DNA from: Deinococcales bacterium
GTDB taxonomy: Bacteria; Deinococcota; Deinococci; Deinococcales; JAAFIG01
DNA: 64,000 nt
Assembly (NCBI GenBank): GCA_043778225.1
Contig: JAYWGM010000052.1
Coordinates: 22,955 to 86,954, forward strand
Reading direction: 5' to 3'
Of this stretch, positions 1-64,000 are shown piece by piece. Below the pieces are notes generated by a model. It saw nothing but the letters and a program-made list of their open reading frames with translations, made no database searches and had not been told where the DNA came from. The position numbers were made by a program, and so were the translations under genes. Within the stretch, counting starts at the first letter, position 1, and each line of letters starts with the position of its first letter.

Positions 1-266
1 TAAAACAATTTTGGCAAAAGCACCCACACGCCAAAAGTCCACTTGTTGCTTGGTACAAACTTCTCCGCCGTAACCGTTACACCAATTTTAACGAACTACA
101 AGAACATTTCTCGAGTGCCGATTTGGTCAAACAACTGACTATTTTTGACCTTGGAGGCAACAAATATCGCCTAATCGCTTTTATTCGTTATACCGCCCAA
201 ACCATTTTTGTAAAACACATCCTGACCCACGAAGAATACAACGAATGGAACAAGCAAAAAAATTGA
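1..266 (+). CDS. higB: HigB-family type II toxin (5'-truncated at window edge; not in ORF track)
   Basis: Manual translation from nt 3: KQFWQKHPHAKSPLVAWYKLLRRNRYTNFNELQEHFSSADLVKQLTIFDLGGNKYRLIAFIRYTAQTIFVKHILTHEEYNEW; FDLGGNKYRLI and LTHEEY are HigB_toxin motifs; TGA at 264-266. Confidence 0.85.
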   Translation, partial: KQFWQKHPHAKSPLVAWYKLLRRNRYTNFNELQEHFSSADLVKQLTIFDLGGNKYRLIAFIRYTAQTIFVKHILTHEEYNEWNKQKN

Positions 267-273
267 GGAGACC

Positions 274-690
274 ATGCAAAGCGTTCAACAAATCACAACA
301 CAATGGGCTAAGGTTGCCAAAAACATCAATATCAAACGCCCAGAAACCCAACTCGAGTACGAGGCTTTACTCGAGTTGATAGACCATATTACCGATATTG
401 TTGAAGACCCCGAAAACAATCTTTACTCTGGATTATTAGACTTAGCCTTTATTTACACCCATGACTGGGAAGAACAGCACCAAAAAAACATCATCCCAGA
501 GGCAACACCACGCCAAATGCTTGGGCTACTGATGCAGCAAAAAAACCTTAAACAAACCGACCTCGAGAAAGCGGGTGTTGCAGACCAAGCCTTGTTGTCA
601 AATATCTTAAATGGCAAGCGCAAAATTAGTATTGCACTTGCCAAACGCCTGAGCCATTATTTTAAGGTCTCGAGTGAGTTATTTATTTAG
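274..690 (+). CDS. higA: HigA-family antitoxin (XRE HTH)
   Basis: C-terminal XRE HTH (LKQTDL...LSNILNGKRKISIALAKRLS); follows higB; GAGGAG RBS. Confidence 0.85.
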   Translation: MQSVQQITTQWAKVAKNINIKRPETQLEYEALLELIDHITDIVEDPENNLYSGLLDLAFIYTHDWEEQHQKNIIPEATPRQMLGLLMQQKNLKQTDLEKAGVADQALLSNILNGKRKISIALAKRLSHYFKVSSELFI

Positions 691-1498
691 CTTTAATGCC
701 TTCCACAGACAATAAATACAATTTTTGAAAGGTTGCAGTATCTTGTTCCCAAATCCGCCCGTCAGCTTCGGCAGCCGCTCGTTCAGACTCGAGCAACCAA
801 CCTTCCAAAACCAATTGATGACCTCGAGATGCAATAATACTGGTTTTAAGCGCTATTCGCCGAGCAAAATCGGGTTCGCCTCGAGTGCTGATTTCGTGCT
901 GTGGTGTGACAACAACATTGCTCAGACCAGCTTCCAAGAACAGTCCCTCGAGATGGTCAGCGATTTGGTTATCCATCCCAGCATTGGCTTTCCAAGCGTA
1001 GTACACGTCTAATGCCCGAGCCAAAGATTCTGGTGGTGCTGGGCGTAACTCGCCGCGCAGATGGTTGTAATCAAGTACCAACAGCGCACCACCTATTTTT
1101 AGGGCATTTATCATTTGCTGAACAGCTTTAATCGGATACTCGAGCCATTGCAGCACTCGAGCGCAGATAACCAAATCAAATTCAGTTTCAAAACCAAGGT
1201 TGTAAATATCAGCACTTACAAACTCAAGATTCGATACGTTCGCATGGGCAATTCTGGCTTTCTCGAGCATGGTATCGCTGACATCCGCACCAATGACAAA
1301 CCCTCGAGAACCCAATAAATCTGCTATCCCACGAGTAATCGCACCAGTCCCACAACCCATGTCCAGCACGCAAAGAAAAGGTTTTTGTGACTCGAGTAGA
1401 AAACTGTAAAGCCTCGAGAAATCAGTCTCTAAACTCCGCGCCTCGAGAATACCCGCCGTAGAAGCAGGCATCTCGGCACGTTGTTCTGCCAAACTCAA
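683..1498 (-). CDS. Class I SAM-dependent methyltransferase
   Basis: VLDMGCGTG motif I, ADVS, FDLV. Confidence 0.85.
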
Positions 1499-2529
1499 AG
1501 TAAAGCCAGTACAGCCTTGGTAAAATCACTCGAGCCAGCCGTTCCGCCCAAATCTCGTGTTGGATGACTAAACAAAGCCTGCCGCACGGCTTCTTCGATG
1601 ACTCGAGATAATTCAGGGCGCTTAAAACTGTACTCAAGCATCATCGCGGCACTTAAAATGGTGGCGGCTGGATTGGCAATGCCTTGTCCAGCAATATCTG
1701 GGGCAGAACCATGAATTGGTTCGTACAAGCCAATTTTATCGCCCAGACTGGCACTTGGCAGCAGCCCAAGGCTACCGGGCAGGACACTGGCAAGGTCAGA
1801 CAGAATATCGCCAAACAGATTCTCGGTCAGAATCACATCGTAACGCTTTGGGTTTTTGACCAGAATCATGGCGCAGGAATCCACATATTCGTGGGTTAGT
1901 TCGACATCTGGAAATTCGGTTTTTTGCACATGAACCACAATTCGCCGCCAGAATTCCGAAACCTCGAGAACATTGGCTTTATCCACACTGCATACTCGGT
2001 TTTGCCGTCCTCGAGCCGCCTGAAATGCCCAACGCGCCGCCCGTTCGACCTCGGCTGTGGTGTAACGAATGGTGTTAAAGCCGCCGCCTTCCTCGAGTCC
2101 ACGCGGCTCACCAAAATACGCCCCGCCAAGAAGTTCGCGCAAGATTAAAATATCCACGCCACTGGCAATTTCGGGCTTTAGGGGCGAAAGATGCTCTAAA
2201 CCCGCGTAAACTTTGCTCGGGCGCAGATTGGCATAGACTCCCAAGGCTTTACGCAGTTTCAGTAATCCCGATTCTGGACGCAATTCTCGAGCAATGTTAT
2301 CGGTACTTCCGGGCAGCCCACCGACTGAACCCATCAGCACTGCATCCGAATTTAATGCCGCCTCGAGAACTTCATCACCCAAGGGTTTACCGTATTTTTC
2401 TGTACCCGCCAGCCCAAAGGCATACTCGGCATACTCGAGGTCTGGCGCGAGTTTACTAAGCACTTCTAAAGCGCAACGGATAACTTCTGGACCAACACCA
2501 TCACCGGGAAGAACAACAACTTTTGGCAT
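1495..2529 (-). CDS. leuB: 3-isopropylmalate dehydrogenase
   Basis: [38 protein letters not shown]. Confidence 0.95.
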
Positions 2530-2567
2530 AAATAATTCACTCCTTCAAAAAATAGGACTGCGTGGTT

Positions 2568-3797
2568 TTAAGTGACTTTACTGCGCTGGGCAAATTCTGG
2601 GTTTTTCCATGTTTGGGCTTGCATAATCTGCTCGAGTATTAAAACGGCGTTCATCACATCTGCATGGCTGTTATAAAGCGGCGCAAAACCAAAGCGCACA
2701 ATATCTGGAGCGCGAAAATCGCCGACCACGCCAGCCGCAATTAGGGCTTGCATGATTTCATAACCGTGTGCGTGCGTATAGCTGACTTGCGAACCGCGCA
2801 GCCTTGGCTCGAGTGGCGTAACACAGGCAAAACCATAAACCTCGAGCGGCTGCATGGCGTTTATGAATAAATTGGTCAGGCTCAGGCTTTTGGCTCGAGC
2901 CTGCTCGATGCCAAATTCTTGCCAAAGCTCGAGCGCACCACTCAGGGCAGTCAGTGCCAGCACAGGTGGTGTTCCTGTGGTAAAACGCATGATATTTGGG
3001 GCTGGCGCATAGGCTGAATCGAAAGCAAACGGAGCAGCGTGTCCCATCCAACCAGACAGCACCGGTAGGGCAGCATTTTGGTGTTCTCGAGCCACAAAAA
3101 TAAAAGCAGGTGCGCCAGGTCCACCGTTGAGGTATTTGTAGCCACAGCCAATTGCAAAGTCGGCTTGGCAAGCATTTAATTCAACTGGAAATGCCCCAGC
3201 GCTGTGTGCCAAGTCCCAGATTGCCAATGCACCAACATCGTGCGCTCGAGTGGTTAGGCTTAACATATCGAGGCGTTCGCCAGTGCGGTAGTCCACTTCG
3301 GTTAAAAGTAAGACCGCCACATCATCGGTCAGGGCAGTCTCGAGGTCGGCACGTTTGACAAAGCGCAATTCGTAACGGTTCTCGAGCAAGGCGTTAATGC
3401 CCTGCGCCATGTATAAATCGGTTGGGAAATTATCAATGTCCGAAACAATCACACGCCGGTCGGTGCGCAGTGCCAAGGCTGCCAGCAAAACTTTAAAAAC
3501 ATTGATGCTGGTGCTGTCGCACGACACGACTTCATCGGGGTTTGCGCCAATTAAGGCTGCCAATTGCGCCCCAACCCGAGTTGGTAAATCAATCCAATGG
3601 TTGGTGTTCCAGCTTTGAATTAAGTCTTGTCCCCATTGGCGCTCGATAGCGTCGGCAACTCGAGCCGCAACGTGCTTGGGCAGTGCGCCAAGGCTGTTGC
3701 CGTCTAGGTAAATTTTGCCTTGGGGCAGAAAAAAACGGTCTCGAGCAAGGCGCAATGGGTCGGATAGGTCGAGGGCTTGGGCATCAAGGAGATTCAT
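2568..3797 (-). CDS. kynU: Kynureninase
   Basis: YLDGNSLG, WDLAHSAGA, GCGYKYLNGGPG (PLP lysine), RGSQVS. Confidence 0.95.
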   Translation of the reverse strand: MNLLDAQALDLSDPLRLARDRFFLPQGKIYLDGNSLGALPKHVAARVADAIERQWGQDLIQSWNTNHWIDLPTRVGAQLAALIGANPDEVVSCDSTSINVFKVLLAALALRTDRRVIVSDIDNFPTDLYMAQGINALLENRYELRFVKRADLETALTDDVAVLLLTEVDYRTGERLDMLSLTTRAHDVGALAIWDLAHSAGAFPVELNACQADFAIGCGYKYLNGGPGAPAFIFVAREHQNAALPVLSGWMGHAAPFAFDSAYAPAPNIMRFTTGTPPVLALTALSGALELWQEFGIEQARAKSLSLTNLFINAMQPLEVYGFACVTPLEPRLRGSQVSYTHAHGYEIMQALIAAGVVGDFRAPDIVRFGFAPLYNSHADVMNAVLILEQIMQAQTWKNPEFAQRSKVT

Positions 3798-4120
3798 CGG
3801 CGTTTGAGAATATCAGGTTTAGGCGGGGCTTGGTTAAACATTTCTTTTGCCGATTGGCGTGTCCAAATCATGGTCGCAATATAGGCTGGAATAAACAGCA
3901 TCAGTTGCCCCCAGACCGTGGCAAAAAAAGTAATTTTTAAGACTGCCGATAAAACAATCTGTAAAGCCAATGTGCCAACGAAGACCAGCAGCACTTTTGG
4001 CAAGGTGCGCCCTAAAACACCAAAGTATTTTTTCCAAGAAAAGGTATTCTTACTCGAGTCTTTAACGGCTTTTTCGTAGCCACGCCGAGCCAGTTTAATT
4101 TCGCGCCTTGTTTTACCCAT
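3794..4120 (-). CDS. Small hypothetical membrane protein
   Basis: Two hydrophobic segments; overlaps kynU start; TATATT 6 nt upstream of ATG. Confidence 0.65.
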   Translation of the reverse strand: MGKTRREIKLARRGYEKAVKDSSKNTFSWKKYFGVLGRTLPKVLLVFVGTLALQIVLSAVLKITFFATVWGQLMLFIPAYIATMIWTRQSAKEMFNQAPPKPDILKRR

Positions 4121-4158
4121 CTGGCGAATATACCAAAAGACTTGGTAGTCTAATAGTC

Positions 4159-4695
4159 ATGATTGCACTTTTGCCCGAACTCGAGACGATTCAAACCTTC
4201 GAGACCTACCCGAGCGCCCCAGAAATCGTTGGAGTTTGGGTGCATCCATTGCGTAAAAACCGCTCCGAAAACGGCTGGTTTATGGAATATGTGCGGGTCG
4301 AGGCTGGCAGTGTCCAGAATACGCCCACGCCGCTCGAGATTCGCCAAATCAGCGTCTCTTGTGCCGACCCAGAGCGGATTAACGCTTTTCATATCCACAC
4401 CAAACTCGAGCAAAACGAAATCTGGACAGTCATTAGCGGGCAATTGGTGGTTTGGCTGGTGGATTGTCGGGTGAGCAGCAGCACGGCTGGGGTGAAACGC
4501 AAATTTGTTTTAAGCGGCGAACAACCGATGCAGTTGTATATTCCGGCTGGGGTGGCGCATGGTTATCAGGCTGGATTGCACGGCGCAACGCTGTTATACT
4601 GCATGGATCAGCAATTTAATTTAGCCGACCCCAACGAAGGGCGCTTGCCGTGGGACCAATTTGGCGCAGACTTGTGGGAACAAAACAGAGGTTAA
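4159..4695 (+). CDS. dTDP-4-dehydrorhamnose 3,5-epimerase-family cupin
   Basis: GWFME, AFHIH, LVDCR, IPAGVAHGY; start moved to ATG 4159 (TAGTCT 7 nt upstream). Confidence 0.8.
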   Translation: MIALLPELETIQTFETYPSAPEIVGVWVHPLRKNRSENGWFMEYVRVEAGSVQNTPTPLEIRQISVSCADPERINAFHIHTKLEQNEIWTVISGQLVVWLVDCRVSSSTAGVKRKFVLSGEQPMQLYIPAGVAHGYQAGLHGATLLYCMDQQFNLADPNEGRLPWDQFGADLWEQNRG

Positions 4696-4840
4696 GCCCT
4701 AGTTACTCGAGCCAAAAGTTGTGGTTTGAGTCGAGAAACGAATTAAGGAACGACAGCTATGGCTGGCATTGTTTTGGACACGATAAAGTCTTTTTGTGGT
4801 GTCCCTCGAGTTTTAGGCTCGAGGGATTGGACTTAGCCGA

Positions 4841-6526
4841 TTATGGCTTGAAAAGCGCAACTCGGTAATTACCACCAAAATTCTCAGAATTATAGACATT
4901 AACCAAGACAGAACCATCATCACTGATGCCGATTGCCTCGAGAATTGTGTAGTTTGGAACAATAATTCGGGTGTATGCACCGTTTTTATACAACCAATAC
5001 TGATAATCGGTACTCGAGGCGAGTCCAGTAGCTCGGAGCAAGACATCACCGTTGTTGTTGACATCGAGAAGCCTCATGTCCGAGTCTTGGATTGGTCCAG
5101 GTACTGTGCCGAGTAGCGTGAGCGCCGCATCGCCCTCGTTCCACTTAAATAGTTGCTGACCATTCAAACCATAGACCGTTCCAGCGTTGGTTAAACCCGA
5201 ACCAAACGTCGAAGTCCTAGGAGTCGGAATAAAATTTGTACCTTTTAGAATACCGTCTGGAAAAAGGACTGTTCCCGAATTATTGATGCCCAGCGCTCTA
5301 TATCCGATGACGCTGTTCGGTGTTTGCCGTGAGAGTTGAGTCGCACTGGCATCGTTGGTTTGCCATCTGAAATGTTTTCCTCCATTTCTAATTTCAGAGG
5401 CAACAACTTGTTTTGCATCATTGCAGCCAAAGACAAAAGTCTCGTCTGCAAAAGGAATTTCGCTGATGCTGTTGGCTGTTGCGTCGTAAAACAAGGCGTG
5501 ATTGATGCGCCCTGTCTTGTACGCCATGTAAGCAACATCACCGTTTGAATTGATACAAGGTTGTGCGTATACATCATACGAAATACTTGTGTAACCACTT
5601 GGCAAGGCGGGTAAAGCCGTAGTTGTTGTTCCACCGTAAACAAACCCAAACTGATTTCCTGTAACTAAGGTATCTACAGTCGTAAAGAACACGCGCCCAT
5701 TGGCACTGATTGCCTTACCTCGAGCCGATGGATTGGTAGAAACAAACGTCACACCGCCACCACTTGGGGCAGCCGTGACCGTGACCGCCACAGCATTTGA
5801 AGTCATCCCACCACTGCTGGCAGTGATGTTGCTCGAGCCTGCCGCTACGCCTGTTACGATGCCAGTACCAGAGACAGTCGCTTTAGCCGTGTCGCTCGAG
5901 GCGAAGGTAAAGACTGGTTGTGTGGCTAACGCCACATTGCTCGAGTCCTTACCAACAGCAGTACAAGTGCTTGTGGCAGCCACGGCAATACTTGTTGGGG
6001 TACAAGTCAAGGCAATACTCGAGAGTGTTGCAACTGGTGATGTGTTCGGTACAACCAAAGTGTACGTGCCGTAACCCGGAATGCTGATGGTGACAGTATT
6101 GGTGCTGGTATCGAAGGTGTAGGTGATGGTTGTCCAAGTTGTGCCGTTTAATTGCAATGCCACGACTTGAGAAATAACGGCTTGAGGGTGCAGATTTCTT
6201 AAACCTAAAGCCGCAATTTCGTTTGGCTCGAGTTTAATTTTAAGGCTGGCATTACTGGCAAAGTTACCGATGCCTCCGCCAACCACAAAGGTTTTTCCTG
6301 CCACGATTTTTTGGTTAGTTGGCACGGCTGGTGGGCTGGTGTTTTCGGTGATGGTTACAGTTGTATCTGTGGTTAGCGCACCGGCTGGGAAAGTGGCACT
6401 GGCAACACCATTGCTCGAGGTAGCAGTTCCACCGCTCGAGCCAATCACTGTGCCTGTGGGTTGTGGCTGTGGACACGCCACCAATACCGCCGAAAGTAAC
6501 GCGCCAAACAAAAAAAATCTTTTCAT
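4841..6526 (-). CDS. Secreted lipoprotein: ZU5-like domain, Ig-like (Big_2) domain, C-terminal beta-propeller-like repeats
   Basis: Lipobox LVAC; FPAGAL...TVTIT; FASSDTAKATVSGTGIVTGVAAGSSNITAS; repeated INxxG motifs. Confidence 0.7.
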   Translation of the reverse strand: MKRFFLFGALLSAVLVACPQPQPTGTVIGSSGGTATSSNGVASATFPAGALTTDTTVTITENTSPPAVPTNQKIVAGKTFVVGGGIGNFASNASLKIKLEPNEIAALGLRNLHPQAVISQVVALQLNGTTWTTITYTFDTSTNTVTISIPGYGTYTLVVPNTSPVATLSSIALTCTPTSIAVAATSTCTAVGKDSSNVALATQPVFTFASSDTAKATVSGTGIVTGVAAGSSNITASSGGMTSNAVAVTVTAAPSGGGVTFVSTNPSARGKAISANGRVFFTTVDTLVTGNQFGFVYGGTTTTALPALPSGYTSISYDVYAQPCINSNGDVAYMAYKTGRINHALFYDATANSISEIPFADETFVFGCNDAKQVVASEIRNGGKHFRWQTNDASATQLSRQTPNSVIGYRALGINNSGTVLFPDGILKGTNFIPTPRTSTFGSGLTNAGTVYGLNGQQLFKWNEGDAALTLLGTVPGPIQDSDMRLLDVNNNGDVLLRATGLASSTDYQYWLYKNGAYTRIIVPNYTILEAIGISDDGSVLVNVYNSENFGGNYRVALFKP

Positions 6527-6565
6527 ACCAGCCTCCGTGGTCTCGAGCCTCGAGAACCTTTAAGC

Positions 6566-6598
6566 AGTCTAAGAAAAGGGCGTTACAGTTGGCGTAAC
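6566..6598 (-). promoter_or_regulatory. Putative SARP-type activator site and -10 box of the lipoprotein gene
   Basis: Minus strand GTTACGCC-aact-GTAACGCC direct repeat ending 7 nt upstream of TAGACT. Confidence 0.5.
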
Positions 6599-6625
6599 AA
6601 ATATATTTTTATTGTGCCTGACGAA

Positions 6626-9600
6626 TTATCTGGCAGCCGTCAATCTACCAAACTCAACTGGGATTTCACCGATTTCACGTTCAAAAGTTTGCTTTGCCCG
6701 CTCGAGTGTCTGGGAGGTACGAAAAACATCATCGGCAATCACTTCAAGAAATCGCTCAAGAATCCCAATGTCGAGCGGCTCGAGGTGATGCAGTTTCTCG
6801 AGCAAATTGGCATTGGGTGTTTCAAAACTGGTTTTGAGGACTGTATCCCTAAAACTCTGCCAGAGTTGAGCGCGAATAATCTCGGCTTCGGGGACATCTA
6901 TGCCCTTTAAGAAACTGCCTTTATACCAACCCAAAGCCGCATCAAAATCGAGGCGCTCGAGGGCAGCCAAGAAAAACACAACATCGGCTTTGAGGTTCTG
7001 TAATTCGTACCTGCCATGCTGGTTATCAATCGTGGTGGCATCACCAAGGGCATCGCGCAGTCGTTTGATATTGACCCGAAATTTACCTTCGCTGGTGTGG
7101 CTGCTTTCTTCTTGCCAAAGTGCATCAATCAGTTCGGCTTTGGCAATACTTGGTCCGTCTTCGCGCAAGTAGGCAACCAGCAGCATGGCGAGTAAATCAC
7201 GGACTTTTGAGGCTCGCCAAGGTGTGGCAATACCGTCTTGCTCGAGTCCAAAGACACCAAAGGTGCGTAAGTACGAATTGGCAATCTGAGTGTCGAAATG
7301 CACTTTAGGTTCTTGAAAAAACAGCATGGCTTGCGGGAATAATCTTTCCAGAACAATCAAATGCCCACCAGCCTGTTGGCTGTGCAGCACCCCAAGGGCT
7401 TCTTTGGCTTGGGTTTGCAGCAAATCGGCTTGATTTAAGTACCAATAAATAATGGCTTTTGCCAACTGCATTTCGGCTTTCTGGCAGGCATTACCAAGTG
7501 TGGCACTGTGTTCTAATGCCCTCACATTATGTTCAAGGGCTGTTTGGAATTGTTCTAAACCCAAGTAGACCAAAGCCAGACGGTGATGATGGTCGGCTAA
7601 ACGGTCTGGTGGATAGCTAGAGACGGGCGCATCGGACAGAATTTTTAGCGCCGCCTCGAATTGCCCAATGTTTAAGTTCATTTCAGCCGCCTGTAAATGC
7701 CAGCTATAGAGTTTATCGGGTTCTAAAGCGAGGTCTGAAGCAAAAAATGCTTTAACGGCAGCAACATTACCCAAAGTTGATTCTGTCCAGGCTTGAAAAA
7801 ATTTAGCATTCCCAACTTGGATTGGCTTATTGATTTTTTCAAACAACTCGATGCTACGAGCAAGATAAGCCCGACCAGAGCTTGATTTTGACATTGCAAA
7901 TTCAGCCGCACTGGCGATGTAATAGGCGTGGGCGATTTGCAAACCATCTTGTGTGGCTTGGGCATAACGCAATCCCTGAGCAAACATCTGACTGGCTTTT
8001 GGGTAACTGCCCTGTGATAAATAAATCAAACCAAAGTCGTTGTGCATTTCGGCTAAACGCACCACCATGCCTAGTTCTCGAGCCAAAGCAATGGCTTCCT
8101 GCATTAAAGGCGCAGCTTGTTCGTGGTCTTGGGTGGCAGCTAAAGCTGCACTTTTTTTACTTAAAACCAGCATTAAATAGCGTGGGGTGGGACACTGCCT
8201 TGCCCAAATTTCGGCTTGCTCGAGAACTTCTAAAACCTTTTTTGGCTGGTCTTGGTAGTAATAAAAACGATTCCATTCAAACAGCAGTAACGTCTGGTCT
8301 ATCGCATCGGTGGCAACCAGGGTTTTTAGAATCTCCTCGGCTTGTAAAAACTGCCCTTGGTTAATCTGAAATCGCGCCAAATGAAAGCCGATGCGACTGC
8401 GAATTGGTTCTGGGTATTTGAGAAACCCAGTTTGAGCAAAATCAAACGCCTCTTGCGGTTTTCCAACAAAATCAAGGGCGTAAATACGGTGCAATGCAAC
8501 ATCGGCTGAATCATCGTTTTGGGTTTCCTCGAGAACCACATCGAACTTGCCCAGTTCACGAAGCGACTCGAGATACGCCAGACGAACCGCTTTATCTGGT
8601 TGGTGCTGCAATAAAAATTGCGCCTCGAGGACAACTTCTTCATGGTCATAACTGGCTTTGGCATCGTGCAGCGCCAACCTCGACCATTCGATTGCTTTGG
8701 GATGATTGGCTGCCCGTGCATGATGCGCTTTTTCGGTATTTGAAGCAACGACATCAACTATTTTTAAGTGAAGCTTTTCTAATTCTGCTGCTCCCAATTG
8801 CGCCCGTACAAGCGGCGCAAATAACGGATGTGCCACAGCAAAGACCGTTTGACCCAAACTCAGAGCCTCACGCACTAAACCAAGGTACTCGAGTCTGGTT
8901 GCGATTTCTAGTAAATCGTGAGTTGGCACAGCCAAAATTTTTGAGAGGTCGGATAAGCTCACTTGGCGATTGAGGACACAAATGCCACAAAGTACCATCC
9001 AAAGCCGTGAATCACGTTTGGCATTGGCAATTCGAGCGTTCAGCACCGCCTCGAGATTTGGCGGTAGACTTTTGCCTTTTGGAACTTCAAAAACCCAACT
9101 GATTCCAAGGTCTTTTAATGCCCCGCCATCGCGCAAAAAACGCAGCAACTCGAGGGTATACAGCGGATGACCTTCGGCTCGAGCCATCAGCCATGTGGCT
9201 AGAGCCTCGGGGAAGGCTGGGCTGTTCAAATGGCTTTGCAGTAAATCATGCACCCCAAGCTGGTTCAGTCTTGATAAAACCAAGCGCTGCGGCGCGACTG
9301 CATTTTCGAGCAGCACCGAATCTTGGATAAACCCCTCGAGAAAGTTAATTTGGCTTGGTCGGGCTGAAATCACAAAAAGCACAGGCGCACGCCCCAGCAA
9401 TGCCCGACGATACAACGCCCGAACCCCAGCAAAATCAGCGGCACTAACCTCGTGGGCATCCTCGAGCAACAGCACCAAACCACCGCATCGGTGGGCTAAA
9501 CGTTCAAAAGCCAATGCTACGGCATTCCACAATGCCAATTGGTCGGGCAGCACCACGGCTTGCGCCACTCGCGCCCAAGGTAGTTCTGGCACAAGCCGAC

Positions 9601-9862
9601 GTGCCGCCTCGATAAAAGCGGGGTCGCGCTCGGATTCCAACGCCAGAAAACAATGCCGCAATGCCTGAGCTAACCAGCCATCAGGTGAACAAGAAAGTAC
9701 CAAACCAGTTTTAATTTGGGTCGCAAAACCACGCAAGGCATGGCTTTTACCAATTCCTGCCTCCCCCTCGAGCAGCAGCATCTGCGTCTGACCACGGGCA
9801 GAGGCTGCCAACGCCGAATGCAGACCGCTCAGAACTTCGGAATTGGTATTCTCAAAAAGCAT
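6626..9862 (-). CDS. STAND/AAA_16 ATPase-TPR transcriptional regulator with C-terminal wHTH/BTAD (SARP-like) module
   Basis: Walker A GEAGIGKS, Walker B LLLEDAH, GHPLY, TPR-like helices, C-terminal LRTFG...LLAMLL...LIDALW...LRDALG...WYKGSFL; start 9862 has TATCAT 6 nt upstream. Confidence 0.8.
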   Translation of the reverse strand: MLFENTNSEVLSGLHSALAASARGQTQMLLLEGEAGIGKSHALRGFATQIKTGLVLSCSPDGWLAQALRHCFLALESERDPAFIEAARRLVPELPWARVAQAVVLPDQLALWNAVALAFERLAHRCGGLVLLLEDAHEVSAADFAGVRALYRRALLGRAPVLFVISARPSQINFLEGFIQDSVLLENAVAPQRLVLSRLNQLGVHDLLQSHLNSPAFPEALATWLMARAEGHPLYTLELLRFLRDGGALKDLGISWVFEVPKGKSLPPNLEAVLNARIANAKRDSRLWMVLCGICVLNRQVSLSDLSKILAVPTHDLLEIATRLEYLGLVREALSLGQTVFAVAHPLFAPLVRAQLGAAELEKLHLKIVDVVASNTEKAHHARAANHPKAIEWSRLALHDAKASYDHEEVVLEAQFLLQHQPDKAVRLAYLESLRELGKFDVVLEETQNDDSADVALHRIYALDFVGKPQEAFDFAQTGFLKYPEPIRSRIGFHLARFQINQGQFLQAEEILKTLVATDAIDQTLLLFEWNRFYYYQDQPKKVLEVLEQAEIWARQCPTPRYLMLVLSKKSAALAATQDHEQAAPLMQEAIALARELGMVVRLAEMHNDFGLIYLSQGSYPKASQMFAQGLRYAQATQDGLQIAHAYYIASAAEFAMSKSSSGRAYLARSIELFEKINKPIQVGNAKFFQAWTESTLGNVAAVKAFFASDLALEPDKLYSWHLQAAEMNLNIGQFEAALKILSDAPVSSYPPDRLADHHHRLALVYLGLEQFQTALEHNVRALEHSATLGNACQKAEMQLAKAIIYWYLNQADLLQTQAKEALGVLHSQQAGGHLIVLERLFPQAMLFFQEPKVHFDTQIANSYLRTFGVFGLEQDGIATPWRASKVRDLLAMLLVAYLREDGPSIAKAELIDALWQEESSHTSEGKFRVNIKRLRDALGDATTIDNQHGRYELQNLKADVVFFLAALERLDFDAALGWYKGSFLKGIDVPEAEIIRAQLWQSFRDTVLKTSFETPNANLLEKLHHLEPLDIGILERFLEVIADDVFRTSQTLERAKQTFEREIGEIPVEFGRLTAAR

Positions 9863-9916
9863 AAAAACATGATAGCCCAAAACTTGATCTTAAAAATTAA
9901 AAAGCAAAAATAAGCC

Positions 9917-9946
9917 TTGACGTGATATACCCAAAGGTGTTACCCT
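9917..9946 (+). promoter_or_regulatory. Sigma70-type promoter of asd leader
   Basis: TTGACG (9917-9922) and extended -10 TGtTACCCT (hexamer 9941-9946); predicted +1 falls at the leader GTG. Confidence 0.6.
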
Positions 9947-9952
9947 TCCAGC

Positions 9953-9985
9953 GTGAATTTTACGAACACCACCACAACCATTTAG
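9953..9985 (+). CDS. Thr-rich attenuator leader peptide MNFTNTTTTI (ThrL-like)
   Basis: GTG AAT TTT ACG AAC ACC ACC ACA ACC ATT TAG: 5 Thr + 1 Ile in 10 codons, directly upstream of hairpins and asd. Confidence 0.75.
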   Translation: MNFTNTTTTI

Positions 9986-10012
9986 CGACAAGCGCCCAAC
10001 CGCCTGTCGCTT

Positions 10013-10039
10013 CCCGCCATCCCTAAAGGCGGGTTTTTT
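10013..10039 (+). terminator. Attenuator intrinsic terminator upstream of asd
   Basis: CCCGCC-atccctaaa-GGCGGG-TTTTTT. Confidence 0.8.
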
Positions 10040-10060
10040 ATTGAGTCAAAAGGAGAAACC

Positions 10061-11077
10061 ATGAAATTAGCCATTGTCGGAGCAAGCGGTGCAGTTGGAC
10101 ACGAACTTTTAGCCGTTCTCGAGAAATCAGACCTCAAATACGACCAACTGCGCTTGTATGCCAGTCCGCGCAGCGCTGGTACGGTTCTCGAGTGCCGAGG
10201 ACAAAAATTAACGGTCGAGGTCATGCCCGAAGGCAAAATAGATGCCGATGTGATTTTGGCTTCGGCTGGTGGCAGTATTTCTAAATCCCAAGCACCCATC
10301 TGGGCGGCTGGTGGCGCAGTGGTGATAGATAACTCGAGCGCCTTTCGCTACGACGATGCGATTGCCTTAATTGTGCCAGAAATCAACGGCGATGTCCTTT
10401 TAGCTCACGACTGGAGCAAAGGCGGCATTGTTGCCAATCCCAACTGCACCACCGCAATTGCCGTTATGGCACTTGACCCGATTCACCGCAAATACGGCAT
10501 TAAACGCGCCATTATCAGCACTTACCAAGCCACAAGTGGCGCTGGCGCGAAGGGCATGAGCGAACTGCTCGAGCAAACCCGCAATGCTTTAGACAATAAA
10601 CCAGTTACAAACGAAGTTTTTGCCCACAGCATTGTTTTTAATGTGATTCCGCACATCGATTCTTTCCAAGAAAACGGCTATACCAAAGAAGAAATGAAAG
10701 TCGCTTGGGAGACCCGAAAAATCATGCGAGCGCCCAGTATTCGCCTAAGCTGCACTGCTGTGCGAATCCCAACGCTGCGTACCCATTCGGAAAGCATTAC
10801 GCTAGACCTCGAGCAACCCGCCCAGCCAGATGATGTACGGGCGCTGCTCGAGACGGCGGCGGGTGTAGAAGTGCGCGATGACCCAAGCCAAAAACTGTAC
10901 CCGATGCCTTTGACTGCCAGTGGCAAATATGATGTCGAAGTTGGGCGGATTCGTGCCAGCGAGGTTTTTGATGGCGGCATAGATTTATTTGTGGCTGGAG
11001 ACCAACTCTTAAAAGGTGCAGCCTTAAACGCTGTGCAAATTGCTGAGTATATGCAGAATAAAGGCTTAATTAAATAA
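10061..11077 (+). CDS. asd: Aspartate-semialdehyde dehydrogenase
   Basis: [47 protein letters not shown]. Confidence 0.96.
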
Positions 11078-11160
11078 AATAATCACCTAAACCTACCTGC
11101 CACAAACGAAAAACAACAATTCGGATTCTCGAGCCACACACACAAAGTCTTCTCCCACGT

Positions 11161-11184
11161 GGGCGAGGCAAGCCCCGCCCCTAC
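11161..11184 (-). repeat. GTAG-type REP palindrome
   Basis: Minus strand GTAGGGGCGGGGCTTGCCTCGCCC, imperfect GC hairpin in intergenic DNA. Confidence 0.65.
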
Positions 11185-11211
11185 GGTTTAGCAGCACATT
11201 CCTCGGAGAAA

Positions 11212-12099
11212 ATGGTGATTACCCCAATTCATTTTGCATTGATTTTATTTGTGGTTTTTAATTGGGGTCTGAGTTTTGTGGTGATTCATTTTGGCTTGCA
11301 GGGCGTACCGCCGCTTTTATTGGCAACCTTGCGTTTTACTTTAGCCGCCTTTCCATTGGTTTTTTTTTTGCGTCGCCCAAATGTGCCAGTTGTTTGGTTT
11401 TTGCTGTACGGCATTTGTACAGGTGTGATTCAGTTTGGGGTGGCATTTACCGCCATGAACATCGGAATCAGTGCTGGGTTAGCCAGCCTCGTGATTCAAA
11501 TGAACGGCTTTTTTACGGTTATTTTCTCGAGTATTTTTTTTGCCGAGCGGGTCAAATGGTTTGGCTGGCTCGGGCTTGGTGTGGCGTTTATTGGCATTGG
11601 CTTAATTGGCACAACCCGCGACTCGAGTGCCACCTTATCAGCGGTGCTGCTGATGTTGCTGGCGGCTCTTGGCTGGGCAAGTGCCAACCTTGTGGTGCGC
11701 CATGTCTCGAGTTTTAACCCAAAGCCAGATTTATTTGCGTTTGCGGTTCATGGCAATGCGTATGCGCCCTTGCCACTTCTCATGTTTTCCTTGCTGCTTG
11801 AGGGTGGGGTGCGGGATTGGGATGCAATAACCCACCTCAGCCTGACCTCGAGTTTGAGTGTCCTGTATCTGGCTTGGATTGCCACAGTCGTTTGTTTTGG
11901 TGCGTGGGCATTTTTAATTGGGCAGTACGGTGCGGTCAAAATTGCCCCATTTAGTTTGCTTGTGCCAGTTTTTGGGATGGTTTTAAGTGCCTTGATGCTG
12001 GGCGAACAATTTGGTTTTATAAAATTACTGGCGGCTTTTTTGGTGGTGCTGGGTTTGGTGATTAGTGTCTTTGGCTCGAGAATATGGAGGTCGGTATGA
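11212..12099 (+). CDS. EamA/DMT-family exporter
   Basis: About 10 TM segments, WGLSFVVI, PPLLLATLRF, APFSLLVPVFG. Confidence 0.88.
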   Translation: MVITPIHFALILFVVFNWGLSFVVIHFGLQGVPPLLLATLRFTLAAFPLVFFLRRPNVPVVWFLLYGICTGVIQFGVAFTAMNIGISAGLASLVIQMNGFFTVIFSSIFFAERVKWFGWLGLGVAFIGIGLIGTTRDSSATLSAVLLMLLAALGWASANLVVRHVSSFNPKPDLFAFAVHGNAYAPLPLLMFSLLLEGGVRDWDAITHLSLTSSLSVLYLAWIATVVCFGAWAFLIGQYGAVKIAPFSLLVPVFGMVLSALMLGEQFGFIKLLAAFLVVLGLVISVFGSRIWRSV

Positions 12100-12584
12100 A
12101 TTATGCAAGGCTACTTAAAAACGCATCTTTGATGGGTGCATTAAAAGAACTCGAGGAATTACTCAAGACGGGGCAGGAAACCTTTTTAGATTTTGAAGAA
12201 AACCAACTTGAGCAACCACTGGCAGCCAATAAATGGTCGCGCAAAGAAATTGTCGGGCATCTTGTGGACAGCGCCCTCAATAACATCCAGCGTTTTACTC
12301 GAGCGCAAATCCCAAGCCATCTCGAGCAGGGTGTCTTGGTGGTGGCTGGTTACGCGCAAAACGATTGGGTCAGTTTGGCGAAATATAACGACCGTCTGAG
12401 TGCCGATTTAATTGAACTTTGGCGCGGGCTGAACGAACATATTCTAAGTATTCTCGAGCAACCCAGCGCTGTCAGTTTAGCGGTGCAAATTCAAATTGGC
12501 GATGGCGAACCCAGCAGTTTAGAGGATGTGTTTATCAGTTATGTGGGTCATGTCAAACATCACTTGCAGCAATTAACGCCGTGA
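12096..12584 (+). CDS. DinB-family protein (start uncertain)
   Basis: KWSRKEIVGHLVDS, YVGHVKHHLQQL. Confidence 0.8.
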   Translation: MNYARLLKNASLMGALKELEELLKTGQETFLDFEENQLEQPLAANKWSRKEIVGHLVDSALNNIQRFTRAQIPSHLEQGVLVVAGYAQNDWVSLAKYNDRLSADLIELWRGLNEHILSILEQPSAVSLAVQIQIGDGEPSSLEDVFISYVGHVKHHLQQLTP

Positions 12585-12866
12585 TTTTTTGCGGTATGCT
12601 TCGCCGCGTTTCTCGAGACCTGCGATAAGAATGATTGGTGGTTCAATGTTGACTGCAAAATACACCCGAAAATCCCCGACTCTTAAACGAAAAGGAGTAA
12701 TGTATCCTTTACCGAGTGTTTCGATGTCGCCAATTGCCGTGACAGCTAAGCGTTCAATGCCATCAAGGACACGTTCAAGGTTTTCATTGGATAGTTTCTC
12801 TAAGGCTTTGCGAGCATGGCGGTTATATTCGATTTCATATGGTACAAGTTCAAGTCGAATGCTCAC
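12573..12866 (-). CDS. RelE/ParE-family type II toxin
   Basis: YEIEYNRHARKALEKL, FRLRVGDFRVYF, KRGEAYR; probable GTG start at 12866 overlapping antitoxin end. Confidence 0.8.
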   Translation of the reverse strand: MSIRLELVPYEIEYNRHARKALEKLSNENLERVLDGIERLAVTAIGDIETLGKGYITPFRLRVGDFRVYFAVNIEPPIILIAGLEKRGEAYRKKSRR

Positions 12867-13149
12867 TTTTTCTTCGTTGCAAAATTTGGCGCATTTCGGC
12901 ATGGCTGGTGGTTTCTGCCCGTCCTTCACGCCACTCGAGAATACCTGCCTGTACTTCTTCTGGGACAGCATCTTGGCTGACTCGAGCCAAACGCAATTTA
13001 GTAGTCAATGGGTGTTCAATTTCAGTTGGAATGGTTTCTTTCAGCAATGTCTCGAGCGCTTGACGACGGGTACGAATTCCGCGTCGCTGGCGAAAAGTAT
13101 CAATTCTTGCCAATCCTTCTTTGGAGAGGGCTTTTTCAAGCAGGGTCAT
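12850..13149 (-). CDS. Putative antitoxin of the RelE-like toxin
   Basis: Directly upstream of and overlapping the toxin; C-terminal EWREGRAETTSHAEM typical of antitoxins; TAGAAT 6 nt before ATG. Confidence 0.65.
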   Translation of the reverse strand: MTLLEKALSKEGLARIDTFRQRRGIRTRRQALETLLKETIPTEIEHPLTTKLRLARVSQDAVPEEVQAGILEWREGRAETTSHAEMRQILQRRKSEHST

Positions 13150-13172
13150 GGCGGTATTCTAAGGGGTTTTTT

Positions 13173-14570
13173 ATGAATTTAATAGTTATGAAGTTCGGTG
13201 GTACGCTGATGGGCAGCACCGATGCAATTAAGCACAGCGCCAGTTTGGTGGCTGCCAATACCAAAGCAGGTTCTCGAGTCGTGGTTGTGCCGAGTGCCAT
13301 GAGTGGTGTGACCGACCAGTTATTAAAAATTGCCAGCAGTGCCGAACAGGGCGAAATTGACTTTGCCAATAGCGAGATTTTGCAAATGAAAACCCGTCAC
13401 CTCGAGACCGCCAGCGCTTTAGCCATTCGAGAAGCTGGTTTAGAAAAACTCGAGGCGATGTTTAGCAGTTTATCCCAAACCATCAATGGAATTTACCTAC
13501 TGCGTGAACTTTCTAAGCGAAGTAAAGATTTAATTGTATCTTTTGGCGAACGCCTGAGCGCTCCACTGATGAGTGCCGCCCTCGAGCAGCAAGGTATACC
13601 CGCCTTTGACCTGACTGGCGGACAAGCTGGAATGCTGACCAACAATAATTTTGGCAATGCCCGACCACTGCCCGAAGCCTATAACCGCATTCCTAAGCGG
13701 CTCGAGGGATTATTCCAACAAAATGTCACGCCAGTCGTGACGGGTTTTATTGGCGAAACCACAACGGGCGCAATCACCACCCTCGGGCGTGGTGGCTCGG
13801 ATTACACCGCCACCATTTTAGGCGCGGCACTTGGTGCAACCGAAGTTTGGACTTGGAAAGATGTGGATGGCGTGATGACCACCGACCCAAGAATCGTGCC
13901 AGAAGCCCAGAATCTCGAGCAATTGAGCTACGCCGAAATCATGGAAATGGCGTATTTTGGGGCGAAAGTGCTGCATCCGTTGGCGGTTGTGCCACTGCAA
14001 GAAAAAGGTATTCCACTGCGGGTCAAAAGTGCTGCCGACCCGAGTTTTGCTGGCACACTGGTCTCGAGCGAATCACACCCATCAAAAACGGGGGTCAAAG
14101 CCGTCACTGCTGTTAGAAATGCCAACATCATCGACATTGGCGGCGCGGGCATGGTTGGGGCAGCCAACATCACCTCGCAAATTTTTGATGTGCTTGCCAG
14201 TTTAGATGTCAATGTGATTATGATTAGCCAATCCTCGAGCATGGCAAACATCAGCATTGTGGTGCAACAAGCCGATGGCAAACGCGCCCTAGAAGCGCTG
14301 CAAAAACAATTTGCGGAATCTGATAGTGTCGGCAAAATCGAATTCTGGGAAGCGATTAGCGTGATAGCGATTGTCGGCGAAGGAATGCGCGGCGCTAAAG
14401 GTGTGGCGGCTAAACTTTTCACGGCGGTTGCCAACGAAGGTATCAGCATAGATATGATTTCTCAAGGCTCGAGCGAATTAAACATTTCCTTAGCCATAGA
14501 TGATGTGCATACTGTAAATGCGGTCAGAGCCATCCATAAAGCCTTTGGACTGGATAAACTCGAGGTGTAG
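13173..14570 (+). CDS. lysC: Aspartate kinase
   Basis: VMKFGGT, SAMSGVTD, TLGRGGSDYTA, KDVDGV, two ACT domains; true start MNLIVMKFGG at 13173. Confidence 0.93.
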   Translation: MNLIVMKFGGTLMGSTDAIKHSASLVAANTKAGSRVVVVPSAMSGVTDQLLKIASSAEQGEIDFANSEILQMKTRHLETASALAIREAGLEKLEAMFSSLSQTINGIYLLRELSKRSKDLIVSFGERLSAPLMSAALEQQGIPAFDLTGGQAGMLTNNNFGNARPLPEAYNRIPKRLEGLFQQNVTPVVTGFIGETTTGAITTLGRGGSDYTATILGAALGATEVWTWKDVDGVMTTDPRIVPEAQNLEQLSYAEIMEMAYFGAKVLHPLAVVPLQEKGIPLRVKSAADPSFAGTLVSSESHPSKTGVKAVTAVRNANIIDIGGAGMVGAANITSQIFDVLASLDVNVIMISQSSSMANISIVVQQADGKRALEALQKQFAESDSVGKIEFWEAISVIAIVGEGMRGAKGVAAKLFTAVANEGISIDMISQGSSELNISLAIDDVHTVNAVRAIHKAFGLDKLEV

Positions 14571-14814
14571 AATGAATTTTCAAGAAGCCCAAGAAATCAG
14601 CCAAACCAAATTAACTTAATCACTCTCGTTTGACTATTTTGACCCTGAAAGCACGGCGTAAAAATCCGAGTGTGGATACCCAAGCTAAACTTGAGGCAGA
14701 AGTGATTATCTTAAAAATCCATGCTGAACAAACCGCTTTGATGAATGTTGAGAACTGATGAAAGCTGCTGTTGCCCTTTATGTTTTTAGGATGCGCCCAA
14801 AAAGTGAGCAAAAC

Positions 14815-15936
14815 CTAATTTTTGATAACGTTTATTGGGCTGAGTAAGCGTGGGGTTTTACCTGTGCGTTGCTGGTATTCTTTGGCAATACTTTGACCCG
14901 CTTCGCGCCCAAACCCAACATTGGCAAGCATCACCACGCTACCGCCAAAGCCGCCGCCAGTTAAACGAGCCCCATAAATTTCAGCCGTATCTTGCGCCAA
15001 TTCAATAATCAAATCTATTTCGGGTTCAGAAATATCGTAATCGTCGGTCATTGAGGCGTGCGAAGCGTAGAACAATGCTCCCAAGGTCTCGAGGTCGCCA
15101 GCTTCTAGGGCAGCCACGGCTTTTAAGACTCGAGCATTTTCACTAATCACGTGTTTGGCGCGGCTCGAGAATGGTTTTGGTAGGGCAGCGACACGATCTA
15201 AATCGCGGGGCAGTAAATCGCGCAGGCTGTCTATGCCCAGTAAAGCACAAGCCTGTTCGCATTCGGCACGACGGGTTTTGTAATTGCGACTACCATTTAG
15301 CGTGGTGTGGCTGTGGCTGATGCCACTGTGCAAAATAACCAGTTCAAGATTTTTTGGTAGTGCCACAGTTTGGGTCTCGAGCGTCTTAAAATCTATAAAT
15401 AGGGCTTCACCGTTTTGTCCAAGGCTACACGCCATTTGGTCAAGTAAACCAACCCGAGCGCCAACCAAGCCATTCTCGGCACGTTGGGCAATTTTGGCAA
15501 CTTCTAAATCGGATAACTCGAGTTGGTAGGCTGCCCGCAAGGCTTTGACGGTACAAACCAACAATGCCGCACTCGAGGAGAGTCCGCTACCCAAGGGTAC
15601 ATCGCTCGAGAAAACAGCTTCAAAGCCACTTAATCTATGCCCGTCTTGGCTCAACACCTCGGTCACGCCTTGAATATAGTCAAGCCAATCTTTGCCTGCT
15701 TGTTCTGAACCAAGGCTATACTCGAGCAGTTGATTTTTTTGGACACTAAAAATCTGCACTGTCTGGTCGTTTCGCGGCTCGAGCAGCATCGTACAGCGCT
15801 GTAAAATTGGAGTCGGTAAAACCAGACCCTCGTTGTAGTCGGTATGTTCACCAATCAGGTTGACTCGCCCGGGACTCGAGGCTTGTAGGCTGGCTTCTTT
15901 GGAAAAATGGTTTGTGAAAATCGCGGCTAAATCCAT
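14815..15936 (-). CDS. galK: Galactokinase
   Basis: PGRVNLIGEHTDYN, PLGSGLSSSAA, GARLTGGGFGG. Confidence 0.95.
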   Translation of the reverse strand: MDLAAIFTNHFSKEASLQASSPGRVNLIGEHTDYNEGLVLPTPILQRCTMLLEPRNDQTVQIFSVQKNQLLEYSLGSEQAGKDWLDYIQGVTEVLSQDGHRLSGFEAVFSSDVPLGSGLSSSAALLVCTVKALRAAYQLELSDLEVAKIAQRAENGLVGARVGLLDQMACSLGQNGEALFIDFKTLETQTVALPKNLELVILHSGISHSHTTLNGSRNYKTRRAECEQACALLGIDSLRDLLPRDLDRVAALPKPFSSRAKHVISENARVLKAVAALEAGDLETLGALFYASHASMTDDYDISEPEIDLIIELAQDTAEIYGARLTGGGFGGSVVMLANVGFGREAGQSIAKEYQQRTGKTPRLLSPINVIKN

Positions 15937-16123
15937 AGGCTTAGTTTAACGTCTTTTCATCTAAGACAGGGCTTAACGTCTGCTTTTTTAATTTTTTCTT
16001 GTCTGGGACAAAATATACGCCTTTTTATTGGGTTAGTCCTGTGTTCGTACTCGAGTGCATTTGTGCAAGAGGTGCTTGCAAGTGCGCTCTTGGGGCTTTA
16101 GGATACACAGCACCGAAATTATT

Positions 16124-17101
16124 ATGATTCTTAAAGAACGCTACGAACAAGACTTACGTCTGGTCGGCTCACCGCAAGGTTGGGCAATCTTTACTTTGAC
16201 CATTGGGCTGCTGCTTTTAATACCGCAGCTTTTTCCAGCTTACGCTTATCCGGTAGCGCTATTTATGGTGTACAGCTTGGTGGCGATTGGCTTAAATATC
16301 TTGGTTGGTTTTACTGGGCAAATTTCGCTGGGTCACGCTGGTTTTTTTGCAATTGGGGCGTACACAATCGCTAAACTTGCACCAATGATTACTTTTCCTA
16401 TCGCCCTGGTGGTGGTGGTGGTGATTTGTGCCGTGGTTGGCTATCTGGTTGGTATTCCAGCCTTAAAGCTCGAGGGTCCATATTTAGCGATTGCCACCAG
16501 TGGTTTTGGTTTAGCAATGCAGCAATTTTTTGGCAATACCCCGAGCGATTGGTTTGGTGGACAGAGCGGTTTGATTGTTGAAAAAAGCCAGTTGTTTGGT
16601 GATTTATTTGCTCGAGACCGAGCCTATTACTACATTATTTTAGCGGTGGTGTTACTGATGGTCTATATGGCGTTTAACTTGGCGCGTTCACACATTGGTC
16701 GAGCCTTTGTGGCAGTGCGCGATGCCGAACTTGCCGCCCAGACCAGTGGGGTCAATGTTGCCAAAATCAAAACCCTTGCTTTTGCCATTTCGGCGGTTTA
16801 TGCGGGTGTCGGTGGAGCATTATTTGCACCGTTACTGGGCATTGTTTCGCCAGAAAGTTTTGGCTTGTTGCTGAGTGTGCAGTTTTTAAGCATGATTGTG
16901 ATTGGTGGCATTGGCACGGTGGCGGGTGGCATCCTTGGGGCGGGTTTGGTAACAGTGCTGCAAGACCAACTGGCGCAGGCTGGTGGTTGGTCTGGGCTTC
17001 TATACGGCTTGGTGGTGCTGGTGGTCATGATTCTCGAGCCACTGGGGTTGTACGGGCGCTGGATGAAAATAAAACTCTACTGGAAGACGTGGCCATTCTA
17101 A
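16124..17101 (+). CDS. Branched-chain amino acid ABC permease (LivM-like)
   Basis: GQISLGHAGFFAIGAY, GPYLAIAT, GRAFVAVRD. Confidence 0.9.
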   Translation: MILKERYEQDLRLVGSPQGWAIFTLTIGLLLLIPQLFPAYAYPVALFMVYSLVAIGLNILVGFTGQISLGHAGFFAIGAYTIAKLAPMITFPIALVVVVVICAVVGYLVGIPALKLEGPYLAIATSGFGLAMQQFFGNTPSDWFGGQSGLIVEKSQLFGDLFARDRAYYYIILAVVLLMVYMAFNLARSHIGRAFVAVRDAELAAQTSGVNVAKIKTLAFAISAVYAGVGGALFAPLLGIVSPESFGLLLSVQFLSMIVIGGIGTVAGGILGAGLVTVLQDQLAQAGGWSGLLYGLVVLVVMILEPLGLYGRWMKIKLYWKTWPF

Positions 17102-17103
17102 TG

Positions 17104-17240
17104 AAGGTAAAAAGGTTAAAAGTGAAAAGGTTAAAAGTAAACACCAAGCTCAGCCTCATTAGCTCGATTGATTCATTCTCGAGTCTTACTGCTCGTGTCC
17201 TAATCTTTTCACCTTTTTGCCCTTTTACCTTTTTACCCTT
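17104..17240. repeat. Inverted pair of short octamer tandem arrays (AAGGTNAA-like / TTTTNCCT-like)
   Basis: 17104-17140 purine-rich array; 17206-17240 complementary pyrimidine-rich array. Confidence 0.7.
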
Positions 17241-17255
17241 AAACGCTGGTGCTTT

Positions 17256-18137
17256 ATGAGTCTCGAGCAAGCGATTCGGCTTTTGATCATCGGTATCGAA
17301 ATTGGCAGTATCTATGCCTTGGTGGCGCTCAGTGTGGTTTTGCTGTACCGCACTTCTCGAGTTCTTAATTTTGGTCAGGGTGAATTAGCACTTTTGGCGT
17401 GTTTTTTGACCTTTACCCTGACTTCACGGCTTGGTGTCCCGCTTTGGTTATCGTTTTTGGCGGGTTTGGCTGCCAGTGCTGTGGCGGCTGGCGCATTTTA
17501 TTTCTTTTTAATGCGCCGTGCCAAAGCCCAAGATCCGATGAGTTTACTAATTTTAACGCTGGGCTTTAGTCTATTTGCCAATGGTGCTTTATCGTTGCTC
17601 TTTGGGGTGGACAACAAACAAATGCCCGGTTTTGTGGATGTGATTGAAACATGGACAATCGGTGGTTTTTCGATTGCTAAAAACTCGGTCTTGGTGGCAG
17701 TGGCGGGTTTATTGCTGATGTTGGCTTTGTACTTTTTTGTCCAGAAAAGCAAAATCGGACTAGCCATGCGGGCGGTTTCACAAAACCCAGAAGTGGCTAA
17801 AGCCCTTGGTATCCCCGTTAACCTGGTGCTGGTCTCGAGTTGGGCAGTGGCAGCCATTCTTGGCAGTGCGGCTGCGTTGCTCTTAGCGCCAGCCATTTCC
17901 TTAAACCCGAGCATCATGCTCGACCCGCTCAACAAAGGTTTTGCCGCCGCCGTGGTTGGTGGTATGACCAGCCTGCCGGGCGCAGTGCTTGGTGGGTATT
18001 TACTTGGCATCATCGAAGCCTACGTGGGTAATTTTGTACCCGCTTTTAAGTTGGCGCTGGCTTTTATTTTGGTGATTTTGGTCTTGGTTTTTCGTCCTCA
18101 TGGCTTGCTTGGCGAGAAAGAAACTCGTCGGGCATAA
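17256..18137 (+). CDS. Branched-chain amino acid ABC permease (LivH-like)
   Basis: GSIYALVAL, LNFGQGE, GLAMRAVSQN, AVVGGMTSLPGA. Confidence 0.9.
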   Translation: MSLEQAIRLLIIGIEIGSIYALVALSVVLLYRTSRVLNFGQGELALLACFLTFTLTSRLGVPLWLSFLAGLAASAVAAGAFYFFLMRRAKAQDPMSLLILTLGFSLFANGALSLLFGVDNKQMPGFVDVIETWTIGGFSIAKNSVLVAVAGLLLMLALYFFVQKSKIGLAMRAVSQNPEVAKALGIPVNLVLVSSWAVAAILGSAAALLLAPAISLNPSIMLDPLNKGFAAAVVGGMTSLPGAVLGGYLLGIIEAYVGNFVPAFKLALAFILVILVLVFRPHGLLGEKETRRA

Positions 18138-18166
18138 ATCGTGCTTCGGCACAAAAAGGAGTAAGT

Positions 18167-19399
18167 ATGCGTAAGCGAGTTGCAATTGGAGTGACCGTTG
18201 GGTTATTGGGTATCGCCGCCGGGCTTTCGGGCATGGCACAAGACATTGGTGTCACCAAAACCAAAATTAAAATTGGTACATGGGGTCCAACCAGTGGTCC
18301 GTTTCAACAATTTGGACGGGTGATGATTGGGATTGAAGCCTTGGTCAATAAAGTCAACCGTGAAGGTGGCATCAACGGGCGGCAAATCGAACTGATTAAG
18401 CGCGACGATGGTTACGACCCAGCCCGTACCAAGCTGGTGGTCAAAGAATTGGTTGAACGCCAAGGTGTTTTTGGTCTGGTCGGCGGTGTGGGTACAGCCA
18501 ATGGTGCAGCCATTCTCGAGGATGTGCGCTTGAACCAAATTCCATGGGTTTCGCCGGCTTCGGGCAGCACTTTATTTAGTCAAATCAAAGACGGCAAGCC
18601 ACGCACCCCAAGTGTTTTTGCGACCTACACCAACTATGTGATTGAAAGCATTTTGCTGTTGCGCCATGCGGTCAACACCTTAAAAATAGAAAAGGTAGCA
18701 ATCGCTTATGTCAACAACAGCTTTGGTAAAGAAGGTCTGGCGGGTGTCCAGTCCGAAATTGCCGAACTTAAAGGCAAAGCCAAATTGGTTGGCGAAGTCT
18801 CGCACGAACAAACCGAAAGTAATTTGGCACTTCAAGCCCTGAAACTCAAAGACAGTGGCGCAGAAGCCGTGGTTTTATACACCGCCGGCGATGCGATGCT
18901 TTCTTTGCTGCGTGAAATGGCAAAAATCAATTACAAGCCACAAATCCTTGCCTCGAGTGTTGTGGCTGGTGCAATTCTGCAAGCAGGACCTGCTACCCAA
19001 GCCAACGGCGCAATTATTGCCAGTTACATTCCGATTCCAACGGCTGCTTTGGCAGATGGTAAAAACGGCGATGCTCGAGCCGATGCGGCTTTTGCTGAAC
19101 TCTTAAAACTTGCTCCAGATGCCGCCAAAGCTGACCCACTCTCGACCTTGGCTGGTTGGGCATTTGCTGAGCCTTTAATCGAAGGCTTAAAGCGGGCTGG
19201 ACCAAACCTTAACCGTGCCAATTTTGTTAAAGCCATGGAAGGCATCAACAATTGGAAAGGTAGCTTATTTAACAGCATTTCCTTTAGCCCAACTGACCGC
19301 CAAGGCAACAACAGCGTCTTTTTGGTCAAGGGTGTTTATGCACCACGTCCCGGCTTTGTGGCTTTGGGCGGCTGGATTTCGTTTAATAGTGAGCGCTAA
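18167..19399 (+). CDS. Liv-type ABC substrate-binding protein
   Basis: Signal peptide, NREGGINGRQIELIKRDDGYDP; AAGGAG RBS. Confidence 0.88.
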   Translation: MRKRVAIGVTVGLLGIAAGLSGMAQDIGVTKTKIKIGTWGPTSGPFQQFGRVMIGIEALVNKVNREGGINGRQIELIKRDDGYDPARTKLVVKELVERQGVFGLVGGVGTANGAAILEDVRLNQIPWVSPASGSTLFSQIKDGKPRTPSVFATYTNYVIESILLLRHAVNTLKIEKVAIAYVNNSFGKEGLAGVQSEIAELKGKAKLVGEVSHEQTESNLALQALKLKDSGAEAVVLYTAGDAMLSLLREMAKINYKPQILASSVVAGAILQAGPATQANGAIIASYIPIPTAALADGKNGDARADAAFAELLKLAPDAAKADPLSTLAGWAFAEPLIEGLKRAGPNLNRANFVKAMEGINNWKGSLFNSISFSPTDRQGNNSVFLVKGVYAPRPGFVALGGWISFNSER

Positions 19400-19408
19400 A
19401 TTTTAACC

Positions 19409-19436
19409 GTAGGGGTTTGCCATGGCAAACCCCTAC
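19409..19436. repeat. Perfect 28-bp GTAG-type REP palindrome
   Basis: GTAGGGGTTTGCCATGGCAAACCCCTAC equals its own reverse complement. Confidence 0.85.
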
Positions 19437-19452
19437 AACCAAAAAATAAACT

Positions 19453-20268
19453 ATGCAAAATAAGAATGTACAATTGCTCGAGGCAAAAAATGTAACCCTG
19501 CGTTTTGGTGGCGTGACGGCTGTCAATGATGTTTCGTTTACTGTTGGGGTGAATGAGACTGTCGCCCTGATTGGACCAAACGGTGCAGGTAAAAGCAGCC
19601 TTTTTAACTGCATTACCGCCCTCTACAAGCCGCAAGTCGGTACAATCCAATTTGCTGGACACGAATTAACAAGCTCGAGTCCAGACCAGATTGCCAGCTT
19701 TGGCATCTCGAGGACTTTTCAAAACATCGAATTGTTTGGCGGTTTAACGGTTCTCGAGAATTTACTGCTCGGGCGACATCAGCACCTCAAAGTCAGTTTA
19801 TTTCACGCCATGCTTGGCACACCAACTTGGGTCAAATCCGAAGTCGAGCAAATTAAACGCGCCGAAGCGATGATTGAACTTTTGGAACTGCAACTCTACC
19901 GTGACCGCCGTGTGCGTGGGCTACCTTATGGGGTGCAGAAAATTGTTGAAATCGGACGCGCCTTGGTATCTGAACCTAAATTACTGTTGATGGATGAACC
20001 TGTGGCGGGTTTAACTTCGGACGAAAAAGACGAATTGGTACAGCGTTTGTCTGAACTCAAAAACGAACTAGGCTTATCTATTTTGTTGGTCGAACACGAC
20101 ATTCGAGTGGTCTCGAGCCTTGCTGAGCGGATTGTGGTTCTCGAGTACGGACGTAAAATTGCCGATGGTACACCCGAGGAAATCCGCAACGACCCTGTGG
20201 TGATTGCCGCCTACCTTGGTGAAGAAGCCCAGACCTTAGAAAAGCAGGGTGAAAAGGTCAAAGGGTGA
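19453..20268 (+). CDS. ABC ATP-binding protein (LivG-like)
   Basis: GPNGAGKS, RTFQN, LPYG, LLMDEP. Confidence 0.92.
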   Translation: MQNKNVQLLEAKNVTLRFGGVTAVNDVSFTVGVNETVALIGPNGAGKSSLFNCITALYKPQVGTIQFAGHELTSSSPDQIASFGISRTFQNIELFGGLTVLENLLLGRHQHLKVSLFHAMLGTPTWVKSEVEQIKRAEAMIELLELQLYRDRRVRGLPYGVQKIVEIGRALVSEPKLLLMDEPVAGLTSDEKDELVQRLSELKNELGLSILLVEHDIRVVSSLAERIVVLEYGRKIADGTPEEIRNDPVVIAAYLGEEAQTLEKQGEKVKG

Positions 20269-20421
20269 AAAGGTGAAAAGGTCAAAACAAGGGTTAAAAG
20301 GTCAAAGGGTGAAAAGGTGAAAAGTAGTTCTTGTACTCAAAATCAGCAAAATATTGTCCAAAAAAGCAGCCATAGAGGTTTGCTTTTTCCCTTTTTCCCT
20401 TTTTCCCTTTTTCCCTTTTCC
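20246..20421. repeat. Second inverted pair of octamer tandem arrays
   Basis: AAAGGTGA/AAGGGTGA/AAAGGTCA-type units at 20246-20324; (CTTTTTCC)x4 from 20383. Confidence 0.75.
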
Positions 20422-20435
20422 TCCCTAGGTTCTGT

Positions 20436-21197
20436 ATGCTAGAACTCGAGAATATCGAAGCTGGTTATAGTCGGCAAACCATTGTCTTACGTGGTGTTTC
20501 CCTAGAAGTACCACAAGGTAAAATTGTGACCTTGTTGGGTGCAAATGGGGCTGGCAAAAGCACGACCTTAAAAACAATTATGGGTTTAATAGACGACGAA
20601 CCACGCAAAGGCAGCGTGGTGTTTGCTGGTCAAACCCTGACCCACAAAGACACCGAAAGCATCGCCCGAAGCGGTATTGCGCTTGTGCCAGAAGGACGTG
20701 GGATGTTCAAAGACCTGACGGTTCTCGAGAACCTGATGCTTGGGGCATACCACCACAGCAGCAGCGCCAGCAGCACCATGCTCGAGGTTTTCAGGCGCTT
20801 TCCACGGCTCGAGGAACGAAAAAGCCAACACGCTGGCACATTATCGGGTGGCGAACAGCAAATGTTAGCCATTGGACGCGCCTTGATGAGCCGCCCTAAA
20901 CTGATTTTACTCGATGAACCCAGCCTTGGGCTTGCACCTAAATTTGTCCAAGAAGTTTTTGGGGCAATTGCCAGCATCAATGCCGAAGGGGTCAGCGTGA
21001 TGCTGATTGAGCAAAATGCCAAAAAAGCCCTCGAGATTGCTGATTATGCCTACGTTCTCGAGCATGGCAGAATTGTGCTTGAAGGCACAGGCGCGGAGTT
21101 GCGCGAGAATGAAAATGTAAAGGAGTTGTACTTGGGCATGACCCATGTTCCCGAGACAGGCGTTGGGCGTTTTAGGCGTAAACGGCGTTGGAATTAA
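20436..21197 (+). CDS. ABC ATP-binding protein (LivF-like)
   Basis: GANGAGKST, VPEGR, LSGGEQQMLAIGRAL, LDEPSLGLAP. Confidence 0.92.
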   Translation: MLELENIEAGYSRQTIVLRGVSLEVPQGKIVTLLGANGAGKSTTLKTIMGLIDDEPRKGSVVFAGQTLTHKDTESIARSGIALVPEGRGMFKDLTVLENLMLGAYHHSSSASSTMLEVFRRFPRLEERKSQHAGTLSGGEQQMLAIGRALMSRPKLILLDEPSLGLAPKFVQEVFGAIASINAEGVSVMLIEQNAKKALEIADYAYVLEHGRIVLEGTGAELRENENVKELYLGMTHVPETGVGRFRRKRRWN

Positions 21198-21509
21198 ATG
21201 CGCCAAGGCTTTGATTTTTCTACCTCAGAAATTTTAGACTGGGAACTCGAGGCGATTCATCAGTCATTATTTGCACAGCGACTTGAAATCAGTCCTCATG
21301 CGTATAAAGCGGCTCGAGATGAACATATTCCCTACCATGCGATTCTTGAAACGATTATGGTGGGAGTTGCAGTCAGTAAAGATTTGCCCGATAATGCGCT
21401 TGGTCGTCTGGCAGGAATTAACTTTGAGTATTTATTTGTGGCGCGCTGGCTTCGTGCTAAAGTGAGTTGGGATGACGAGTATTTTGTCGTCACGATTCAC
21501 ACGTTCTAG
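21198..21509 (+). CDS. DUF4258-like putative toxin
   Basis: ISPHAYKAARDEHI...ILETIMVG, C-terminal VVTIH; paired with small downstream gene. Confidence 0.6.
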   Translation: MRQGFDFSTSEILDWELEAIHQSLFAQRLEISPHAYKAARDEHIPYHAILETIMVGVAVSKDLPDNALGRLAGINFEYLFVARWLRAKVSWDDEYFVVTIHTF

Positions 21510-21517
21510 GAGTTTTT

Positions 21518-21733
21518 ATGACTTTAATTTCAAACGAAATAGCAAAGGACTTTACTTTTCAGAGTCATGGTGTGACTTTTATTGTGCATAACATTCCAAC
21601 CCGAATTCGGAAATCATCCAATGGCGAAATCATTGAAACGTTCTCGATGCCAATTGCCTCGAGACTTGATCAAATGCTCGATGATGTTCTGGCAAAAGAC
21701 CCAACACCGCGCACGGTTGAACTCGAGTTTTAG
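21518..21733 (+). CDS. YgiT-like putative antitoxin lacking Zn-finger cysteines
   Basis: FIVHNIPTR...GEIIETFSMPIASRLDQML pattern resembles YgiT-type partners; AGGAG RBS. Confidence 0.5.
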   Translation: MTLISNEIAKDFTFQSHGVTFIVHNIPTRIRKSSNGEIIETFSMPIASRLDQMLDDVLAKDPTPRTVELEF

Positions 21734-21748
21734 TGTTAAAGTGTCGAT

Positions 21749-22135
21749 ATGGCGCACGGAAACGACTTTGAAATTTATGAACGCTGGCTCGAATTACTCG
21801 AGAATCTCGAGGATTATGCAAAACGACACCATTTGCGTTTTGATAAAGAATCGGACTTCACCCAGTATATTTACCGCATGGAACGCGAGTACAGCCTGCC
21901 AACCACAGTCCAGAGTGTTAGTTTGGGCTTAGAAAGTGGTAAAGCGATTATTGTCGCCAGTGTATCGCCCTTGCAAGAACCCTTAAAGCACATTTCGATC
22001 AACTTGCAAGGCGGCGCTCGGCATTGGCATTTGCACGCCCACGATGGGCATTTACTCGAGGGTAAGCGTGTATTTGACCGTACTAAACTCGAGGCACTGC
22101 TCGACAAGGTTTTTTCAGTGCAAATTGCCGCCTGA
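21749..22135 (+). CDS. nqo15: NADH-quinone oxidoreductase subunit 15 (Deinococcota-specific, frataxin-like fold)
   Basis: YERWLELL...RFDKESDF..YIYRMEREYSLPTT...ASVSP matches recalled Thermus Nqo15 (RFEKEADFPDFIYRMERPYDLPTT). Confidence 0.88.
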   Translation: MAHGNDFEIYERWLELLENLEDYAKRHHLRFDKESDFTQYIYRMEREYSLPTTVQSVSLGLESGKAIIVASVSPLQEPLKHISINLQGGARHWHLHAHDGHLLEGKRVFDRTKLEALLDKVFSVQIAA

Positions 22136-22151
22136 GTGCTATTGTTTGATC

Positions 22152-22452
22152 ATGACCCAAATGCCACCAATCTCTCCTCGAGTCGCGCATCGTTTTACAG
22201 GCGAACAATACCGTAAAATGTATGACCTCGGTGTGTTTGGGTTTGACCAACCCAGCGAGCTAATTGCTGGTGAGGTGTTTTTTATGGCAGCCATGGGAGC
22301 AGCAACTCGAGGTCTACCGCTTGCCAAAAGGTAATCAGTACCTGCAACGCCAAAATTATTTAATCGGTCAAGTTATTGCGCCGCTTTTTAGCCCAGACTC
22401 GAGTTTGGCTTGGTGGACGGCATTAAGCTCACCGCCCACCGAAGGCAGTTAG
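22152..22452 (+). pseudogene. Uma2 (DUF820) endonuclease remnant with internal deletion and frameshift
   Basis: N-terminus HRFTGEQYRKMYDLGVFG...ELIAGEVFFMAAMG joined out of frame to C-terminus LEVYRLPKGNQY...IAPLFSPD; central PD-(D/E)XK core absent. Confidence 0.75.
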
Positions 22453-24092
22453 TCCACGACCACAGGAATAATCATTGGGTTGCGCCCTGTGGCTTTGCGA
22501 ACAAAACGCCGCACCATATAGTAGACATCATCGCGCACTGCCTCGAGATGCTTTTTTTCACGTGCGCCTTTCTCGAGGACTTGAATGACTTGTTCTTTAA
22601 TAGTGTCGAACAGTTCTTGGTTGGCATCTATAAAACCCCGACTGGCAATTTCGGCGTGAGGATGCGGGCTAAGCACACAACCCAGCACCAACACACCATC
22701 GCCAGCCATACTTAATCTATCCTCGAGAATGCTGTCGTTGACATCGCCTACGCCTAAGCCATCAACATAGACCGCGCCGGCTGGGGCAGTACCCACGACC
22801 TTAAAATCGTCTTTAGAAACATGGATAATATCGCCGTTTTTAGCAATAATCGTGCGTTTTGGTGGGGTTGGGCTGGCTTCGGCTAACCACTGATGGTTGA
22901 TTTGTTGGCGTGGCTCGCCATGGAACGGCAAAAACCATTTGGCTTGGGCTAAGTTCAGAATCAGCTTGAGTTCTTCTTGGCTGCCATGTCCAGAAGCATG
23001 GACTTTATAATTGGGCGGATAAAAAACTTTTGCGCCTTTTTGGTACAAGCTGTTAATCACAACGTTAATCGCTTCTTCGTTGCCGGGAATCGGGCTGCTC
23101 GAGAGAATCACGGTATCGCCGTGCTTAATGCTTAAACGTGGGTGATTGCCAGCCGCCAGTCTCGAGAGGACGCTCATCGGTTGCCCTTGGCTGCCGGTGC
23201 AAATAAAAACCGCTTGGCTGGCTTGTAAATCGGCAAATTCATCGGTGCTGATTAAACGGTCTTTCAGGGTCATGTAGCCGAGTTCTTGGGCAATCTCGGC
23301 GTATTTGTGCATACTGCGCCCTTCCATCACGACACGGCGGTTGTACTTTTCGGCAATAGAAATAATGTTCTGGATGCGGTGAATATGACTGGCAAAGGTG
23401 GTCACAAAAACCCGTCCAGCAGCTTTAGAAATAATTTTTTCGAGTTCAGCCGCGACATCGGCTTCCGATGGCGTTAGACCCATTTTTTCAGCACTGGTGC
23501 TGTCCGAGATTAAAAGCATTACGCCCTCTGCTCCAGCTTTAGAGATTTTCTCGAGGTGACTGGTTTTGCCGTCGGCTGGGTTTTGGTCGAGCTTAAAGTC
23601 GCCAGTGTGAATCACATTGCCAATTGGCGTGTGGATTAAAAGCCCAGAATTATCAGGAATCGAATGGGTCATGCGAAACATATCCACGGTAAAACTCGAG
23701 GAAACCTTGATTCGCTCGTCGGTTGTAACTTCGCGCAAGTCTAAATCGTCGGCAGAAATTCCAAACTCGGAAAATTTTTCGCGCAGCAGCCCAAGGGTCA
23801 GCTTTGCGCCGTACAGTGGCACTTTTGGTAAGCGCGGCAAAATGTAGGGCAGCGCTCCGATGTGGTCTTCGTGACCGTGGGTGATGATAAAGGCTTTGAT
23901 TTCGGCGGCGTGTTCAAGCAGATAGTCTATTTTGGGGATAATTAGGTCGATGCCCGGTTGGTTGCTGTCTGGAAACGCCATACCACCATCTACGACCAAA
24001 ATTTCTTGTTCGTAGCGAAAGACCATCATGTTCTTACCGATTTCCCCAAAGCCACCCAATGGGATGACCTCGAGATGTTTTTGTTGACTCAT
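22449..24092 (-). CDS. rnj: Ribonuclease J
   Basis: PLGGFGEIGKNM, THGHEDHIG, HTGDFKLD, TGSQGQP, HASGHG. Confidence 0.96.
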   Translation of the reverse strand: MSQQKHLEVIPLGGFGEIGKNMMVFRYEQEILVVDGGMAFPDSNQPGIDLIIPKIDYLLEHAAEIKAFIITHGHEDHIGALPYILPRLPKVPLYGAKLTLGLLREKFSEFGISADDLDLREVTTDERIKVSSSFTVDMFRMTHSIPDNSGLLIHTPIGNVIHTGDFKLDQNPADGKTSHLEKISKAGAEGVMLLISDSTSAEKMGLTPSEADVAAELEKIISKAAGRVFVTTFASHIHRIQNIISIAEKYNRRVVMEGRSMHKYAEIAQELGYMTLKDRLISTDEFADLQASQAVFICTGSQGQPMSVLSRLAAGNHPRLSIKHGDTVILSSSPIPGNEEAINVVINSLYQKGAKVFYPPNYKVHASGHGSQEELKLILNLAQAKWFLPFHGEPRQQINHQWLAEASPTPPKRTIIAKNGDIIHVSKDDFKVVGTAPAGAVYVDGLGVGDVNDSILEDRLSMAGDGVLVLGCVLSPHPHAEIASRGFIDANQELFDTIKEQVIQVLEKGAREKKHLEAVRDDVYYMVRRFVRKATGRNPMIIPVVVD

Positions 24093-24251
24093 TAAAATTA
24101 CTCCTTCAAACCGTCAATCGTCTTTTCTAGAACTCAGGATTTAACCAAAGCACACCGATTTTCTGCGACCGGTGTCGTCGCGGTAGCCTTATTGTAGTAC
24201 AAAAGTGGCTCATTTCTCAAATCCCACAAAAAAGGTGCATAATAAAAGCAG

Positions 24252-24578
24252 ATGATTTTCGAGGCAGCAAAAATTACATCCGAGAATTTGGTTCTTGAGA
24301 CCACCACTTGTCGGCTTCGCACCCTAGACCCAAGCAGTGGTGAAGTGACCGGATTTTTTGAACTGCACGGCGATAACCAAGTGCCACGTGGTTTGCCAAA
24401 ACTGGCAATTCAAGGCTTTATTCGGCTCGAGATTAAATTGCTCTCGAGTGTCATGACTTCTGAGGGCAAAAGGCGCTACCGTTTTATGGCAATTTGCCCC
24501 AACGAAGCGATTGGACCACTCGACATGATGATGAACCCATCTAAAAATCCAACCGTTCTTGAGGAGATGATGCGGTAA
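24252..24578 (+). CDS. Hypothetical protein
   Basis: 108-aa ORF with CATAAT upstream; no motif recognised. Confidence 0.5.
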   Translation: MIFEAAKITSENLVLETTTCRLRTLDPSSGEVTGFFELHGDNQVPRGLPKLAIQGFIRLEIKLLSSVMTSEGKRRYRFMAICPNEAIGPLDMMMNPSKNPTVLEEMMR

Positions 24579-24623
24579 ACACATTCTCGGGTGATGATGC
24601 GGTAAACACATTCTCGGGTGATG
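24566..24623 (+). repeat. Perfect 27-bp tandem duplication spanning a stop codon
   Basis: (GATGATGCGGTAAACACATTCTCGGGT)x2 + GATG. Confidence 0.9.
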
Positions 24624-24695
24624 GCGCTAAAAAACCGCCATGTGTCAAAATTCCCGCCCTCGAGTTGGCTAGACTTGGTAGACTGCAAAACAGCC

Positions 24696-25775
24696 GTGAT
24701 TAGTGGTCGCTTAAAAGATGTCCCGATTGAAGACATCCTTAGCCTGATTGCCGGAGGGCGCAAATCGGGAGTCCTTGTTGTCAATCTCGATGAGCGCGAA
24801 GCCAAAATCCATTTTGAGGATGGCAAAATTTTGTATGCTCGAGTCGAAGACGGGGCAAACCTTGGCGAATACTTGGTGCGCCTAGAAATGACCACCCCCG
24901 AGGATGTGCAAAAGCTGGTCGGCAAACAAAAACAAGAAAATCCCCACACCCCGCTTGGCATGATGGCGGTTCGCAATGGGGTGATTAACGACCAAGACCT
25001 ACGCACCGCGCTTGAGGCACAAGTCTTGGATGCGATGATTGAAGTGATGATTTGGGCGGATATTCCCAGAGCCAGATTTAATTTTAAGGAACGTGGCTTA
25101 GATGCTTCGCAAGTGCCAACGCCGCATTTACTCGATGCTTCTGGGATGCTGATGGAATGCACCCGCCGCTTAGATGAATGGCGACGTGGGCAGGTCAAAC
25201 CGCAAGATGTTCTCGAGGTTGCTATAGACTTACAAAACGACCCACGCACCGCCAAATTAAGCCTTGGGCAATGGGAACTGATTTATTTGGTGGATGGTCA
25301 ACGCAGTGCTGCCAGTATTGCTGCCGAGCTCAACATCCCCGAGGGCGAAACCTACCACCAACTTTTTTTGATGCAGGAACAAAAAATGCTGCGCCCTGCC
25401 GAAGTTCGTGGCGATGACCCGTGGGTTTTGATTATTTCGACTTCGCAGACCACGCGCCGCCTTTGCACCCTGACCTTGACTCGAGAACGTTACCGTGTGA
25501 TGCACGCCACAACCCTCGAAACTGCCAAAAATTTACTCGAGACTCGTCGCCCCAACACGATTCTGCTCGACTGGGAAAATCCACTCGAGAGCATTAAAAT
25601 TATCCGTGAAAAACGCAATTTAACGCCCATCATTGCGATTGTCAGCGTTGAACCTCGGGTCAGCATTGGGCTTTTTCGCAACCATGCGACCACCAATTTG
25701 CGTTATCTGGTCAAGCCCTACAGCGAAATGCAGTTGATTCGCGCCATTGGCGCGGTCACGGGCAGGGCGGTTTAG
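24696..25775 (+). CDS. DUF4388 (PatA-N-like) domain protein with C-terminal receiver-like domain
   Basis: SGRLKDVPIEDILSLIAGGRKSGVL...IHFEDGKILYA; ILLDW and YLVKPY in receiver; start uncertain. Confidence 0.75.
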   Translation: MISGRLKDVPIEDILSLIAGGRKSGVLVVNLDEREAKIHFEDGKILYARVEDGANLGEYLVRLEMTTPEDVQKLVGKQKQENPHTPLGMMAVRNGVINDQDLRTALEAQVLDAMIEVMIWADIPRARFNFKERGLDASQVPTPHLLDASGMLMECTRRLDEWRRGQVKPQDVLEVAIDLQNDPRTAKLSLGQWELIYLVDGQRSAASIAAELNIPEGETYHQLFLMQEQKMLRPAEVRGDDPWVLIISTSQTTRRLCTLTLTRERYRVMHATTLETAKNLLETRRPNTILLDWENPLESIKIIREKRNLTPIIAIVSVEPRVSIGLFRNHATTNLRYLVKPYSEMQLIRAIGAVTGRAV

Positions 25776-26281
25776 GTATTCAGCAGCCGACGGCGAAACT
25801 CGAGGAATGCCAGGGCTGTGACTTCGACATCGGCAAGGGCGCGGTGACGGTTGCTGGCTTCTATGCCCAGTCTGGTGCAAATTGCATCGAGGTTATGGCG
25901 GCTTTCTTGTGGAAAAGCCCGTCTTGAGAGTTGCACTGTACAAGTGGCTCGAACTGGCGCTTCTAAGCCAAGTCGAGCCGCATTAGCGCGGACAAAACCA
26001 ATGTCAAAACTGGCATTGTGCGCCACCAATTGCCGCCCCGCTACAAACTCGAGAAATTGTGGCAGGGCGGTTTCGATGCTTGGGGCGTGTTGCACCATGC
26101 GGTCGGTGATGCCATTGATTTTAGAAATATAAAATGGAATGCGCCGATGAGGCTGCACCAGCGTCTCGAAGGTTTCGCTGGTGATGCTGTCGTTTCGCAC
26201 CACCAATGCCCCAATCTCGAGAATCGCATCGCGCTCTGGGCTTAACCCCGTGGTCTCGAGGTCAAAAATCACAAATTCCAC
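25772..26281 (-). CDS. DEDDh 3'-5' exonuclease (DnaQ/PolC-like)
   Basis: FDLETTG, VAHNASFD, HRALAD. Confidence 0.9.
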   Translation of the reverse strand: MEFVIFDLETTGLSPERDAILEIGALVVRNDSITSETFETLVQPHRRIPFYISKINGITDRMVQHAPSIETALPQFLEFVAGRQLVAHNASFDIGFVRANAARLGLEAPVRATCTVQLSRRAFPQESRHNLDAICTRLGIEASNRHRALADVEVTALAFLEFRRRLLNT

Positions 26282-26295
26282 AGATTAGATTACCT

Positions 26296-28689
26296 TTATT
26301 TGCCAGGGCATTTGGTTGGACCACCTACAACTGTGCCTTGTCTCGAGCAAATGATTTGTACCGTGTTTTCGAGCGTAATTTCGGTGCTGATCGGCGAATC
26401 GAAAGCAAACAGCCCACGGCTTTCGCCAAGCTCGGAAATGTTGATTGTGCCATCTGGATTGATGGTGTTTTCGCGGTAGGCGGTGATGTCGTATTGCCCC
26501 GGCTCGAGGTTATCAAAAGCAAATGCCCCACCCGCACCAAGGGGGGTATCGGGGTAATTCAGGCGAGTGCGTTGGTCAGCCATATCCACTCGGTAAATTC
26601 GTAAGAAATAGCCCAGTGGGTTACTTAAAACACTGTTGCCTTGGCTGTAATACACACGTTGCTCGAGACTGCGCGTGCCATATTGAAGATTGATTCGCCC
26701 AGCAAACTGACCATTTAAGCCATTTCGGTCTACGTTAATCGTCACCACTTGGCTCTGATTGGCGGCTAGGGTAATTACATTTGGTGTAACGCTTAAACCT
26801 GTACCAGTTGCACTGATGCTCAGGTTGGCAGCAGCATCTCCGACATTTTTTAGGGTAAATGTGGTCTGTGTTTCGCTCGAGCCTAAATCAATTTCGCTTG
26901 GTGTGGTTCGGACAATCACTGCCCCAATGACAGGTAAAGTCGTGGCTTTTTGTAGCGCTAAATTGGCATCGAGCAAACCTGCACCGCAACCTTGAGCGCA
27001 ACGGGTCAAACCACTTAAACTCGAGCTATCTTGTAAATACGAACGAACCCGTACCCAATTGCTCGAGTCTGTGCCACGCAAAGCCAGATTGCGGCTTATC
27101 ATCAGGGCAACCACACCCGCTACGTGTGGCGATGCCATGCTTGTACCATGGTATGAGCCATAGCCAAAGTTATTGCAGGGCGGAGTTGTGCCACCAGATG
27201 GACTGTGATACTGCCCAAGGTCGCCAGTGCCACAAGCCAGCACCGACAAGACCCCATCTTCGGCAAGGTTGCGTTGGGTAAAATCGCCGCCGGGCGCAAC
27301 CACTGCCACAGTCGAACCAAAATTAGAATAACTGGCTCGAGCTTTATTGGGGGCAAGCGCTCCAACTGCAATTACGCCTTGCAGATTGGCGGGTGTAAAG
27401 TTAGCGGCATCAATGTTGCTGTTGCCAGCCGCCACAACCACAATCACACCTTTGGCGTTTGCGGCATCAATGGCGGCTTGTAAAACTGGGCTGGGCGATT
27501 GCTCACCGCCCAAGCTCATGTTGATGATGTTGGCAGGATTTGGATTATTGGGCAGTCCATTTTGGGCAATTCCAGCCCCCCAGTAAACGGCGCTGGCAAT
27601 ACTGGCAATGTCGCCGCCCGAACCATCCAAAGCCCGAATTGGCAAAATTTGGCTTTGCCAAGCCACCCCCGCCACACCAAGCGCATTGTTGCTGCACGCC
27701 CCAACTGTTCCAGCCACGTGTGTCCCATGAAAACCAGCACTGGGGTCAGAATCAAAAGCATTGCTATCGTTTTGCACAAAGTCATAACCAGGCAAAATTT
27801 TGGGCTTGCCGGTTGCGACCTCGCAGTCAAAGTCTGGGTGTCGTTTAGCTGGGTCGGTGGCATCCCACAAAATCCCAGAATCCAGTACACCGACCACCAC
27901 ACCCGCGCCAACTTCGGCTTGGCTCGAGAAACCATCCCAAGTGGCTGGCAAATTTAGCATTTCGTAGTGCCATTGTTTGGGGTACAACGGGTCGTTGGGC
28001 GCAGCTTGGGCTTTAAGAATCGTGTTTGGTTCGGCACTGGCAATGTCGGAGCGCTGACGCAGGCTGCTGATAAATTGCAAAGTTTCTGTGGCTGCCTTAC
28101 CACGCACTCGAGAACTTGTACCTTGTATTCTGGCTCGAGCTTTGAGGCTTGGCGCTTCTATCAGTGCCGTGTTGCTGGCAATCCAAGTTTTGACCTCGAG
28201 ACCGACTGATTGTAAACGTGCTGCTGCCCCAGCGTTCTTAAACTGTACCAAGGCTTGCCCGGGGCGCATCTCGGCATTTTCGTAACCGGACATGGCAAAT
28301 TGCACCCCCGGACGCACCACACCAGCAATACTCGAGCAATTCTTGGCTTGGGGGGCTGCCACCAGATTGACCCGAATTGGATTGCTTTGTACGACGTTCT
28401 GCCCGTCTGAAATGGTGGCGGTAAAGGTTACGACTTGGTTACTTTGGGTGGTGGTTGGAGTCAAGAGCCACGAGGTCGTTTGCCCAGTCCCCGCAAATGT
28501 GCCGATGTTGGGCGAAGCCTTAAAGCTGTACCGTAAAGCCGCGTTTTCTGGGTCTCGAGCCACCACACTTAACGCCACCGATTGACAAGGCAAAACAGTG
28601 CTGCTCGAGACCACAAAATCATCCAGTAAAGGCGGTAAATTGCGAGTGCAAGCCAGTAAAAATGGCAAAACCAATAGAATGCGGCGCAT
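26296..28689 (-). CDS. S8 subtilisin-like serine protease, lipoprotein
   Basis: Lipobox LLAC; VLDSG, HGTHVAG, AAGN, GTSMASPHVAG. Confidence 0.93.
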   Translation of the reverse strand: MRRILLVLPFLLACTRNLPPLLDDFVVSSSTVLPCQSVALSVVARDPENAALRYSFKASPNIGTFAGTGQTTSWLLTPTTTQSNQVVTFTATISDGQNVVQSNPIRVNLVAAPQAKNCSSIAGVVRPGVQFAMSGYENAEMRPGQALVQFKNAGAAARLQSVGLEVKTWIASNTALIEAPSLKARARIQGTSSRVRGKAATETLQFISSLRQRSDIASAEPNTILKAQAAPNDPLYPKQWHYEMLNLPATWDGFSSQAEVGAGVVVGVLDSGILWDATDPAKRHPDFDCEVATGKPKILPGYDFVQNDSNAFDSDPSAGFHGTHVAGTVGACSNNALGVAGVAWQSQILPIRALDGSGGDIASIASAVYWGAGIAQNGLPNNPNPANIINMSLGGEQSPSPVLQAAIDAANAKGVIVVVAAGNSNIDAANFTPANLQGVIAVGALAPNKARASYSNFGSTVAVVAPGGDFTQRNLAEDGVLSVLACGTGDLGQYHSPSGGTTPPCNNFGYGSYHGTSMASPHVAGVVALMISRNLALRGTDSSNWVRVRSYLQDSSSLSGLTRCAQGCGAGLLDANLALQKATTLPVIGAVIVRTTPSEIDLGSSETQTTFTLKNVGDAAANLSISATGTGLSVTPNVITLAANQSQVVTINVDRNGLNGQFAGRINLQYGTRSLEQRVYYSQGNSVLSNPLGYFLRIYRVDMADQRTRLNYPDTPLGAGGAFAFDNLEPGQYDITAYRENTINPDGTINISELGESRGLFAFDSPISTEITLENTVQIICSRQGTVVGGPTKCPGK

Positions 28690-28880
28690 GGTGTTAGTTT
28701 ACTGCACAATGTGCAATTTTTCTAAGTACCTGACAGTAACCTAAGTAGATCGTTTTTAACGACATACTTCGACTCGCCAAAAACAAGAATTTGTACCAGT
28801 ATCTCGAATCCACTACTCAAAAGTCCATAGAAGTATTGGAAAACCTTGACTTTATAAAAACCGTCCGATACTGTCAAATC

Positions 28881-29660
28881 ATGATTCATTCACTTGGTTA
28901 CAAAACCGATTTGTTCTTCCGTGGCTTTGAAGGCGAAGTTCTCGAGCGCGAACAGTACACCGTTATTCGCACCCCCAAAAATCCCACCTTTCGCTGGGGA
29001 AATTTTTTATTGTTCAAGCACGCTCCAAGCAAAGCCGACCTCGAGCCGTGGCTGGCAGCTTTTGCCCTCGAGCATCCTAATGCACCACACATTGCGCTTG
29101 GTTGGGACGACCCCGAAAATGCTGGCGATGTGACCGCTTTTACCCAAGCTGGTTTTGAATTTGACCAGAGCATTGTCATGAGTGCCAAAGCCGTTTATGC
29201 CCCGCCAAAAATCAATACCGATTGCCAAATTCGTGTTCTCGAGCCATCTGACCAACCCGAGTGGATTGACCTCGAGTGTGGAGTCAACGATGCCCTGCCA
29301 GAATCGGAGCGTGAAGGGGCTGGCTACCGAACTTTTGTTGAACGCAAAAGCGCAGAACTCGAGCGGATGAGTGCGGCGGGTCATGGGCATTTCTGGGGTG
29401 CATTTCTCGAGGGGCGCTTGACTGCTAGTTTGGGCTTGTATTTCTGGCAGGGCGTGGGGCGTTTTCAGTGGGTTGCCACACACCCGAAATTTCGGCGGCG
29501 CGGCTTATGCGCTACACTGGTGCATCATGTGGCTAAACTTGGACTCGAGCGTGTGGATACTTTGGTGATGGTGGCTGACCCCGAATATGTGGCGGCTGGC
29601 ATTTACGAAAGCGTTGGTTTTAGAATCTCCGAAAAACAGTTTCAACTCGAGAAAATATGA
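28881..29660 (+). CDS. GNAT acetyltransferase (leaderless)
   Basis: VATHPKFRRRGLC, IYESVGF; TTGACT-17 nt-TACTGT-6 nt-ATG. Confidence 0.85.
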   Translation: MIHSLGYKTDLFFRGFEGEVLEREQYTVIRTPKNPTFRWGNFLLFKHAPSKADLEPWLAAFALEHPNAPHIALGWDDPENAGDVTAFTQAGFEFDQSIVMSAKAVYAPPKINTDCQIRVLEPSDQPEWIDLECGVNDALPESEREGAGYRTFVERKSAELERMSAAGHGHFWGAFLEGRLTASLGLYFWQGVGRFQWVATHPKFRRRGLCATLVHHVAKLGLERVDTLVMVADPEYVAAGIYESVGFRISEKQFQLEKI

Positions 29661-30820
29661 ATTATCAACCGACGCTTGATTATATCCGTACTTATTGGCA
29701 GCGCATTATTCGTTCTACGCCAACAGACATCGGTACACTGATTGGGTTGCCCAAGCCGTACTTTGTACCGAGCGAGAATCCCATTTTTATTGAGATGTTT
29801 TATTGGGATAGCTATTTTATTGCCCTAGGCTTGGTCGGCACAGAACACGAATTTCGTATCCTCGAGATGCTTGAAAACTTTGCCGCCCTCTATAAACGCT
29901 TTGGGGTGATTCCCAACGGCAGCCGCTTCTATTTTTTATCGCGCAGCCAACCGCCTTTTTTGCTCGAGATGATTAAATTGGGCTGGGAAATCAAAAAACA
30001 TCAAACCGATGCTGCTGCTTGGCTCGAGGAAATGCTTTTAATCGCCGAAGACGAACACCAAAATGTCTGGTTGGCAAGCCAACACCCACATCATCGTAAC
30101 GTTTACCAAGGCTTATCGCGCTACTTTGACATCAATTACTTGGATGCTTTGGCGAGTTGCGAAAGCGGTTGGGACCACAGTACACGCTGCTCAGACAAAT
30201 GGCTCGAGCATTTGCCGATAGACCTGAACGCGATTTTGTATGCCCGCGAACAAGACATGGCAATGTTTTTTGAGTTGCTTGGCAATACCGAACGGGCTGC
30301 CTACTGGAAAACCCAAGCCGAGGCTCGAGCCGAAACGATCAATACTTTAATGTGGGACGAAAGCCAAGGCTTTTATTTTGATTACAATTACCGCCTCAAG
30401 CAAATTAACTCACACCCCAGCTTGGCAGGGTTCTACCCACTTTGGGCAGGGCTTGCCACGCCACAACAAGCGGCTCGAGTCGTGCAGGACTGGCTACCGC
30501 GTTTTGAGCGCATTGGCGGCTTACTGACCACCCTCGAGACCAAAGAAGGGCATCAGTGGGCAGCCCCAAATGGTTGGTCGCCACTACAATGGCTGGTGGT
30601 GGCTGGACTCGAGCGATACGGCTTTAACCTCGAGGCACAGCGCATCATGCGAGCATGGTGCGACAACAACGCCAATGTGTTTAACAAAACAGGGGCGCTC
30701 TGGGAAAAATATAATGTCGAAGACATCGGCGCAGAAAGTGAAGGCGGGTTGTACGGTGCATTGCAAGGCTTTGGATGGACAAATGGAGTCTTCTGGGATT
30801 TTGCCAAGCGATTACAATAA
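29657..30820 (+). CDS. Trehalase (GH37)
   Basis: EMFYWDSYF, IPNGSR, SRSQPP, ESGWDHS, QWAAPNGWSP, EKYNV, GFGWTNG. Confidence 0.93.
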   Translation: MNYQPTLDYIRTYWQRIIRSTPTDIGTLIGLPKPYFVPSENPIFIEMFYWDSYFIALGLVGTEHEFRILEMLENFAALYKRFGVIPNGSRFYFLSRSQPPFLLEMIKLGWEIKKHQTDAAAWLEEMLLIAEDEHQNVWLASQHPHHRNVYQGLSRYFDINYLDALASCESGWDHSTRCSDKWLEHLPIDLNAILYAREQDMAMFFELLGNTERAAYWKTQAEARAETINTLMWDESQGFYFDYNYRLKQINSHPSLAGFYPLWAGLATPQQAARVVQDWLPRFERIGGLLTTLETKEGHQWAAPNGWSPLQWLVVAGLERYGFNLEAQRIMRAWCDNNANVFNKTGALWEKYNVEDIGAESEGGLYGALQGFGWTNGVFWDFAKRLQ

Positions 30821-30894
30821 TGGACGTAGAAACCTTTAAGATATGTCATTAAACAGTTTAGGGATGAAATTTTACAAGGTAAACAGAGGAGCAT

Positions 30895-32133
30895 ATGGCT
30901 TTAATTGAAGGATTTCGGGTGCAAAATTACCGTGCATTACACGATGTCACCTTGGGTAAATTATCTAACTTGCAAAGTGCTTCGCCACTCAGTCCATTAA
31001 CCGTGGTGATTGGTCAAAATGGCGTAGGCAAGAGTACGCTATTTGATGCTTTCGGATTTGTTGCCGATTGCCTCAACATTGGGGTAGAAGCCGCTTGCGA
31101 TGCCAAACAACGCGGTGGGTTTGAGAATTTGCGTTCTCGAGGAACAATTGAATCAATGATTTTTGAAATTTATTACCGTGAAAGCCAAGGTGAACGCCCA
31201 ATCACTTACGAATTAAAAATAGGTTTAGATAAAACAAATCGTCCTTATGTTGAATCAGAAATTCTTAAACAACGTCGTAAAGGTGTTGCTAAAGGGCAAC
31301 CATTCCCATTTCTTCAATTACGTCGTGGAAGGGGTCTTGTTTGGGCTGGTTTTGACGCAGTTGAAGACGATACAACTGAAGATGCCACTAAAGAAGTTAT
31401 TCAACTCACAGATACTCGGCAATTGGGGATTGCAACCCTTGGTACACTCAAGGAACACCCTCGAATCAAAAAATTTCGTGATTTTCTGCGCGACTGGTAC
31501 TTATCGTATATGTACCCAGATGCAATGCGTGGCATTCCAGTTGCAGGTCCTCAAAAACACTTAAATGTGCATGGCGATAATGTGGGTAACGTGGTTCAAT
31601 TTATGGAACGCGAATACAAGGAGCGTTTCAATTTGATTCTGCAACGCATTGCCACAAAAATTCCTGGTATTCAAAGCATAAATACCCATGTCACAGAAGA
31701 CCGACGGGTACTACTGCGGTTTAATGATGCTGCTTTTCAAGACCCGTTCTTTGCAGGGCAGATGTCTGACGGGACGCTGAAAATATTCGCGTATTTACTA
31801 ATGCTTGAAGACCCAGACCCACCACCTTTTATCGGTATTGAAGAACCCGAAAATGGTCTGTATCATAAACTCCTCGAGACTCTGGCTACCGAATTTCGCG
31901 CTCATGCCACAGGTAAGAAAAATGCGCCTCAAATTTTTGTGACCACCCACCAACCTTACCTTGTGGATGCCCTTTCGCCAGAAGAAGTCTGGATTCTCGA
32001 GAAAGGTGCAGATGGTTTTTCTAAAGCGAGGCGCGTATCAGAATTAGCCGTGGTTAAGAACTTGGTTGCCGAAGGGCTGCCACTTGGGGCGCTTTGGTAC
32101 AGCGATTATTTTGAGGCTAAAAATGCACATTGA
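30895..32133 (+). CDS. ABC-type AAA ATPase (AAA_21/AAA_15-like)
   Basis: IGQNGVGKST, MSDGTLK, IEEPENGLY, VTTHQP. Confidence 0.88.
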   Translation: MALIEGFRVQNYRALHDVTLGKLSNLQSASPLSPLTVVIGQNGVGKSTLFDAFGFVADCLNIGVEAACDAKQRGGFENLRSRGTIESMIFEIYYRESQGERPITYELKIGLDKTNRPYVESEILKQRRKGVAKGQPFPFLQLRRGRGLVWAGFDAVEDDTTEDATKEVIQLTDTRQLGIATLGTLKEHPRIKKFRDFLRDWYLSYMYPDAMRGIPVAGPQKHLNVHGDNVGNVVQFMEREYKERFNLILQRIATKIPGIQSINTHVTEDRRVLLRFNDAAFQDPFFAGQMSDGTLKIFAYLLMLEDPDPPPFIGIEEPENGLYHKLLETLATEFRAHATGKKNAPQIFVTTHQPYLVDALSPEEVWILEKGADGFSKARRVSELAVVKNLVAEGLPLGALWYSDYFEAKNAH

Positions 32134-32767
32134 ATTTTTGGTTGAAGACCAATCAGGCAAAGTGCTGCTTGAGAAGTTAATTCCAAGAATTCTTGGTGAA
32201 CAAAGTCAGCCTCATACATGGAATTTGCATTCTTACAAAGGTATTGGGCGTATTCCACAAAACTTAAATCACCAAGCAGACCCATCAAAACGAATTTTGC
32301 TTGACCGATTACCACAAATTCTAAAAGGTTATGGGCAAACACCTGGTTATGATGCTGTTGTGATAGTTCTTGATTCAGACCGTCGAAATTGCCAAGAGTT
32401 TTTACAAGAATTAAAAGACCTTTTACAAAATGTACAACCCGCACCGCAAACCCTGTTTCGATTAGCCATTGAAGAAATGGAGGCATGGTATTTTGGTGAC
32501 CGAGCAGCCCTATTAAAAGCCTATCCAAGAGCCAAAAAGAACATTCTGGATAGATACATACAAGACAGTGTTTGTGGCACATGGGAATTACTCGCCGATG
32601 CTATTCATACAGGTGGTTCAGCGGCTTTACCTAATTTTGCTTTGGCAGGAAAAGCCAAAAGTGAATGGGCTGAACGCATTGGTGAGCAAATGTTACCTGA
32701 AGATAACCAATCACCAAGTTTTGTAAAGTTTCGGGATGGGGTAAAGCGCTTATTAACTACAACTTGA
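32123..32767 (+). CDS. DUF4276-like (TOPRIM-like) partner protein
   Basis: MHIEFLVED, VLDSD, EEMEAWYFGD, NQSPSF; overlaps ATPase stop. Confidence 0.75.
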   Translation: MHIEFLVEDQSGKVLLEKLIPRILGEQSQPHTWNLHSYKGIGRIPQNLNHQADPSKRILLDRLPQILKGYGQTPGYDAVVIVLDSDRRNCQEFLQELKDLLQNVQPAPQTLFRLAIEEMEAWYFGDRAALLKAYPRAKKNILDRYIQDSVCGTWELLADAIHTGGSAALPNFALAGKAKSEWAERIGEQMLPEDNQSPSFVKFRDGVKRLLTTT

Positions 32768-32854
32768 ACTACACAGGGATAATCGTAGAGATACACTCTA
32801 GTTCATATATTTATTTTCATCAGACACTCATGCCATTCCTCGAGACTTGCACCC

Positions 32855-33880
32855 ATGTCAAAGATTCGTTTACTTGTGCTGTGCGGCGGTCAATCCGAAG
32901 AACACGAGGTCAGTTTATCCAGTGCCAAAAGTGTACTCGAGGCACTACCCAAAGACCGTTTTGAAGTCACGCCAGTGGTCATTACAAGGCAGGGCAAATG
33001 GTTGCCACCTTCCGAAACGCCACAAGCCCTTGAACGAGGCAGTGCCTCGAGCGGCGGTGAGATGGTCTTAGCCCAAGCCTCGAGCGCTGCAGAATTTGAT
33101 GCGGTTTTTCCACTGCTGCACGGACCAATGGGCGAAGATGGCACAATTCAAGGTCTGTTGCGTCTGGCTAACATTCCTTTTGTTGGCTCGAGCGTCATGT
33201 CCAGCGCGGTCTGTATGGATAAAATCATGATGAAGGATGTGCTGGCAAATTATCACATCCCCCAAGTCGCATACCTTGCTGTGAGTAAAAACGAATTCTC
33301 GAGCCACCCCGAAAAAGTGCTGGCACACCTCGAGCCACTGGGCTTTCCAGTCTTTGTCAAACCCGCTAACCTAGGCTCGAGCGTTGGCATTTCTAAAGCC
33401 AAAAATACCGATGAATTACTGGTGGCATTGCGTTTTGCTTTTGGTTTTGACCGCCGTGTGATTGTTGAAGCCAGCACCAATGGCAAACCCCGTGAACTCG
33501 AGGTGGCAATTTTGGGCAACGACGACCCTCAAGCCAGTCCAGTTGGCGAACTGACTTTTGATTCCGAATTTTACGACTACGAAACCAAATACACGGCTGG
33601 TCGTGCCGAAATGCACATTCCCGCCAATGTTCCACCCAAAATATCGGCTCGAGTTCAAGCATTGGCGCTCGAGGCGTACAAAATTTTGGACTGCGCTGGA
33701 CTGGCACGAATTGACTTTTTTTATCTTCCAGCCTCGGGAGAGTTATTTTTGAACGAACTGAACACCATTCCAGGATTCACCAAAACCAGTATGTATCCAA
33801 AACTCTGGGAGGCTGGCGGAATCAGCTATGGTGAATTGGTCTCGAGACTGGTTGAACTGGCGCTTGAGCAAAGGCAGTAG
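32855..33880 (+). CDS. ddl: D-alanine--D-alanine ligase
   Basis: [38 protein letters not shown]. Confidence 0.96.
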
Positions 33881-33884
33881 AACA

Positions 33885-33953
33885 CGATTTCACAGCACTT
33901 GCAGATGCGATTTCACAGCACTTGCAGATGCGATTTCACAGCACCTCGAGATG
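33885..33953. repeat. 23-bp tandem triplication of the GNAT gene 3' end
   Basis: CGATTTCACAGCACTTGCAGATG x2 followed by CGATTTCACAGCACCTCGAGATG. Confidence 0.9.
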
Positions 33954-34388
33954 AAAACGCTTGCCCAATTCGGTGAACCCAAAACCCTCGAGAACCGCTT
34001 TATCCACGGTACTTTCGAGGGTTAAAACCAAGTCTATACTCGAGCAACCCATGCCCTGACACGCGCCAAGGGCTTGTTCTAAAAGCGCACTGGCAACACT
34101 CGAGTCTGCCACACTTGGGCGTACCACCACACGGTCTATTAAGCCACTTGGGCTTTGGTCGAGTAAGCCCCAACGGACATGAAGCGAAGCAAATCCGAGC
34201 AAACTTTGGTTAGGCGCAACCGCCACCAAAAAAGTTGCTCCGGGGGTTTGCAATAAGCGCAGCACATTGGTGTTGAGGGCTGCCAAGACTCCTTCATCAA
34301 GCCGAGGGCGTTTCAGCAGTTCGGCTAAAATCGGGGCTAAACCAGCCGCATCTGAAGGTGTACCAACTCGGACAGTGTATTCACGCAT
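33936..34388 (-). CDS. GNAT-fold protein
   Basis: MREYTVR...IDRVVVRPS...ALLEQAL...FGF; start 34388 with TACCGT 6 nt upstream. Confidence 0.75.
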   Translation of the reverse strand: MREYTVRVGTPSDAAGLAPILAELLKRPRLDEGVLAALNTNVLRLLQTPGATFLVAVAPNQSLLGFASLHVRWGLLDQSPSGLIDRVVVRPSVADSSVASALLEQALGACQGMGCSSIDLVLTLESTVDKAVLEGFGFTELGKRFHLEVL

Positions 34389-34447
34389 AGGAATACGGTA
34401 CGACAGAAAAGAGGAAAGAAGAAAGGGGGAAAAATCTGGAAAAATTT

Positions 34448-35413
34448 CTAAACCACTTCTAATTTCTGGTGTGGCTCGAGTGGCAAAATCACTTCGATGC
34501 TGTTGCCAGACCGAACTTCGCCGCCAGCCAGCACAATGCACATGATGCCGGCTTTGCGAATCAGATTGCCGTCTGGGTCGGTCTCGAGAACTGCTTTCAA
34601 TAAACCTTCTTGTAAGCCATCAATTTGTAAACACGGGTTACGCAGCCCAGTCACTTCAAGTTCAACTGTGCCAATTTTGAGAATCGTGCCTTTGGGTAAC
34701 TCAAGCAATGCTAGACCTTGGGTGGTGATGTTTTCGCCCATTTGCCCAGCCACAAGATTAAACCCTTTGGCAGCCACTTCTTCAAATAATTCGGCATGAA
34801 GCAAATGCACTTGGCGTAAATTGGGCTGATTTGGGTCTCGAGCCACCCGCGAGCGGTGCTTGACGGTTATGCCTTGGTGCGCGTCGGCTTCTACGCCTAA
34901 ACCCTCCAGAATTCGGATGGATTCGACGACTTCTTTACTCATGGTGTGGGTGGCACTGCGGCTGACCGCCACCACACTGGCGGCGGCAAATGGCGTAGCA
35001 AAACCAAAAGCAGCTTGGCTGCTGCCATTGGCACGCAAGAAATCAAGTTTGGCTTGGGCTTCCTCGAGTGTTGGAATATGATTGTCTGGAATCCACCACA
35101 GCACTGTGCCAGTTTGCTCGAGTGGGGTAAACCATTCTTTGCGGCGTTTGAGATAATGGGTATGCCCACTGTTAAAAACATAGTGGCGTAGGCTCTCGAG
35201 GTTGTTCCAAACGCTCATGTTGACCAGAATTGTCGGGTCGTCGTACATCCGAAAATTGGTGGCGGTATTGTGTTCGTCTTTTAAGATCCAAACAAATCCA
35301 GGGCTGCTTTCGGCAAGTAAATTGATGGCACTCAAAGCCAGCACAAAATCCTGCATTTCTAAAGACTCGAGCGGATAGGCTATTCGGGCAAGGTTTAATT
35401 GGGCAAGTTTCAT
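34448..35413 (-). CDS. DUF3291-MOSC domain fusion protein
   Basis: N-terminal LAQLNLAR...SPGFVW...NMSVW...VLWW (DUF3291); C-terminal DAH, RQVHL, GENIT, LRNPC (MOSC). Confidence 0.8.
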   Translation of the reverse strand: MKLAQLNLARIAYPLESLEMQDFVLALSAINLLAESSPGFVWILKDEHNTATNFRMYDDPTILVNMSVWNNLESLRHYVFNSGHTHYLKRRKEWFTPLEQTGTVLWWIPDNHIPTLEEAQAKLDFLRANGSSQAAFGFATPFAAASVVAVSRSATHTMSKEVVESIRILEGLGVEADAHQGITVKHRSRVARDPNQPNLRQVHLLHAELFEEVAAKGFNLVAGQMGENITTQGLALLELPKGTILKIGTVELEVTGLRNPCLQIDGLQEGLLKAVLETDPDGNLIRKAGIMCIVLAGGEVRSGNSIEVILPLEPHQKLEVV

Positions 35414-35496
35414 GTGGTTATTTTAGCACTGCTCTCGAGCCACCCTCCGACTTTGGTATGGCAACCAAATGACATCTGACCTCGTATACTGATTTT

Positions 35497-36135
35497 ATGA
35501 AACGATACTTGTTGGCAATTTTAGCCTTCGCCTTGGTGGGTTGCAATTTACCAGACCCACAAGAAGCCGCCCGCCTAAAAACCGAAAACGAAACTTTGCA
35601 AGCCCAAGTCAGCAGCCTGACTTCACAGCGCGATGCAGCCGTCCTCGAACGCAATGACCTGCGGCAGCGCTTAGAGCAGATTAAAGCCGCCCTCGAGAAT
35701 TTACCAACCAGCACCTCGAGCAGCGCTTTGGTTGCTCCTGTTGTGCCGCCAGTACCAGAAACACCTGTTGTGCCGCCAGTACCAGAAACACCTGTTGTGC
35801 CAGAGACACCACCCGCCACAACTCCAGAAACGCCAGCCATGCCAGAAGCTCCAGCAGCCCCAGCCACCCCAGACTCGAGCAGCACGCCGCTTATTCCAAG
35901 CAGCGCTCTCGAGAAACTGCAAGCCTATGCCAACGAAGTCCTGACCGCCGCCCAGAACTTTAAGGCGCAAACCAAGCAAGAAGCGCCGACCAATTGCAAA
36001 GATGGGTATGCCGCAGGGGCATATAACGTTCAAGACAGCTTGGACTTAAAAGAATGCAGTATTTTGGCAGAATCTAACGGCGATTATCGGGTCACGGCTC
36101 GAGATGCGAGTGGCAACAGCGTCAGCGTTCCATAA
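35497..36135 (+). CDS. Lipoprotein with coiled coil, Pro-rich linker and pilin-head-like C-terminus
   Basis: Lipobox LVGC; PVVPPVPET repeats; QAYANEVLTAAQNF...C...C. Confidence 0.65.
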   Translation: MKRYLLAILAFALVGCNLPDPQEAARLKTENETLQAQVSSLTSQRDAAVLERNDLRQRLEQIKAALENLPTSTSSSALVAPVVPPVPETPVVPPVPETPVVPETPPATTPETPAMPEAPAAPATPDSSSTPLIPSSALEKLQAYANEVLTAAQNFKAQTKQEAPTNCKDGYAAGAYNVQDSLDLKECSILAESNGDYRVTARDASGNSVSVP

Positions 36136-36193
36136 CCTGTTGTCCCTACAGTAGTACCAACTTCTCATCTCGAGAATTTCGTATGCTCTGGGC

Positions 36194-36742
36194 ATGACCA
36201 AGCCAAGTCCGATTGAACTTTTCAAAGCCTTCTGGTTGATTGGTTCAACCAACTTCGGTGGCGGTGGCAGTGCCATCGTCCAGTACCACATGGTCGAACG
36301 CCTCAAATGGCTGACACTCGATGATTATCTCGAGTGTTACAGCATGGTGCAGACTTTGCCGGGTCCGGTTTTTTCAAACCTCTGCACCCACATCGGCACT
36401 CGTTTAGGAAGTTGGCAGGGCGGAATTCTTGCCACAGTTGGCGTGAATTTCTCGGGCATTGTGGCAATTATCGCAATTGCGGTTTTGTACTCGAGCCAGA
36501 CCGAACAACCCACATGGCTCAATGGGTTTTTGAAAGGTGTGGCGGTGTCGGCGGTGGCGATTTCCTTCTTGGCGGTCATCAGAATCGCCCCAAGTGCTTT
36601 TCGGACTCGCCCAAGTGTTGTCTTGGCAGTCGCCGCTTTTGTGGCTAACGCGCTTTTACACATCAATATCGTTTGGGTGCTGTTGGTGCTTGTGCCGCTC
36701 GGGATGCTGCTCGAGTGGAAGGAGGCAAACCGTGTTATTTGA
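36194..36742 (+). CDS. Chromate transporter (short-chain CHR, first half)
   Basis: FGGG, QTLPGP. Confidence 0.88.
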   Translation: MTKPSPIELFKAFWLIGSTNFGGGGSAIVQYHMVERLKWLTLDDYLECYSMVQTLPGPVFSNLCTHIGTRLGSWQGGILATVGVNFSGIVAIIAIAVLYSSQTEQPTWLNGFLKGVAVSAVAISFLAVIRIAPSAFRTRPSVVLAVAAFVANALLHINIVWVLLVLVPLGMLLEWKEANRVI

Positions 36743-37253
36743 AGTGCTGCTGGAGTTTTTGCGCTTTGGAGTGCTTTCGATTGGTGGCGGGTTGGCGATG
36801 CTTTCGGAGATGAAACGGGTATTGGTGATTGAACGCCAATGGATAAGCGCACAGATTTTTGTGGATGGTTGGAGTTTAGGGCAATTTGTGCCGGGACCGA
36901 ATATGCTCGCCATGGCATTTTATGGCTACCGAATAGATGGCATTTTGGGTGCAGCCGCCGCTTGGTTTGGAATGTTTGTGCCGGGTGTGGCTTTAAGCAT
37001 GATTGCCGCCAAACTTTGGCAACGAATCCAGAATGCCCCACTTGCCAAAGCCTTCCGTGCCGCGATTTTGCCAATTGGCTTTGGTTTTGGGGTTGGTGGT
37101 GTCTACACCTTGGCTCGAGTTTCTTTGACCGATGTCTACGGAATTATTTTATTGTTAGGTCTGATTTTTTTACTCTACAGCCAGCGCCTCAATCCGATTC
37201 TGGCAGTTTTTTTGGGCGGCGTGGTCGGTGTGCTTTTCAAACTGCTACAATAA
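36732..37253 (+). CDS. Chromate transporter (short-chain CHR, second half)
   Basis: SIGGG, GQFVPGPN; GTG start with GGAGG RBS. Confidence 0.88.
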   Translation: MLFEVLLEFLRFGVLSIGGGLAMLSEMKRVLVIERQWISAQIFVDGWSLGQFVPGPNMLAMAFYGYRIDGILGAAAAWFGMFVPGVALSMIAAKLWQRIQNAPLAKAFRAAILPIGFGFGVGGVYTLARVSLTDVYGIILLLGLIFLLYSQRLNPILAVFLGGVVGVLFKLLQ

Positions 37254-37266
37254 AACGCAGAGGTGA

Positions 37267-37557
37267 ATGATGTTGACTTACAAAGCCATGTTCAAATTTC
37301 TCGAGTCCGAGGTTCATGCCGAGGTGTTGGATTTCCCGGGCGTGATTACTTGTGCTGCCTCGCTCGAGGAAGCACGTCGTTTATTGAGCAGTGCTTTGGT
37401 GGACATGGCAGAAATTGCTTGGCTGCATGGCGAAGCCTTGCCCATACCAAATCCTTTGCTGACAGATAATGAAGCTGATTTAGAAGAACCAATCCATTTA
37501 TTGCTGAAAGCGGCATCGGTGGTCAAACCAACTTTGGTAACGTATGAAACGGCGTGA
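37267..37557 (+). CDS. hicB: HicB-family antitoxin
   Basis: DFPGVITCAASLEEARR...GEALPIP. Confidence 0.8.
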   Translation: MMLTYKAMFKFLESEVHAEVLDFPGVITCAASLEEARRLLSSALVDMAEIAWLHGEALPIPNPLLTDNEADLEEPIHLLLKAASVVKPTLVTYETA

Positions 37558-37738
37558 TTTACTGGTGTATCTTTCTTCTTGTGGTTGTCAATTACTGCGC
37601 GAAGGCTCTGAACACTCGATTTGGTGGAATCCTATTTCCAAACAGCGCACAAGTATCCCACGTCACCGTGAAATAAACGACTTTACGGCTGTGAAAATCT
37701 GCCTACAGCTTGGGCTTGAACCACCCTACAAAAGTTAA
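37544..37738 (+). CDS. hicA: HicA-family toxin
   Basis: MKRRDL...LLREGSEHSIW...IPRHREI. Confidence 0.88.
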   Translation: MKRRDLLVYLSSCGCQLLREGSEHSIWWNPISKQRTSIPRHREINDFTAVKICLQLGLEPPYKS

Positions 37739-37790
37739 GTTTGGGCGGTTTAGTTTTCACTGCAAAAAAATAAAAGGTAGGCTATTAGAC

Positions 37791-38162
37791 ATGACGATCC
37801 AAACCCTACATATCACGGACCAAACTTTCGATGCTGCCCTCGAGCCTTTTGCGATGATTGGCGAGGAATTAAAACTTAAATCCGAGTTGTCTCGAGCCGC
37901 CAAAGCCGATGAACAACTCGACCGCTATGCTTTTACTGGGCTTGTCGAGGCGCTCAAAAGCCAAGAATTCGAGGAAGACCCTTTAGAAACCGTGCTTGAC
38001 CTCGAGATAACCCAACCTTTTGAATCCGAAGAAGCCGCTTGGGAAGCGATTAAAAGTTTTTATGCCGAGCGAGCTTGTACGCTGTTGCTGGTCGGTGAAA
38101 CCGAAGAATTTATTGTTGGCAATGAATTGCTGCAAACCTTAGGCTTGGGCGCATCCAAGTAG
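37791..38162 (+). CDS. Hypothetical acidic protein
   Basis: Clean ORF with TAGGCT 7 nt upstream of ATG. Confidence 0.6.
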   Translation: MTIQTLHITDQTFDAALEPFAMIGEELKLKSELSRAAKADEQLDRYAFTGLVEALKSQEFEEDPLETVLDLEITQPFESEEAAWEAIKSFYAERACTLLLVGETEEFIVGNELLQTLGLGASK

Positions 38163-38262
38163 GGATTCTTTTGCGTATATCTTTTGCGAAGGGGTGAAAC
38201 CCTCCCGCAAATCATCCCTTCACGTTTTGCCTCGAGAATCATGTCATTGTAGACTCAATGGC

Positions 38263-39492
38263 ATGATTCAACTCGAGGATGTTTTGGCGGCTCGTGAGCG
38301 GGTGCAGGGCAGCATCAATCAGACCCCGATGCTGCGCGATGATGGGTTATCTAAAACCCTCGATACGCCCGTTTTCTTCAAAGCCGAGTGCTTACAAAAA
38401 AGCGGCAGTTTTAAGGTGCGTGGTGCATTTAATAAAATTTCTTGCCTAACCGATAAGGAGCGGTCTTGCGGCGTAATTGCGCCGTCGGCAGGCAACCACG
38501 CCCAGGGTGTCGCCATGGCAGCCGCGCTGCATGGAGTCAAAGCCACAATTGTGATGCCGACCTTTGCGCCCTTGACCAAAATTCAAGCCACCCGCAATTA
38601 TGGCGCAAGCGTGATTCTGCAAGGAACTAGTTTTGACGATGCTGCGCAATATGCCCACGAATTAGCCCTCGAACACGGCTACACTTTTGTTCATGCGTTT
38701 AATGACCCATTGATTATGGCTGGACAAGGCACATTGGGCTTAGAAATTCTCGAGGCGCTGCCTAGCTTGGATATTTTACTTGTGCCAATTGGCGGTGGTG
38801 GCTTAATTGCTGGAATCGCCACCGCCATTAAAGCGCTACACCCCAAAACCAGAATCATTGGGGTTCAAGCCTCGGGTTGTTCGGCAGTGCTGCCAAGTCT
38901 GGCGGCGGGTTTGCCCGTGGCGGTGCTGGCTTCACAAACGATTGCTGATGGGATTGCGGTTAAGCGCCCCGGCGAACTGACCTTACCGATTATTCAAAAC
39001 CTCGTGGATAGTGTGCTTGAAGTCACCGATGACGAAATTGCCAGAGCCATTGCCCATGCGGTCTCGAGTTCACGGCTGGTGGTCGAAGGGGCTGGGGCGG
39101 CTGGTCTAGCGGCGTTATTATCTGGCAAAATCGAATTCTCGAGCGGTCAGAGCATCTGTGCGCTGTTGTGTGGTGGCAACATCGACGCGAATTTACTGGC
39201 ACGGGTTCTCGAGCAAGTGATGGTGCGTCAAGGGCGTTATGTGCTGTTTAAGTTGGCGGTGGTTGACCGCCCGGGGACATTGGCGCAAATTACCGACCGG
39301 GTTGCTGAGGCTGGGGCAAACATCATTGATATTTTTCATCGTCGGGCGTTGTGGCTTGCGCCGCTTGGTAAAGTTGGTGTGGAATTGGTCTTAGAAGTGC
39401 GCGACGCTCAACATGGGCAAGAAGTCCAGACTTACCTCGAGCAGCACGGTTATCATGTGGCTCGAGAAGTTCAAGGGGATTGGCTCGAGTGA
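38263..39492 (+). CDS. ilvA: Threonine ammonia-lyase (short form with ACT domain)
   Basis: KAECLQKSGSFKVRG, SAGNHAQG, PIGGGGL, DRPG. Confidence 0.9.
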   Translation: MIQLEDVLAARERVQGSINQTPMLRDDGLSKTLDTPVFFKAECLQKSGSFKVRGAFNKISCLTDKERSCGVIAPSAGNHAQGVAMAAALHGVKATIVMPTFAPLTKIQATRNYGASVILQGTSFDDAAQYAHELALEHGYTFVHAFNDPLIMAGQGTLGLEILEALPSLDILLVPIGGGGLIAGIATAIKALHPKTRIIGVQASGCSAVLPSLAAGLPVAVLASQTIADGIAVKRPGELTLPIIQNLVDSVLEVTDDEIARAIAHAVSSSRLVVEGAGAAGLAALLSGKIEFSSGQSICALLCGGNIDANLLARVLEQVMVRQGRYVLFKLAVVDRPGTLAQITDRVAEAGANIIDIFHRRALWLAPLGKVGVELVLEVRDAQHGQEVQTYLEQHGYHVAREVQGDWLE

Positions 39493-39923
39493 AGATTTTA
39501 TTTGTTTGTCATGGCAACATCTGTCGCAGTCCAATGGCGACCGGTATTTTACGACGAATGGTTTTGGAGCGCGGTTTAGACTGGCAAATTGATTCGGCGG
39601 GTATTTCGGCACACCACACGGGTGAGGATATGCACCCCAACACCCGCCGCATTCTCGAGCGCCACAGTGCTATGTTTAAGCATCAGGCTCGGCAGATTAA
39701 CGTCACAGATGCCGATTATGACCTCATTTTTGCTGCCACCAAGTACATTGCTCACCAATTGCGACAACGCTTTCCTCAAGCCAACATTCGCCCAATGCTC
39801 GAGCATATGGATGTGCCAGACCCATGGTATGGCACGTTTGCCGACTATGAAGCGGTCTACGCGCTGCTCGAGCCAGCCCTGCAAGAGTTGTTGCCTGTTT
39901 GGAGTCCATTGGGAACTTTTTAG
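39489..39923 (+). CDS. Low-molecular-weight protein tyrosine phosphatase
   Basis: FVCHGNICRS, DVPDPWYG. Confidence 0.92.
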   Translation: MKILFVCHGNICRSPMATGILRRMVLERGLDWQIDSAGISAHHTGEDMHPNTRRILERHSAMFKHQARQINVTDADYDLIFAATKYIAHQLRQRFPQANIRPMLEHMDVPDPWYGTFADYEAVYALLEPALQELLPVWSPLGTF

Positions 39924-39947
39924 CGCCATGGCGCGTAGAATAGAAGC

Positions 39948-40541
39948 GTGATGGACTCTTTGGTTGGGCGTTCCGAATCTTTTAGCCTCGAATTTGCTGC
40001 GCTCGAGGAGTTACGGCTTGGCGACCAAAATGCTTGGGAGGATTTAATCCGCACCCATCAAAACCGAATGCTGAATTATCTATTTCATCTCGAGGGCAAT
40101 TACGAAGATGCCTTAGATTTGTGCCAAGAAACGTTTTTTAGGGCTTGGAAAGGGATTGCCACATTTCGGGCGGGTGAGCCACTTTTGCCGTGGCTGTACA
40201 CCATTGCCCGCAATGTCCAAATCGAAAAACACCGCCGCAAAACCCACGGGCAGTTTTCGCTCGAACAAGCCTTTGAAGAAACTGGCTTTGAACCAACCGC
40301 CAACACCGCTTCGGCGGTCAAAAATGCCGAAGTCTCGCAGAATGCCGAACGGGTTCGGGCAGCCTTGCTCGATTTACCCGAGGAATACCGCAGCGCAGTG
40401 TTGTTGCGTTTTATGCAAGACCAAACGTATGAAGAAATTGCCCAAGTCCAAAATTGTGCCATTGGCACAGCCAAAAGTCGGGTTTTTCGTGGCAAAGAAA
40501 TGCTCGAGAAAGCCCTGACTGGGCGGGTGATGCTCGAATGA
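39948..40541 (+). CDS. ECF sigma factor
   Basis: DLCQETFFRAW, WLYTIARN, YEEIA...GTAKSRVFR. Confidence 0.92.
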   Translation: MMDSLVGRSESFSLEFAALEELRLGDQNAWEDLIRTHQNRMLNYLFHLEGNYEDALDLCQETFFRAWKGIATFRAGEPLLPWLYTIARNVQIEKHRRKTHGQFSLEQAFEETGFEPTANTASAVKNAEVSQNAERVRAALLDLPEEYRSAVLLRFMQDQTYEEIAQVQNCAIGTAKSRVFRGKEMLEKALTGRVMLE

Positions 40542-41998
40542 CCCTACCTGAACTCTTGCACAACTTACCAACGGTCAATGCCCCAGCCCCTTTTGCCTCA
40601 GAGCTTGCGGCACAGGTTGCTTTGGCAGCGCAACTCGAGCAGCTATCCAATGCCCATCCGCCACCCAATTTTGCTGCCCAGACCGCCCGACGGATTGCCT
40701 CCGATGCGCTTCCGATGCTTTGGCTCGAAACCGTACAAGCCCCAGCCGATTTTGCGGCGCTTATGGCAGCCCAAATTGCCACCGAAGCCAACCCCTTGCG
40801 CTTCCTCGAGCCACAAACTGTACCACCTAAATTTGCGGCAGGCTTAGCAGCACAAATTGCCAATCCGTTAGTCAGTGCGCCCCAAGTGGCTGCGCCGCTT
40901 CACTTTGCAACTCGAGTCTCGAGAAAAATTGCTGAGGATGCTGCACTCAATAGCGAACACGACCGTACTCCATTGTATTTTTTAGGGACACTCTTGGCAG
41001 GTGTGGCGCTGGCTTTTGGCGCTTTGACTTGGACGGACACCCAAGCGGCTGGGGTGGCGCTTTTTGAAGTGCTGCGTTCACTGCCCGAAACATTGGTTTT
41101 GCCAGTTGCCTTGGTGGCATTGTTTGCGGTTGTGGCAACTGTGGCGCAGCGTGTGGTGCGTTTTCCAGCCGCCTTAGCCGCCTTTGCTGTGGCAGCTGTT
41201 TTTGCTGTACCGCAATTATCGGGTTGGTTTGGTAATACCCGCATCGAAGGCGCAGCCCAACTGGGTAGTGTGGTGCGTTTTGCTGGCGATATTACGGTGG
41301 TTGGCGAAGTACGCGGCGATGTGATTGCGATTGGCGGCAATGTGCGACTCGAGCGCGGCGCACGGGTTTCTGGTCGAATCCTGACTTTTTTGGGTGATGT
41401 CAATATCCCCCAAGGCACAAGTGCCAAAGCTGTCAGTGCGGTACTGGGCAATTTAAGTTCTGCCAGTCAGGACAAAACCCAAAAAAGCATTTCTTTGCAA
41501 GGGCTCGGTGTTGCCAGTGCTTTTCGACCAATTCACAACCTGATTGCTGCCAATACATGGCAATGGTGGTACTTGGGTTTACTGAGCGTTTTGGCACTGA
41601 TGCTGATGCTTTTACCAAAGTTGCAAAAAAGTCTCGAGCCATCTTTTTTTGCCGATGCCGGACGCTCGCTTGGCTTAGGCTTGCTGCTGGTTTTTCTGAC
41701 CGTTCCAGTCGTGGCGCTGGGCGGTTTAAGCGTACTTGGAACACCCATTGCTTTGCTGCTTGGTATTTTTACGGTGCTGGCATTCTCGAGTGGGGCGGCG
41801 ATTGCAATTGTGGCTTTTGGACAGCGCTTTTTTGGCAATCAGTTGTGGGTAGCCCTGCCGGGTTTACTAATTTTCGCTGCCACCATGTTGCTGCCACCTG
41901 TTGCCATCACCCTCTGGCTGTTGGCTGGTGCGTGGGGGGCTGGAGCGCTGCTCAGTGCGATTCGTCAAGGTGCGTTTATTCGGGCGGTGGCTGGATAA
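40538..41998 (+). CDS. Putative anti-sigma factor with bactofilin-like domain and multiple TM helices
   Basis: ATGA-coupled to ECF; repeated APxxFA motifs; GDITVVGEVRGDVIAIGGNVRL. Confidence 0.7.
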   Translation: MTLPELLHNLPTVNAPAPFASELAAQVALAAQLEQLSNAHPPPNFAAQTARRIASDALPMLWLETVQAPADFAALMAAQIATEANPLRFLEPQTVPPKFAAGLAAQIANPLVSAPQVAAPLHFATRVSRKIAEDAALNSEHDRTPLYFLGTLLAGVALAFGALTWTDTQAAGVALFEVLRSLPETLVLPVALVALFAVVATVAQRVVRFPAALAAFAVAAVFAVPQLSGWFGNTRIEGAAQLGSVVRFAGDITVVGEVRGDVIAIGGNVRLERGARVSGRILTFLGDVNIPQGTSAKAVSAVLGNLSSASQDKTQKSISLQGLGVASAFRPIHNLIAANTWQWWYLGLLSVLALMLMLLPKLQKSLEPSFFADAGRSLGLGLLLVFLTVPVVALGGLSVLGTPIALLLGIFTVLAFSSGAAIAIVAFGQRFFGNQLWVALPGLLIFAATMLLPPVAITLWLLAGAWGAGALLSAIRQGAFIRAVAG

Positions 41999-43222
41999 TT
42001 ATCTGAGAAGTTCAAGGGCTTTCTCGAGAACCGCATCTTTGCCCGTTAAACTTTGCAACTCGAGGTCGTCTGTAATCAACAAGTCTGGTGTGACAAAAGC
42101 AGGCAGATAGCCACCGCTTAACCGCAAACTCCTCGAGATGGTGATAAAAATGGCACTGCCATCTTGCAGTTCAAACGGAATCGTGGCAGTGTTACCCAAT
42201 CCGCCACTGACCTCGCCAAGCACGACGGCACGTTTTTGGTCTTGTAGCAACTGGGCAAAGTATTCTGCTCCGCTGTACGAATTTTTATTGACCAGCACAA
42301 TAATTTTACCCTTATACAAAAATGGTTGCGGAATAATGTTCAGGCGCAAACCAGCAATTTGCACCACGCCTTTTTCGATGGTTTGCTGATTACTGCCATC
42401 ACGGGTCTCAAGGATAAAACCACTTTTCTCGAGGAACGCGCCAACCGCTCCAATCATTTCGGTGGCAAGCCCGCCGGGGTTATCGCGGACATCTATAATT
42501 AAGTTGCTCGGTAAGTTCTTTTGCTGTTTCAAAAGCCCATGCACGGTGCTTGCTACCGCGCCACTGACATCAAAAATTGGTAAACGCAAATAGCCCACTT
42601 TGGGACTGAGGGCTTGATAAGTTGGCAACGGTGAGCGCACACTCGAGCCACGCACCCGCACCCCCAATGGCATTCCAGCCCGACGGATATTGAGCAGCAC
42701 TTCGTTGCCCGTAGCAACTTCTTTGGACAAAGCGGCACGGAAATCTGCGCCCAATAGGCTCGAGCTTTGATTATTAAAGCCCGCGATTCGGTCGCCGCGT
42801 TTTAAGCCAGCTTTGGCAGCCGCTGAACCCGCCCAGACATCGGCAATAATCCGATCAAAACTGTCTTTGGCATCGCTGGTGATAATGCCAAGTCGTGGAC
42901 TCGAGCCACCCAAACCACGGCTTTGCTGGATTTGCTGCTCGAATTGCTCAGGGGTTAGGTAATACGAATGCCCATCGTTTAAGGTCGCCATCATCTTTTG
43001 CAAAATTGGTACAGCACTCGAGTACGGGCAAGTCTCGAGTTGGTCTTTACAGGCTGTATCTAAATCGGCTTGAAATTGAGTGCCAAAAGAACTGCTATCG
43101 GCACTCGAGAAACCGTTGTAACGCACCGCAATAAAATAGGCGGCTTGATTAAAAAGGTCTTGGGCTGGGCTGGCAAAAGCACTCGAGGAAAAAAGCAGCA
43201 AGGCAATTAGGAAAGTTTTCAT
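41999..43222 (-). CDS. S41 (CtpA-like) PDZ peptidase
   Basis: DGHSYY, AGLKRGD, IDVRDNPGG, SYSGAE; start MKTFL. Confidence 0.9.
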   Translation of the reverse strand: MKTFLIALLLFSSSAFASPAQDLFNQAAYFIAVRYNGFSSADSSSFGTQFQADLDTACKDQLETCPYSSAVPILQKMMATLNDGHSYYLTPEQFEQQIQQSRGLGGSSPRLGIITSDAKDSFDRIIADVWAGSAAAKAGLKRGDRIAGFNNQSSSLLGADFRAALSKEVATGNEVLLNIRRAGMPLGVRVRGSSVRSPLPTYQALSPKVGYLRLPIFDVSGAVASTVHGLLKQQKNLPSNLIIDVRDNPGGLATEMIGAVGAFLEKSGFILETRDGSNQQTIEKGVVQIAGLRLNIIPQPFLYKGKIIVLVNKNSYSGAEYFAQLLQDQKRAVVLGEVSGGLGNTATIPFELQDGSAIFITISRSLRLSGGYLPAFVTPDLLITDDLELQSLTGKDAVLEKALELLR

Positions 43223-43300
43223 GCTTACCATTGTGCCAAAAAATTCTGACAAAAACGTGACTCCCAAATTTTGGGATAGAGAAATATCATCGTCATAACA

Positions 43301-43454
43301 GGACAGACACAGGCGACCATGCCCGACAGGTGCGTGTTTATGGTCAAGAGGGGTCTGTCCCTACAAAAAGGGCATGAAAATTTATTTTGTAGGGGCGAGC
43401 GACCATGCCTGTAAGGTGCGCGTATATGGTCAAGAGAACCCCCGTGTTCGCCCT
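43301..43454. mobile_element. Pair of GTAG-REPs, each interrupted by a 38-bp mini-element (43313-43350 and 43399-43436)
   Basis: GGACAGACACAG[38 bp]GGGTCTGTCCCTAC and GTAGGGGCGA[38 bp]AACCCCCGTGTTCGCCCT. Confidence 0.75.
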
Positions 43455-43533
43455 GTTTTTCTAAATTCAATGATACATCCTAGAATCTGGACTTTTCGGA
43501 GGCTCTATATTTTGGAAGCCACCCGCCAAAAAA

Positions 43534-44730
43534 CTACTTGGCTGTGCCGATGTCAAAGGTATAACGAATCGATTTTTCGCTAAAGACCACCAATTTTGCG
43601 GCTGCCACACCATCAGGGACTTCAAATAAATAGCGCACCTTGGATTCTTGCCCTGCGGTCAGTTCGCCGTCGCCATTTTCGTTGCGGGCAAACTTTAAGA
43701 AGTTTGAACCACACGCCCCCGCTGTTTGGCGCTCGTTTTCGGCATCGGTAAACTCGAGCGTAAACCCATCTGCACCGCACATCCCAAAACGTGCTTTTGG
43801 CGCACCCAGAGGCATTGAATTTTTGATCGTCAAGGTCAGGCGCACAAAACGCCGTCCGTTTTTAGGGCGCACATCGCCAGCCTCGAGTGTACTGATTTGG
43901 GCGCTCTCGAGCTTAAAATCGTTTAGCCCCATCGGATAAAATACGCCAAGCTGCGCCGTAATTTCCTCGAGTGCCTTAAAACCATTGCTGTCTGCCGCAA
44001 ACGGGGCTGGCAGTCCTTTAATTTTACCTGTCAGGTCGTAACGCACCACCCCGGCTGTGCGTTCACGGTTGCGTTCAACCACCAATTTTGGCACACTGAC
44101 ATCGTTTGGCACAACAAAAACCGTGTAGACATCCAAGCGCTGCCCTGGTTTTAGTGGTGTTCTGACGGGCGTAAAATCGTTGTCTCGAGCAATCGCTAAC
44201 TCACCACCCGCCCAAGCTGGTGTGACCGAAACATTACTCGAGTCTACGGTGGTAAAAATAAAACTGGCATTATCTAAAGCCACATCTTTGTTCTGTTGCG
44301 GATTTTGTGCTGTAAAGCGCATGATTAACAATTTTTGCTTGGCGTTAGATTGCCAAACTTCACGCCCAATCGCAATTCTGCCAACCGCATACTCGAGACT
44401 TCGCAAAGTAAAATTCAGTGGGCTTTCTTTGCCCAGCGTCACGGCTTGCCCAAACACGCCCACGCCGCCTGCAAGTTGTTGCGTTCCAGCCGCGCCAGTG
44501 CTTGGTGCAACTGCTCCTGCTCGAGACAGTGCCAAGGTATTGCCCGAGGTTGTGACATTGACCCCAAAGGATTTTAGGACACTGACAGGCACATAGCTTT
44601 TACCAGCCACGACAATCGCTTTTTCGCCACTGACCGCACCATTGATGGTGATAAACAAACTGCGCTGCACCGCTTGGGCAATTGCCAAGCCACCGAGTAA
44701 AACCGCACCAGCAATCAGGATTTTTCGCAT
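43534..44730 (-). CDS. Secreted hypothetical protein with beta-sandwich (DUF4352-like) domains
   Basis: Signal peptide; duplicated xFxVP motifs. Confidence 0.6.
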   Translation of the reverse strand: MRKILIAGAVLLGGLAIAQAVQRSLFITINGAVSGEKAIVVAGKSYVPVSVLKSFGVNVTTSGNTLALSRAGAVAPSTGAAGTQQLAGGVGVFGQAVTLGKESPLNFTLRSLEYAVGRIAIGREVWQSNAKQKLLIMRFTAQNPQQNKDVALDNASFIFTTVDSSNVSVTPAWAGGELAIARDNDFTPVRTPLKPGQRLDVYTVFVVPNDVSVPKLVVERNRERTAGVVRYDLTGKIKGLPAPFAADSNGFKALEEITAQLGVFYPMGLNDFKLESAQISTLEAGDVRPKNGRRFVRLTLTIKNSMPLGAPKARFGMCGADGFTLEFTDAENERQTAGACGSNFLKFARNENGDGELTAGQESKVRYLFEVPDGVAAAKLVVFSEKSIRYTFDIGTAK

Positions 44731-44787
44731 AGGTTATCAGCATAGACCAAAAATCAAAACTTGCGTCGTTAAGTTCTATAAAAAGTC

Positions 44788-45555
44788 TCAGGAACGTCTT
44801 TTTTTCTTCTTTGGTAAGGTCAGACCCCACTCGAGAATTTGCTTTTCGGATACGCCAAGCTCGAGCAGCAAAACTGCATCATCTGGGCGCAAACCATTTG
44901 GAATCAGGTCTGGGCGGCGCTCGAGGGTGCGGCGCAGTGCCTCGAGCCGCCGCCACTTAGCAATGGCAGCATGGTTGCCACCACGCAGGATGTTCGGCAC
45001 AGCCATGCCCTGCCACTCAAGCGGACGGGTGTATTCTGGGTAATCCAAAATGCCACTCGAGAAACTGTCCTCGAGATGCGAAGCCGCATCGCCCAACACA
45101 TCTGGAATCAGCCTTGCCACCGCCTCGAGTAAGCAGACGGCGGCAGCCTCGCCGCCCATCATCACAAAGTCACCAAGGCTGATTTCTCGAGTGACTAAAC
45201 CCTCGACCCTCGCGTCAAAGCCCTCGTAGCGCCCACAAAGAATTGCCAAATGTTGCTTGGTGGATAATTCCTCTGCCATTTTTTGGTCAAAACGCTGCCC
45301 GGCTGGCGAGAGCAGAATAATTTCATCGGCTTGGATGTTCTCGAGTGCCTTAGCGATGATGTCCACCCGCAGTACCATTCCCGCCCCGCCGCCATACGGC
45401 GAGTCGTCTACGGTGCGGTGCTTATCGGTGGTGGCGTTGCGAATATCGAGAATTTCGACCTCGAGTAAACCTTTTTGGATGGCTTTACCGATGATTGCTT
45501 CGGTTGTCCACGGCTCGAGCAAGGCTGGGAAAAGTGTCAGGAGGCTAAATTTCAC
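44788..45555 (-). CDS. trmD: tRNA (guanine37-N1)-methyltransferase
   Basis: [34 protein letters not shown]. Confidence 0.96.
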
Positions 45556-45878
45556 ACCGAGTTTTTATCCATCGTTTGAATTAAGGTTTTTGAGCGCACT
45601 TCAAAGTGATGCAAAAGCATTTCAAACTGATGCTCGAGGCTTTCGCGGCTTGGATGCTCAAGTGGTAAACGGCGCAATTTTTGGGACACGGCTTTGAATT
45701 CTTTACTCCATACATTCATTTCATCAATCACAAAATTAAGCTCTGGACTGAGTAAAGAATGAATTGGCAGTTCAACTTTTTTTCTTGCCGCGCTCGGCTT
45801 CTTCGGCATACTTTTGACGCTTGGCTTTTTGCCGCGATTGGGGTAATTGCTTTTCCCTGCGTCTGCTTTGAGTTGCAT
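45552..45878 (-). CDS. Hypothetical protein
   Basis: Stop overlaps trmD start (GTGA). Confidence 0.5.
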
Positions 45879-45908
45879 AATTTTTCGCCTCTGCTTTCCA
45901 GAATTCTT

Positions 45909-46094
45909 TCACTGGATTTTTCTTTGACTCAAGCTCATGATGCTGCCAATTGTTGCTAAAGTAAGGCTAATCCCGAGTGTTTCTGTCGTTGAAAAGGCAT
46001 TTTTGAGGAAAAATAAATTGCTAATCACAATAGCAGTAACACAAGAAATGAAGCCTACTCCCCAAATCGTAATTACCTTAAAAAATTGCCTCAT
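45909..46094 (-). CDS. Small two-TM hypothetical protein
   Basis: Two hydrophobic segments, AT-rich. Confidence 0.45.
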   Translation of the reverse strand: MRQFFKVITIWGVGFISCVTAIVISNLFFLKNAFSTTETLGISLTLATIGSIMSLSQRKIQ

Positions 46095-46098
46095 CTTC

Positions 46099-46323
46099 TT
46101 ACAACCTAGTCCACAAAAGTTCTTCGTGTCGTTCTATCCAACCGAGTTCATCACTTGCATACGCACCCACGAAACTCGGAATTATAAATCCCTTGGCGTT
46201 GCGTCGCACAGGCTGACGCAAAAAAACGTTCAGCGCATCCTCGAAAATGCGTTCTTTACTGACACCTTGCTCGAGGGCAGCTTTTTCAAGTCTTATCTCT
46301 AAATTTTCTGATACCTGAATCAT
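46099..46323 (-). CDS. Putative RHH/VapB-like antitoxin (orphan)
   Basis: RLEKAALEQGVSKERIFEDAL RHH-like; tail SFVGAYAS...ERHEELLW; TAGACT 6 nt upstream. Confidence 0.6.
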   Translation of the reverse strand: MIQVSENLEIRLEKAALEQGVSKERIFEDALNVFLRQPVRRNAKGFIIPSFVGAYASDELGWIERHEELLWTRL

Positions 46324-46340
46324 GACTTTAGTCTAGCGCA

Positions 46341-46901
46341 TTAAATTGCATCAAACAAACCGCTAATTGGTTCAATTTCAATATATCCCTCGAGAATCCG
46401 AACATACGGCGCTTGGAGCGGTACAAGCACCTCTTTATTTTGATAACTGACCACCAGAATATCGCTTGTGCCAGCATCCATCATGCTTTTAAGCACCCCG
46501 AGGCTCGAGCCATCTGGGGCTTGCACGGGCAGCCCAATCAGGTCGTGGTAAAAATGTACGCCTTCGGGCAGTTTAAGCGCAGTTTTCTCGGCAAAAAGCT
46601 CGAGTCCGCGCAGTTCGTCGGTCAGGTGGCGCTGGTTAAAGCCTGCGATTTTCAGAATCGCAATATCGTTGTAAATCTCGAGTTTCCGCACCGCCACCCA
46701 GCCGTGATGCTCGAGCCAGACTTTTTTGAGTCCACGCAGATGCTCGGCTTCGCCACTGCTGCGAAGTTTCATCGCACCATCTTTACCAAAGGGCTGGGTA
46801 AAATGTCCAAGGCTGATTAAGCCCTCGGGCATCTCGAGACTTGGCTCATTTGGTGTGACCAGAGGCTCACTCATACTCGGTACGACCAGAGGCTCACTCA
46901 T
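46341..46901 (-). CDS. rimM: 16S rRNA processing protein RimM
   Basis: LPEGVHFYHDLIGL, DAGTSDIL, VLVP; position between khpA and trmD. Confidence 0.9.
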   Translation of the reverse strand: MSEPLVVPSMSEPLVTPNEPSLEMPEGLISLGHFTQPFGKDGAMKLRSSGEAEHLRGLKKVWLEHHGWVAVRKLEIYNDIAILKIAGFNQRHLTDELRGLELFAEKTALKLPEGVHFYHDLIGLPVQAPDGSSLGVLKSMMDAGTSDILVVSYQNKEVLVPLQAPYVRILEGYIEIEPISGLFDAI

Positions 46902-46907
46902 GCTCGG
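46857..46907 (-). repeat. 27-bp tandem duplication of the rimM start
   Basis: GACCAGAGGCTCACTCATRCTCGG x2, giving MSEPLVVPS-MSEPLVTP. Confidence 0.85.
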
Positions 46908-47136
46908 GTTTGCTCGATGCGCCAGCCACATCCACTTGGACGCGCTCTCGAGGTCCTGCGGCGGCTCTGGCAATCGTGCGGATGGCTTGGATGACCCGCC
47001 CCTGTCTGCCAATCACCCGCCCTTCTTCGCCTTGGGCGCAGTGAATGATGTAATTATCGCCGTTGGCTTCGACCCGCACGGCTTGGGCATCGTCCACGAC
47101 TTTACTGGCAAGGTAGGCTACAAGTTCTTTGGTCAT
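46894..47136 (-). CDS. khpA: KH-domain RNA-binding protein
   Basis: GRVIGRQGRVIQAIRT. Confidence 0.92.
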   Translation of the reverse strand: MTKELVAYLASKVVDDAQAVRVEANGDNYIIHCAQGEEGRVIGRQGRVIQAIRTIARAAAGPRERVQVDVAGASSKPEHE

Positions 47137-47244
47137 GAGCAGAGTTTATCATGTAAAGGTCAGTCAACTCGAGTCTATTGTGCCGCTTGAGCTACCAGCT
47201 TAAAAAAACACAAAAAAACCCCGTGCAGCACGTGCTGCAATTGC

Positions 47245-47289
47245 TTGACCTGAAGCTGATTTTGGGGTATGATTCTGTGTTGGGCAAAA
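47245..47289 (+). promoter_or_regulatory. gyrB promoter with overlapping RDRM-like operator
   Basis: TTGACC-17 nt-TATGAT; TTCTGTGTTGGGCAAAA at 47273-47289. Confidence 0.5.
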
Positions 47290-47328
47290 TGCACTTCACC
47301 AGAGCAATCAAGAAACCTAAGGAGAAAG

Positions 47329-49359
47329 ATGTTAGACGATACCAACTTAAACCCAGAAGATTTGAAGCCATTGACCGAATCCGAACCAGAAGCCATTCCG
47401 CTGACCGAAGCCGAATTGCTCGAGGGCGCAGAGAATTACACCGCTGATAACATCAAAGTCTTAAAAGGACTCGATGGTGTCCGCAAACGCCCCGGAATGT
47501 ACTTGCAGGGTGGCACTGGCATAGATGGTTTTCATCAGTTGCTCTCGGAAATCATAGACAACGCCATCGATGAAGTTCAAGCTAAATTTGCTGATACCGT
47601 CAGCGTTACGATTCACCAAGACGAATCCGTAACCATCACCGATAACGGACGTGGCTTCCCAGTGGATGCAATGGCTTCCGAAGGCGGTCGTCCAGCCGTT
47701 GAAGTCACCTTCACCGACCTACACGCAGGTGGTAAATTCGACGATGGGGCTTATAAAGTCTCGGGCGGTTTACACGGCGTTGGTGCAAAAGTGGTCAATG
47801 CACTTTCGTTGTTTTTGCGGGTGGATATTCGTAAAGGTAAAGACTTGTACCGCATCATGTTTGAAAGTGGCGTTTTAACCGAGCCACTGCATATTATTGG
47901 GGTCAATGAGGCTGGGCGCAATGGCTCGAGTGTCAGCTTTAAGCCCGACCCTGTGGTCTTTAAGGACATCACGCCGCACTGGGATTACTCGAGAATCCGC
48001 CGCCGTTTGCGCGAATTGTCGTTCTTGGTCGGTGGCACAACCATTATTTTGACCGATGAGCGCGAAGCCCACCGCAAAACCGAAACTTTTTTTGAAAAAG
48101 GTGGCGTGGCGGCTTATGCAAAAAGTTTAGTTGGCGACGACAAACTGCTTTACGAAGTCCCGATTTTATTGAGTGGTATTTTTGACGAAATCAAAGTCGA
48201 AGTCGGCATGGTGCATAGTTCGGCATACAACTATAATTTGCTGGCGTATGCCAATATGATTACCAACCGTGACCATGGCACACACATGACTGGTTTTAGA
48301 ACTGCCTATACCCGAATCCTCAATAAGTACCTCAAAGACAAAAATATCCTCAAGCAAGGCGCAGTCGAACCGATTGGCGACGATTGGCTCGAAGGCTTAA
48401 ATGTGGTGGTCAGTGTCCAACTTGGCGACCCACAATTTGAATCCAACGCCAAAGTAAAGTTGCTCAATCCCGAAGCCCAAATGGCGGTCAGCCGTGTGGT
48501 CTCGGATAAACTGGCAGAATTTTTGGAGGCAAACCCCAAAGTCGGTAAAGTGATTGCCGAAAAAGCCGCCGATGCGGCTCGCGCTCGAGATGCGGCTCGT
48601 AAAGCCAAAGACTTGGTGCGCCGCCAGAACCCGCTCGAGTCCGACGACTTGCCGGGCAAATTATCCGACTGCCAAAGCTCTGACCCTGCCGAATCCGAAT
48701 TGCTGCTGGTCGAGGGGAACTCGGCAGGTGGCACAGCCAAGGGCGCTCGAGATAAGAAATTCCAAGCTGTACTGCCACTGCGCGGTAAGGTCTTGAACGT
48801 CGAAAAAGCCCAAATTACGCAAATCCTTAAAAACACCGAAATTCGCAGCATGATTGCCGCGATTGGCGCAGGTGTTCAAGGCACGGGCGATAACGCGCAC
48901 TTTGACCTTGCCAATGTTCGTTACCACCGCATTGTGATTATGACCGATGCCGATGTGGACGGCAGCCATATTTCTGTGCTGCTGATGACTTTCTTTTACC
49001 GCTTCTTGCGCCCAATCATCGAGGCGGGTTACTTGTACATTGCCCAGCCACCACTTTACAGATTGTCGGTCGGTCGCAAAGGCGAGTATATTTTTAACGA
49101 AGGCGCACTGAAAAAGCGACTCGAGGAACTGAGCGATAAAAGCAACATTTCGATTCAACGCTACAAAGGTTTAGGCGAAATGAACGCCGAACAACTCTGG
49201 GAAACCACGCTTGACCCAGCCACCCGCACCATGAAACTGGTCACCATTCCCGATGCACTCGAGGCAAACGAATGCTTTAAGGATTTGATGGGGCAAGAAG
49301 TTGCACCGCGCAGGTTGTTCATCGAAGAAAACGCCGTTTTTGCCAAGGTTGACATCTAA
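47329..49359 (+). CDS. gyrB: DNA gyrase subunit B
   Basis: [48 protein letters not shown]. Confidence 0.92.
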
Positions 49360-49360
49360 A

Positions 49361-50014
49361 ATGTTAAAGCTATTCAGGACAAATCGGGGTGTGGGAGCAA
49401 TTGCCGCGCCCCTTGTTATTTTCGGAATTATTTCGGCACTCGTCGGTTTATCTTTGGTTGCCCATCGAGGTAGTGGTAACTTGCCAGTGCTAAAAGACGG
49501 TGATGTTATTTGGACAAGATACGCTTCTGAATATCAGCGTGGTCAATTTATAATGTTCTATACGAATAGACTCATGTCTGATGGTAGCCGAGCGCGTTAC
49601 ATTAAACGACTGATTGGACTTCCTGGCGATCAAATTTCCATGTCCAAAGGCAGAATCACACTCAATGGCAGATTGCTCGAGGAAGAACACACCATTCCAT
49701 ACTGGAAAAAGAATCAATCTTTTGACGATTGCTCTTACCTAGCCAACAGCGATTTTTGGTTTTTCCAACCAGAAAATCCATTGCGTCCAGAAAGTCCGTG
49801 TGGTGCGTCAATCCAAAAAAATTATAAGCCCAAACCTTTAACACTTGGAAAAAACGAATACTTTGTTATTGGCGATAATCGCAGCCCCGGCGGAAGCGAG
49901 GATTCTCGAGCTTTTGGAGCAATCAAACGTGATGATATTATTGGTATTGTCTGGTTTAGAGGCTTTCCACCAAAGAAGCTAGAGATTCCAGAAGAATTCA
50001 GTTTGATTAAATGA
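49361..50014 (+). CDS. Signal peptidase I homolog (catalytic Ser position degenerate)
   Basis: YIKRLIGLPGD, GDNR...SEDSR; box B reads GSGNLPVL. Confidence 0.82.
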   Translation: MLKLFRTNRGVGAIAAPLVIFGIISALVGLSLVAHRGSGNLPVLKDGDVIWTRYASEYQRGQFIMFYTNRLMSDGSRARYIKRLIGLPGDQISMSKGRITLNGRLLEEEHTIPYWKKNQSFDDCSYLANSDFWFFQPENPLRPESPCGASIQKNYKPKPLTLGKNEYFVIGDNRSPGGSEDSRAFGAIKRDDIIGIVWFRGFPPKKLEIPEEFSLIK

Positions 50015-50113
50015 GAATAATGTTTCAAGAAAATACCCAACTCTGGTCGTTGGGTGTTTTTTATGGCTTACTTGAGAGTATTACTGGGCGTTTTTTGTGG
50101 TAAAAATAAAAGC

Positions 50114-51430
50114 ATGAAGCACAATTTAATCCCTTTGGTTTTGCTCGGCTCGAGTTTTGTCTGGCTTGGCAGCAGTGGCGCACAAACCCAAACGTTGCCG
50201 CTCGAGATGCGCGTGGCAACCCAGTGGTATAGCTTGATGCTCGATTTAACCCGCCACACCGCGACCTATTCGCCGCCCGTGGCTGCCCGAACCTTTGCCT
50301 ATATTGGGCTGACCAGCCACGAAATTTTAGTCACCCAAAGTAAAACCCTGCGTTCACTCGAGGGACAACTAAACGGCTTTAAGGGTATTCCAAAACCAGA
50401 CCCAAAATTGCAATACAACACCGCCGCCATGTTGCAAGGTGCATTCTCGAGCAGCATCGAAGAGTTGTACGGCAACACTGGACCAACTGGACAACGGGTT
50501 TTTATGGCAGTCAATACCCGCCTAGCCACCGAGGTTGCCAAAGCTGTACCCAAAGATATTTTTGAGCGTAGCCTAGCCTATGGGCGCAGTGTCGCAAAAA
50601 CCATGCTCGAGTTTGCCAAAACCGATGGTGGTGATGGAATCACCAACCTTGGTTTTCCTTTAACTTTTCCTAAAGCCAGCAACCCACAAGATTGGATTCC
50701 AACCGCGCCGCTTGGAATGCAGCAGACACCACTGCTGCCAAAATGGGGCGACAACCGCCCGTTGGTGATGAAAACAGGCAATGATTGCCCTTTGCCTGCG
50801 CCGCTTGTGTACTCGAGCGAGAAAGAATCGGTCTTTTATAAAGAAGCCCTCGAGGTCTACAACACCGTCAAAAACATTACGCCAGAACAAAAGAAAATCG
50901 CCCGTTTTTGGTCAGACGATGCGATGCTGACCGTCACACCGCCCGGGCATTGGCTGAGTATTGCCTTAAACTTGGCGCTCGATAAAAACTTTTCGCTTGA
51001 GCAGTTTATCGAACTCGAGGCAAAAATTGGCTTGGCGGTCAACGATGCTTTTATTGGTTGCTGGCACACCAAGTACCAGTACAACTTACTGCGCCCAATC
51101 ACTTTTATTCGCCGCCACATAGACCCAACGTGGGAAGCAATTCTGCCTGTGCCACCGTTTCCAGAGTACCCAAGTGGTCACAGCACCCAAAGTGGGGCGG
51201 CTGCCAGTGTGCTGACCGCCACGCTTGGCGCAAATTATGCTTTTACCGACCGTACAGGCTCGGATAATGGACTTGCCCCGCGCAGTTATCAGTCGTTTGC
51301 TGAAGCGGCGGCTGAGGCTGGAATCTCGAGGTTATACGGCGGGATTCATTTTCGTACCGCCATCGAACGTGGACTCGAGCAGGGGCGCTGCATTGGGGCA
51401 AAAGTCAATGCCTTAAAATTTAGAAAATAG
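50114..51430 (+). CDS. Secreted vanadium-dependent haloperoxidase / PAP2-superfamily protein
   Basis: KYQYNLLRP, PPFPEYPSGHS, SRLYGGIHF; signal peptide. Confidence 0.88.
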   Translation: MKHNLIPLVLLGSSFVWLGSSGAQTQTLPLEMRVATQWYSLMLDLTRHTATYSPPVAARTFAYIGLTSHEILVTQSKTLRSLEGQLNGFKGIPKPDPKLQYNTAAMLQGAFSSSIEELYGNTGPTGQRVFMAVNTRLATEVAKAVPKDIFERSLAYGRSVAKTMLEFAKTDGGDGITNLGFPLTFPKASNPQDWIPTAPLGMQQTPLLPKWGDNRPLVMKTGNDCPLPAPLVYSSEKESVFYKEALEVYNTVKNITPEQKKIARFWSDDAMLTVTPPGHWLSIALNLALDKNFSLEQFIELEAKIGLAVNDAFIGCWHTKYQYNLLRPITFIRRHIDPTWEAILPVPPFPEYPSGHSTQSGAAASVLTATLGANYAFTDRTGSDNGLAPRSYQSFAEAAAEAGISRLYGGIHFRTAIERGLEQGRCIGAKVNALKFRK

Positions 51431-51506
51431 AGACCGTACAGAATGCCATCTCTTATTGTAACCTGCGGCTCGGTTGGCTCGAGACCAAAAAAGCTATAAA
51501 TAGCAG

Positions 51507-52019
51507 GTGCAAATCTTAAAAACACTCCTGAGTGGCGGTTTGGTGCTGGCTTTTGTTGCTCAAGCGGCTGCACCACAGACATTTGGCGCTTTTGCCGGAA
51601 AATGGGCTGGGTATCTCGAGTACAAGGATTATCAGGGCAATGGGCGGGTCAAAATACCAGTCAAACTCGAGGTCAAACCAAGCAACGCCAGCGCCGCCAT
51701 CTGGGATTTTGTCTATGACGATTTTGGCAAACCCGTGAGCAGTTTTGAGACCCACACTTGGAATGGCACAACCTACCGTGTCCAAACCAAAGGGCAAACT
51801 GCCATTCAAGAATACACTAGCCGTGATTTTGCGGTTCTGCTCAAAACTGGTATTGGCAAAGCTATTTTACTAGGTACTGAAATCGAAATCGGTGCAAAAG
51901 TTGAAGTTCGGCGCACGATCACTTTAGAAAAAAATAAACTGACCACCCTCAAAGAAACCCGTTTGCGTGATGGTGTTTTTACTTTCCGCAATCAGAGCAT
52001 TTACTTGCGCCAACCCTAG
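51507..52019 (+). CDS. Secreted hypothetical protein
   Basis: Signal peptide; GKWAGYLEYKDY beta-rich. Confidence 0.6.
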   Translation: MQILKTLLSGGLVLAFVAQAAAPQTFGAFAGKWAGYLEYKDYQGNGRVKIPVKLEVKPSNASAAIWDFVYDDFGKPVSSFETHTWNGTTYRVQTKGQTAIQEYTSRDFAVLLKTGIGKAILLGTEIEIGAKVEVRRTITLEKNKLTTLKETRLRDGVFTFRNQSIYLRQP

Positions 52020-52046
52020 CCCAAGTCTCGAGTTAAAATAGCCAGC

Positions 52047-54479
52047 ATGATTCCTTCTGCGGCTCGAGTAATTATTGTTGGTGGTGGCATTGTTGGCTCG
52101 AGTCTGGCGTATCACCTGACCAAACTCGGCTGGACAGATGTGCTGCTTTTAGAACAAAATACTTTAGCGGGTGGCACGACTTGGCACGCGGCTGGCTTGG
52201 TTGGGCAGTTACGCACCAGCAACAGCATGACCAAAATTAACAAGTACAGTGTCGAACTCTATCCGCGTCTCGAGGCAGAAACAGGCGTGGCAACGGGCTG
52301 GAAAACCACAGGCAGTTTAATTGTCGCAACCACCACAGAACGGATGATTCAGTTGCAGCGCACGATCGCCATGGCAGAACTTTTTGGGGTCAAAGCCGAA
52401 ATGATCAGCCCAAAAGCTGCCCAAGAAAAATGGAATTTAATGCGAACAGACGACCTGCTTGGCGCAGCGTGGCTGCCCGATGACGGCAAGTGCTTACCTA
52501 AAGAAACAGCGCTGGCACTAGCCAAAGGCGCTCAGCTGGGCGGTGCGACTATACTCGAGCATATTCGGGTGCTGGATGTGTTGCGCCACCACGGGCGGGT
52601 GACGGGTGTCAGAACCCAAGAAGGCGATATTGCTGCCGAATTTGTGGTGCTGTGCGGTGGAATGTGGACTCGAGAACTGGGGCTAAAAATCGGGGTCAAT
52701 ATCCCACTTTTTCCAGTCGAGCATCATTATGTGGTCTCCGAACCAATCGAAGGCGCATTCGATGAGTTACCCGTCGGGCGCGACCCAAACCGTTGTATTT
52801 ACTATCGCGGCGAAGGAAGTCGCATCATGCTTGGGGCGTTTCAGGCATACACCAAACCGTGGGATGTGCAACCCGTACCGCCAGATTTTAGCAACGCCTT
52901 GCTCGAGCCAGATTGGCAAAAATACGCTGAACCATTGGCGGCTGGAAAATGGCGTATTCCAAGGCTCGAGCAGGCTAAATTTGAGAAATTTGTCAATGGT
53001 CCAGAATCGTTTACGCCCGACAACAATTTTTTGATGGGCGAGACCCCAGAATTGCGCGGACTTTTTGTGCTGGCTGGTTTTAACAGCGTTGGTATTGCCA
53101 GCGCTGGTGGGGCGGGCAAGTATTTAGCCGAATGGATGGTGGATGGCGAACCGAGCATTGACTTGTGGAGCGTTGACCTTAGGCGCTTTGGCATCGGTCA
53201 GAACAACCGTACTTTTTTGCGGCAGCGTGTGACCGAGGTGCTGGGCTTACATTATCAAATGGCGTACCCAAATCGTGAGCTAAGCACTGGGCGCAACTTG
53301 CGCTTATCGCCATTGCACAGTTTGCTCGAGCAAGCTGGAGCGTGTTTTGGACAAAAGGCTGGTTTTGAGCGCCCCAATTGGTTTGCTCGAGGTGGCTTAA
53401 AACCAGTTGCCGAGTACGCTTGGGGACGGCAAAATTGGTTTATCATGCACAAGCGAGAACACCTTGCCACAAGGCAAGCAGTCGCTATTTTTGACCAGAG
53501 CGCCTTTGCTAAACTCGAGTTGACTGGGCGGGATGCTTTAAGTCTGTTGCAACGGCTTTGCGCCAACCAAATGGATGTCCCCATCGGACAATCGGTCTAC
53601 ACCGCCATGCCCAATGCCAAAGGCGGTTTTGAATCCGACCTGACCGTGCTGCGGCTCGGCGAAACGCATTTTAGAATCATCACTGGCTCGAGCCAAGCGG
53701 TTCATGATGCTGACTGGATTTGGCGTAACGTGCTGCCAAGCGAGCAAATCAGCCTGACCGATGTGACCGAAAGCTACGCCGTGCTTGGTTTGATGGGCGC
53801 GAATTCTCGAGCCGTTCTCGAGGCGCTGACCACGACTGACCTGAGCCACCAAGCCTTTGGCTTTGGCGAGGCAAAATACATTGAACTTGGGTACTCGAGG
53901 GTGCTGGCGGTGCGTATCACCTATGTGGGCGAACTTGGCTGGGAACTGCATATCCCAAATAGCCAAGCGGTGCAAGTCTACACCGACCTGATGCGGGTCG
54001 GCTCGAGTTTTGGGATTGAAAACGCTGGGCATTATGCGATAAATTCCTTACGGCTCGAGAAAGGCTACCGAGCTTGGGGCGCAGATATATCGCCAGAAGA
54101 CACGATTCTCGAAGCTGGTTTAGGTTTTGCAGTGGATTGGAATAAAGAATTTATCGGTAAAGCTGCCTTGCTTGAGCAACAAAAAAAAGGGCTGACCCGA
54201 AGGCTGGTGCATTTTGTCCTCGAGAACCCCGAACCAGTGCTGTGGGGTTCAGAACCGATTCTGCGCGATGGCATCGCGGTTGGTTACACCACTTCGGGCA
54301 GTTATGGGCATACGCTTGGCGCAGCCGTTGGCATGGGCTATGTGAAAAACTCGAGTGGCGTGGATACCGCTTGGGTGCGTGCTGGGCATTATGAAATCGT
54401 AATCAATGCCCAAAAATACACCGCCAAAGCCTATTTGCGCTCACCCTATGACCCAGAACGGCAGCGCATTTTGAGGTAA
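52047..54479 (+). CDS. GcvT-family FAD-dependent dehydrogenase (sarcosine/dimethylglycine dehydrogenase-like)
   Basis: GGGIVG, GTTWHAAG, GPESFTPD, YVGELGWE, LRLEKGY. Confidence 0.9.
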   Translation: MIPSAARVIIVGGGIVGSSLAYHLTKLGWTDVLLLEQNTLAGGTTWHAAGLVGQLRTSNSMTKINKYSVELYPRLEAETGVATGWKTTGSLIVATTTERMIQLQRTIAMAELFGVKAEMISPKAAQEKWNLMRTDDLLGAAWLPDDGKCLPKETALALAKGAQLGGATILEHIRVLDVLRHHGRVTGVRTQEGDIAAEFVVLCGGMWTRELGLKIGVNIPLFPVEHHYVVSEPIEGAFDELPVGRDPNRCIYYRGEGSRIMLGAFQAYTKPWDVQPVPPDFSNALLEPDWQKYAEPLAAGKWRIPRLEQAKFEKFVNGPESFTPDNNFLMGETPELRGLFVLAGFNSVGIASAGGAGKYLAEWMVDGEPSIDLWSVDLRRFGIGQNNRTFLRQRVTEVLGLHYQMAYPNRELSTGRNLRLSPLHSLLEQAGACFGQKAGFERPNWFARGGLKPVAEYAWGRQNWFIMHKREHLATRQAVAIFDQSAFAKLELTGRDALSLLQRLCANQMDVPIGQSVYTAMPNAKGGFESDLTVLRLGETHFRIITGSSQAVHDADWIWRNVLPSEQISLTDVTESYAVLGLMGANSRAVLEALTTTDLSHQAFGFGEAKYIELGYSRVLAVRITYVGELGWELHIPNSQAVQVYTDLMRVGSSFGIENAGHYAINSLRLEKGYRAWGADISPEDTILEAGLGFAVDWNKEFIGKAALLEQQKKGLTRRLVHFVLENPEPVLWGSEPILRDGIAVGYTTSGSYGHTLGAAVGMGYVKNSSGVDTAWVRAGHYEIVINAQKYTAKAYLRSPYDPERQRILR

Positions 54480-54569
54480 CGGGAACTTTTTGAGATAGAC
54501 ACCATCCAACCAACTGTAGCGAAACTGAATCCTTAATAGTTTACGCCCAACAATTTAGTGGAGGTTTTT

Positions 54570-55418
54570 ATGAAAAAGTCCTTGATGATGGCTGCCTTAT
54601 CGTGTCTCGCTCCGATTGCCCTATTTGGTTGCCAAACTGCCTTGCCAAATAACCCAGTCTATGCCCTAAACTATGCTTCTGGGGTACAACAAAATCAGGT
54701 TGTGGCGGCTGGCTCGAGCGCTGTTTTATCGGTCAATGTCTCGAGTAGCACAGGTGGAATGGTCGGTGGGCTTGGACTCAGTGCGACCGTCAACAATGGC
54801 TATTGTGGTCTTGTCTCGAGCAGTGCCAGCACCGATACCACTGGAAATGCCAGTTTTACGCTGACAGCAGGTTCGGCTGGTGGTTTGGCGTGTACTGTAA
54901 CCGTCAATTTACCAAGTCTTAATGCTTCTCGAGCCGCCGTCAATTTTACAGTCAACGTCCGTGCCATTCAGCGTGTTTTAACCGCACCTGTTACCAGTTT
55001 AGTTATTGCCACAACACCCAACCCGACCACGATTAACTTAGCCAGCACCACCGCCCAAATGACTTTATCCAGTCCAAATGCGGCTTTGGGTTCGGCAAAC
55101 GACAGCTTAAACCTAAGAATTGCCAATTTGCCAGCCTTACCAAACACTTTTACCTATGTGCTGTGGGCGACCAATGCCGCCAGTCTAACCACTGGTCTGG
55201 ATGCTTTTCGCAATGCTGGCAATGCCCCAGTAGCTATTGGCTTTAATGCCACTCCACCCGCCAATGTTGGCACAAACAGCCCAGCTACACCTATAGACAA
55301 CAAAGCCAACTACACCCGCGTTTTTGTGAGCATCGAAGCTGGCTCGAGCATTCCAGCCACCCCAAGCACACAAATAGCTTTGGACACTGGCACAAGTGTT
55401 TTTGTACAGGGCAATTAA
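54570..55418 (+). CDS. Lipoprotein with Ig-like domain
   Basis: Lipobox LFGC; STDTTGNASFTLT Big_1-like; GAGG RBS. Confidence 0.65.
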   Translation: MKKSLMMAALSCLAPIALFGCQTALPNNPVYALNYASGVQQNQVVAAGSSAVLSVNVSSSTGGMVGGLGLSATVNNGYCGLVSSSASTDTTGNASFTLTAGSAGGLACTVTVNLPSLNASRAAVNFTVNVRAIQRVLTAPVTSLVIATTPNPTTINLASTTAQMTLSSPNAALGSANDSLNLRIANLPALPNTFTYVLWATNAASLTTGLDAFRNAGNAPVAIGFNATPPANVGTNSPATPIDNKANYTRVFVSIEAGSSIPATPSTQIALDTGTSVFVQGN

Positions 55419-56266
55419 CCACCTTGGGCGATTCTAAAGCGCTCGAGGTGTGTATTGGCATAGGCTAAAAAATCAAAATCGAGGCTCGAGATACCACTTT
55501 GTAAAAATCCCCAAAAGGCTTCTCGAGCCTCGGAAACACAGCGCATCAAGGCTAATTCTTGGCGCAGTTGGTGGCTCACTTCGCCAAAGTAAAGCCCTAA
55601 AAGTTCTTCGTGGTCGTTTAACTCAAGGTTAGCAGCCAAATTGCCAAGGTCAAACATTCGGTTGCCATTGCCAGCGTACTCCCAGTCTATTAAAAAAAGC
55701 TGCCGACCAAAAAGTAGATTGCTGGGCAGTAAATCGTTGTGACACGGCACGATTTTGGCAGTTGGCTCGAGTTGGCTTTGGATTTGGGTAAGCTGCCTAA
55801 GAATTTGTGGGGTGTCTTTTGGGAACTTCACGCCATGCACAAGCGCAATTTGATGGTACTGGGTAATCGTCTGAAATGCCGAAAAAGATTTAGGGAAAGC
55901 TGGCGCAGCATGAAGTTTTTTGAGGGTGCTGACCAAAAAATCGAGTTGTGCAGTGGCGCTGGCTGTATCGAGCGTTTGGGCAGCCTCGAGAAAGCGGGTT
56001 AAAATTGCTTGGTGGGCGGCTAAATAAGCAATCGGTTCTGCCCCAATGCCAAGCTGATAAGCCATCCCCGAGCAGTCAAATTCGGCTTGGCGGTCAATCC
56101 CCAAGAGTTCGCTTTTTTCGCCTGCCACACGCACCACATATGCACCAGAACTGGTCTCGAGTTTATAATTGTGGTTGGTGATGCCGCCGCTCAGGTGGCT
56201 GATGCACTCAATTGTGCCAGTCAATTTTTTTATGTCTCGAGTCAGTTCTTGGGTCAATTGGTTCAC
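55415..56266 (-). CDS. Choline/ethanolamine kinase-family phosphotransferase
   Basis: LSGGITNHNY, CHNDLLPSN, IDWEYAG. Confidence 0.88.
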   Translation of the reverse strand: MNQLTQELTRDIKKLTGTIECISHLSGGITNHNYKLETSSGAYVVRVAGEKSELLGIDRQAEFDCSGMAYQLGIGAEPIAYLAAHQAILTRFLEAAQTLDTASATAQLDFLVSTLKKLHAAPAFPKSFSAFQTITQYHQIALVHGVKFPKDTPQILRQLTQIQSQLEPTAKIVPCHNDLLPSNLLFGRQLFLIDWEYAGNGNRMFDLGNLAANLELNDHEELLGLYFGEVSHQLRQELALMRCVSEAREAFWGFLQSGISSLDFDFLAYANTHLERFRIAQGG

Positions 56267-56289
56267 GATGCACAGCATATGCTTTCTGT

Positions 56290-57657
56290 ATGCTTAAAAT
56301 TTTAGATTCAAATCAGTCTTGGGATGTGATTGTGCTGGGTGGCGGCACCGCAGGGGCGATTGCCGCCATCAAAGCCGCACGGGCGGGCGCTAAAACCTTG
56401 GTGGTCGAAGCCCTCGGTAGCCTCGGTGGCACGGGTACAAACGCCCAAGTTACGCCCTTGATGCGAAATTCCTCGAGCGGCATTAACCTAAACCAAGGCT
56501 TGACCAACGAACTCAAAACTCGGCTTTTTGCCCAAGGTGATGGTGCGACCGACCAGCACAACAACGACAATTGGTTTAACCCCGAAGGCATGAAATATGT
56601 TCTCGAGCGAATGCTGGTCGAATCTGGCGGTCAGATTTTGTACCACACCCATTTTGTTGCTCCAGAACTCGAGCAACAACAAGTCTCGAGCGTGATTGTC
56701 CACAATAAAGATGGCTTGACGCGCCTAAGCGCCAAAGCCTTTATAGATGCGACTGGCGATGCTGATTTGTGTGTTCGGGCTGGAGCGCCATTTCAGGCGG
56801 GCGAACTCGAGACGGGCTTACACCAAGCCATGAGCCTACGTTTTATTTTAGGTGGCGTAGATTGCCAAAAACTCTGTGAATTTTTAGCCAAACATGGGCA
56901 AGCCCAAGAATCTAGCGCCTTTATGCACTTTTGGATGGTCTGGGGTAAAAATGCTTCGCTCGAGCCACTGTTCAAAAAAGCAGTCGAAGCTGGTCTACTC
57001 GAGGAGCGCGACGGCGATTATTTTCAGGGATTTAGTATCCCCGGAATGCCAAATTGTATCAGTTTTAATAACCCGCGCTTGGCTGCCGAAATCAACGACG
57101 GGGCAGATGCGTGGACCCTATCAAAAGCGCAAATAGATGGCAAACACGCGATTCAGCGCCTTGTGAAGTTCTTGCGCCACACTTTTGAAGGCTGCGAACA
57201 TAGCTTTGTCTCGAGTTACGCCGCCATTCCAGGGGTGCGCGAAACACGGCGAATCACGGGCGAATATGTTCTAACGCTCGAGGATATTCTCGAGTGCCAC
57301 CAATTTGAGGATGCGATTTGCCGCAATCATTACCCTGTGGATATTCACACCCCACGCGGTAAAAAGCTCTATCACGAACGCTCGGGCGACTTGCCCTATT
57401 TTCAGCCCGATGCCTACCACGAAATTCCTTACCGCAGTTTAATTCCGCTCGGTCTCGAGAATGTGCTTGTGCCGGGGCGTTGTGCCAGTGCCACTTTCGA
57501 GGCGCAAAGCGCGATTCGGGTGCAGCAAAACTGCCACAGCATGGGCGAGGCGGCTGGTTTAGCATCAGCATGGATGGCGGCGCAAAACATTGGGTCTCGA
57601 GCCATCAATGCGCTGGAACTGAGGGCTGCCTTAAAAGCTGATGGGGCATATCTGTAG
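56290..57657 (+). CDS. FAD-dependent oxidoreductase
   Basis: GGGTAG, IDATGDADL, VRETRRI, IPYRSLIP. Confidence 0.88.
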   Translation: MLKILDSNQSWDVIVLGGGTAGAIAAIKAARAGAKTLVVEALGSLGGTGTNAQVTPLMRNSSSGINLNQGLTNELKTRLFAQGDGATDQHNNDNWFNPEGMKYVLERMLVESGGQILYHTHFVAPELEQQQVSSVIVHNKDGLTRLSAKAFIDATGDADLCVRAGAPFQAGELETGLHQAMSLRFILGGVDCQKLCEFLAKHGQAQESSAFMHFWMVWGKNASLEPLFKKAVEAGLLEERDGDYFQGFSIPGMPNCISFNNPRLAAEINDGADAWTLSKAQIDGKHAIQRLVKFLRHTFEGCEHSFVSSYAAIPGVRETRRITGEYVLTLEDILECHQFEDAICRNHYPVDIHTPRGKKLYHERSGDLPYFQPDAYHEIPYRSLIPLGLENVLVPGRCASATFEAQSAIRVQQNCHSMGEAAGLASAWMAAQNIGSRAINALELRAALKADGAYL

Positions 57658-57770
57658 AATTTTTGACTCGAGTCTTGCCTAACGCATTTCCTCTTTCCTC
57701 CTTTCTCTTTTCTCCGTCCTTGTGCTACCCTACCCGCACTTGTTGGTTTTAGAAATGAAGGGGACTTACC

Positions 57771-60668
57771 TTGAGTACACTTATAATTGTTGAATCGCCC
57801 GCCAAGGCAAAAACCATTGGAAAATTCCTTGGGCGTGGCTATATTGTCGAGTCGAGCTACGGGCATATCCGCGATTTACCCAAAGGCGCAGATGAAGTTC
57901 CAGCCAAATTTAAAGGCGAATCTTGGGCGAGGCTGGGCTTAAACATTGATGCAGGCTTTGAGCCATTGTATATTGTCTCGGCAGAAAAACGCGCTCAGGT
58001 TGCCAAACTCCGCAGCCTTGCCAAAGATGCGACCGAAATTTTTCTGGCAACCGACGAAGACCGCGAAGGTGAGGCGATTGCCTGGCATTTGTTCGATGAG
58101 TTAAAACCCAAAGTGCCAGTCAAGCGTATGGTTTTTCATGAAATTACCAAAGAAGCCATTGACCACGCGATTTCGCATCCGCGCAGCATTAACCTCAACA
58201 TGGTCCAAGCCCAAGAAACCCGTCGGGCATTGGACAGGTTATACGGCTACGAAGTCTCGCCCGTGCTGTGGAAAAAAGTAAAACCCAAACTCAGTGCTGG
58301 GCGGGTGCAAAGTGTGGCGACGCGCCTGATTGTCGAACGTGAGCGCGAACGGATGGCGTTTGTCCCGAGTAGCTGGTGGGATATAGAAGCCCAGTTTAGC
58401 ACCGCTAAAAACGAATTGTTTCCAGCCACGCTTTATGAGCTAGATGGTAAACGCTTGGCATTGGGCAAGGACTTTGACTCGAGCGGCAAATTTACAGGCG
58501 AAGGCAAAGTCGTGCGCTTATCCGAAACTGAGGCTCGAGCCTTGGCGCAAAATCTGCAAGGTGTGCCGTTTAGTGTGCTTGGCACAGAAGAAAAACCATT
58601 TACCCAACGCCCTTATGCGCCGTTTATCACCAGCACCCTGCAACAAGAGGGGGTGCGTAAACTCGGTTTTGATTCCAAACGCACCATGCGAGCCGCCCAG
58701 AGCCTCTACGAGAACGGGTACATCACCTATATGCGTACTGACAGCACCAACCTTTCCAAAGAGGCTTTAACGGCGGCTCGAGCGCAAGTCGTGGATTTGT
58801 ACGGGCAGGATTATCTGCATCCAACGCCGCGCACTTACGAGAAAAAAGTCAAAAATGCCCAAGAGGCACACGAAGCCATCCGCCCTGCTGGCGAGCGTTT
58901 CCGCACGCCGCAAGAAGTCAAATCCGAACTCGGTAACGACGAATGGCGCTTGTACGATTTAATCTGGAAACGCACCGTGGCTTCACAAATGGCGGATGCT
59001 CGAGGACGCAGGTTATCGGCTCGAATTGGTGGCACAGCCACCGATAACCGTAAAGCCGTATTTAATGCCACAGGTAAAGTGATTGATTTTGCGGGTTTCT
59101 TACGCGCCTATGTCGAAGGCTCAGACGACCCCGACGCAGCCCTCGAGGACAAAGAAGTGATGCTGCCCGCGCTTGCCACAGGCAACACGGTGCGCCCCGA
59201 AAAACTCAATCCCAAAGGTCACAGTACCCAGTCGCCAGCCCGCTTTACTGAAGCCAGTTTAATCCAAGGACTCGAGGAGCGCGGCATCGGCAGACCCAGC
59301 ACCTACTCGAGCATTATCCAGACTGTCCAAGACCGTGGTTATGTTTTTAAGCGCGGACAAGCCCTGATTCCAACCATCACTGGTTTTAGCGTGGTGCAAC
59401 TGCTCGAGCAACATTTCGGGCAATTGGTGGATTATAGTTTTACCGCCCGTATGGAAGATGACCTTGACCATATTTCGATGGGCGAACAAAAACGCATTCC
59501 GTACTTAGAAAAATTTTACTCGAGCGAAGAAGGCTTAAAAAAGCAAATTGAAACCCGCCTCGACACCATAGATGCTCGAGCCGTCAGCACGATTTTTGTG
59601 CCGCAACTCGAGGGAACGGGTATTTCGGTGCGGCTGGCTAAATTTGGACCAATTGTCGAATTTGAAGGTAAGCTCGCCAATATCCCCGATGACCTTGCAC
59701 CAGATGAACTGAATAAAGAAAAAGCCGAGGAACTGCTGACCAAGCGGTCTTCAGAACAAGTGCTGGGCATCGAAACTGCTTCTGGTTTACAGATTTATGC
59801 CAAGAACGGACGCTTTGGTCCCTATGTCCAACTTGGCGAGAACGGCGCAGCCAATGTCAAAATGGCATCGTTATTTCCAAACGATAGACTCGAGGATTTA
59901 ACGCTCGAGCGAGCGCTGTTGCTGCTGAGTTTGCCAAGATACGTTGGCGACCTCGATGGCGAAGAAGTCTGGGGTTACAACGGCAAATTTGGACCCTACC
60001 TCAAAAAAGGCAAAGACTCGAGAAGCCTTGGTAAACACGATGAACTCTTTACGGTTAATCTCGAGCAAGCCAAAATAATTTTTGACCAACCCAAAACTCG
60101 AGGGCGTGGCACACCCAAAGACCCAGTACAAATTTTTGAATACACTGACCGCAAAGCCATTAACTTGCTCGATGGGCGTTTTGGGCTGTACCTTTCGGAT
60201 GGCGAACTCAACGCCTATTTGCGCCGCGAAGACAACGCCGAAGTGCTGAACGCCAACGATGTCCGCCGAATTTTTGAGGAGCGCGGCAAACCACCAAAAT
60301 CCAAAGCCAAACCCGCCAAAACATCTGGCAGCAAAAAAACCGTCGGGGCTGCCTCGCCAAAAACCGCCAAAGCCCCCAGCAAAGCCTCGAGCAGCAAAAA
60401 AGCTGTTACTAAGAAAAAAACTGTCTCCAAAACTGTCAAAGCCGATGCACCCACCAAGGAAAAACCAGCTTGGGCAGACCTCGAGCCATTCACCAAGGAT
60501 TTTGACCCAACCACGGCGCAACTCCTAAAACTGATTAACGGTGAACGAATCCCAATGGCGGATGCCGCCACCAGACTTCGCATTAGCTCCGAAGATGCCA
60601 TGAGTCGGTATAGGGCGAGTAATTTTAAGCTGTACAATTTGTACAGAAAAGCCAAAGTTGTAGTTTAA
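57771..60668 (+). CDS. topA: DNA topoisomerase I
   Basis: IVESPAKAKTI, ATDEDREGE, SAGRVQS, ITYMRTD, GIGRPSTY; GRFGPY C-terminal repeats; Lys-rich tail; TTG start. Confidence 0.96.
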   Translation: MSTLIIVESPAKAKTIGKFLGRGYIVESSYGHIRDLPKGADEVPAKFKGESWARLGLNIDAGFEPLYIVSAEKRAQVAKLRSLAKDATEIFLATDEDREGEAIAWHLFDELKPKVPVKRMVFHEITKEAIDHAISHPRSINLNMVQAQETRRALDRLYGYEVSPVLWKKVKPKLSAGRVQSVATRLIVERERERMAFVPSSWWDIEAQFSTAKNELFPATLYELDGKRLALGKDFDSSGKFTGEGKVVRLSETEARALAQNLQGVPFSVLGTEEKPFTQRPYAPFITSTLQQEGVRKLGFDSKRTMRAAQSLYENGYITYMRTDSTNLSKEALTAARAQVVDLYGQDYLHPTPRTYEKKVKNAQEAHEAIRPAGERFRTPQEVKSELGNDEWRLYDLIWKRTVASQMADARGRRLSARIGGTATDNRKAVFNATGKVIDFAGFLRAYVEGSDDPDAALEDKEVMLPALATGNTVRPEKLNPKGHSTQSPARFTEASLIQGLEERGIGRPSTYSSIIQTVQDRGYVFKRGQALIPTITGFSVVQLLEQHFGQLVDYSFTARMEDDLDHISMGEQKRIPYLEKFYSSEEGLKKQIETRLDTIDARAVSTIFVPQLEGTGISVRLAKFGPIVEFEGKLANIPDDLAPDELNKEKAEELLTKRSSEQVLGIETASGLQIYAKNGRFGPYVQLGENGAANVKMASLFPNDRLEDLTLERALLLLSLPRYVGDLDGEEVWGYNGKFGPYLKKGKDSRSLGKHDELFTVNLEQAKIIFDQPKTRGRGTPKDPVQIFEYTDRKAINLLDGRFGLYLSDGELNAYLRREDNAEVLNANDVRRIFEERGKPPKSKAKPAKTSGSKKTVGAASPKTAKAPSKASSSKKAVTKKKTVSKTVKADAPTKEKPAWADLEPFTKDFDPTTAQLLKLINGERIPMADAATRLRISSEDAMSRYRASNFKLYNLYRKAKVVV

Positions 60669-60725
60669 GTTTTACTCGAGACTTAAACTATCAGTCTCGA
60701 GTTCTGCGATTTATAGATACTTCAA

Positions 60726-60944
60726 TAGACCTCTTGCATAAGTCCGAATCATTCATTTTTAGCACGGCGAACACTTCTTGACCATAAACTCGCACCTAAC
60801 GGGCATGGTCGCTTCTTGACCATAAACTCGCACCTAACGGGCATGGTCGCAAGGTTCGCGCTCTACAAAAATCGATTGTCTATAGGGGTGTTGCTTGTCA
60901 TCATCCTGTTTTCAGCGATGGAAATTATTTATGCAAGAGGTTTA
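60726..60944. mobile_element. MITE-like element with terminal inverted repeats, containing a REP pair and a tandem dimer of the 38-bp mini-element (60775-60850)
   Basis: TAGACCTCTTGCATAA ... TTATGCAAGAGGTTTA (15/16 match); GGCGAACAC[38][38]AAGGTTCGCGCTCTAC. Confidence 0.7.
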
Positions 60945-61006
60945 ATTACGAAGAGCTTTGGCTTTATCGTGCAAACACAACCCAATTTTGATTAGAATAG
61001 CCAGAC

Positions 61007-62965
61007 ATGAAGACCTCTTCTCAAATGCGCCCGAACATTCCTTTGGCAATCGTGGCGGTGTTGGCTGCGTTCTCGAGTTTTGTGTTGCCTTTTGCAACCA
61101 TCACCCGCGCTTTTGGTGGTCAAGCGGCAATTTTGGTACATCCAAACACGATTGTGGATTTTACGGGTTTTTTGCCAAAATCCATGCCCGATTTCTCGAG
61201 TACCAGCTTATTAATTTGGCTGACGTTGGCAGCCCTTTTGGTCACGGCTGGCTTGGCGTGGTTTGCACCCAAACTGGTCTGGCTTGGTGGAGCGCTGACG
61301 GCTGTCTTGGTGGTCTCGAGTTTTGTGGTTTATGCCATGACTTTAGATGCCGTTCATGCACCACTTTTAGCCAATGGCACAGCTTACCGGCGTTTGCCAT
61401 TTGTTAATTTTGGACCTTCGCTGTGGGCATTTTTGGCATTTTTTACGGGCATTGGCGCAATTGTCTCGAGCCTACGCAGTGCAGGGCGTTTGTCGGATTT
61501 TTTTCGTGGCATAACTGGCGTGGTGATTCCAGCCATTTCAATTTTACTGGCATTGATTGTTTGCGGGGTGCTGATTTTACTGTTGCAAGTGCCACCAGGA
61601 CTCGAGAAAGTGCCAGCCAGTCTGATGCGCGATTGGTTAGCTCGAGCCGATTTACTCTGGTTTAGTTACAGTATGCTGTTTGGTTCGATTCTGCCCAAGT
61701 TCCGCCCGACCCTTGATTTTGCACCCGTCTGGCAGAGTTTATCTCTGGCTACACCACTTATTTTTACGGGCTTAGGATTGGCGTTTGGTTTTCGGACTGG
61801 TCTTTTTAACATTGGTGCGCCCGGGCAAGTGATTATGGGCGGAATTTTTTGCGCGGCAGTTGGTATTTATCTTCCAGGTCCTTGGTTTATTATCGCGCCG
61901 CTTTGTGTGATTGCGGCGGCAGTTGGTGGTGGGCTTTGGGGTGCATTGCCGGGTTGGCTCAAAGGTCGTTTTGGCGCGTCCGAGGTAATCAATACGATTA
62001 TGCTCAATAACATTGCCAGTGGTGTTTTGGTTTTTTTAATTGGTTCAAACCAAGCCAGTTTTTTTGGTAGCACTGTCAATCTGCCATTCAAAGCCGAAGG
62101 TGGCGAAGCCAGCAGCCTCGACTTTGGCACTGGAGCGCGACTTTCTAACATCACTGAGCCATTTGGCTTTGCTCGAGACGGTTCTAATTTTATGGCATTG
62201 CCCGTACCATTTTTATTGCTTGGGCTAATTCTTGGTTTTGCTTTTTCCAAAGGCAGTCTGCAAACTCGAGGCATCAGTGCTGGCATTGGCGCGGTGCTTG
62301 GGCTGGTGCTTGGTTTTATCTTGCGTGAAATTCCAGTCACGGGGGCAATGCAGACAGCCGCCTTAAACTTAGCTTTTGTGATTGCGATTTTGGCAGCTGG
62401 TTTTGTGGGTGTGTTTTTGTGGCGTACCAAATGGGGTTTCGAGCTTCGAGCGGTTGGTTTAAGCCCCAAAGCTGCCGAGTATGGCGGGGTCAATATCGCT
62501 AAAAATACCGTCTTGGCGATGGCAATTTCTGGCGCACTCTGCGGCTTAGCCGCGACCCATTTTACGATGGGTGGCGCTTTGGCAGAGTACCGCTTAAAAC
62601 AATCTATTCCAGCCGATAGCGTTGGTTTTGGTGGTATCACGGTGGCGTTGCTTGGACAAAATACCCCCGTCGGTGTGGTTGCCTCGAGTATTTTATTTGG
62701 CGTGCTTGGCACAGGTGGGCTGCGCCTTGACCAAGCCCTAGATGATATTTCTCGAGAAATTGTAACGGTGCTGCAAGCCCTGATTGTGCTGTTTATTGCC
62801 ACCCAAGGCTTTTTGAGCGGTGATTTTTTACGCAGCATCAATAACATTAAAAAACCTGAGCCACCAAAAAAAGACCACACCACACCAGACTCGAGCCACG
62901 CCGCTACAGACTCGAGCCACGCCGCCCCAGACTCGAGCCACGCCAAAAAAGAAGGTGACGCATAA
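61007..62965 (+). CDS. Nucleoside/simple-sugar ABC permease (NupB-like) with N-terminal extension
   Basis: PLIFTGLG, LFNIGAPGQ, SEVINTIMLN, GFELRAVG. Confidence 0.88.
   Translation: MKTSSQMRPNIPLAIVAVLAAFSSFVLPFATITRAFGGQAAILVHPNTIVDFTGFLPKSMPDFSSTSLLIWLTLAALLVTAGLAWFAPKLVWLGGALTAVLVVSSFVVYAMTLDAVHAPLLANGTAYRRLPFVNFGPSLWAFLAFFTGIGAIVSSLRSAGRLSDFFRGITGVVIPAISILLALIVCGVLILLLQVPPGLEKVPASLMRDWLARADLLWFSYSMLFGSILPKFRPTLDFAPVWQSLSLATPLIFTGLGLAFGFRTGLFNIGAPGQVIMGGIFCAAVGIYLPGPWFIIAPLCVIAAAVGGGLWGALPGWLKGRFGASEVINTIMLNNIASGVLVFLIGSNQASFFGSTVNLPFKAEGGEASSLDFGTGARLSNITEPFGFARDGSNFMALPVPFLLLGLILGFAFSKGSLQTRGISAGIGAVLGLVLGFILREIPVTGAMQTAALNLAFVIAILAAGFVGVFLWRTKWGFELRAVGLSPKAAEYGGVNIAKNTVLAMAISGALCGLAATHFTMGGALAEYRLKQSIPADSVGFGGITVALLGQNTPVGVVASSILFGVLGTGGLRLDQALDDISREIVTVLQALIVLFIATQGFLSGDFLRSINNIKKPEPPKKDHTTPDSSHAATDSSHAAPDSSHAKKEGDA
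62886..62944 (+). repeat. In-frame 21-bp triplet repeat carrying CTCGAG
   Basis: CAGACTCGAGCCACGCC(GCTA/GCCC) x3, encoding DSSHA(A) repeats. Confidence 0.9.
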
Positions 62966-63891
62966 TGGACATCGCCGTAATTATGGTCGTACTTGCCACA
63001 ACCATCCGCAGCACCACACCTTTACTTTTTGCCGCCCTTGGCGGGATGTACTCTGAACGTTCTGGCGTGGTCAATATCGCGCTTGAAGGCATCATGCTGT
63101 TTGGGGCATTGACGGCTGCGATTGTGGCACAGCAACTCGAAGCCCCTCTTTTGGCAGCCAATCCGGGCATCACCATCTGGTGGACAGCTTGGGCGGGTGT
63201 TTTTGCCGCCATGGTCGTCGGGGCATTGGTCGGTTGGGTTCACGCTGTTGTCAGTATTAAATACAAAGCCGACCAAGTGATTAGTGGTACAGCCATTAAC
63301 CTGATGGCATTGGGTTTGCCAGCCGTGGTGCTGCAATTTTTTTACAACAATACCTCCGACTCCGAAAAAGTCCAGAATTCTTTGCCACTGTGGGGTCTCG
63401 AGGGATTTTCTTTTTCGCCCCTGACTTATATTTCGTTTTTACTTGTGCCGATTACGGCATACATTATTTACCGAACCCCTTTTGGTCTGCGTTTACGGGC
63501 AGTTGGCGAAGCTCCACAAGCGGCAGCCAGTGTTGGGGTCAATGTTTTTAGAACCCGTTATGCTGCCGTGATTATTTCTGGGATATTGGCAGCTTTGGCG
63601 GGGGCATTTTTAAGCATTGGCAACCTCGATGGTTTTAACCGAGGCATGAGCGCTGGGCAAGGTTTTATTGCTTTGGCTGCCCTGATTTTTGGGCGTTATC
63701 AGCCGTGGCAAGTGATGGGGGCGTGTCTGCTTTTTGGATTTTTCCGTGCGCTTGCTATTCGTTTAGGCGGCGATAACATTCTGCCCAGTGCCTTGGTGGA
63801 TAACCTGCCGTTTATCATCACCATGTTTGTGCTGGCTGGCTTTATCGGCAAGGCTCGAGCGCCAAAAGCGATTGGTAAACCGTATCCGTAA
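62965..63891 (+). CDS. Nucleoside/simple-sugar ABC permease (NupC-like)
   Basis: SERSGVVNIALEG, DQVISG, GLRLRAVGE, GFIALAALIFG. Confidence 0.9.
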   Translation: MDIAVIMVVLATTIRSTTPLLFAALGGMYSERSGVVNIALEGIMLFGALTAAIVAQQLEAPLLAANPGITIWWTAWAGVFAAMVVGALVGWVHAVVSIKYKADQVISGTAINLMALGLPAVVLQFFYNNTSDSEKVQNSLPLWGLEGFSFSPLTYISFLLVPITAYIIYRTPFGLRLRAVGEAPQAAASVGVNVFRTRYAAVIISGILAALAGAFLSIGNLDGFNRGMSAGQGFIALAALIFGRYQPWQVMGACLLFGFFRALAIRLGGDNILPSALVDNLPFIITMFVLAGFIGKARAPKAIGKPYP

Positions 63892-64000
63892 TGAGTTTTA
63901 TCATACCAAATTAAGGTAAAGAATCGCTTTTTGATTCTTTACCCGACCAACGGGAGTATTAACGATACCGAATTTAACGCGAGAACGGCAGTTTGCCGTT

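Follow-up and report, generated by a model that had tools for sequence, protein, structure and literature searches.

HIP1 (GCGATCGC) and the alternate HIPs GGCGCC, GCsGC, rCCGGy and GGGATCCC have been described in cyanobacteria (Elhai 2015, PMC4390886; Xu 2018, PMC5861425), and four HIP1-rich strains that lack a recognisable CGATCG methyltransferase are among the densest in CGATCG (Elhai 2015, PMC4390886). Orphan CTCGAG methyltransferases (M.Mhy14884I, M.Mch9957IV and M.Mru1279II) and origin clusters in Nocardia are described in the accessible part of Blow 2016 (PMC4752239), which reports no genome-wide CTCGAG excess for Deinococcota. A literature search, for which subscription papers were mostly beyond reach, returned no report of CTCGAG excess in this group. 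The original prediction for the stretch of DNA analysed here (the window, 64,000 bases) held that CTCGAG behaves like HIP1 and is created and maintained by a process acting on DNA.

Abundance and reading frames of CTCGAG

An exact count yielded 403 copies of CTCGAG dispersed over positions 1-64000 (6.3 per kb), every one of the 32 2-kb bins holding 7-19 copies, and the earlier hand counts in the stretch 1-3000 (19 sites in 1-2000 and 10 in 2001-3000) proved exact on recount. Two doublets claimed at the same time are both present, each with its sites 7 bases apart, one at 6542-6554 between the open reading frames 4841-6526 and 6626-9880 and the other at 40911-40923 within the open reading frame 40454-41998. 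The whole genome of this uncultured relative of Deinococcus holds 24,877 copies (6.2 per kb, approximately one per 160 bases), which occur on 107 of 107 contigs at 4.0-10.6 per kb; the window is a sample of this genome-wide feature and is itself unremarkable.

The genomic excess over Markov expectation was 27-fold at order 0, 47-fold at order 1 and 15-fold at order 2, the last being slightly below the 16-fold cut of Xu, which was set for octamers, in a model that absorbs the trimers of CTCGAG itself; when the sites were masked from the expectation the excess was 63- to 73-fold. The runner-up hexamer palindrome reached 1.9-fold, and CTCGAG thus stands alone, as the single palindrome far above Markov expectation that characterises a HIP. 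A longer consensus was rejected, as no flank conservation was seen across 20 positions and no 7- to 10-mer stood out, leaving an exact 6-mer. Restriction-type palindromes are avoided in the genome, 29 of the 64 hexamer palindromes lying at or below 0.05 of expectation, and CGATCG is also avoided (182 copies, 0.11 of expectation). Many of the long CTCGAG-free gaps are made up of AT-rich, foreign-looking genes.

A frame-by-frame count placed 218 window sites in CTC-GAG (Leu-Glu), 66 in xCT-CGA-G, 98 in C-TCG-AG and 21 outside called genes, in agreement with the claim that all three frames and intergenic DNA are occupied, which is also a property of HIPs. Synonymous shuffling of the window's genes (n=200), chosen beforehand as the test on which the prediction might fail, left it standing, with means of 26.8, 5.0 and 6.8 and maxima of 37, 10 and 13 for the three frames respectively. 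Genome-wide, 13,717, 4,475 and 4,526 sites were counted against approximately 1,780, 400 and 310 after five synonymous shuffles of the 3,795 called genes, so that each of the three frames keeps an 8- to 15-fold excess when the protein sequence is preserved, and the excess is not limited to Leu-Glu; protein-level bias is insufficient, as had been argued. Intergenic copies number 2,176 versus 69 expected (31-fold). In site contexts the codon CGA is chosen in 89% of cases (13% elsewhere) and TCG in 82% (16% elsewhere). The encoded peptides are themselves enriched, as is expected of uptake sequences: LE by 2.31, SS by 1.59 and [APST]R[VADEG] by 1.28, versus 0.96 (Glu-Leu) and 0.90 for the reversed peptides and just 1.02 for SR. 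Available positions are used at 0.57-0.61 across all ten deciles of a codon-based expression proxy, with no dependence on it among the deciles. CTCGAG shows clearly how a pressure at the DNA level can rewrite a proteome.

All 19 sampled genomes of the family carry 4.3-6.8 copies per kb. The predicted DNA-level process and Deinococcota lineage are both supported. Another family of the same order avoids CTCGAG. G025 and G042, which belong to other families and possess a type of CTCGAG methyltransferase, are moderately enriched in frames other than Leu-Glu, based on small counts. Within one order the word ranges from avoided through moderate to saturating, a gradient that permits a comparative hunt for its putative reader, and moderately enriched cultured relatives may permit binding and transformation tests.

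Spacing, gain and loss of sites

Close pairs of the doublet type, 7 bases apart, are under-represented genome-wide. Relative to shuffled genes, in-gene pairs occur at 0.46-0.54 for spacings of 7-17 bases, 0.77-0.89 for 18-39 bases and 1.0 past 100 bases, and the deficit recurs in G013; between genes the effect is weak or absent. Neighbouring sites in genes repel one another, partly via hairpin avoidance. The effect is in part generic: genes also avoid inverted pairs of other 6-mers (0.47-0.67 at 6-14 bases, approximately 0.9 beyond), and the rarer palindromes GAATTC and CAATTG show the same neighbour effect. Between G003 and G000, differences were more frequent at sites that have another site no more than 60 bases away (50/262) than at the others (61/528; p = 0.006); the loss of old sites in close relatives did not differ significantly with and without a near neighbour (16/93 versus 28/223; p = 0.29). 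The suggested test of spacing periodicity showed no helical phasing and only the codon period at short range, nor was a HIP1-like 10-90 kb periodicity seen in the G000 contigs above 60 kb and 400 kb of G013, a low-power comparison that differs from Xu's method and covers little contiguous DNA.

Where amino acids are unchanged, CTCGAG is retained at 0.94, 0.91, 0.86 and 0.82 at 6, 8, 12 and 19% divergence, versus 0.67, 0.49, 0.28-0.32 and 0.16 for the same codons elsewhere, and conservation between genomes beyond codons, a further HIP property, is accordingly found in coding DNA, to which the comparison applies. Polarised synonymous changes on three close branches gave 56 losses against 190 expected (0.29 of neutral) and 9 gains in 44 chances against 2.7 expected (3.3 times neutral); an earlier, smaller set gave a loss of 0.49 of neutral and 1 gain in 15 chances against 0.9 expected. 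This is the pattern of a selection-like force, whether fitness or recombination drive, and not of plain mutational creation or protection, so that methylation-directed conversion or repair, one of the processes originally listed as a possible source of the sites, does not fit the gain and loss rates. One-step writing of the whole word was considered because multi-base differences seemed frequent, and was dropped, as these exceeded controls only modestly (0.36-0.51 versus 0.26-0.32) and lay in locally divergent DNA.

Resident phage DNA and candidate explanations

CTCGAG was found in 10 of 43 CRISPR spacers, where the host rate predicts 7.3 and chance approximately 0.3, in one array of an 89% complete genome. 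The spacers matched their own genome over no more than approximately 20 bases, no further array with the same repeat was found in 18 relatives, and no full-length spacer match was found among 471 loci or among 14 top-ranked later loci. A prophage search with the terminase family PF03237 gave hits in 2 of the 19 family genomes, and the two prophages, both chromosome residents, carry 4.0-5.6 (G011) and 6.8 (G001) copies per kb. A first viral scan (2 of 64 parts) returned 131 loci, mostly GC-rich chance matches, with 51 too short to judge, and a second returned 72 loci, two with a host-like signature; these loci were chosen by CTCGAG itself, which biases their density, and one of them, L526, has no independent host link. 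With spacers and both prophages near host density, CTCGAG therefore marks resident DNA generally, and its presence in phages too leaves fewer candidate explanations.

Slow loss, fast gain and changed proteins point to a likely protein-read mark on DNA. The reading we favour, tentatively, is that a selection-like force keeps CTCGAG on the DNA as a genome-wide mark, and that a putative, probably dimeric host protein likely recognises it as an exact double-stranded hexamer, with no family-wide methyltransferase required. It draws directly on the intergenic excess and that in every frame, on the altered proteins, on loss being slowed and gain accelerated, on the occurrence throughout the family and on the near-host density in two prophages and spacers. 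A putative host protein would read CTCGAG, and DNA in these cells would fare better with one copy per approximately 50-150 bases, either because a host nuclease spares such DNA or because a factor for packaging or repair is loaded there; an extra copy beside an existing one would contribute less. Phages may acquire the word because they would replicate under the same rule as the host. No reader protein was found.

Somewhat less probably, the sites spread by molecular drive through gene exchange, fragments with CTCGAG being taken up or recombined more often and alleles spreading without benefit to the cell, an account already put forward for uptake sequences and raised for HIP1. Slowed loss and faster gain fit drive equally, selection and recombination drive predicting an identical pattern; the avoidance of restriction-type palindromes to a like degree would be explained by gene flow against restriction, and the foreign-looking genes in many CTCGAG-free gaps also favour drive. 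The near doubling of the encoded peptides resembles that of uptake sequences (accessible part of PMC2817400), and HIP1 increases transformation according to the accessible text of bioRxiv 10.1101/2024.09.10.611283 and PMC13756078. However, spacers and prophages lie near host density, and one site per 160 bases far exceeds the need of kilobase fragments. To our knowledge, the uptake sequences known so far are not palindromes. Their cores span 9-10 bases (accessible part of PMC2817400), whereas CTCGAG has no flank preference.

A doubtful extension of the favoured protein-read mark is a methylation-free self tag, in which a host factor would coat or license DNA at steps of approximately 100-150 bases and untagged DNA would be degraded or fail to persist, restriction in reverse. 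CTCGAG would then be written into the genes of the chromosome, of prophages and of invading phages alike, with altered proteins as the cost. If true, cyanobacteria would not be alone in having a HIP system, and this one, of independent origin, would grade from avoidance to saturation within a single order.

Methylation-directed repair as conceived by Elhai 2015, in which a methyltransferase marks the site, mismatch repair keeps the strand having it and sites are created by mutation bias, is improbable. Marinithermus and Meiothermus do possess active m6A CTCGAG methyltransferases that lack a cognate nuclease (accessible part of Blow 2016, PMC4752239), the moderately enriched G025 and G042 hold such an enzyme type, and the process would act on any resident DNA, phages included; yet G059 shows enrichment in every frame although it has neither enzyme type. 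C>T loss on the three close branches was faster at the central C (29/56.8) than at the outer C (15/68.3), but the G004 branch lacks this excess (14/32.6 versus 18/40.1), and gain at approximately three times neutral falls far from the 30- to 60-fold required by creation alone. No methyltransferase common to the family was found with PF07669 in 19 genomes, PF01555, PF00145 and PF02086 in 6 of the 19 and two protein queries in 61 genomes, which weakens the methylation idea. No orthologue of the L070 methyltransferase was found in the 19 family genomes, and that of L073 gave one 32% match among the 19, not an orthologue; no methyltransferase of G013 (one contig) clusters with any of G000, and no m5C enzyme is common to six compared genomes. 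An unusual modifying enzyme beyond the four Pfam families searched may act instead. An XhoI/PaeR7I restriction-modification site was rejected, the nuclease family PF04555 being absent from 19 of 19 family genomes (present in 4 of 42 others) and CTCGAG being enriched rather than avoided. The suggested correlation with NucS failed: strong matches occur in 12 of the 19 family genomes but not in G000, and 7 of 11 genomes from the CTCGAG-avoiding family have them as well, a distribution that does not follow the word.

That CTCGAG is a by-product of Leu-Glu or codon-pair preference or of base composition can be dismissed with near certainty, since, although 60% of coding sites lie in the Leu-Glu frame and high-GC relatives reach 1-2 per kb via Leu-Glu alone, the excess in every frame after protein-preserving shuffles rules out a protein or codon artefact and the intergenic excess, the CGA and TCG choice and unenriched Glu-Leu oppose it.

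Comparison with known systems

Chi, the over-represented short word of RecBCD/AddAB, might likewise serve as a label of self DNA that phages copy; it is asymmetric and oriented with replication, whereas CTCGAG is symmetric and far denser. The USS of Pasteurellaceae and DUS of Neisseriaceae are likewise short words in coding DNA, in several frames, with encoded peptides approximately doubled (accessible part of PMC2817400), and CTCGAG shares with them its sparseness in many foreign-looking genes; unlike them it is a six-base palindrome without the 9-10-base core, orientation or flanks, several times denser, and present in prophages and CRISPR targets. The orphan enzymes in the accessible part of Blow 2016 (PMC4752239) target the same word, in part within the same order, and methylate it in cultured relatives that have no cognate nuclease, but no orthologue of either tested enzyme type was found in the present family, whose enrichment is genome-wide rather than an origin cluster.

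The closest resemblance predicted, that to HIP1, holds in behaviour: one palindrome is hugely over-represented genome-wide, in all frames and in non-coding DNA, and is conserved beyond codons. It is not HIP1 proper, which is defined as the cyanobacterial word GCGATCGC or one derived from it. The word is an unrelated hexamer (67% G+C) in another phylum, with no periodicity seen in limited data and, within four Pfam families and two protein queries, no conserved cognate methyltransferase found across the family; its 6.2 copies per kb exceed the 0.2-2.73 per kb of the HIP1 octamer, a comparison of hexamer with octamer and not like for like. An unrelated word thus behaves like HIP1 without a family-wide methyltransferase found, and CTCGAG is likely the counterpart of HIP1 in another phylum.

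Abundance of CTCGAG and its relation to protein and codon use

The hand counts of the original prediction (19 CTCGAG sites at positions 1-2000 and 10 at 2001-3000) proved exact and both cited doublets were confirmed; the window holds 403 sites in total, making CTCGAG its top hexamer, nearly threefold ahead of the next. The genome containing it (G000; 4.03 Mb, 107 contigs, 89% complete) carries 24,877 sites (6.17/kb), spread over all contigs, with observed/expected ratios of 27, 47 and 15 under Markov orders 0, 1 and 2, and of 63-73 with a model trained on site-masked sequence. No base was conserved and no longer word was prominent in the flanks of the sites in the window or G000. Gene content of the window was ordinary, with Pfam matches in 44 of 54 scanned ORFs, including gyrase B, topoisomerase I, RNase J and ABC transporters, and the sequencing runs containing this DNA are biofilm metagenomes. 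In both runs, depth spikes at a short multi-copy intergenic element (17123-17240 and 20248-20390), which also shows joints and loose ends. At 30895-32767 a DUF4276 gene follows an AAA_21 (AbiEii-type) ATPase gene, and the two may form a defence or toxin-antitoxin pair.

Genes of G000 (3,795, called with a hexamer model of our own) were compared with five shuffles, each preserving protein and per-gene codon use. Coding sites numbered 13,717 as CTC-GAG (Leu-Glu), 4,475 as xCT-CGA-G and 4,526 as C-TCG-AG, against about 1,780, 400 and 310 in the shuffled genes, and 2,176 lay between genes where 69 were expected; this excess in all three frames and in intergenic DNA bears out the DNA-level process that had been proposed. 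CTCGAG filled 69%, 56% and 43%, respectively, of the protein-permitted positions, and in site contexts CGA made up 89% of Arg codons (13% elsewhere) and TCG 82% of Ser codons (16% elsewhere). The word appears to have altered amino acids too, because Leu-Glu is enriched 2.31-fold in G000 while Glu-Leu stands at 0.96; in sampled genomes without all-frame enrichment Leu-Glu was mostly 1.0-1.3, with one value of 1.5. Use of the site did not change with a codon proxy for expression, staying at 0.57-0.61 in every decile, and many long site-free gaps correspond to AT-rich, foreign-looking genes.

Several further features of G000 were recorded. Beyond the CTCGAG effect, the Leu codons TTG and CTG are under-used 2- to 5-fold before Glu in coding DNA. 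Six of 69 tRNA/tmRNA calls contain CTCGAG, four of them on contig C19 (about 9900-13600), where at least 15 tRNA genes lie clustered together. Restriction-type palindromes are avoided to an extreme degree, GGCC having only 131 copies (0.01 of expectation) and 29 of 64 hexamer palindromes standing at or below 0.05 of expectation; this avoidance also skews proteins (Trp-Pro 0.10, Gly-Pro 0.34) and is weaker in G013, a one-contig genome of the same family.

Gain, loss and spacing of sites

Site turnover was followed in 273 aligned coding segments (at least 300 bases, identity at least 82%, or 72% for G000, in genes at least 55% identical to G000) from G003, G005 and G001 (6-8% apart), G004 (11-12%) and G000 (19%). 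Where amino acids were unchanged, the fraction of CTCGAG sites retained was 0.94, 0.91, 0.86 and 0.82 with rising divergence, whereas identical codons that were not part of a site reached 0.67, 0.49, 0.28-0.32 and 0.16. Variants one mismatch away from the word were aligned with an intact site at a frequency of 0.28-0.56, compared with 0.04-0.15 for control changes. After polarisation, the three close branches showed 56 synonymous losses where 190 were expected (0.29x) and, in 44 chances, 9 gains where 2.7 were expected (3.3x), the G004 branch 42 losses against 111 and 0 gains in 3 chances, and a smaller, stricter set 27 losses against 55 and 1 gain in 15 chances against 0.9. By our own calculation from standard population genetics, an excess of 30-70x would need loss near 0.02-0.03x under protection alone or gain near 30-70x under creation alone; under scaled selection of 3-4, gain would rise to 3-4x and loss would fall to 0.1-0.5x, according to the share of differences still segregating, and the data fit this. 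Creation of sites opposed by position-specific selection is a less probable alternative. One-step writing of the whole word was considered and then dropped.

Gaps between sites were a little more regular than expected at random, with a variance/mean of 0.81 at 100-200 bases, and neither a helical nor any other period was found. As a ratio to the number obtained after permuting used positions with unused ones inside each gene and frame, pairs stood at 0.46 at 7-11 bases, 0.54 at 12-17, 0.77 at 18-23, 0.86-0.96 to 80 bases and 1.0 beyond 100, and G013 repeated the short-range part of this deficit. Sites with near neighbours also differed more often between G003 and G000 (0.22, 0.17, 0.15 and 0.10 by distance class; p = 0.006). 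The deficit might be read as diminishing returns of nearby copies; however, generic inverted 6-mers in genes are avoided too, to a lesser degree, two rarer palindromes show like spacing, intergenic DNA has little pair deficit and an old-site neighbour test was non-significant (p = 0.29).

Range within the order and in phage DNA

CTCGAG occurs at 4.3-6.8/kb (genome sizes rounded) in all 19 genomes of the family of G000, spanning five genera, and among 42 other genomes of the Deinococcales at 0.03-0.27/kb in 11 members of family f3 and 0.6-2.9/kb in the remainder. Samples of 20-60 kb revealed a gradient: f3 avoided the word (0 in 40 kb of G056), genus g9 and several genomes of families f2 and f4 had it confined to the Leu-Glu frame, and G059, G042 and G025 showed moderate enrichment in all frames, on small counts, with 8 of 8 and 14 of 17 contexts filled in G059. 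This last genome (L156, L157, L249), of another family, shows clear all-frame enrichment at 2.1/kb but carries neither of the two methyltransferase types used as queries, and is useful for finding a CTCGAG-reading protein. Gene order is poorly conserved in the genus (L027-L034 versus G000), and neighbours of the gene at 52047-54479 are scattered over numerous G000 contigs, with identities of about 78-80%.

The sole CRISPR array found in G000 (contig C80, 17-2691; L472-L501; 44 repeats) carries CTCGAG in 10 of its 43 spacers, against 7.3 expected at the host rate and about 0.3 by chance in this one array, and none of the 43 contains any of 23 host-avoided palindromes. No spacer matched G000 itself beyond about 20 bases, and the repeat was not found in 18 relatives. 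Prophages located by their terminases had near-host densities: in G011 (L576 and L577, contig C40), whose own density is 6.3, a 20-kb stretch carried 4.0/kb and the 5 kb following it 5.6/kb, and in G001 (L578, contig C242) a 6-kb stretch carried 6.8/kb. Viral contig L566 (IMG/VR), with terminase and RecT-like genes, has evenly spread sites at 6.7/kb, a density biased by its selection through the word, and has in common with the G011 prophage a 70% identical protein with no function assigned. That prophage also carries a gene for a 639-aa cytosine methyltransferase and two structural-looking 314-aa genes with one site each; a further IMG/VR phage contig, L526, combines the family's CTCGAG signature with head genes.

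Mechanism, candidate enzymes and relation to HIP1

A selection-like force acts on the exact hexamer in chromosome and resident phage DNA, and it depends neither on protein or the expression proxy nor on any shared methyltransferase that the searches recovered. So exact a reading of a palindrome would suggest a dimeric reader protein, and the spacing may hint at local coverage; that CTCGAG is a protein-read mark is our tentative reading, held at somewhat under even chances. Spread by a transformation or recombination drive is somewhat less probable. Biased recombination predicts gain and loss numbers identical to those of selection; the phage data would favour an in-cell rule over an uptake signal.

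Maintenance by methyl-directed repair is improbable. Orphan CTCGAG methyltransferases of the m6A type are on record for Marinithermus and Meiothermus (Blow, 2016, PMC4752239). The predicted link to a methyltransferase was not supported, none of those found being family-wide: G000 is rich in restriction-type methyltransferases, with 8 matches to PF07669, 6 to PF01555, 6 to PF00145 and 4 to PF02086, several in low-G+C genes, and motif-filtered proteins from 95 loci form small clusters, those recovered from G013 clustering with none of G000 (one, L139, was missed by the filter). The PF07669 search covered 19 genomes, and 30 of the matches it gave were retrieved; the search for the other three families covered 6 of the 19. 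One cytosine methyltransferase (L015, L103, L104), presumably a candidate CCGG enzyme by likeness, in agreement with CCGG avoidance, is common to G000, G006 and G003 and was not in G009, G011 or G013. Two enzyme types that occur in the order outside this family served as queries; L070, which we take to be TaqI-like, and L073, which we assume to be PaeR7I-like, gave no match and a single 32% match, respectively, in the 19 family genomes, and their profiles recovered only already known restriction-type genes in G000. XhoI-family nucleases were found in 0 of the 19, and a relative of L073 in G031 adjoins a broken XhoI-family gene. The suggested correlation with NucS did not hold either, its distribution not tracking CTCGAG. 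The remaining probability lies with mechanisms not yet conceived.

A literature search returned nothing relevant on CTCGAG in this group, nor on highly iterated palindromes (HIP) outside cyanobacteria, and 15 HIP1 papers listed all deal with cyanobacteria, judging by title. CTCGAG is not HIP1, being a different word in a different phylum with no cognate enzyme found; Elhai (PMC4390886) likewise lists four HIP1-rich strains, among those densest in CGATCG, that lack a recognisable methyltransferase for it. The enrichment is real, strong and family-wide and of HIP type; CTCGAG behaves like HIP1 and shows the broad HIP features tested.

Follow-up and report, generated by a model that had tools for sequence, protein, structure and literature searches.

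A probable mobile hairpin element of 36–39 nt with a preference for hairpin loops in one family of Deinococcales

How do very small repeats move, and how do they build mosaics? The question is a long-standing one for REPs, for SDRs, and for the mosaic repeats of Deinococcus, and several described systems bear on it. Among the Nostocaceae, SDR4-6 are 'very small mobile repeated elements' (Elhai et al. 2008, as described in PMC4390886, PMC5861425, and PMC13756078); in these accounts, the families SDR1-8 measure 21–27 nt, and SDR5, of 21 nt, targets HIP1, inserting between the third and fourth base of this palindrome. REP/REPIN/BIME repeats and RAYT (Y1 HUH) transposases are treated in Bertels and Rainey (2011, PMC3116915, here in excerpt), and the excerpts of Di Nocera et al. 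(2013, PMC3733652) report REP families inserted within small target palindromes as well as REPs lying in frame in ORFs, including genes of DNA replication and repair. The latter source also presents the Rickettsia palindromic elements (RPE) as selfish palindromic repeats, in frame within functional genes. The SNRs of D. radiodurans (Makarova et al. 1999, as related in PMC1978522) number 295 copies, fall into at least 9 types, have an 'unusual, mosaic structure', and are present in one Deinococcus species and absent in a congener. Bridge-RNA-guided elements of the IS110 family (IS621, ISPpu9, and ISPpu10) home to REPs, according to excerpts of PMC12288879. Very small mobile repeats, palindrome-nested REPs, mosaic SNRs, and REP-homing IS110 elements are hence known already.

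The hairpin family described here came to light in the window, i.e., the whole stretch of 64,000 nt of a Deinococcales genome that was analysed. Compared by description only, it resembles the SDRs in measuring tens of nucleotides, in being dispersed and lineage-restricted, and in its precise insertion into short repeats; it differs from them in size (36–39 nt vs 21 nt for SDR5) and in its host phylum, Deinococcota rather than Cyanobacteria. SDRs also nest. With REPs, the element has in common that it is short, high-copy, palindromic, and devoid of terminal inverted repeats, and its stem GCGACC..GGTC recurs as the inner stem of a local REP (GGGGCGACC..GGTCGCCC). Unlike REPs, it carries no GTAG/CGTC tag, has a large conserved loop of 13 nt, occurs singly or head-to-tail instead of as inverted doublets, and does not flank RAYT genes. 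The RPEs share its in-frame survival in functional genes, here purL (39 nt) and dnaX (4 x 39 nt). They are ~100–150 bp long, as opposed to 36–39 nt for the present element. Unlike the element, RPEs are not described as self-nesting in the excerpted text of PMC3733652. What is new is the combination—a defined unit of 36–39 nt, systematic self-nesting, filled/empty pairs, loop preference, and an RNA-guided IS landing in the element.

A first-pass annotation of the window, made from the sequence itself, had recorded four copies of a 38-mer on both strands (Table 1) and interpreted it as a hairpin and as a non-autonomous mobile element far below MITE size, a view that our data bear out. An IUPAC pattern of the 38-mer finds exactly these four matches in the window and on average 0 in 100 dinucleotide shuffles, and reading the four matched rows likewise gives 32 of 38 invariant positions. 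Copy 1 is also a full-length nhmmer hit (C52:66267). As had been proposed, excising the copies restores known REPs, whose intact versions are found elsewhere in the genome: GGACAGACACAGGGGTCTGTCC for REP A (9 paralogues at ≤2 mismatches), GGGGCGAACCCCCGTGTTCGCCC for REP B (8 at ≤2 mismatches), and GGCGAACACAAGGTTCGC for REP C (8 at ≤1 mismatch). The insertion points do differ, lying 14, 10, and 16 nt from the GTAG/CTAC end in the flanks of REPs A, B, and C, respectively, and both REPs that had been named as uninterrupted are present. The exact junction at REP A has empty paralogues and falls in a loop of the DNA fold. The A that follows the tail G of copy 2 is the 'extra A' of the first-pass annotation; here, the empty paralogue requires that the core plus 2 bases be excised. 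An uninterrupted paralogue of the entire REP-A/REP-B pair exists at C64:14968-15044. The tandem-in-REP-C unit is found again at C31:33390 and C98:1723, where its wider surroundings are similar too, and the three therefore look like copies of one larger repeat.

Table 1. Features of the window and two related loci of the same genome. Coordinates without a prefix are window positions; a slash marks a junction with an insert.
Feature	Coordinates	Strand	Description
Mini-element copy 1	43313-43350	+	Core GCG..CAAGA plus 1-nt tail G; pattern match and direct reading
Host REP A	43301-43364		GGACAGACACAG / insert / GGGTCTGTCCCTAC; insert in hairpin loop
Mini-element copy 2	43399-43436	+	Core plus tail G; pattern match and direct reading
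Host REP B	43389-43454		GTAGGGGCGA / insert / AACCCCCGTGTTCGCCCT
Mini-element copy 3	60775-60812	-	First unit of identical tandem pair
Mini-element copy 4	60813-60850	-	Second unit of tandem pair; abuts copy 3, no spacer
Host REP C	60766-60866		GGCGAACAC / two tandem copies / AAGGTTCGCGCTCTAC
Uninterrupted GTAG-type REP	11161-11184		GGGCGAGGCAAGCCCCGCCCCTAC
Uninterrupted GTAG-type REP	19409-19436		GTAGGGGTTTGCCATGGCAAACCCCTAC
IS110-family element, 1156 bp	G000:C26:30455-31610 (L185)		Pfam DEDD_Tnp_IS110 3e-23, Transposase_20 4e-18
RAYT-like gene	G000:C32:27219-27881		Y1_Tnp, 36 bits (cut-off 23)

In G003 and G005, two congeners whose flanking genes are ~75% identical, the orthologous intergenic region contains neither REPs nor 38-mers and offers no precise single-copy empty site. 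In its place (L002, G003:C75:41135-41275; L004, G005:C633:1033-1198), a ~23-nt tandem unit, CATGACCGACAGATGCGGTAGTCT, replaces the REPs, and tandem TTACTTGGCTGTACCAATGTCAG units occur at the 3′ end of the neighbouring gene region. In a related strain, one Logan contig lacks a 262-nt stretch that contains the entire REP pair and has 59 different letters there instead; Logan contigs break at repeats, and among them no gain or loss of an individual copy was observed.

Across the window's genome (G000; 4.03 Mb, 107 contigs, 48.7% G+C), the original pattern yields 15 exact matches, 36 at ≤3 mismatches, and 62 at ≤6, while iterated nhmmer returns 154 hits, 116 of them full-length (~116 full copies), and a looser loop motif 133 hits, with additional subfamilies that have other stems. 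Together these define a family of 36–39-nt hairpins whose stem covaries, whose loop (GCCCGNNAGGTGC) is conserved, and whose 3′ end is CAAGA plus 1–2 bases; the core measures 35–39 nt. The ends GCG and CAAGA are nearly invariant among 85 distinct sequences, as is the loop GCCCG-NN-AGGTGC (positions 9–13 and 16–21). Stem pair 7-29, on the other hand, is C-G in 31, A-T in 29, and T-A in 2 of them, and pairs 5-31 and 6-30 likewise change to A-T or T-A. The stem of 5–7 bp is subterminal, offset by 2 nt from the 5′ end and by 5–6 nt from the 3′ end. Terminal inverted repeats are absent, and the consensus of the 85 sequences, with ends GCG.. and ..CAAGA(N), lacks a GTAG or CGTC tag. Covariation of the flanks with the element's variable positions was not seen by eye.

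How widespread is this family? A loop-plus-tail pattern matches 1–254 times per genome in 12/12 sampled genomes of the same Deinococcales family, the genome with a single match being 82% complete. In 48 genomes of four sister families, the same pattern gives 0–2 matches each, about as many as a reversed-pattern control (0–2). When one genome per species was scanned, multi-copy loci appeared, among the matches listed, only in 'MAG: Deinococcales bacterium' records, and the single hits listed elsewhere are as expected by chance for the pattern. A distant-mode search of a plasmid collection gave no match. These counts show the element to be restricted to one Deinococcales family. The SNRs, going by their description in PMC1978522, resemble it in phylum and in their patchy, lineage-bound pattern; the pattern of the present element gives only the 0–2 matches per genome mentioned above in the four sister families sampled.

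Membership of known repeat classes was considered and rejected. Speaking against REPs/REPINs are the missing GTAG/CGTC, the lack of an inverted-doublet unit—17 of 93 clusters are multi-copy, and both orientations occur in only 3—and the position relative to RAYT genes: contrary to the idea that the 38-mer flanks them, a copy lies within 1.5 kb of 3/14 RAYT-like loci and never on both sides. MITEs have terminal inverted repeats of ~15–30 bp, which the element, with its subterminal stem of 5–7 bp, lacks, as it does a fixed-length duplication. An origin from IS200/IS605 (as a PATE) would fit the absence of a duplication; however, the left flank shows no conserved 4-mer such as this transposition would require, only one hairpin is present, a copy lies near 1/12 IS200/IS605-type Y1 loci, and none sits at the ends of these loci, where the first-pass annotation had thought copies might be. 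Nor does the element correspond to an end of this genome's IS110, whose termini (GTAAGTT.. and ..CGGCTGC) are unlike those of the element; the recombinase, moreover, was detected in only 9/19 family genomes. A CRISPR repeat, another identity that had been entertained, is at odds with tandem copies that abut (60775-60850), with the absence of unique spacers, and with the solitary state of most copies. Rfam covariance models gave no match in the window at gathering score, nor at E ≤ 1 in 43200-43560, and literature searches aimed at SDRs and Deinococcus repeats retrieved no description of this particular hairpin family.

Does the element move? The clearest evidence comes from ten aligned homologues of the IS110-family element, taken from nine genomes, which contain six exact filled/empty pairs: five positions fall within the transposase gene and the sixth in the 5′ noncoding region, and for each of them other homologues hold the empty allele. 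Within the gene, insert lengths of 36 or 39 nt preserve the reading frame, and both orientations, already evident in the window, occur within this one transcribed gene. At two of the six sites, different subfamilies occupy the identical nucleotide in different genomes, and all six lie outside REPs. For 68 of the 98 distinct insertion sites in the window's genome, an empty paralogue exists (≤1 mismatch in 22 nt); since many copies were multiplied along with larger repeats, the number of independent events is smaller than that of copies.

To obtain the empty site, the core GCG..CAAGA must always be excised together with 1 or 2 further bases; excising the core alone never suffices. Which tail bases are present (A, CA, GA, G, or T) depends largely on the subfamily, and they are therefore read as the element's 3′ end. 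The base preceding the element equals the last tail base in most cases and is usually A, but several sites do not show this match (e.g., CCTT/core-A/GTGTT), which means that a true target duplication is absent; the lack of a consistent duplication, noted at first for the window, holds genome-wide. On the left flank, a purine prevails at −1 (A 64, G 23 of 99) and the right flank is G-rich; there is otherwise no signal, and a conserved 4–5-nt target on the left flank was not found. Multi-copy arrays are either head-to-tail or nested. Nests, up to three deep at GCCCGNNA/GGTGC, are ordered L1 L2 L3 R3 R2 R1, and their halves match pairwise by subfamily, pointing to successive insertions and not to slippage. 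Orientation relative to local GC skew is 47:41, the skew being weak here. Taken together, the data show that the element has moved to many sites without a consistent target duplication.

Where does it insert? Host classes of the 116 copies were assigned by regular expression. GTAG REPs harbour ~30 copies and form the largest non-self class, with the proviso that a few further tandem copies lie within REPs and a few of the ~30 are doubtful. Another 41 are in or beside a copy of their own family: 15 nested in the loop at the point given above, 4 nested at two other points, and 22 head-to-tail. Fixed positions in two MITE-like repeats account for 17 copies, A-rich octamer arrays for 8, CCCCC..GGGGG hairpins for 5, and other places for 15. 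The statement that every copy sits inside a REP thus applies to the window's four and not to the genome; likewise, of the parasitism of GTAG REPs that had been proposed, the part that stands is that REPs are a major host, whereas their specificity as a target does not. Even within REPs, the insertion point varies between loop, arm, and internal loop.

The common denominator of the targets is the hairpin loop, not the REP, and the REP-borne position of all four window copies is accordingly a sampling effect. Of 62 distinct non-self sites, which are not all independent, 25 fall within perfect inverted repeats of ≥6 bp (20 loop, 5 arm), compared to 982 of 20,000 random positions (482 loop, 500 arm) that include coding DNA; the other 37 sites lie outside any perfect palindrome. 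This test was used in place of a classification by MFE, which discriminates weakly (32/65 sites in a hairpin loop vs 353/1000 random positions). Beyond one site (CTCG/AG), no link of insertion sites to CTCGAG was found.

Two larger repeats deserve mention in their own right. A MITE with the terminal inverted repeats ATACCAAATTAAGTTAATCAGT ... GATTAAGTTAATTCGGTAT (G000:C98:44440-44720, C85:4020-4320, and C26:30350-31830) has two internal positions that are regularly occupied by mini-elements or by nests of them. Another repeat, of ~190 nt (AGTATCTC...GAGGTACT), with TA on both sides, is itself inserted in a mini-element loop at C1:31500-31700.

The loop is also the landing site of an insertion sequence. 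On C26, the IS110-family element (Table 1) occupies the loop of the innermost of three nested copies, the nest in turn lying within the MITE, and does so at the very position where copies nest. Among the loci fetched, this IS110 lineage is found in the element's loop at 10/10 left (..GCACCTT/GTAAGTT) and 10/10 right junctions (..CGGCTGC/T.. CGGGC). Its 5′ noncoding region (L185; relatives L012-L028) carries GCACCT and CCGTAAG, corresponding to one strand each of the mini-element loop, and, farther along, ACGGCTGC, which equals the last bases of the IS. A pair of target strands in the noncoding region is, reportedly from work on IS621, the arrangement expected of a bridge-RNA target loop, and judged from sequence, these stretches look like putative target and donor guides of a bridge RNA. 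No Rfam model matched the L185 locus at E ≤ 1. REP-homing insertion sequences are said to have been noticed by Tobes and Pareja in 2006; like them, the present lineage uses one fixed position in a multicopy hairpin repeat and holds both strands of the site in its 5′ noncoding region. It is unlike them in that the target is the mini-element loop, the mini-element being a target of the IS and not demonstrably its derivative. A three-level hierarchy results, in which a repeat lies within a repeat within a MITE and the innermost repeat in turn holds an RNA-guided IS; it is relevant to the selection of safe, multicopy targets by bridge-RNA recombinases.

Most relatives of this IS have, conversely, a mini-element inside their noncoding region, at GGCT/GCC. 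One IS copy, L027 (G016:C667), is without its first ~60 nt, host GCACCT being joined straight to the sequence after an internal GCACCCT, the arrangement that a deletion from the target to its guide-like copy would leave. By eye, the terminal ~22 nt of the IS end that adjoins the element's left half (G000:C26:30455-30480, right-end junctions) resemble the element's right half, with GTGTT-4 nt-GTCAAG in common, so that the IS end and its flank imitate, again by eye, a whole mini-element with an altered loop.

Which enzyme might move the element? The RAYT-like gene of Table 1 is interrupted in frame by an inverted pair of GTAG REPs (27440-27470 and 27575-27605), between the HUH motif and the C-terminal part. 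About 24 nt upstream of the gene, in G000 and G006 alike, is a REP with a mini-element in it. RAYT-like homologues are present in 11/12 sampled family genomes, often in several copies. An IS605-type element (G000:C28:83000-84650; Y1 tnpA plus a tnpB-like ORF) has its own end hairpins, which are unrelated to the mini-element. The absence of terminal inverted repeats and of a consistent duplication, the single hairpin, the insertion in both orientations, and the head-to-tail arrays fit a single-strand reaction of the HUH type better than a DDE transposase.

We consider it very probable that the family is a mobile mini-element that seeks hairpin loops. The fuller reading, in which a hairpin element with a strong loop preference is likely moved as ssDNA, in trans, by a host-encoded HUH enzyme of the RAYT type, has in our view an even chance; a RAYT/HUH enzyme as the mobiliser is our leading guess and a tentative one. 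In such a scheme, the DNA intermediate would be single-stranded, targets would be hairpins that are extruded or exposed as single strands, and a RAYT-like Y1 transposase would bind both REP hairpins and the element's own hairpin, a dimer taking one hairpin as donor and another as target. A dimer holding both hairpin types would explain why REPs and the element itself are favoured hosts. Counting against RAYT are the lack of flanking of RAYT genes, of a GTAG tag, and of a conserved target tetranucleotide, the presence of RAYT-like genes in 10/48 sister-family genomes without the element, and the lack of a strand bias, a weak test. Going one step further, the family may exemplify a distinct class of mobile DNA, ~38-nt hairpins that enter hairpin loops, their own included, through hairpin-into-hairpin single-strand transfer without a sequence-specific target, possibly by a RAYT paralogue, and that are so abundant that an RNA-guided IS110 lineage has evolved to land in them; this we regard as doubtful. 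If true, and if other nests share the mechanism, it would be a widespread, overlooked route by which bacterial repeats grow into mosaics. The material is unusually clean, with exact filled/empty sites, distinguishable nests, cases of identical nucleotides, a defined unit, and a loop preference, and its clean sites, nests, and defined insert make a biochemical test with few candidate enzymes practical.

Other explanations account for part of these observations. That the mini-elements are non-autonomous IS110 derivatives, moved in trans by a DEDD recombinase and its bridge RNA in the manner of ssr9 of ISPpu9, would agree with the IS sitting in the loop at the nesting position, at all the junctions recovered, and with the likeness of one IS end to the element's right half. 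Yet the element ends (GCGACC.. / ..GGTCAAGA) are unlike those of the IS, save for 6/9 bases at one end by eye, the IS110 guide-like GCACCT and CCGTAAG fit the loop only, most targets of the element being unrelated in sequence, and elements also disrupt the IS110 gene itself. The distributions differ too: the IS110 Pfam family is detected in 9/19 family genomes and the element in 12/12 sampled, and the ten genomes in which it went undetected include some with 47–98 pattern matches (among those without a detected IS110, G006, G011, G013, G010, and G009 have 47, 91, 10, 98, and 73 matches, respectively). A double-stranded circle of 38 bp is, besides, sterically implausible, and counts against this route. 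A small module moved as a circle by an IS110 transposase is nonetheless on record (excerpts of PMC12288879). We hold IS110 mobilisation to be improbable, and less likely than the RAYT/HUH model. Narrower specificity, that is, a parasite confined to GTAG REP hairpins that uses the REP/RAYT machinery, as the first-pass annotation had it, draws on the REP location of all four window copies, on REPs being the largest non-self class genome-wide, and on the copy-bearing REP next to the RAYT-like gene; it appears quite improbable given the 41 copies in or beside their own family, those in MITEs, octamer arrays, CCCCC..GGGGG hairpins, and coding sequence, the varying points within REPs, and the six exact IS110 sites outside REPs; the host classes and these IS110 sites contradict it as a claim of specificity.

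Some other mechanism, be it an unrecognised dedicated recombinase, an RNA intermediate with reverse transcription, or the repair-linked capture of an abundant hairpin oligonucleotide, is unlikely but to be taken seriously, as none of the enzyme families tested (Y1, RAYT, and IS110) tracks the element, and the variable 3′ tail could come from untemplated addition. Cyanobacterial SDR elements are likewise without a known mechanism in the excerpts of PMC13756078 and PMC5861425. Against these options, both orientations inside one transcribed gene argue against reverse splicing into RNA, the largely subfamily-specific tail is more likely part of the element, and the occupation of one and the same nucleotide by different subfamilies indicates an enzyme that chooses its sites. 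Finally, the hairpin might be no mobile element at all and instead a functional, structured DNA or RNA motif, spread only via duplication and gene conversion of its host repeats. The loop is indeed strongly conserved across genera, several sites belong to larger repeats that are themselves multi-copy (such as the REP-A/REP-B pair, MITE1, and MITE2), and the copy upstream of the RAYT-like gene is common to G000 and G006. We nevertheless judge this very improbable indeed, as exact insertions in unique coding sequence with empty alleles contradict it, and the nesting of different subfamilies, the in-frame copies in purL and dnaX, and the absence of an Rfam match are further points against it.

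Three copy sites lie in frame in coding sequence: in purL, encoding a FGAM synthase of 1254 aa, with one 39-nt copy; in the C-terminal part of dnaX, with four tandem 39-nt copies; and in an IS3 orfA, where one copy adds 13 codons. By way of such in-frame insertions, the element alters the essential proteins PurL and DnaX. Near codons 55–80 of purL (G000:C4:16449-17024, L187-L190), 5/5 genus members examined have an in-frame small palindromic insert, a GTAG REP in four congeners and a CCCCC..GGGGG hairpin plus mini-element in G000, so this site is a hot spot for small palindromes. The purL of G006 has a second REP further upstream. In the anticodon loop of a tRNA-Ile(UAU)-like gene (G000:C28:45852-45962), itself a weak gene call, a 37-nt copy separates positions 32 and 33. 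The cluster in which this gene lies contains odd tRNA-like genes, possibly pseudogenes, which ARAGORN calls solely in intron mode.
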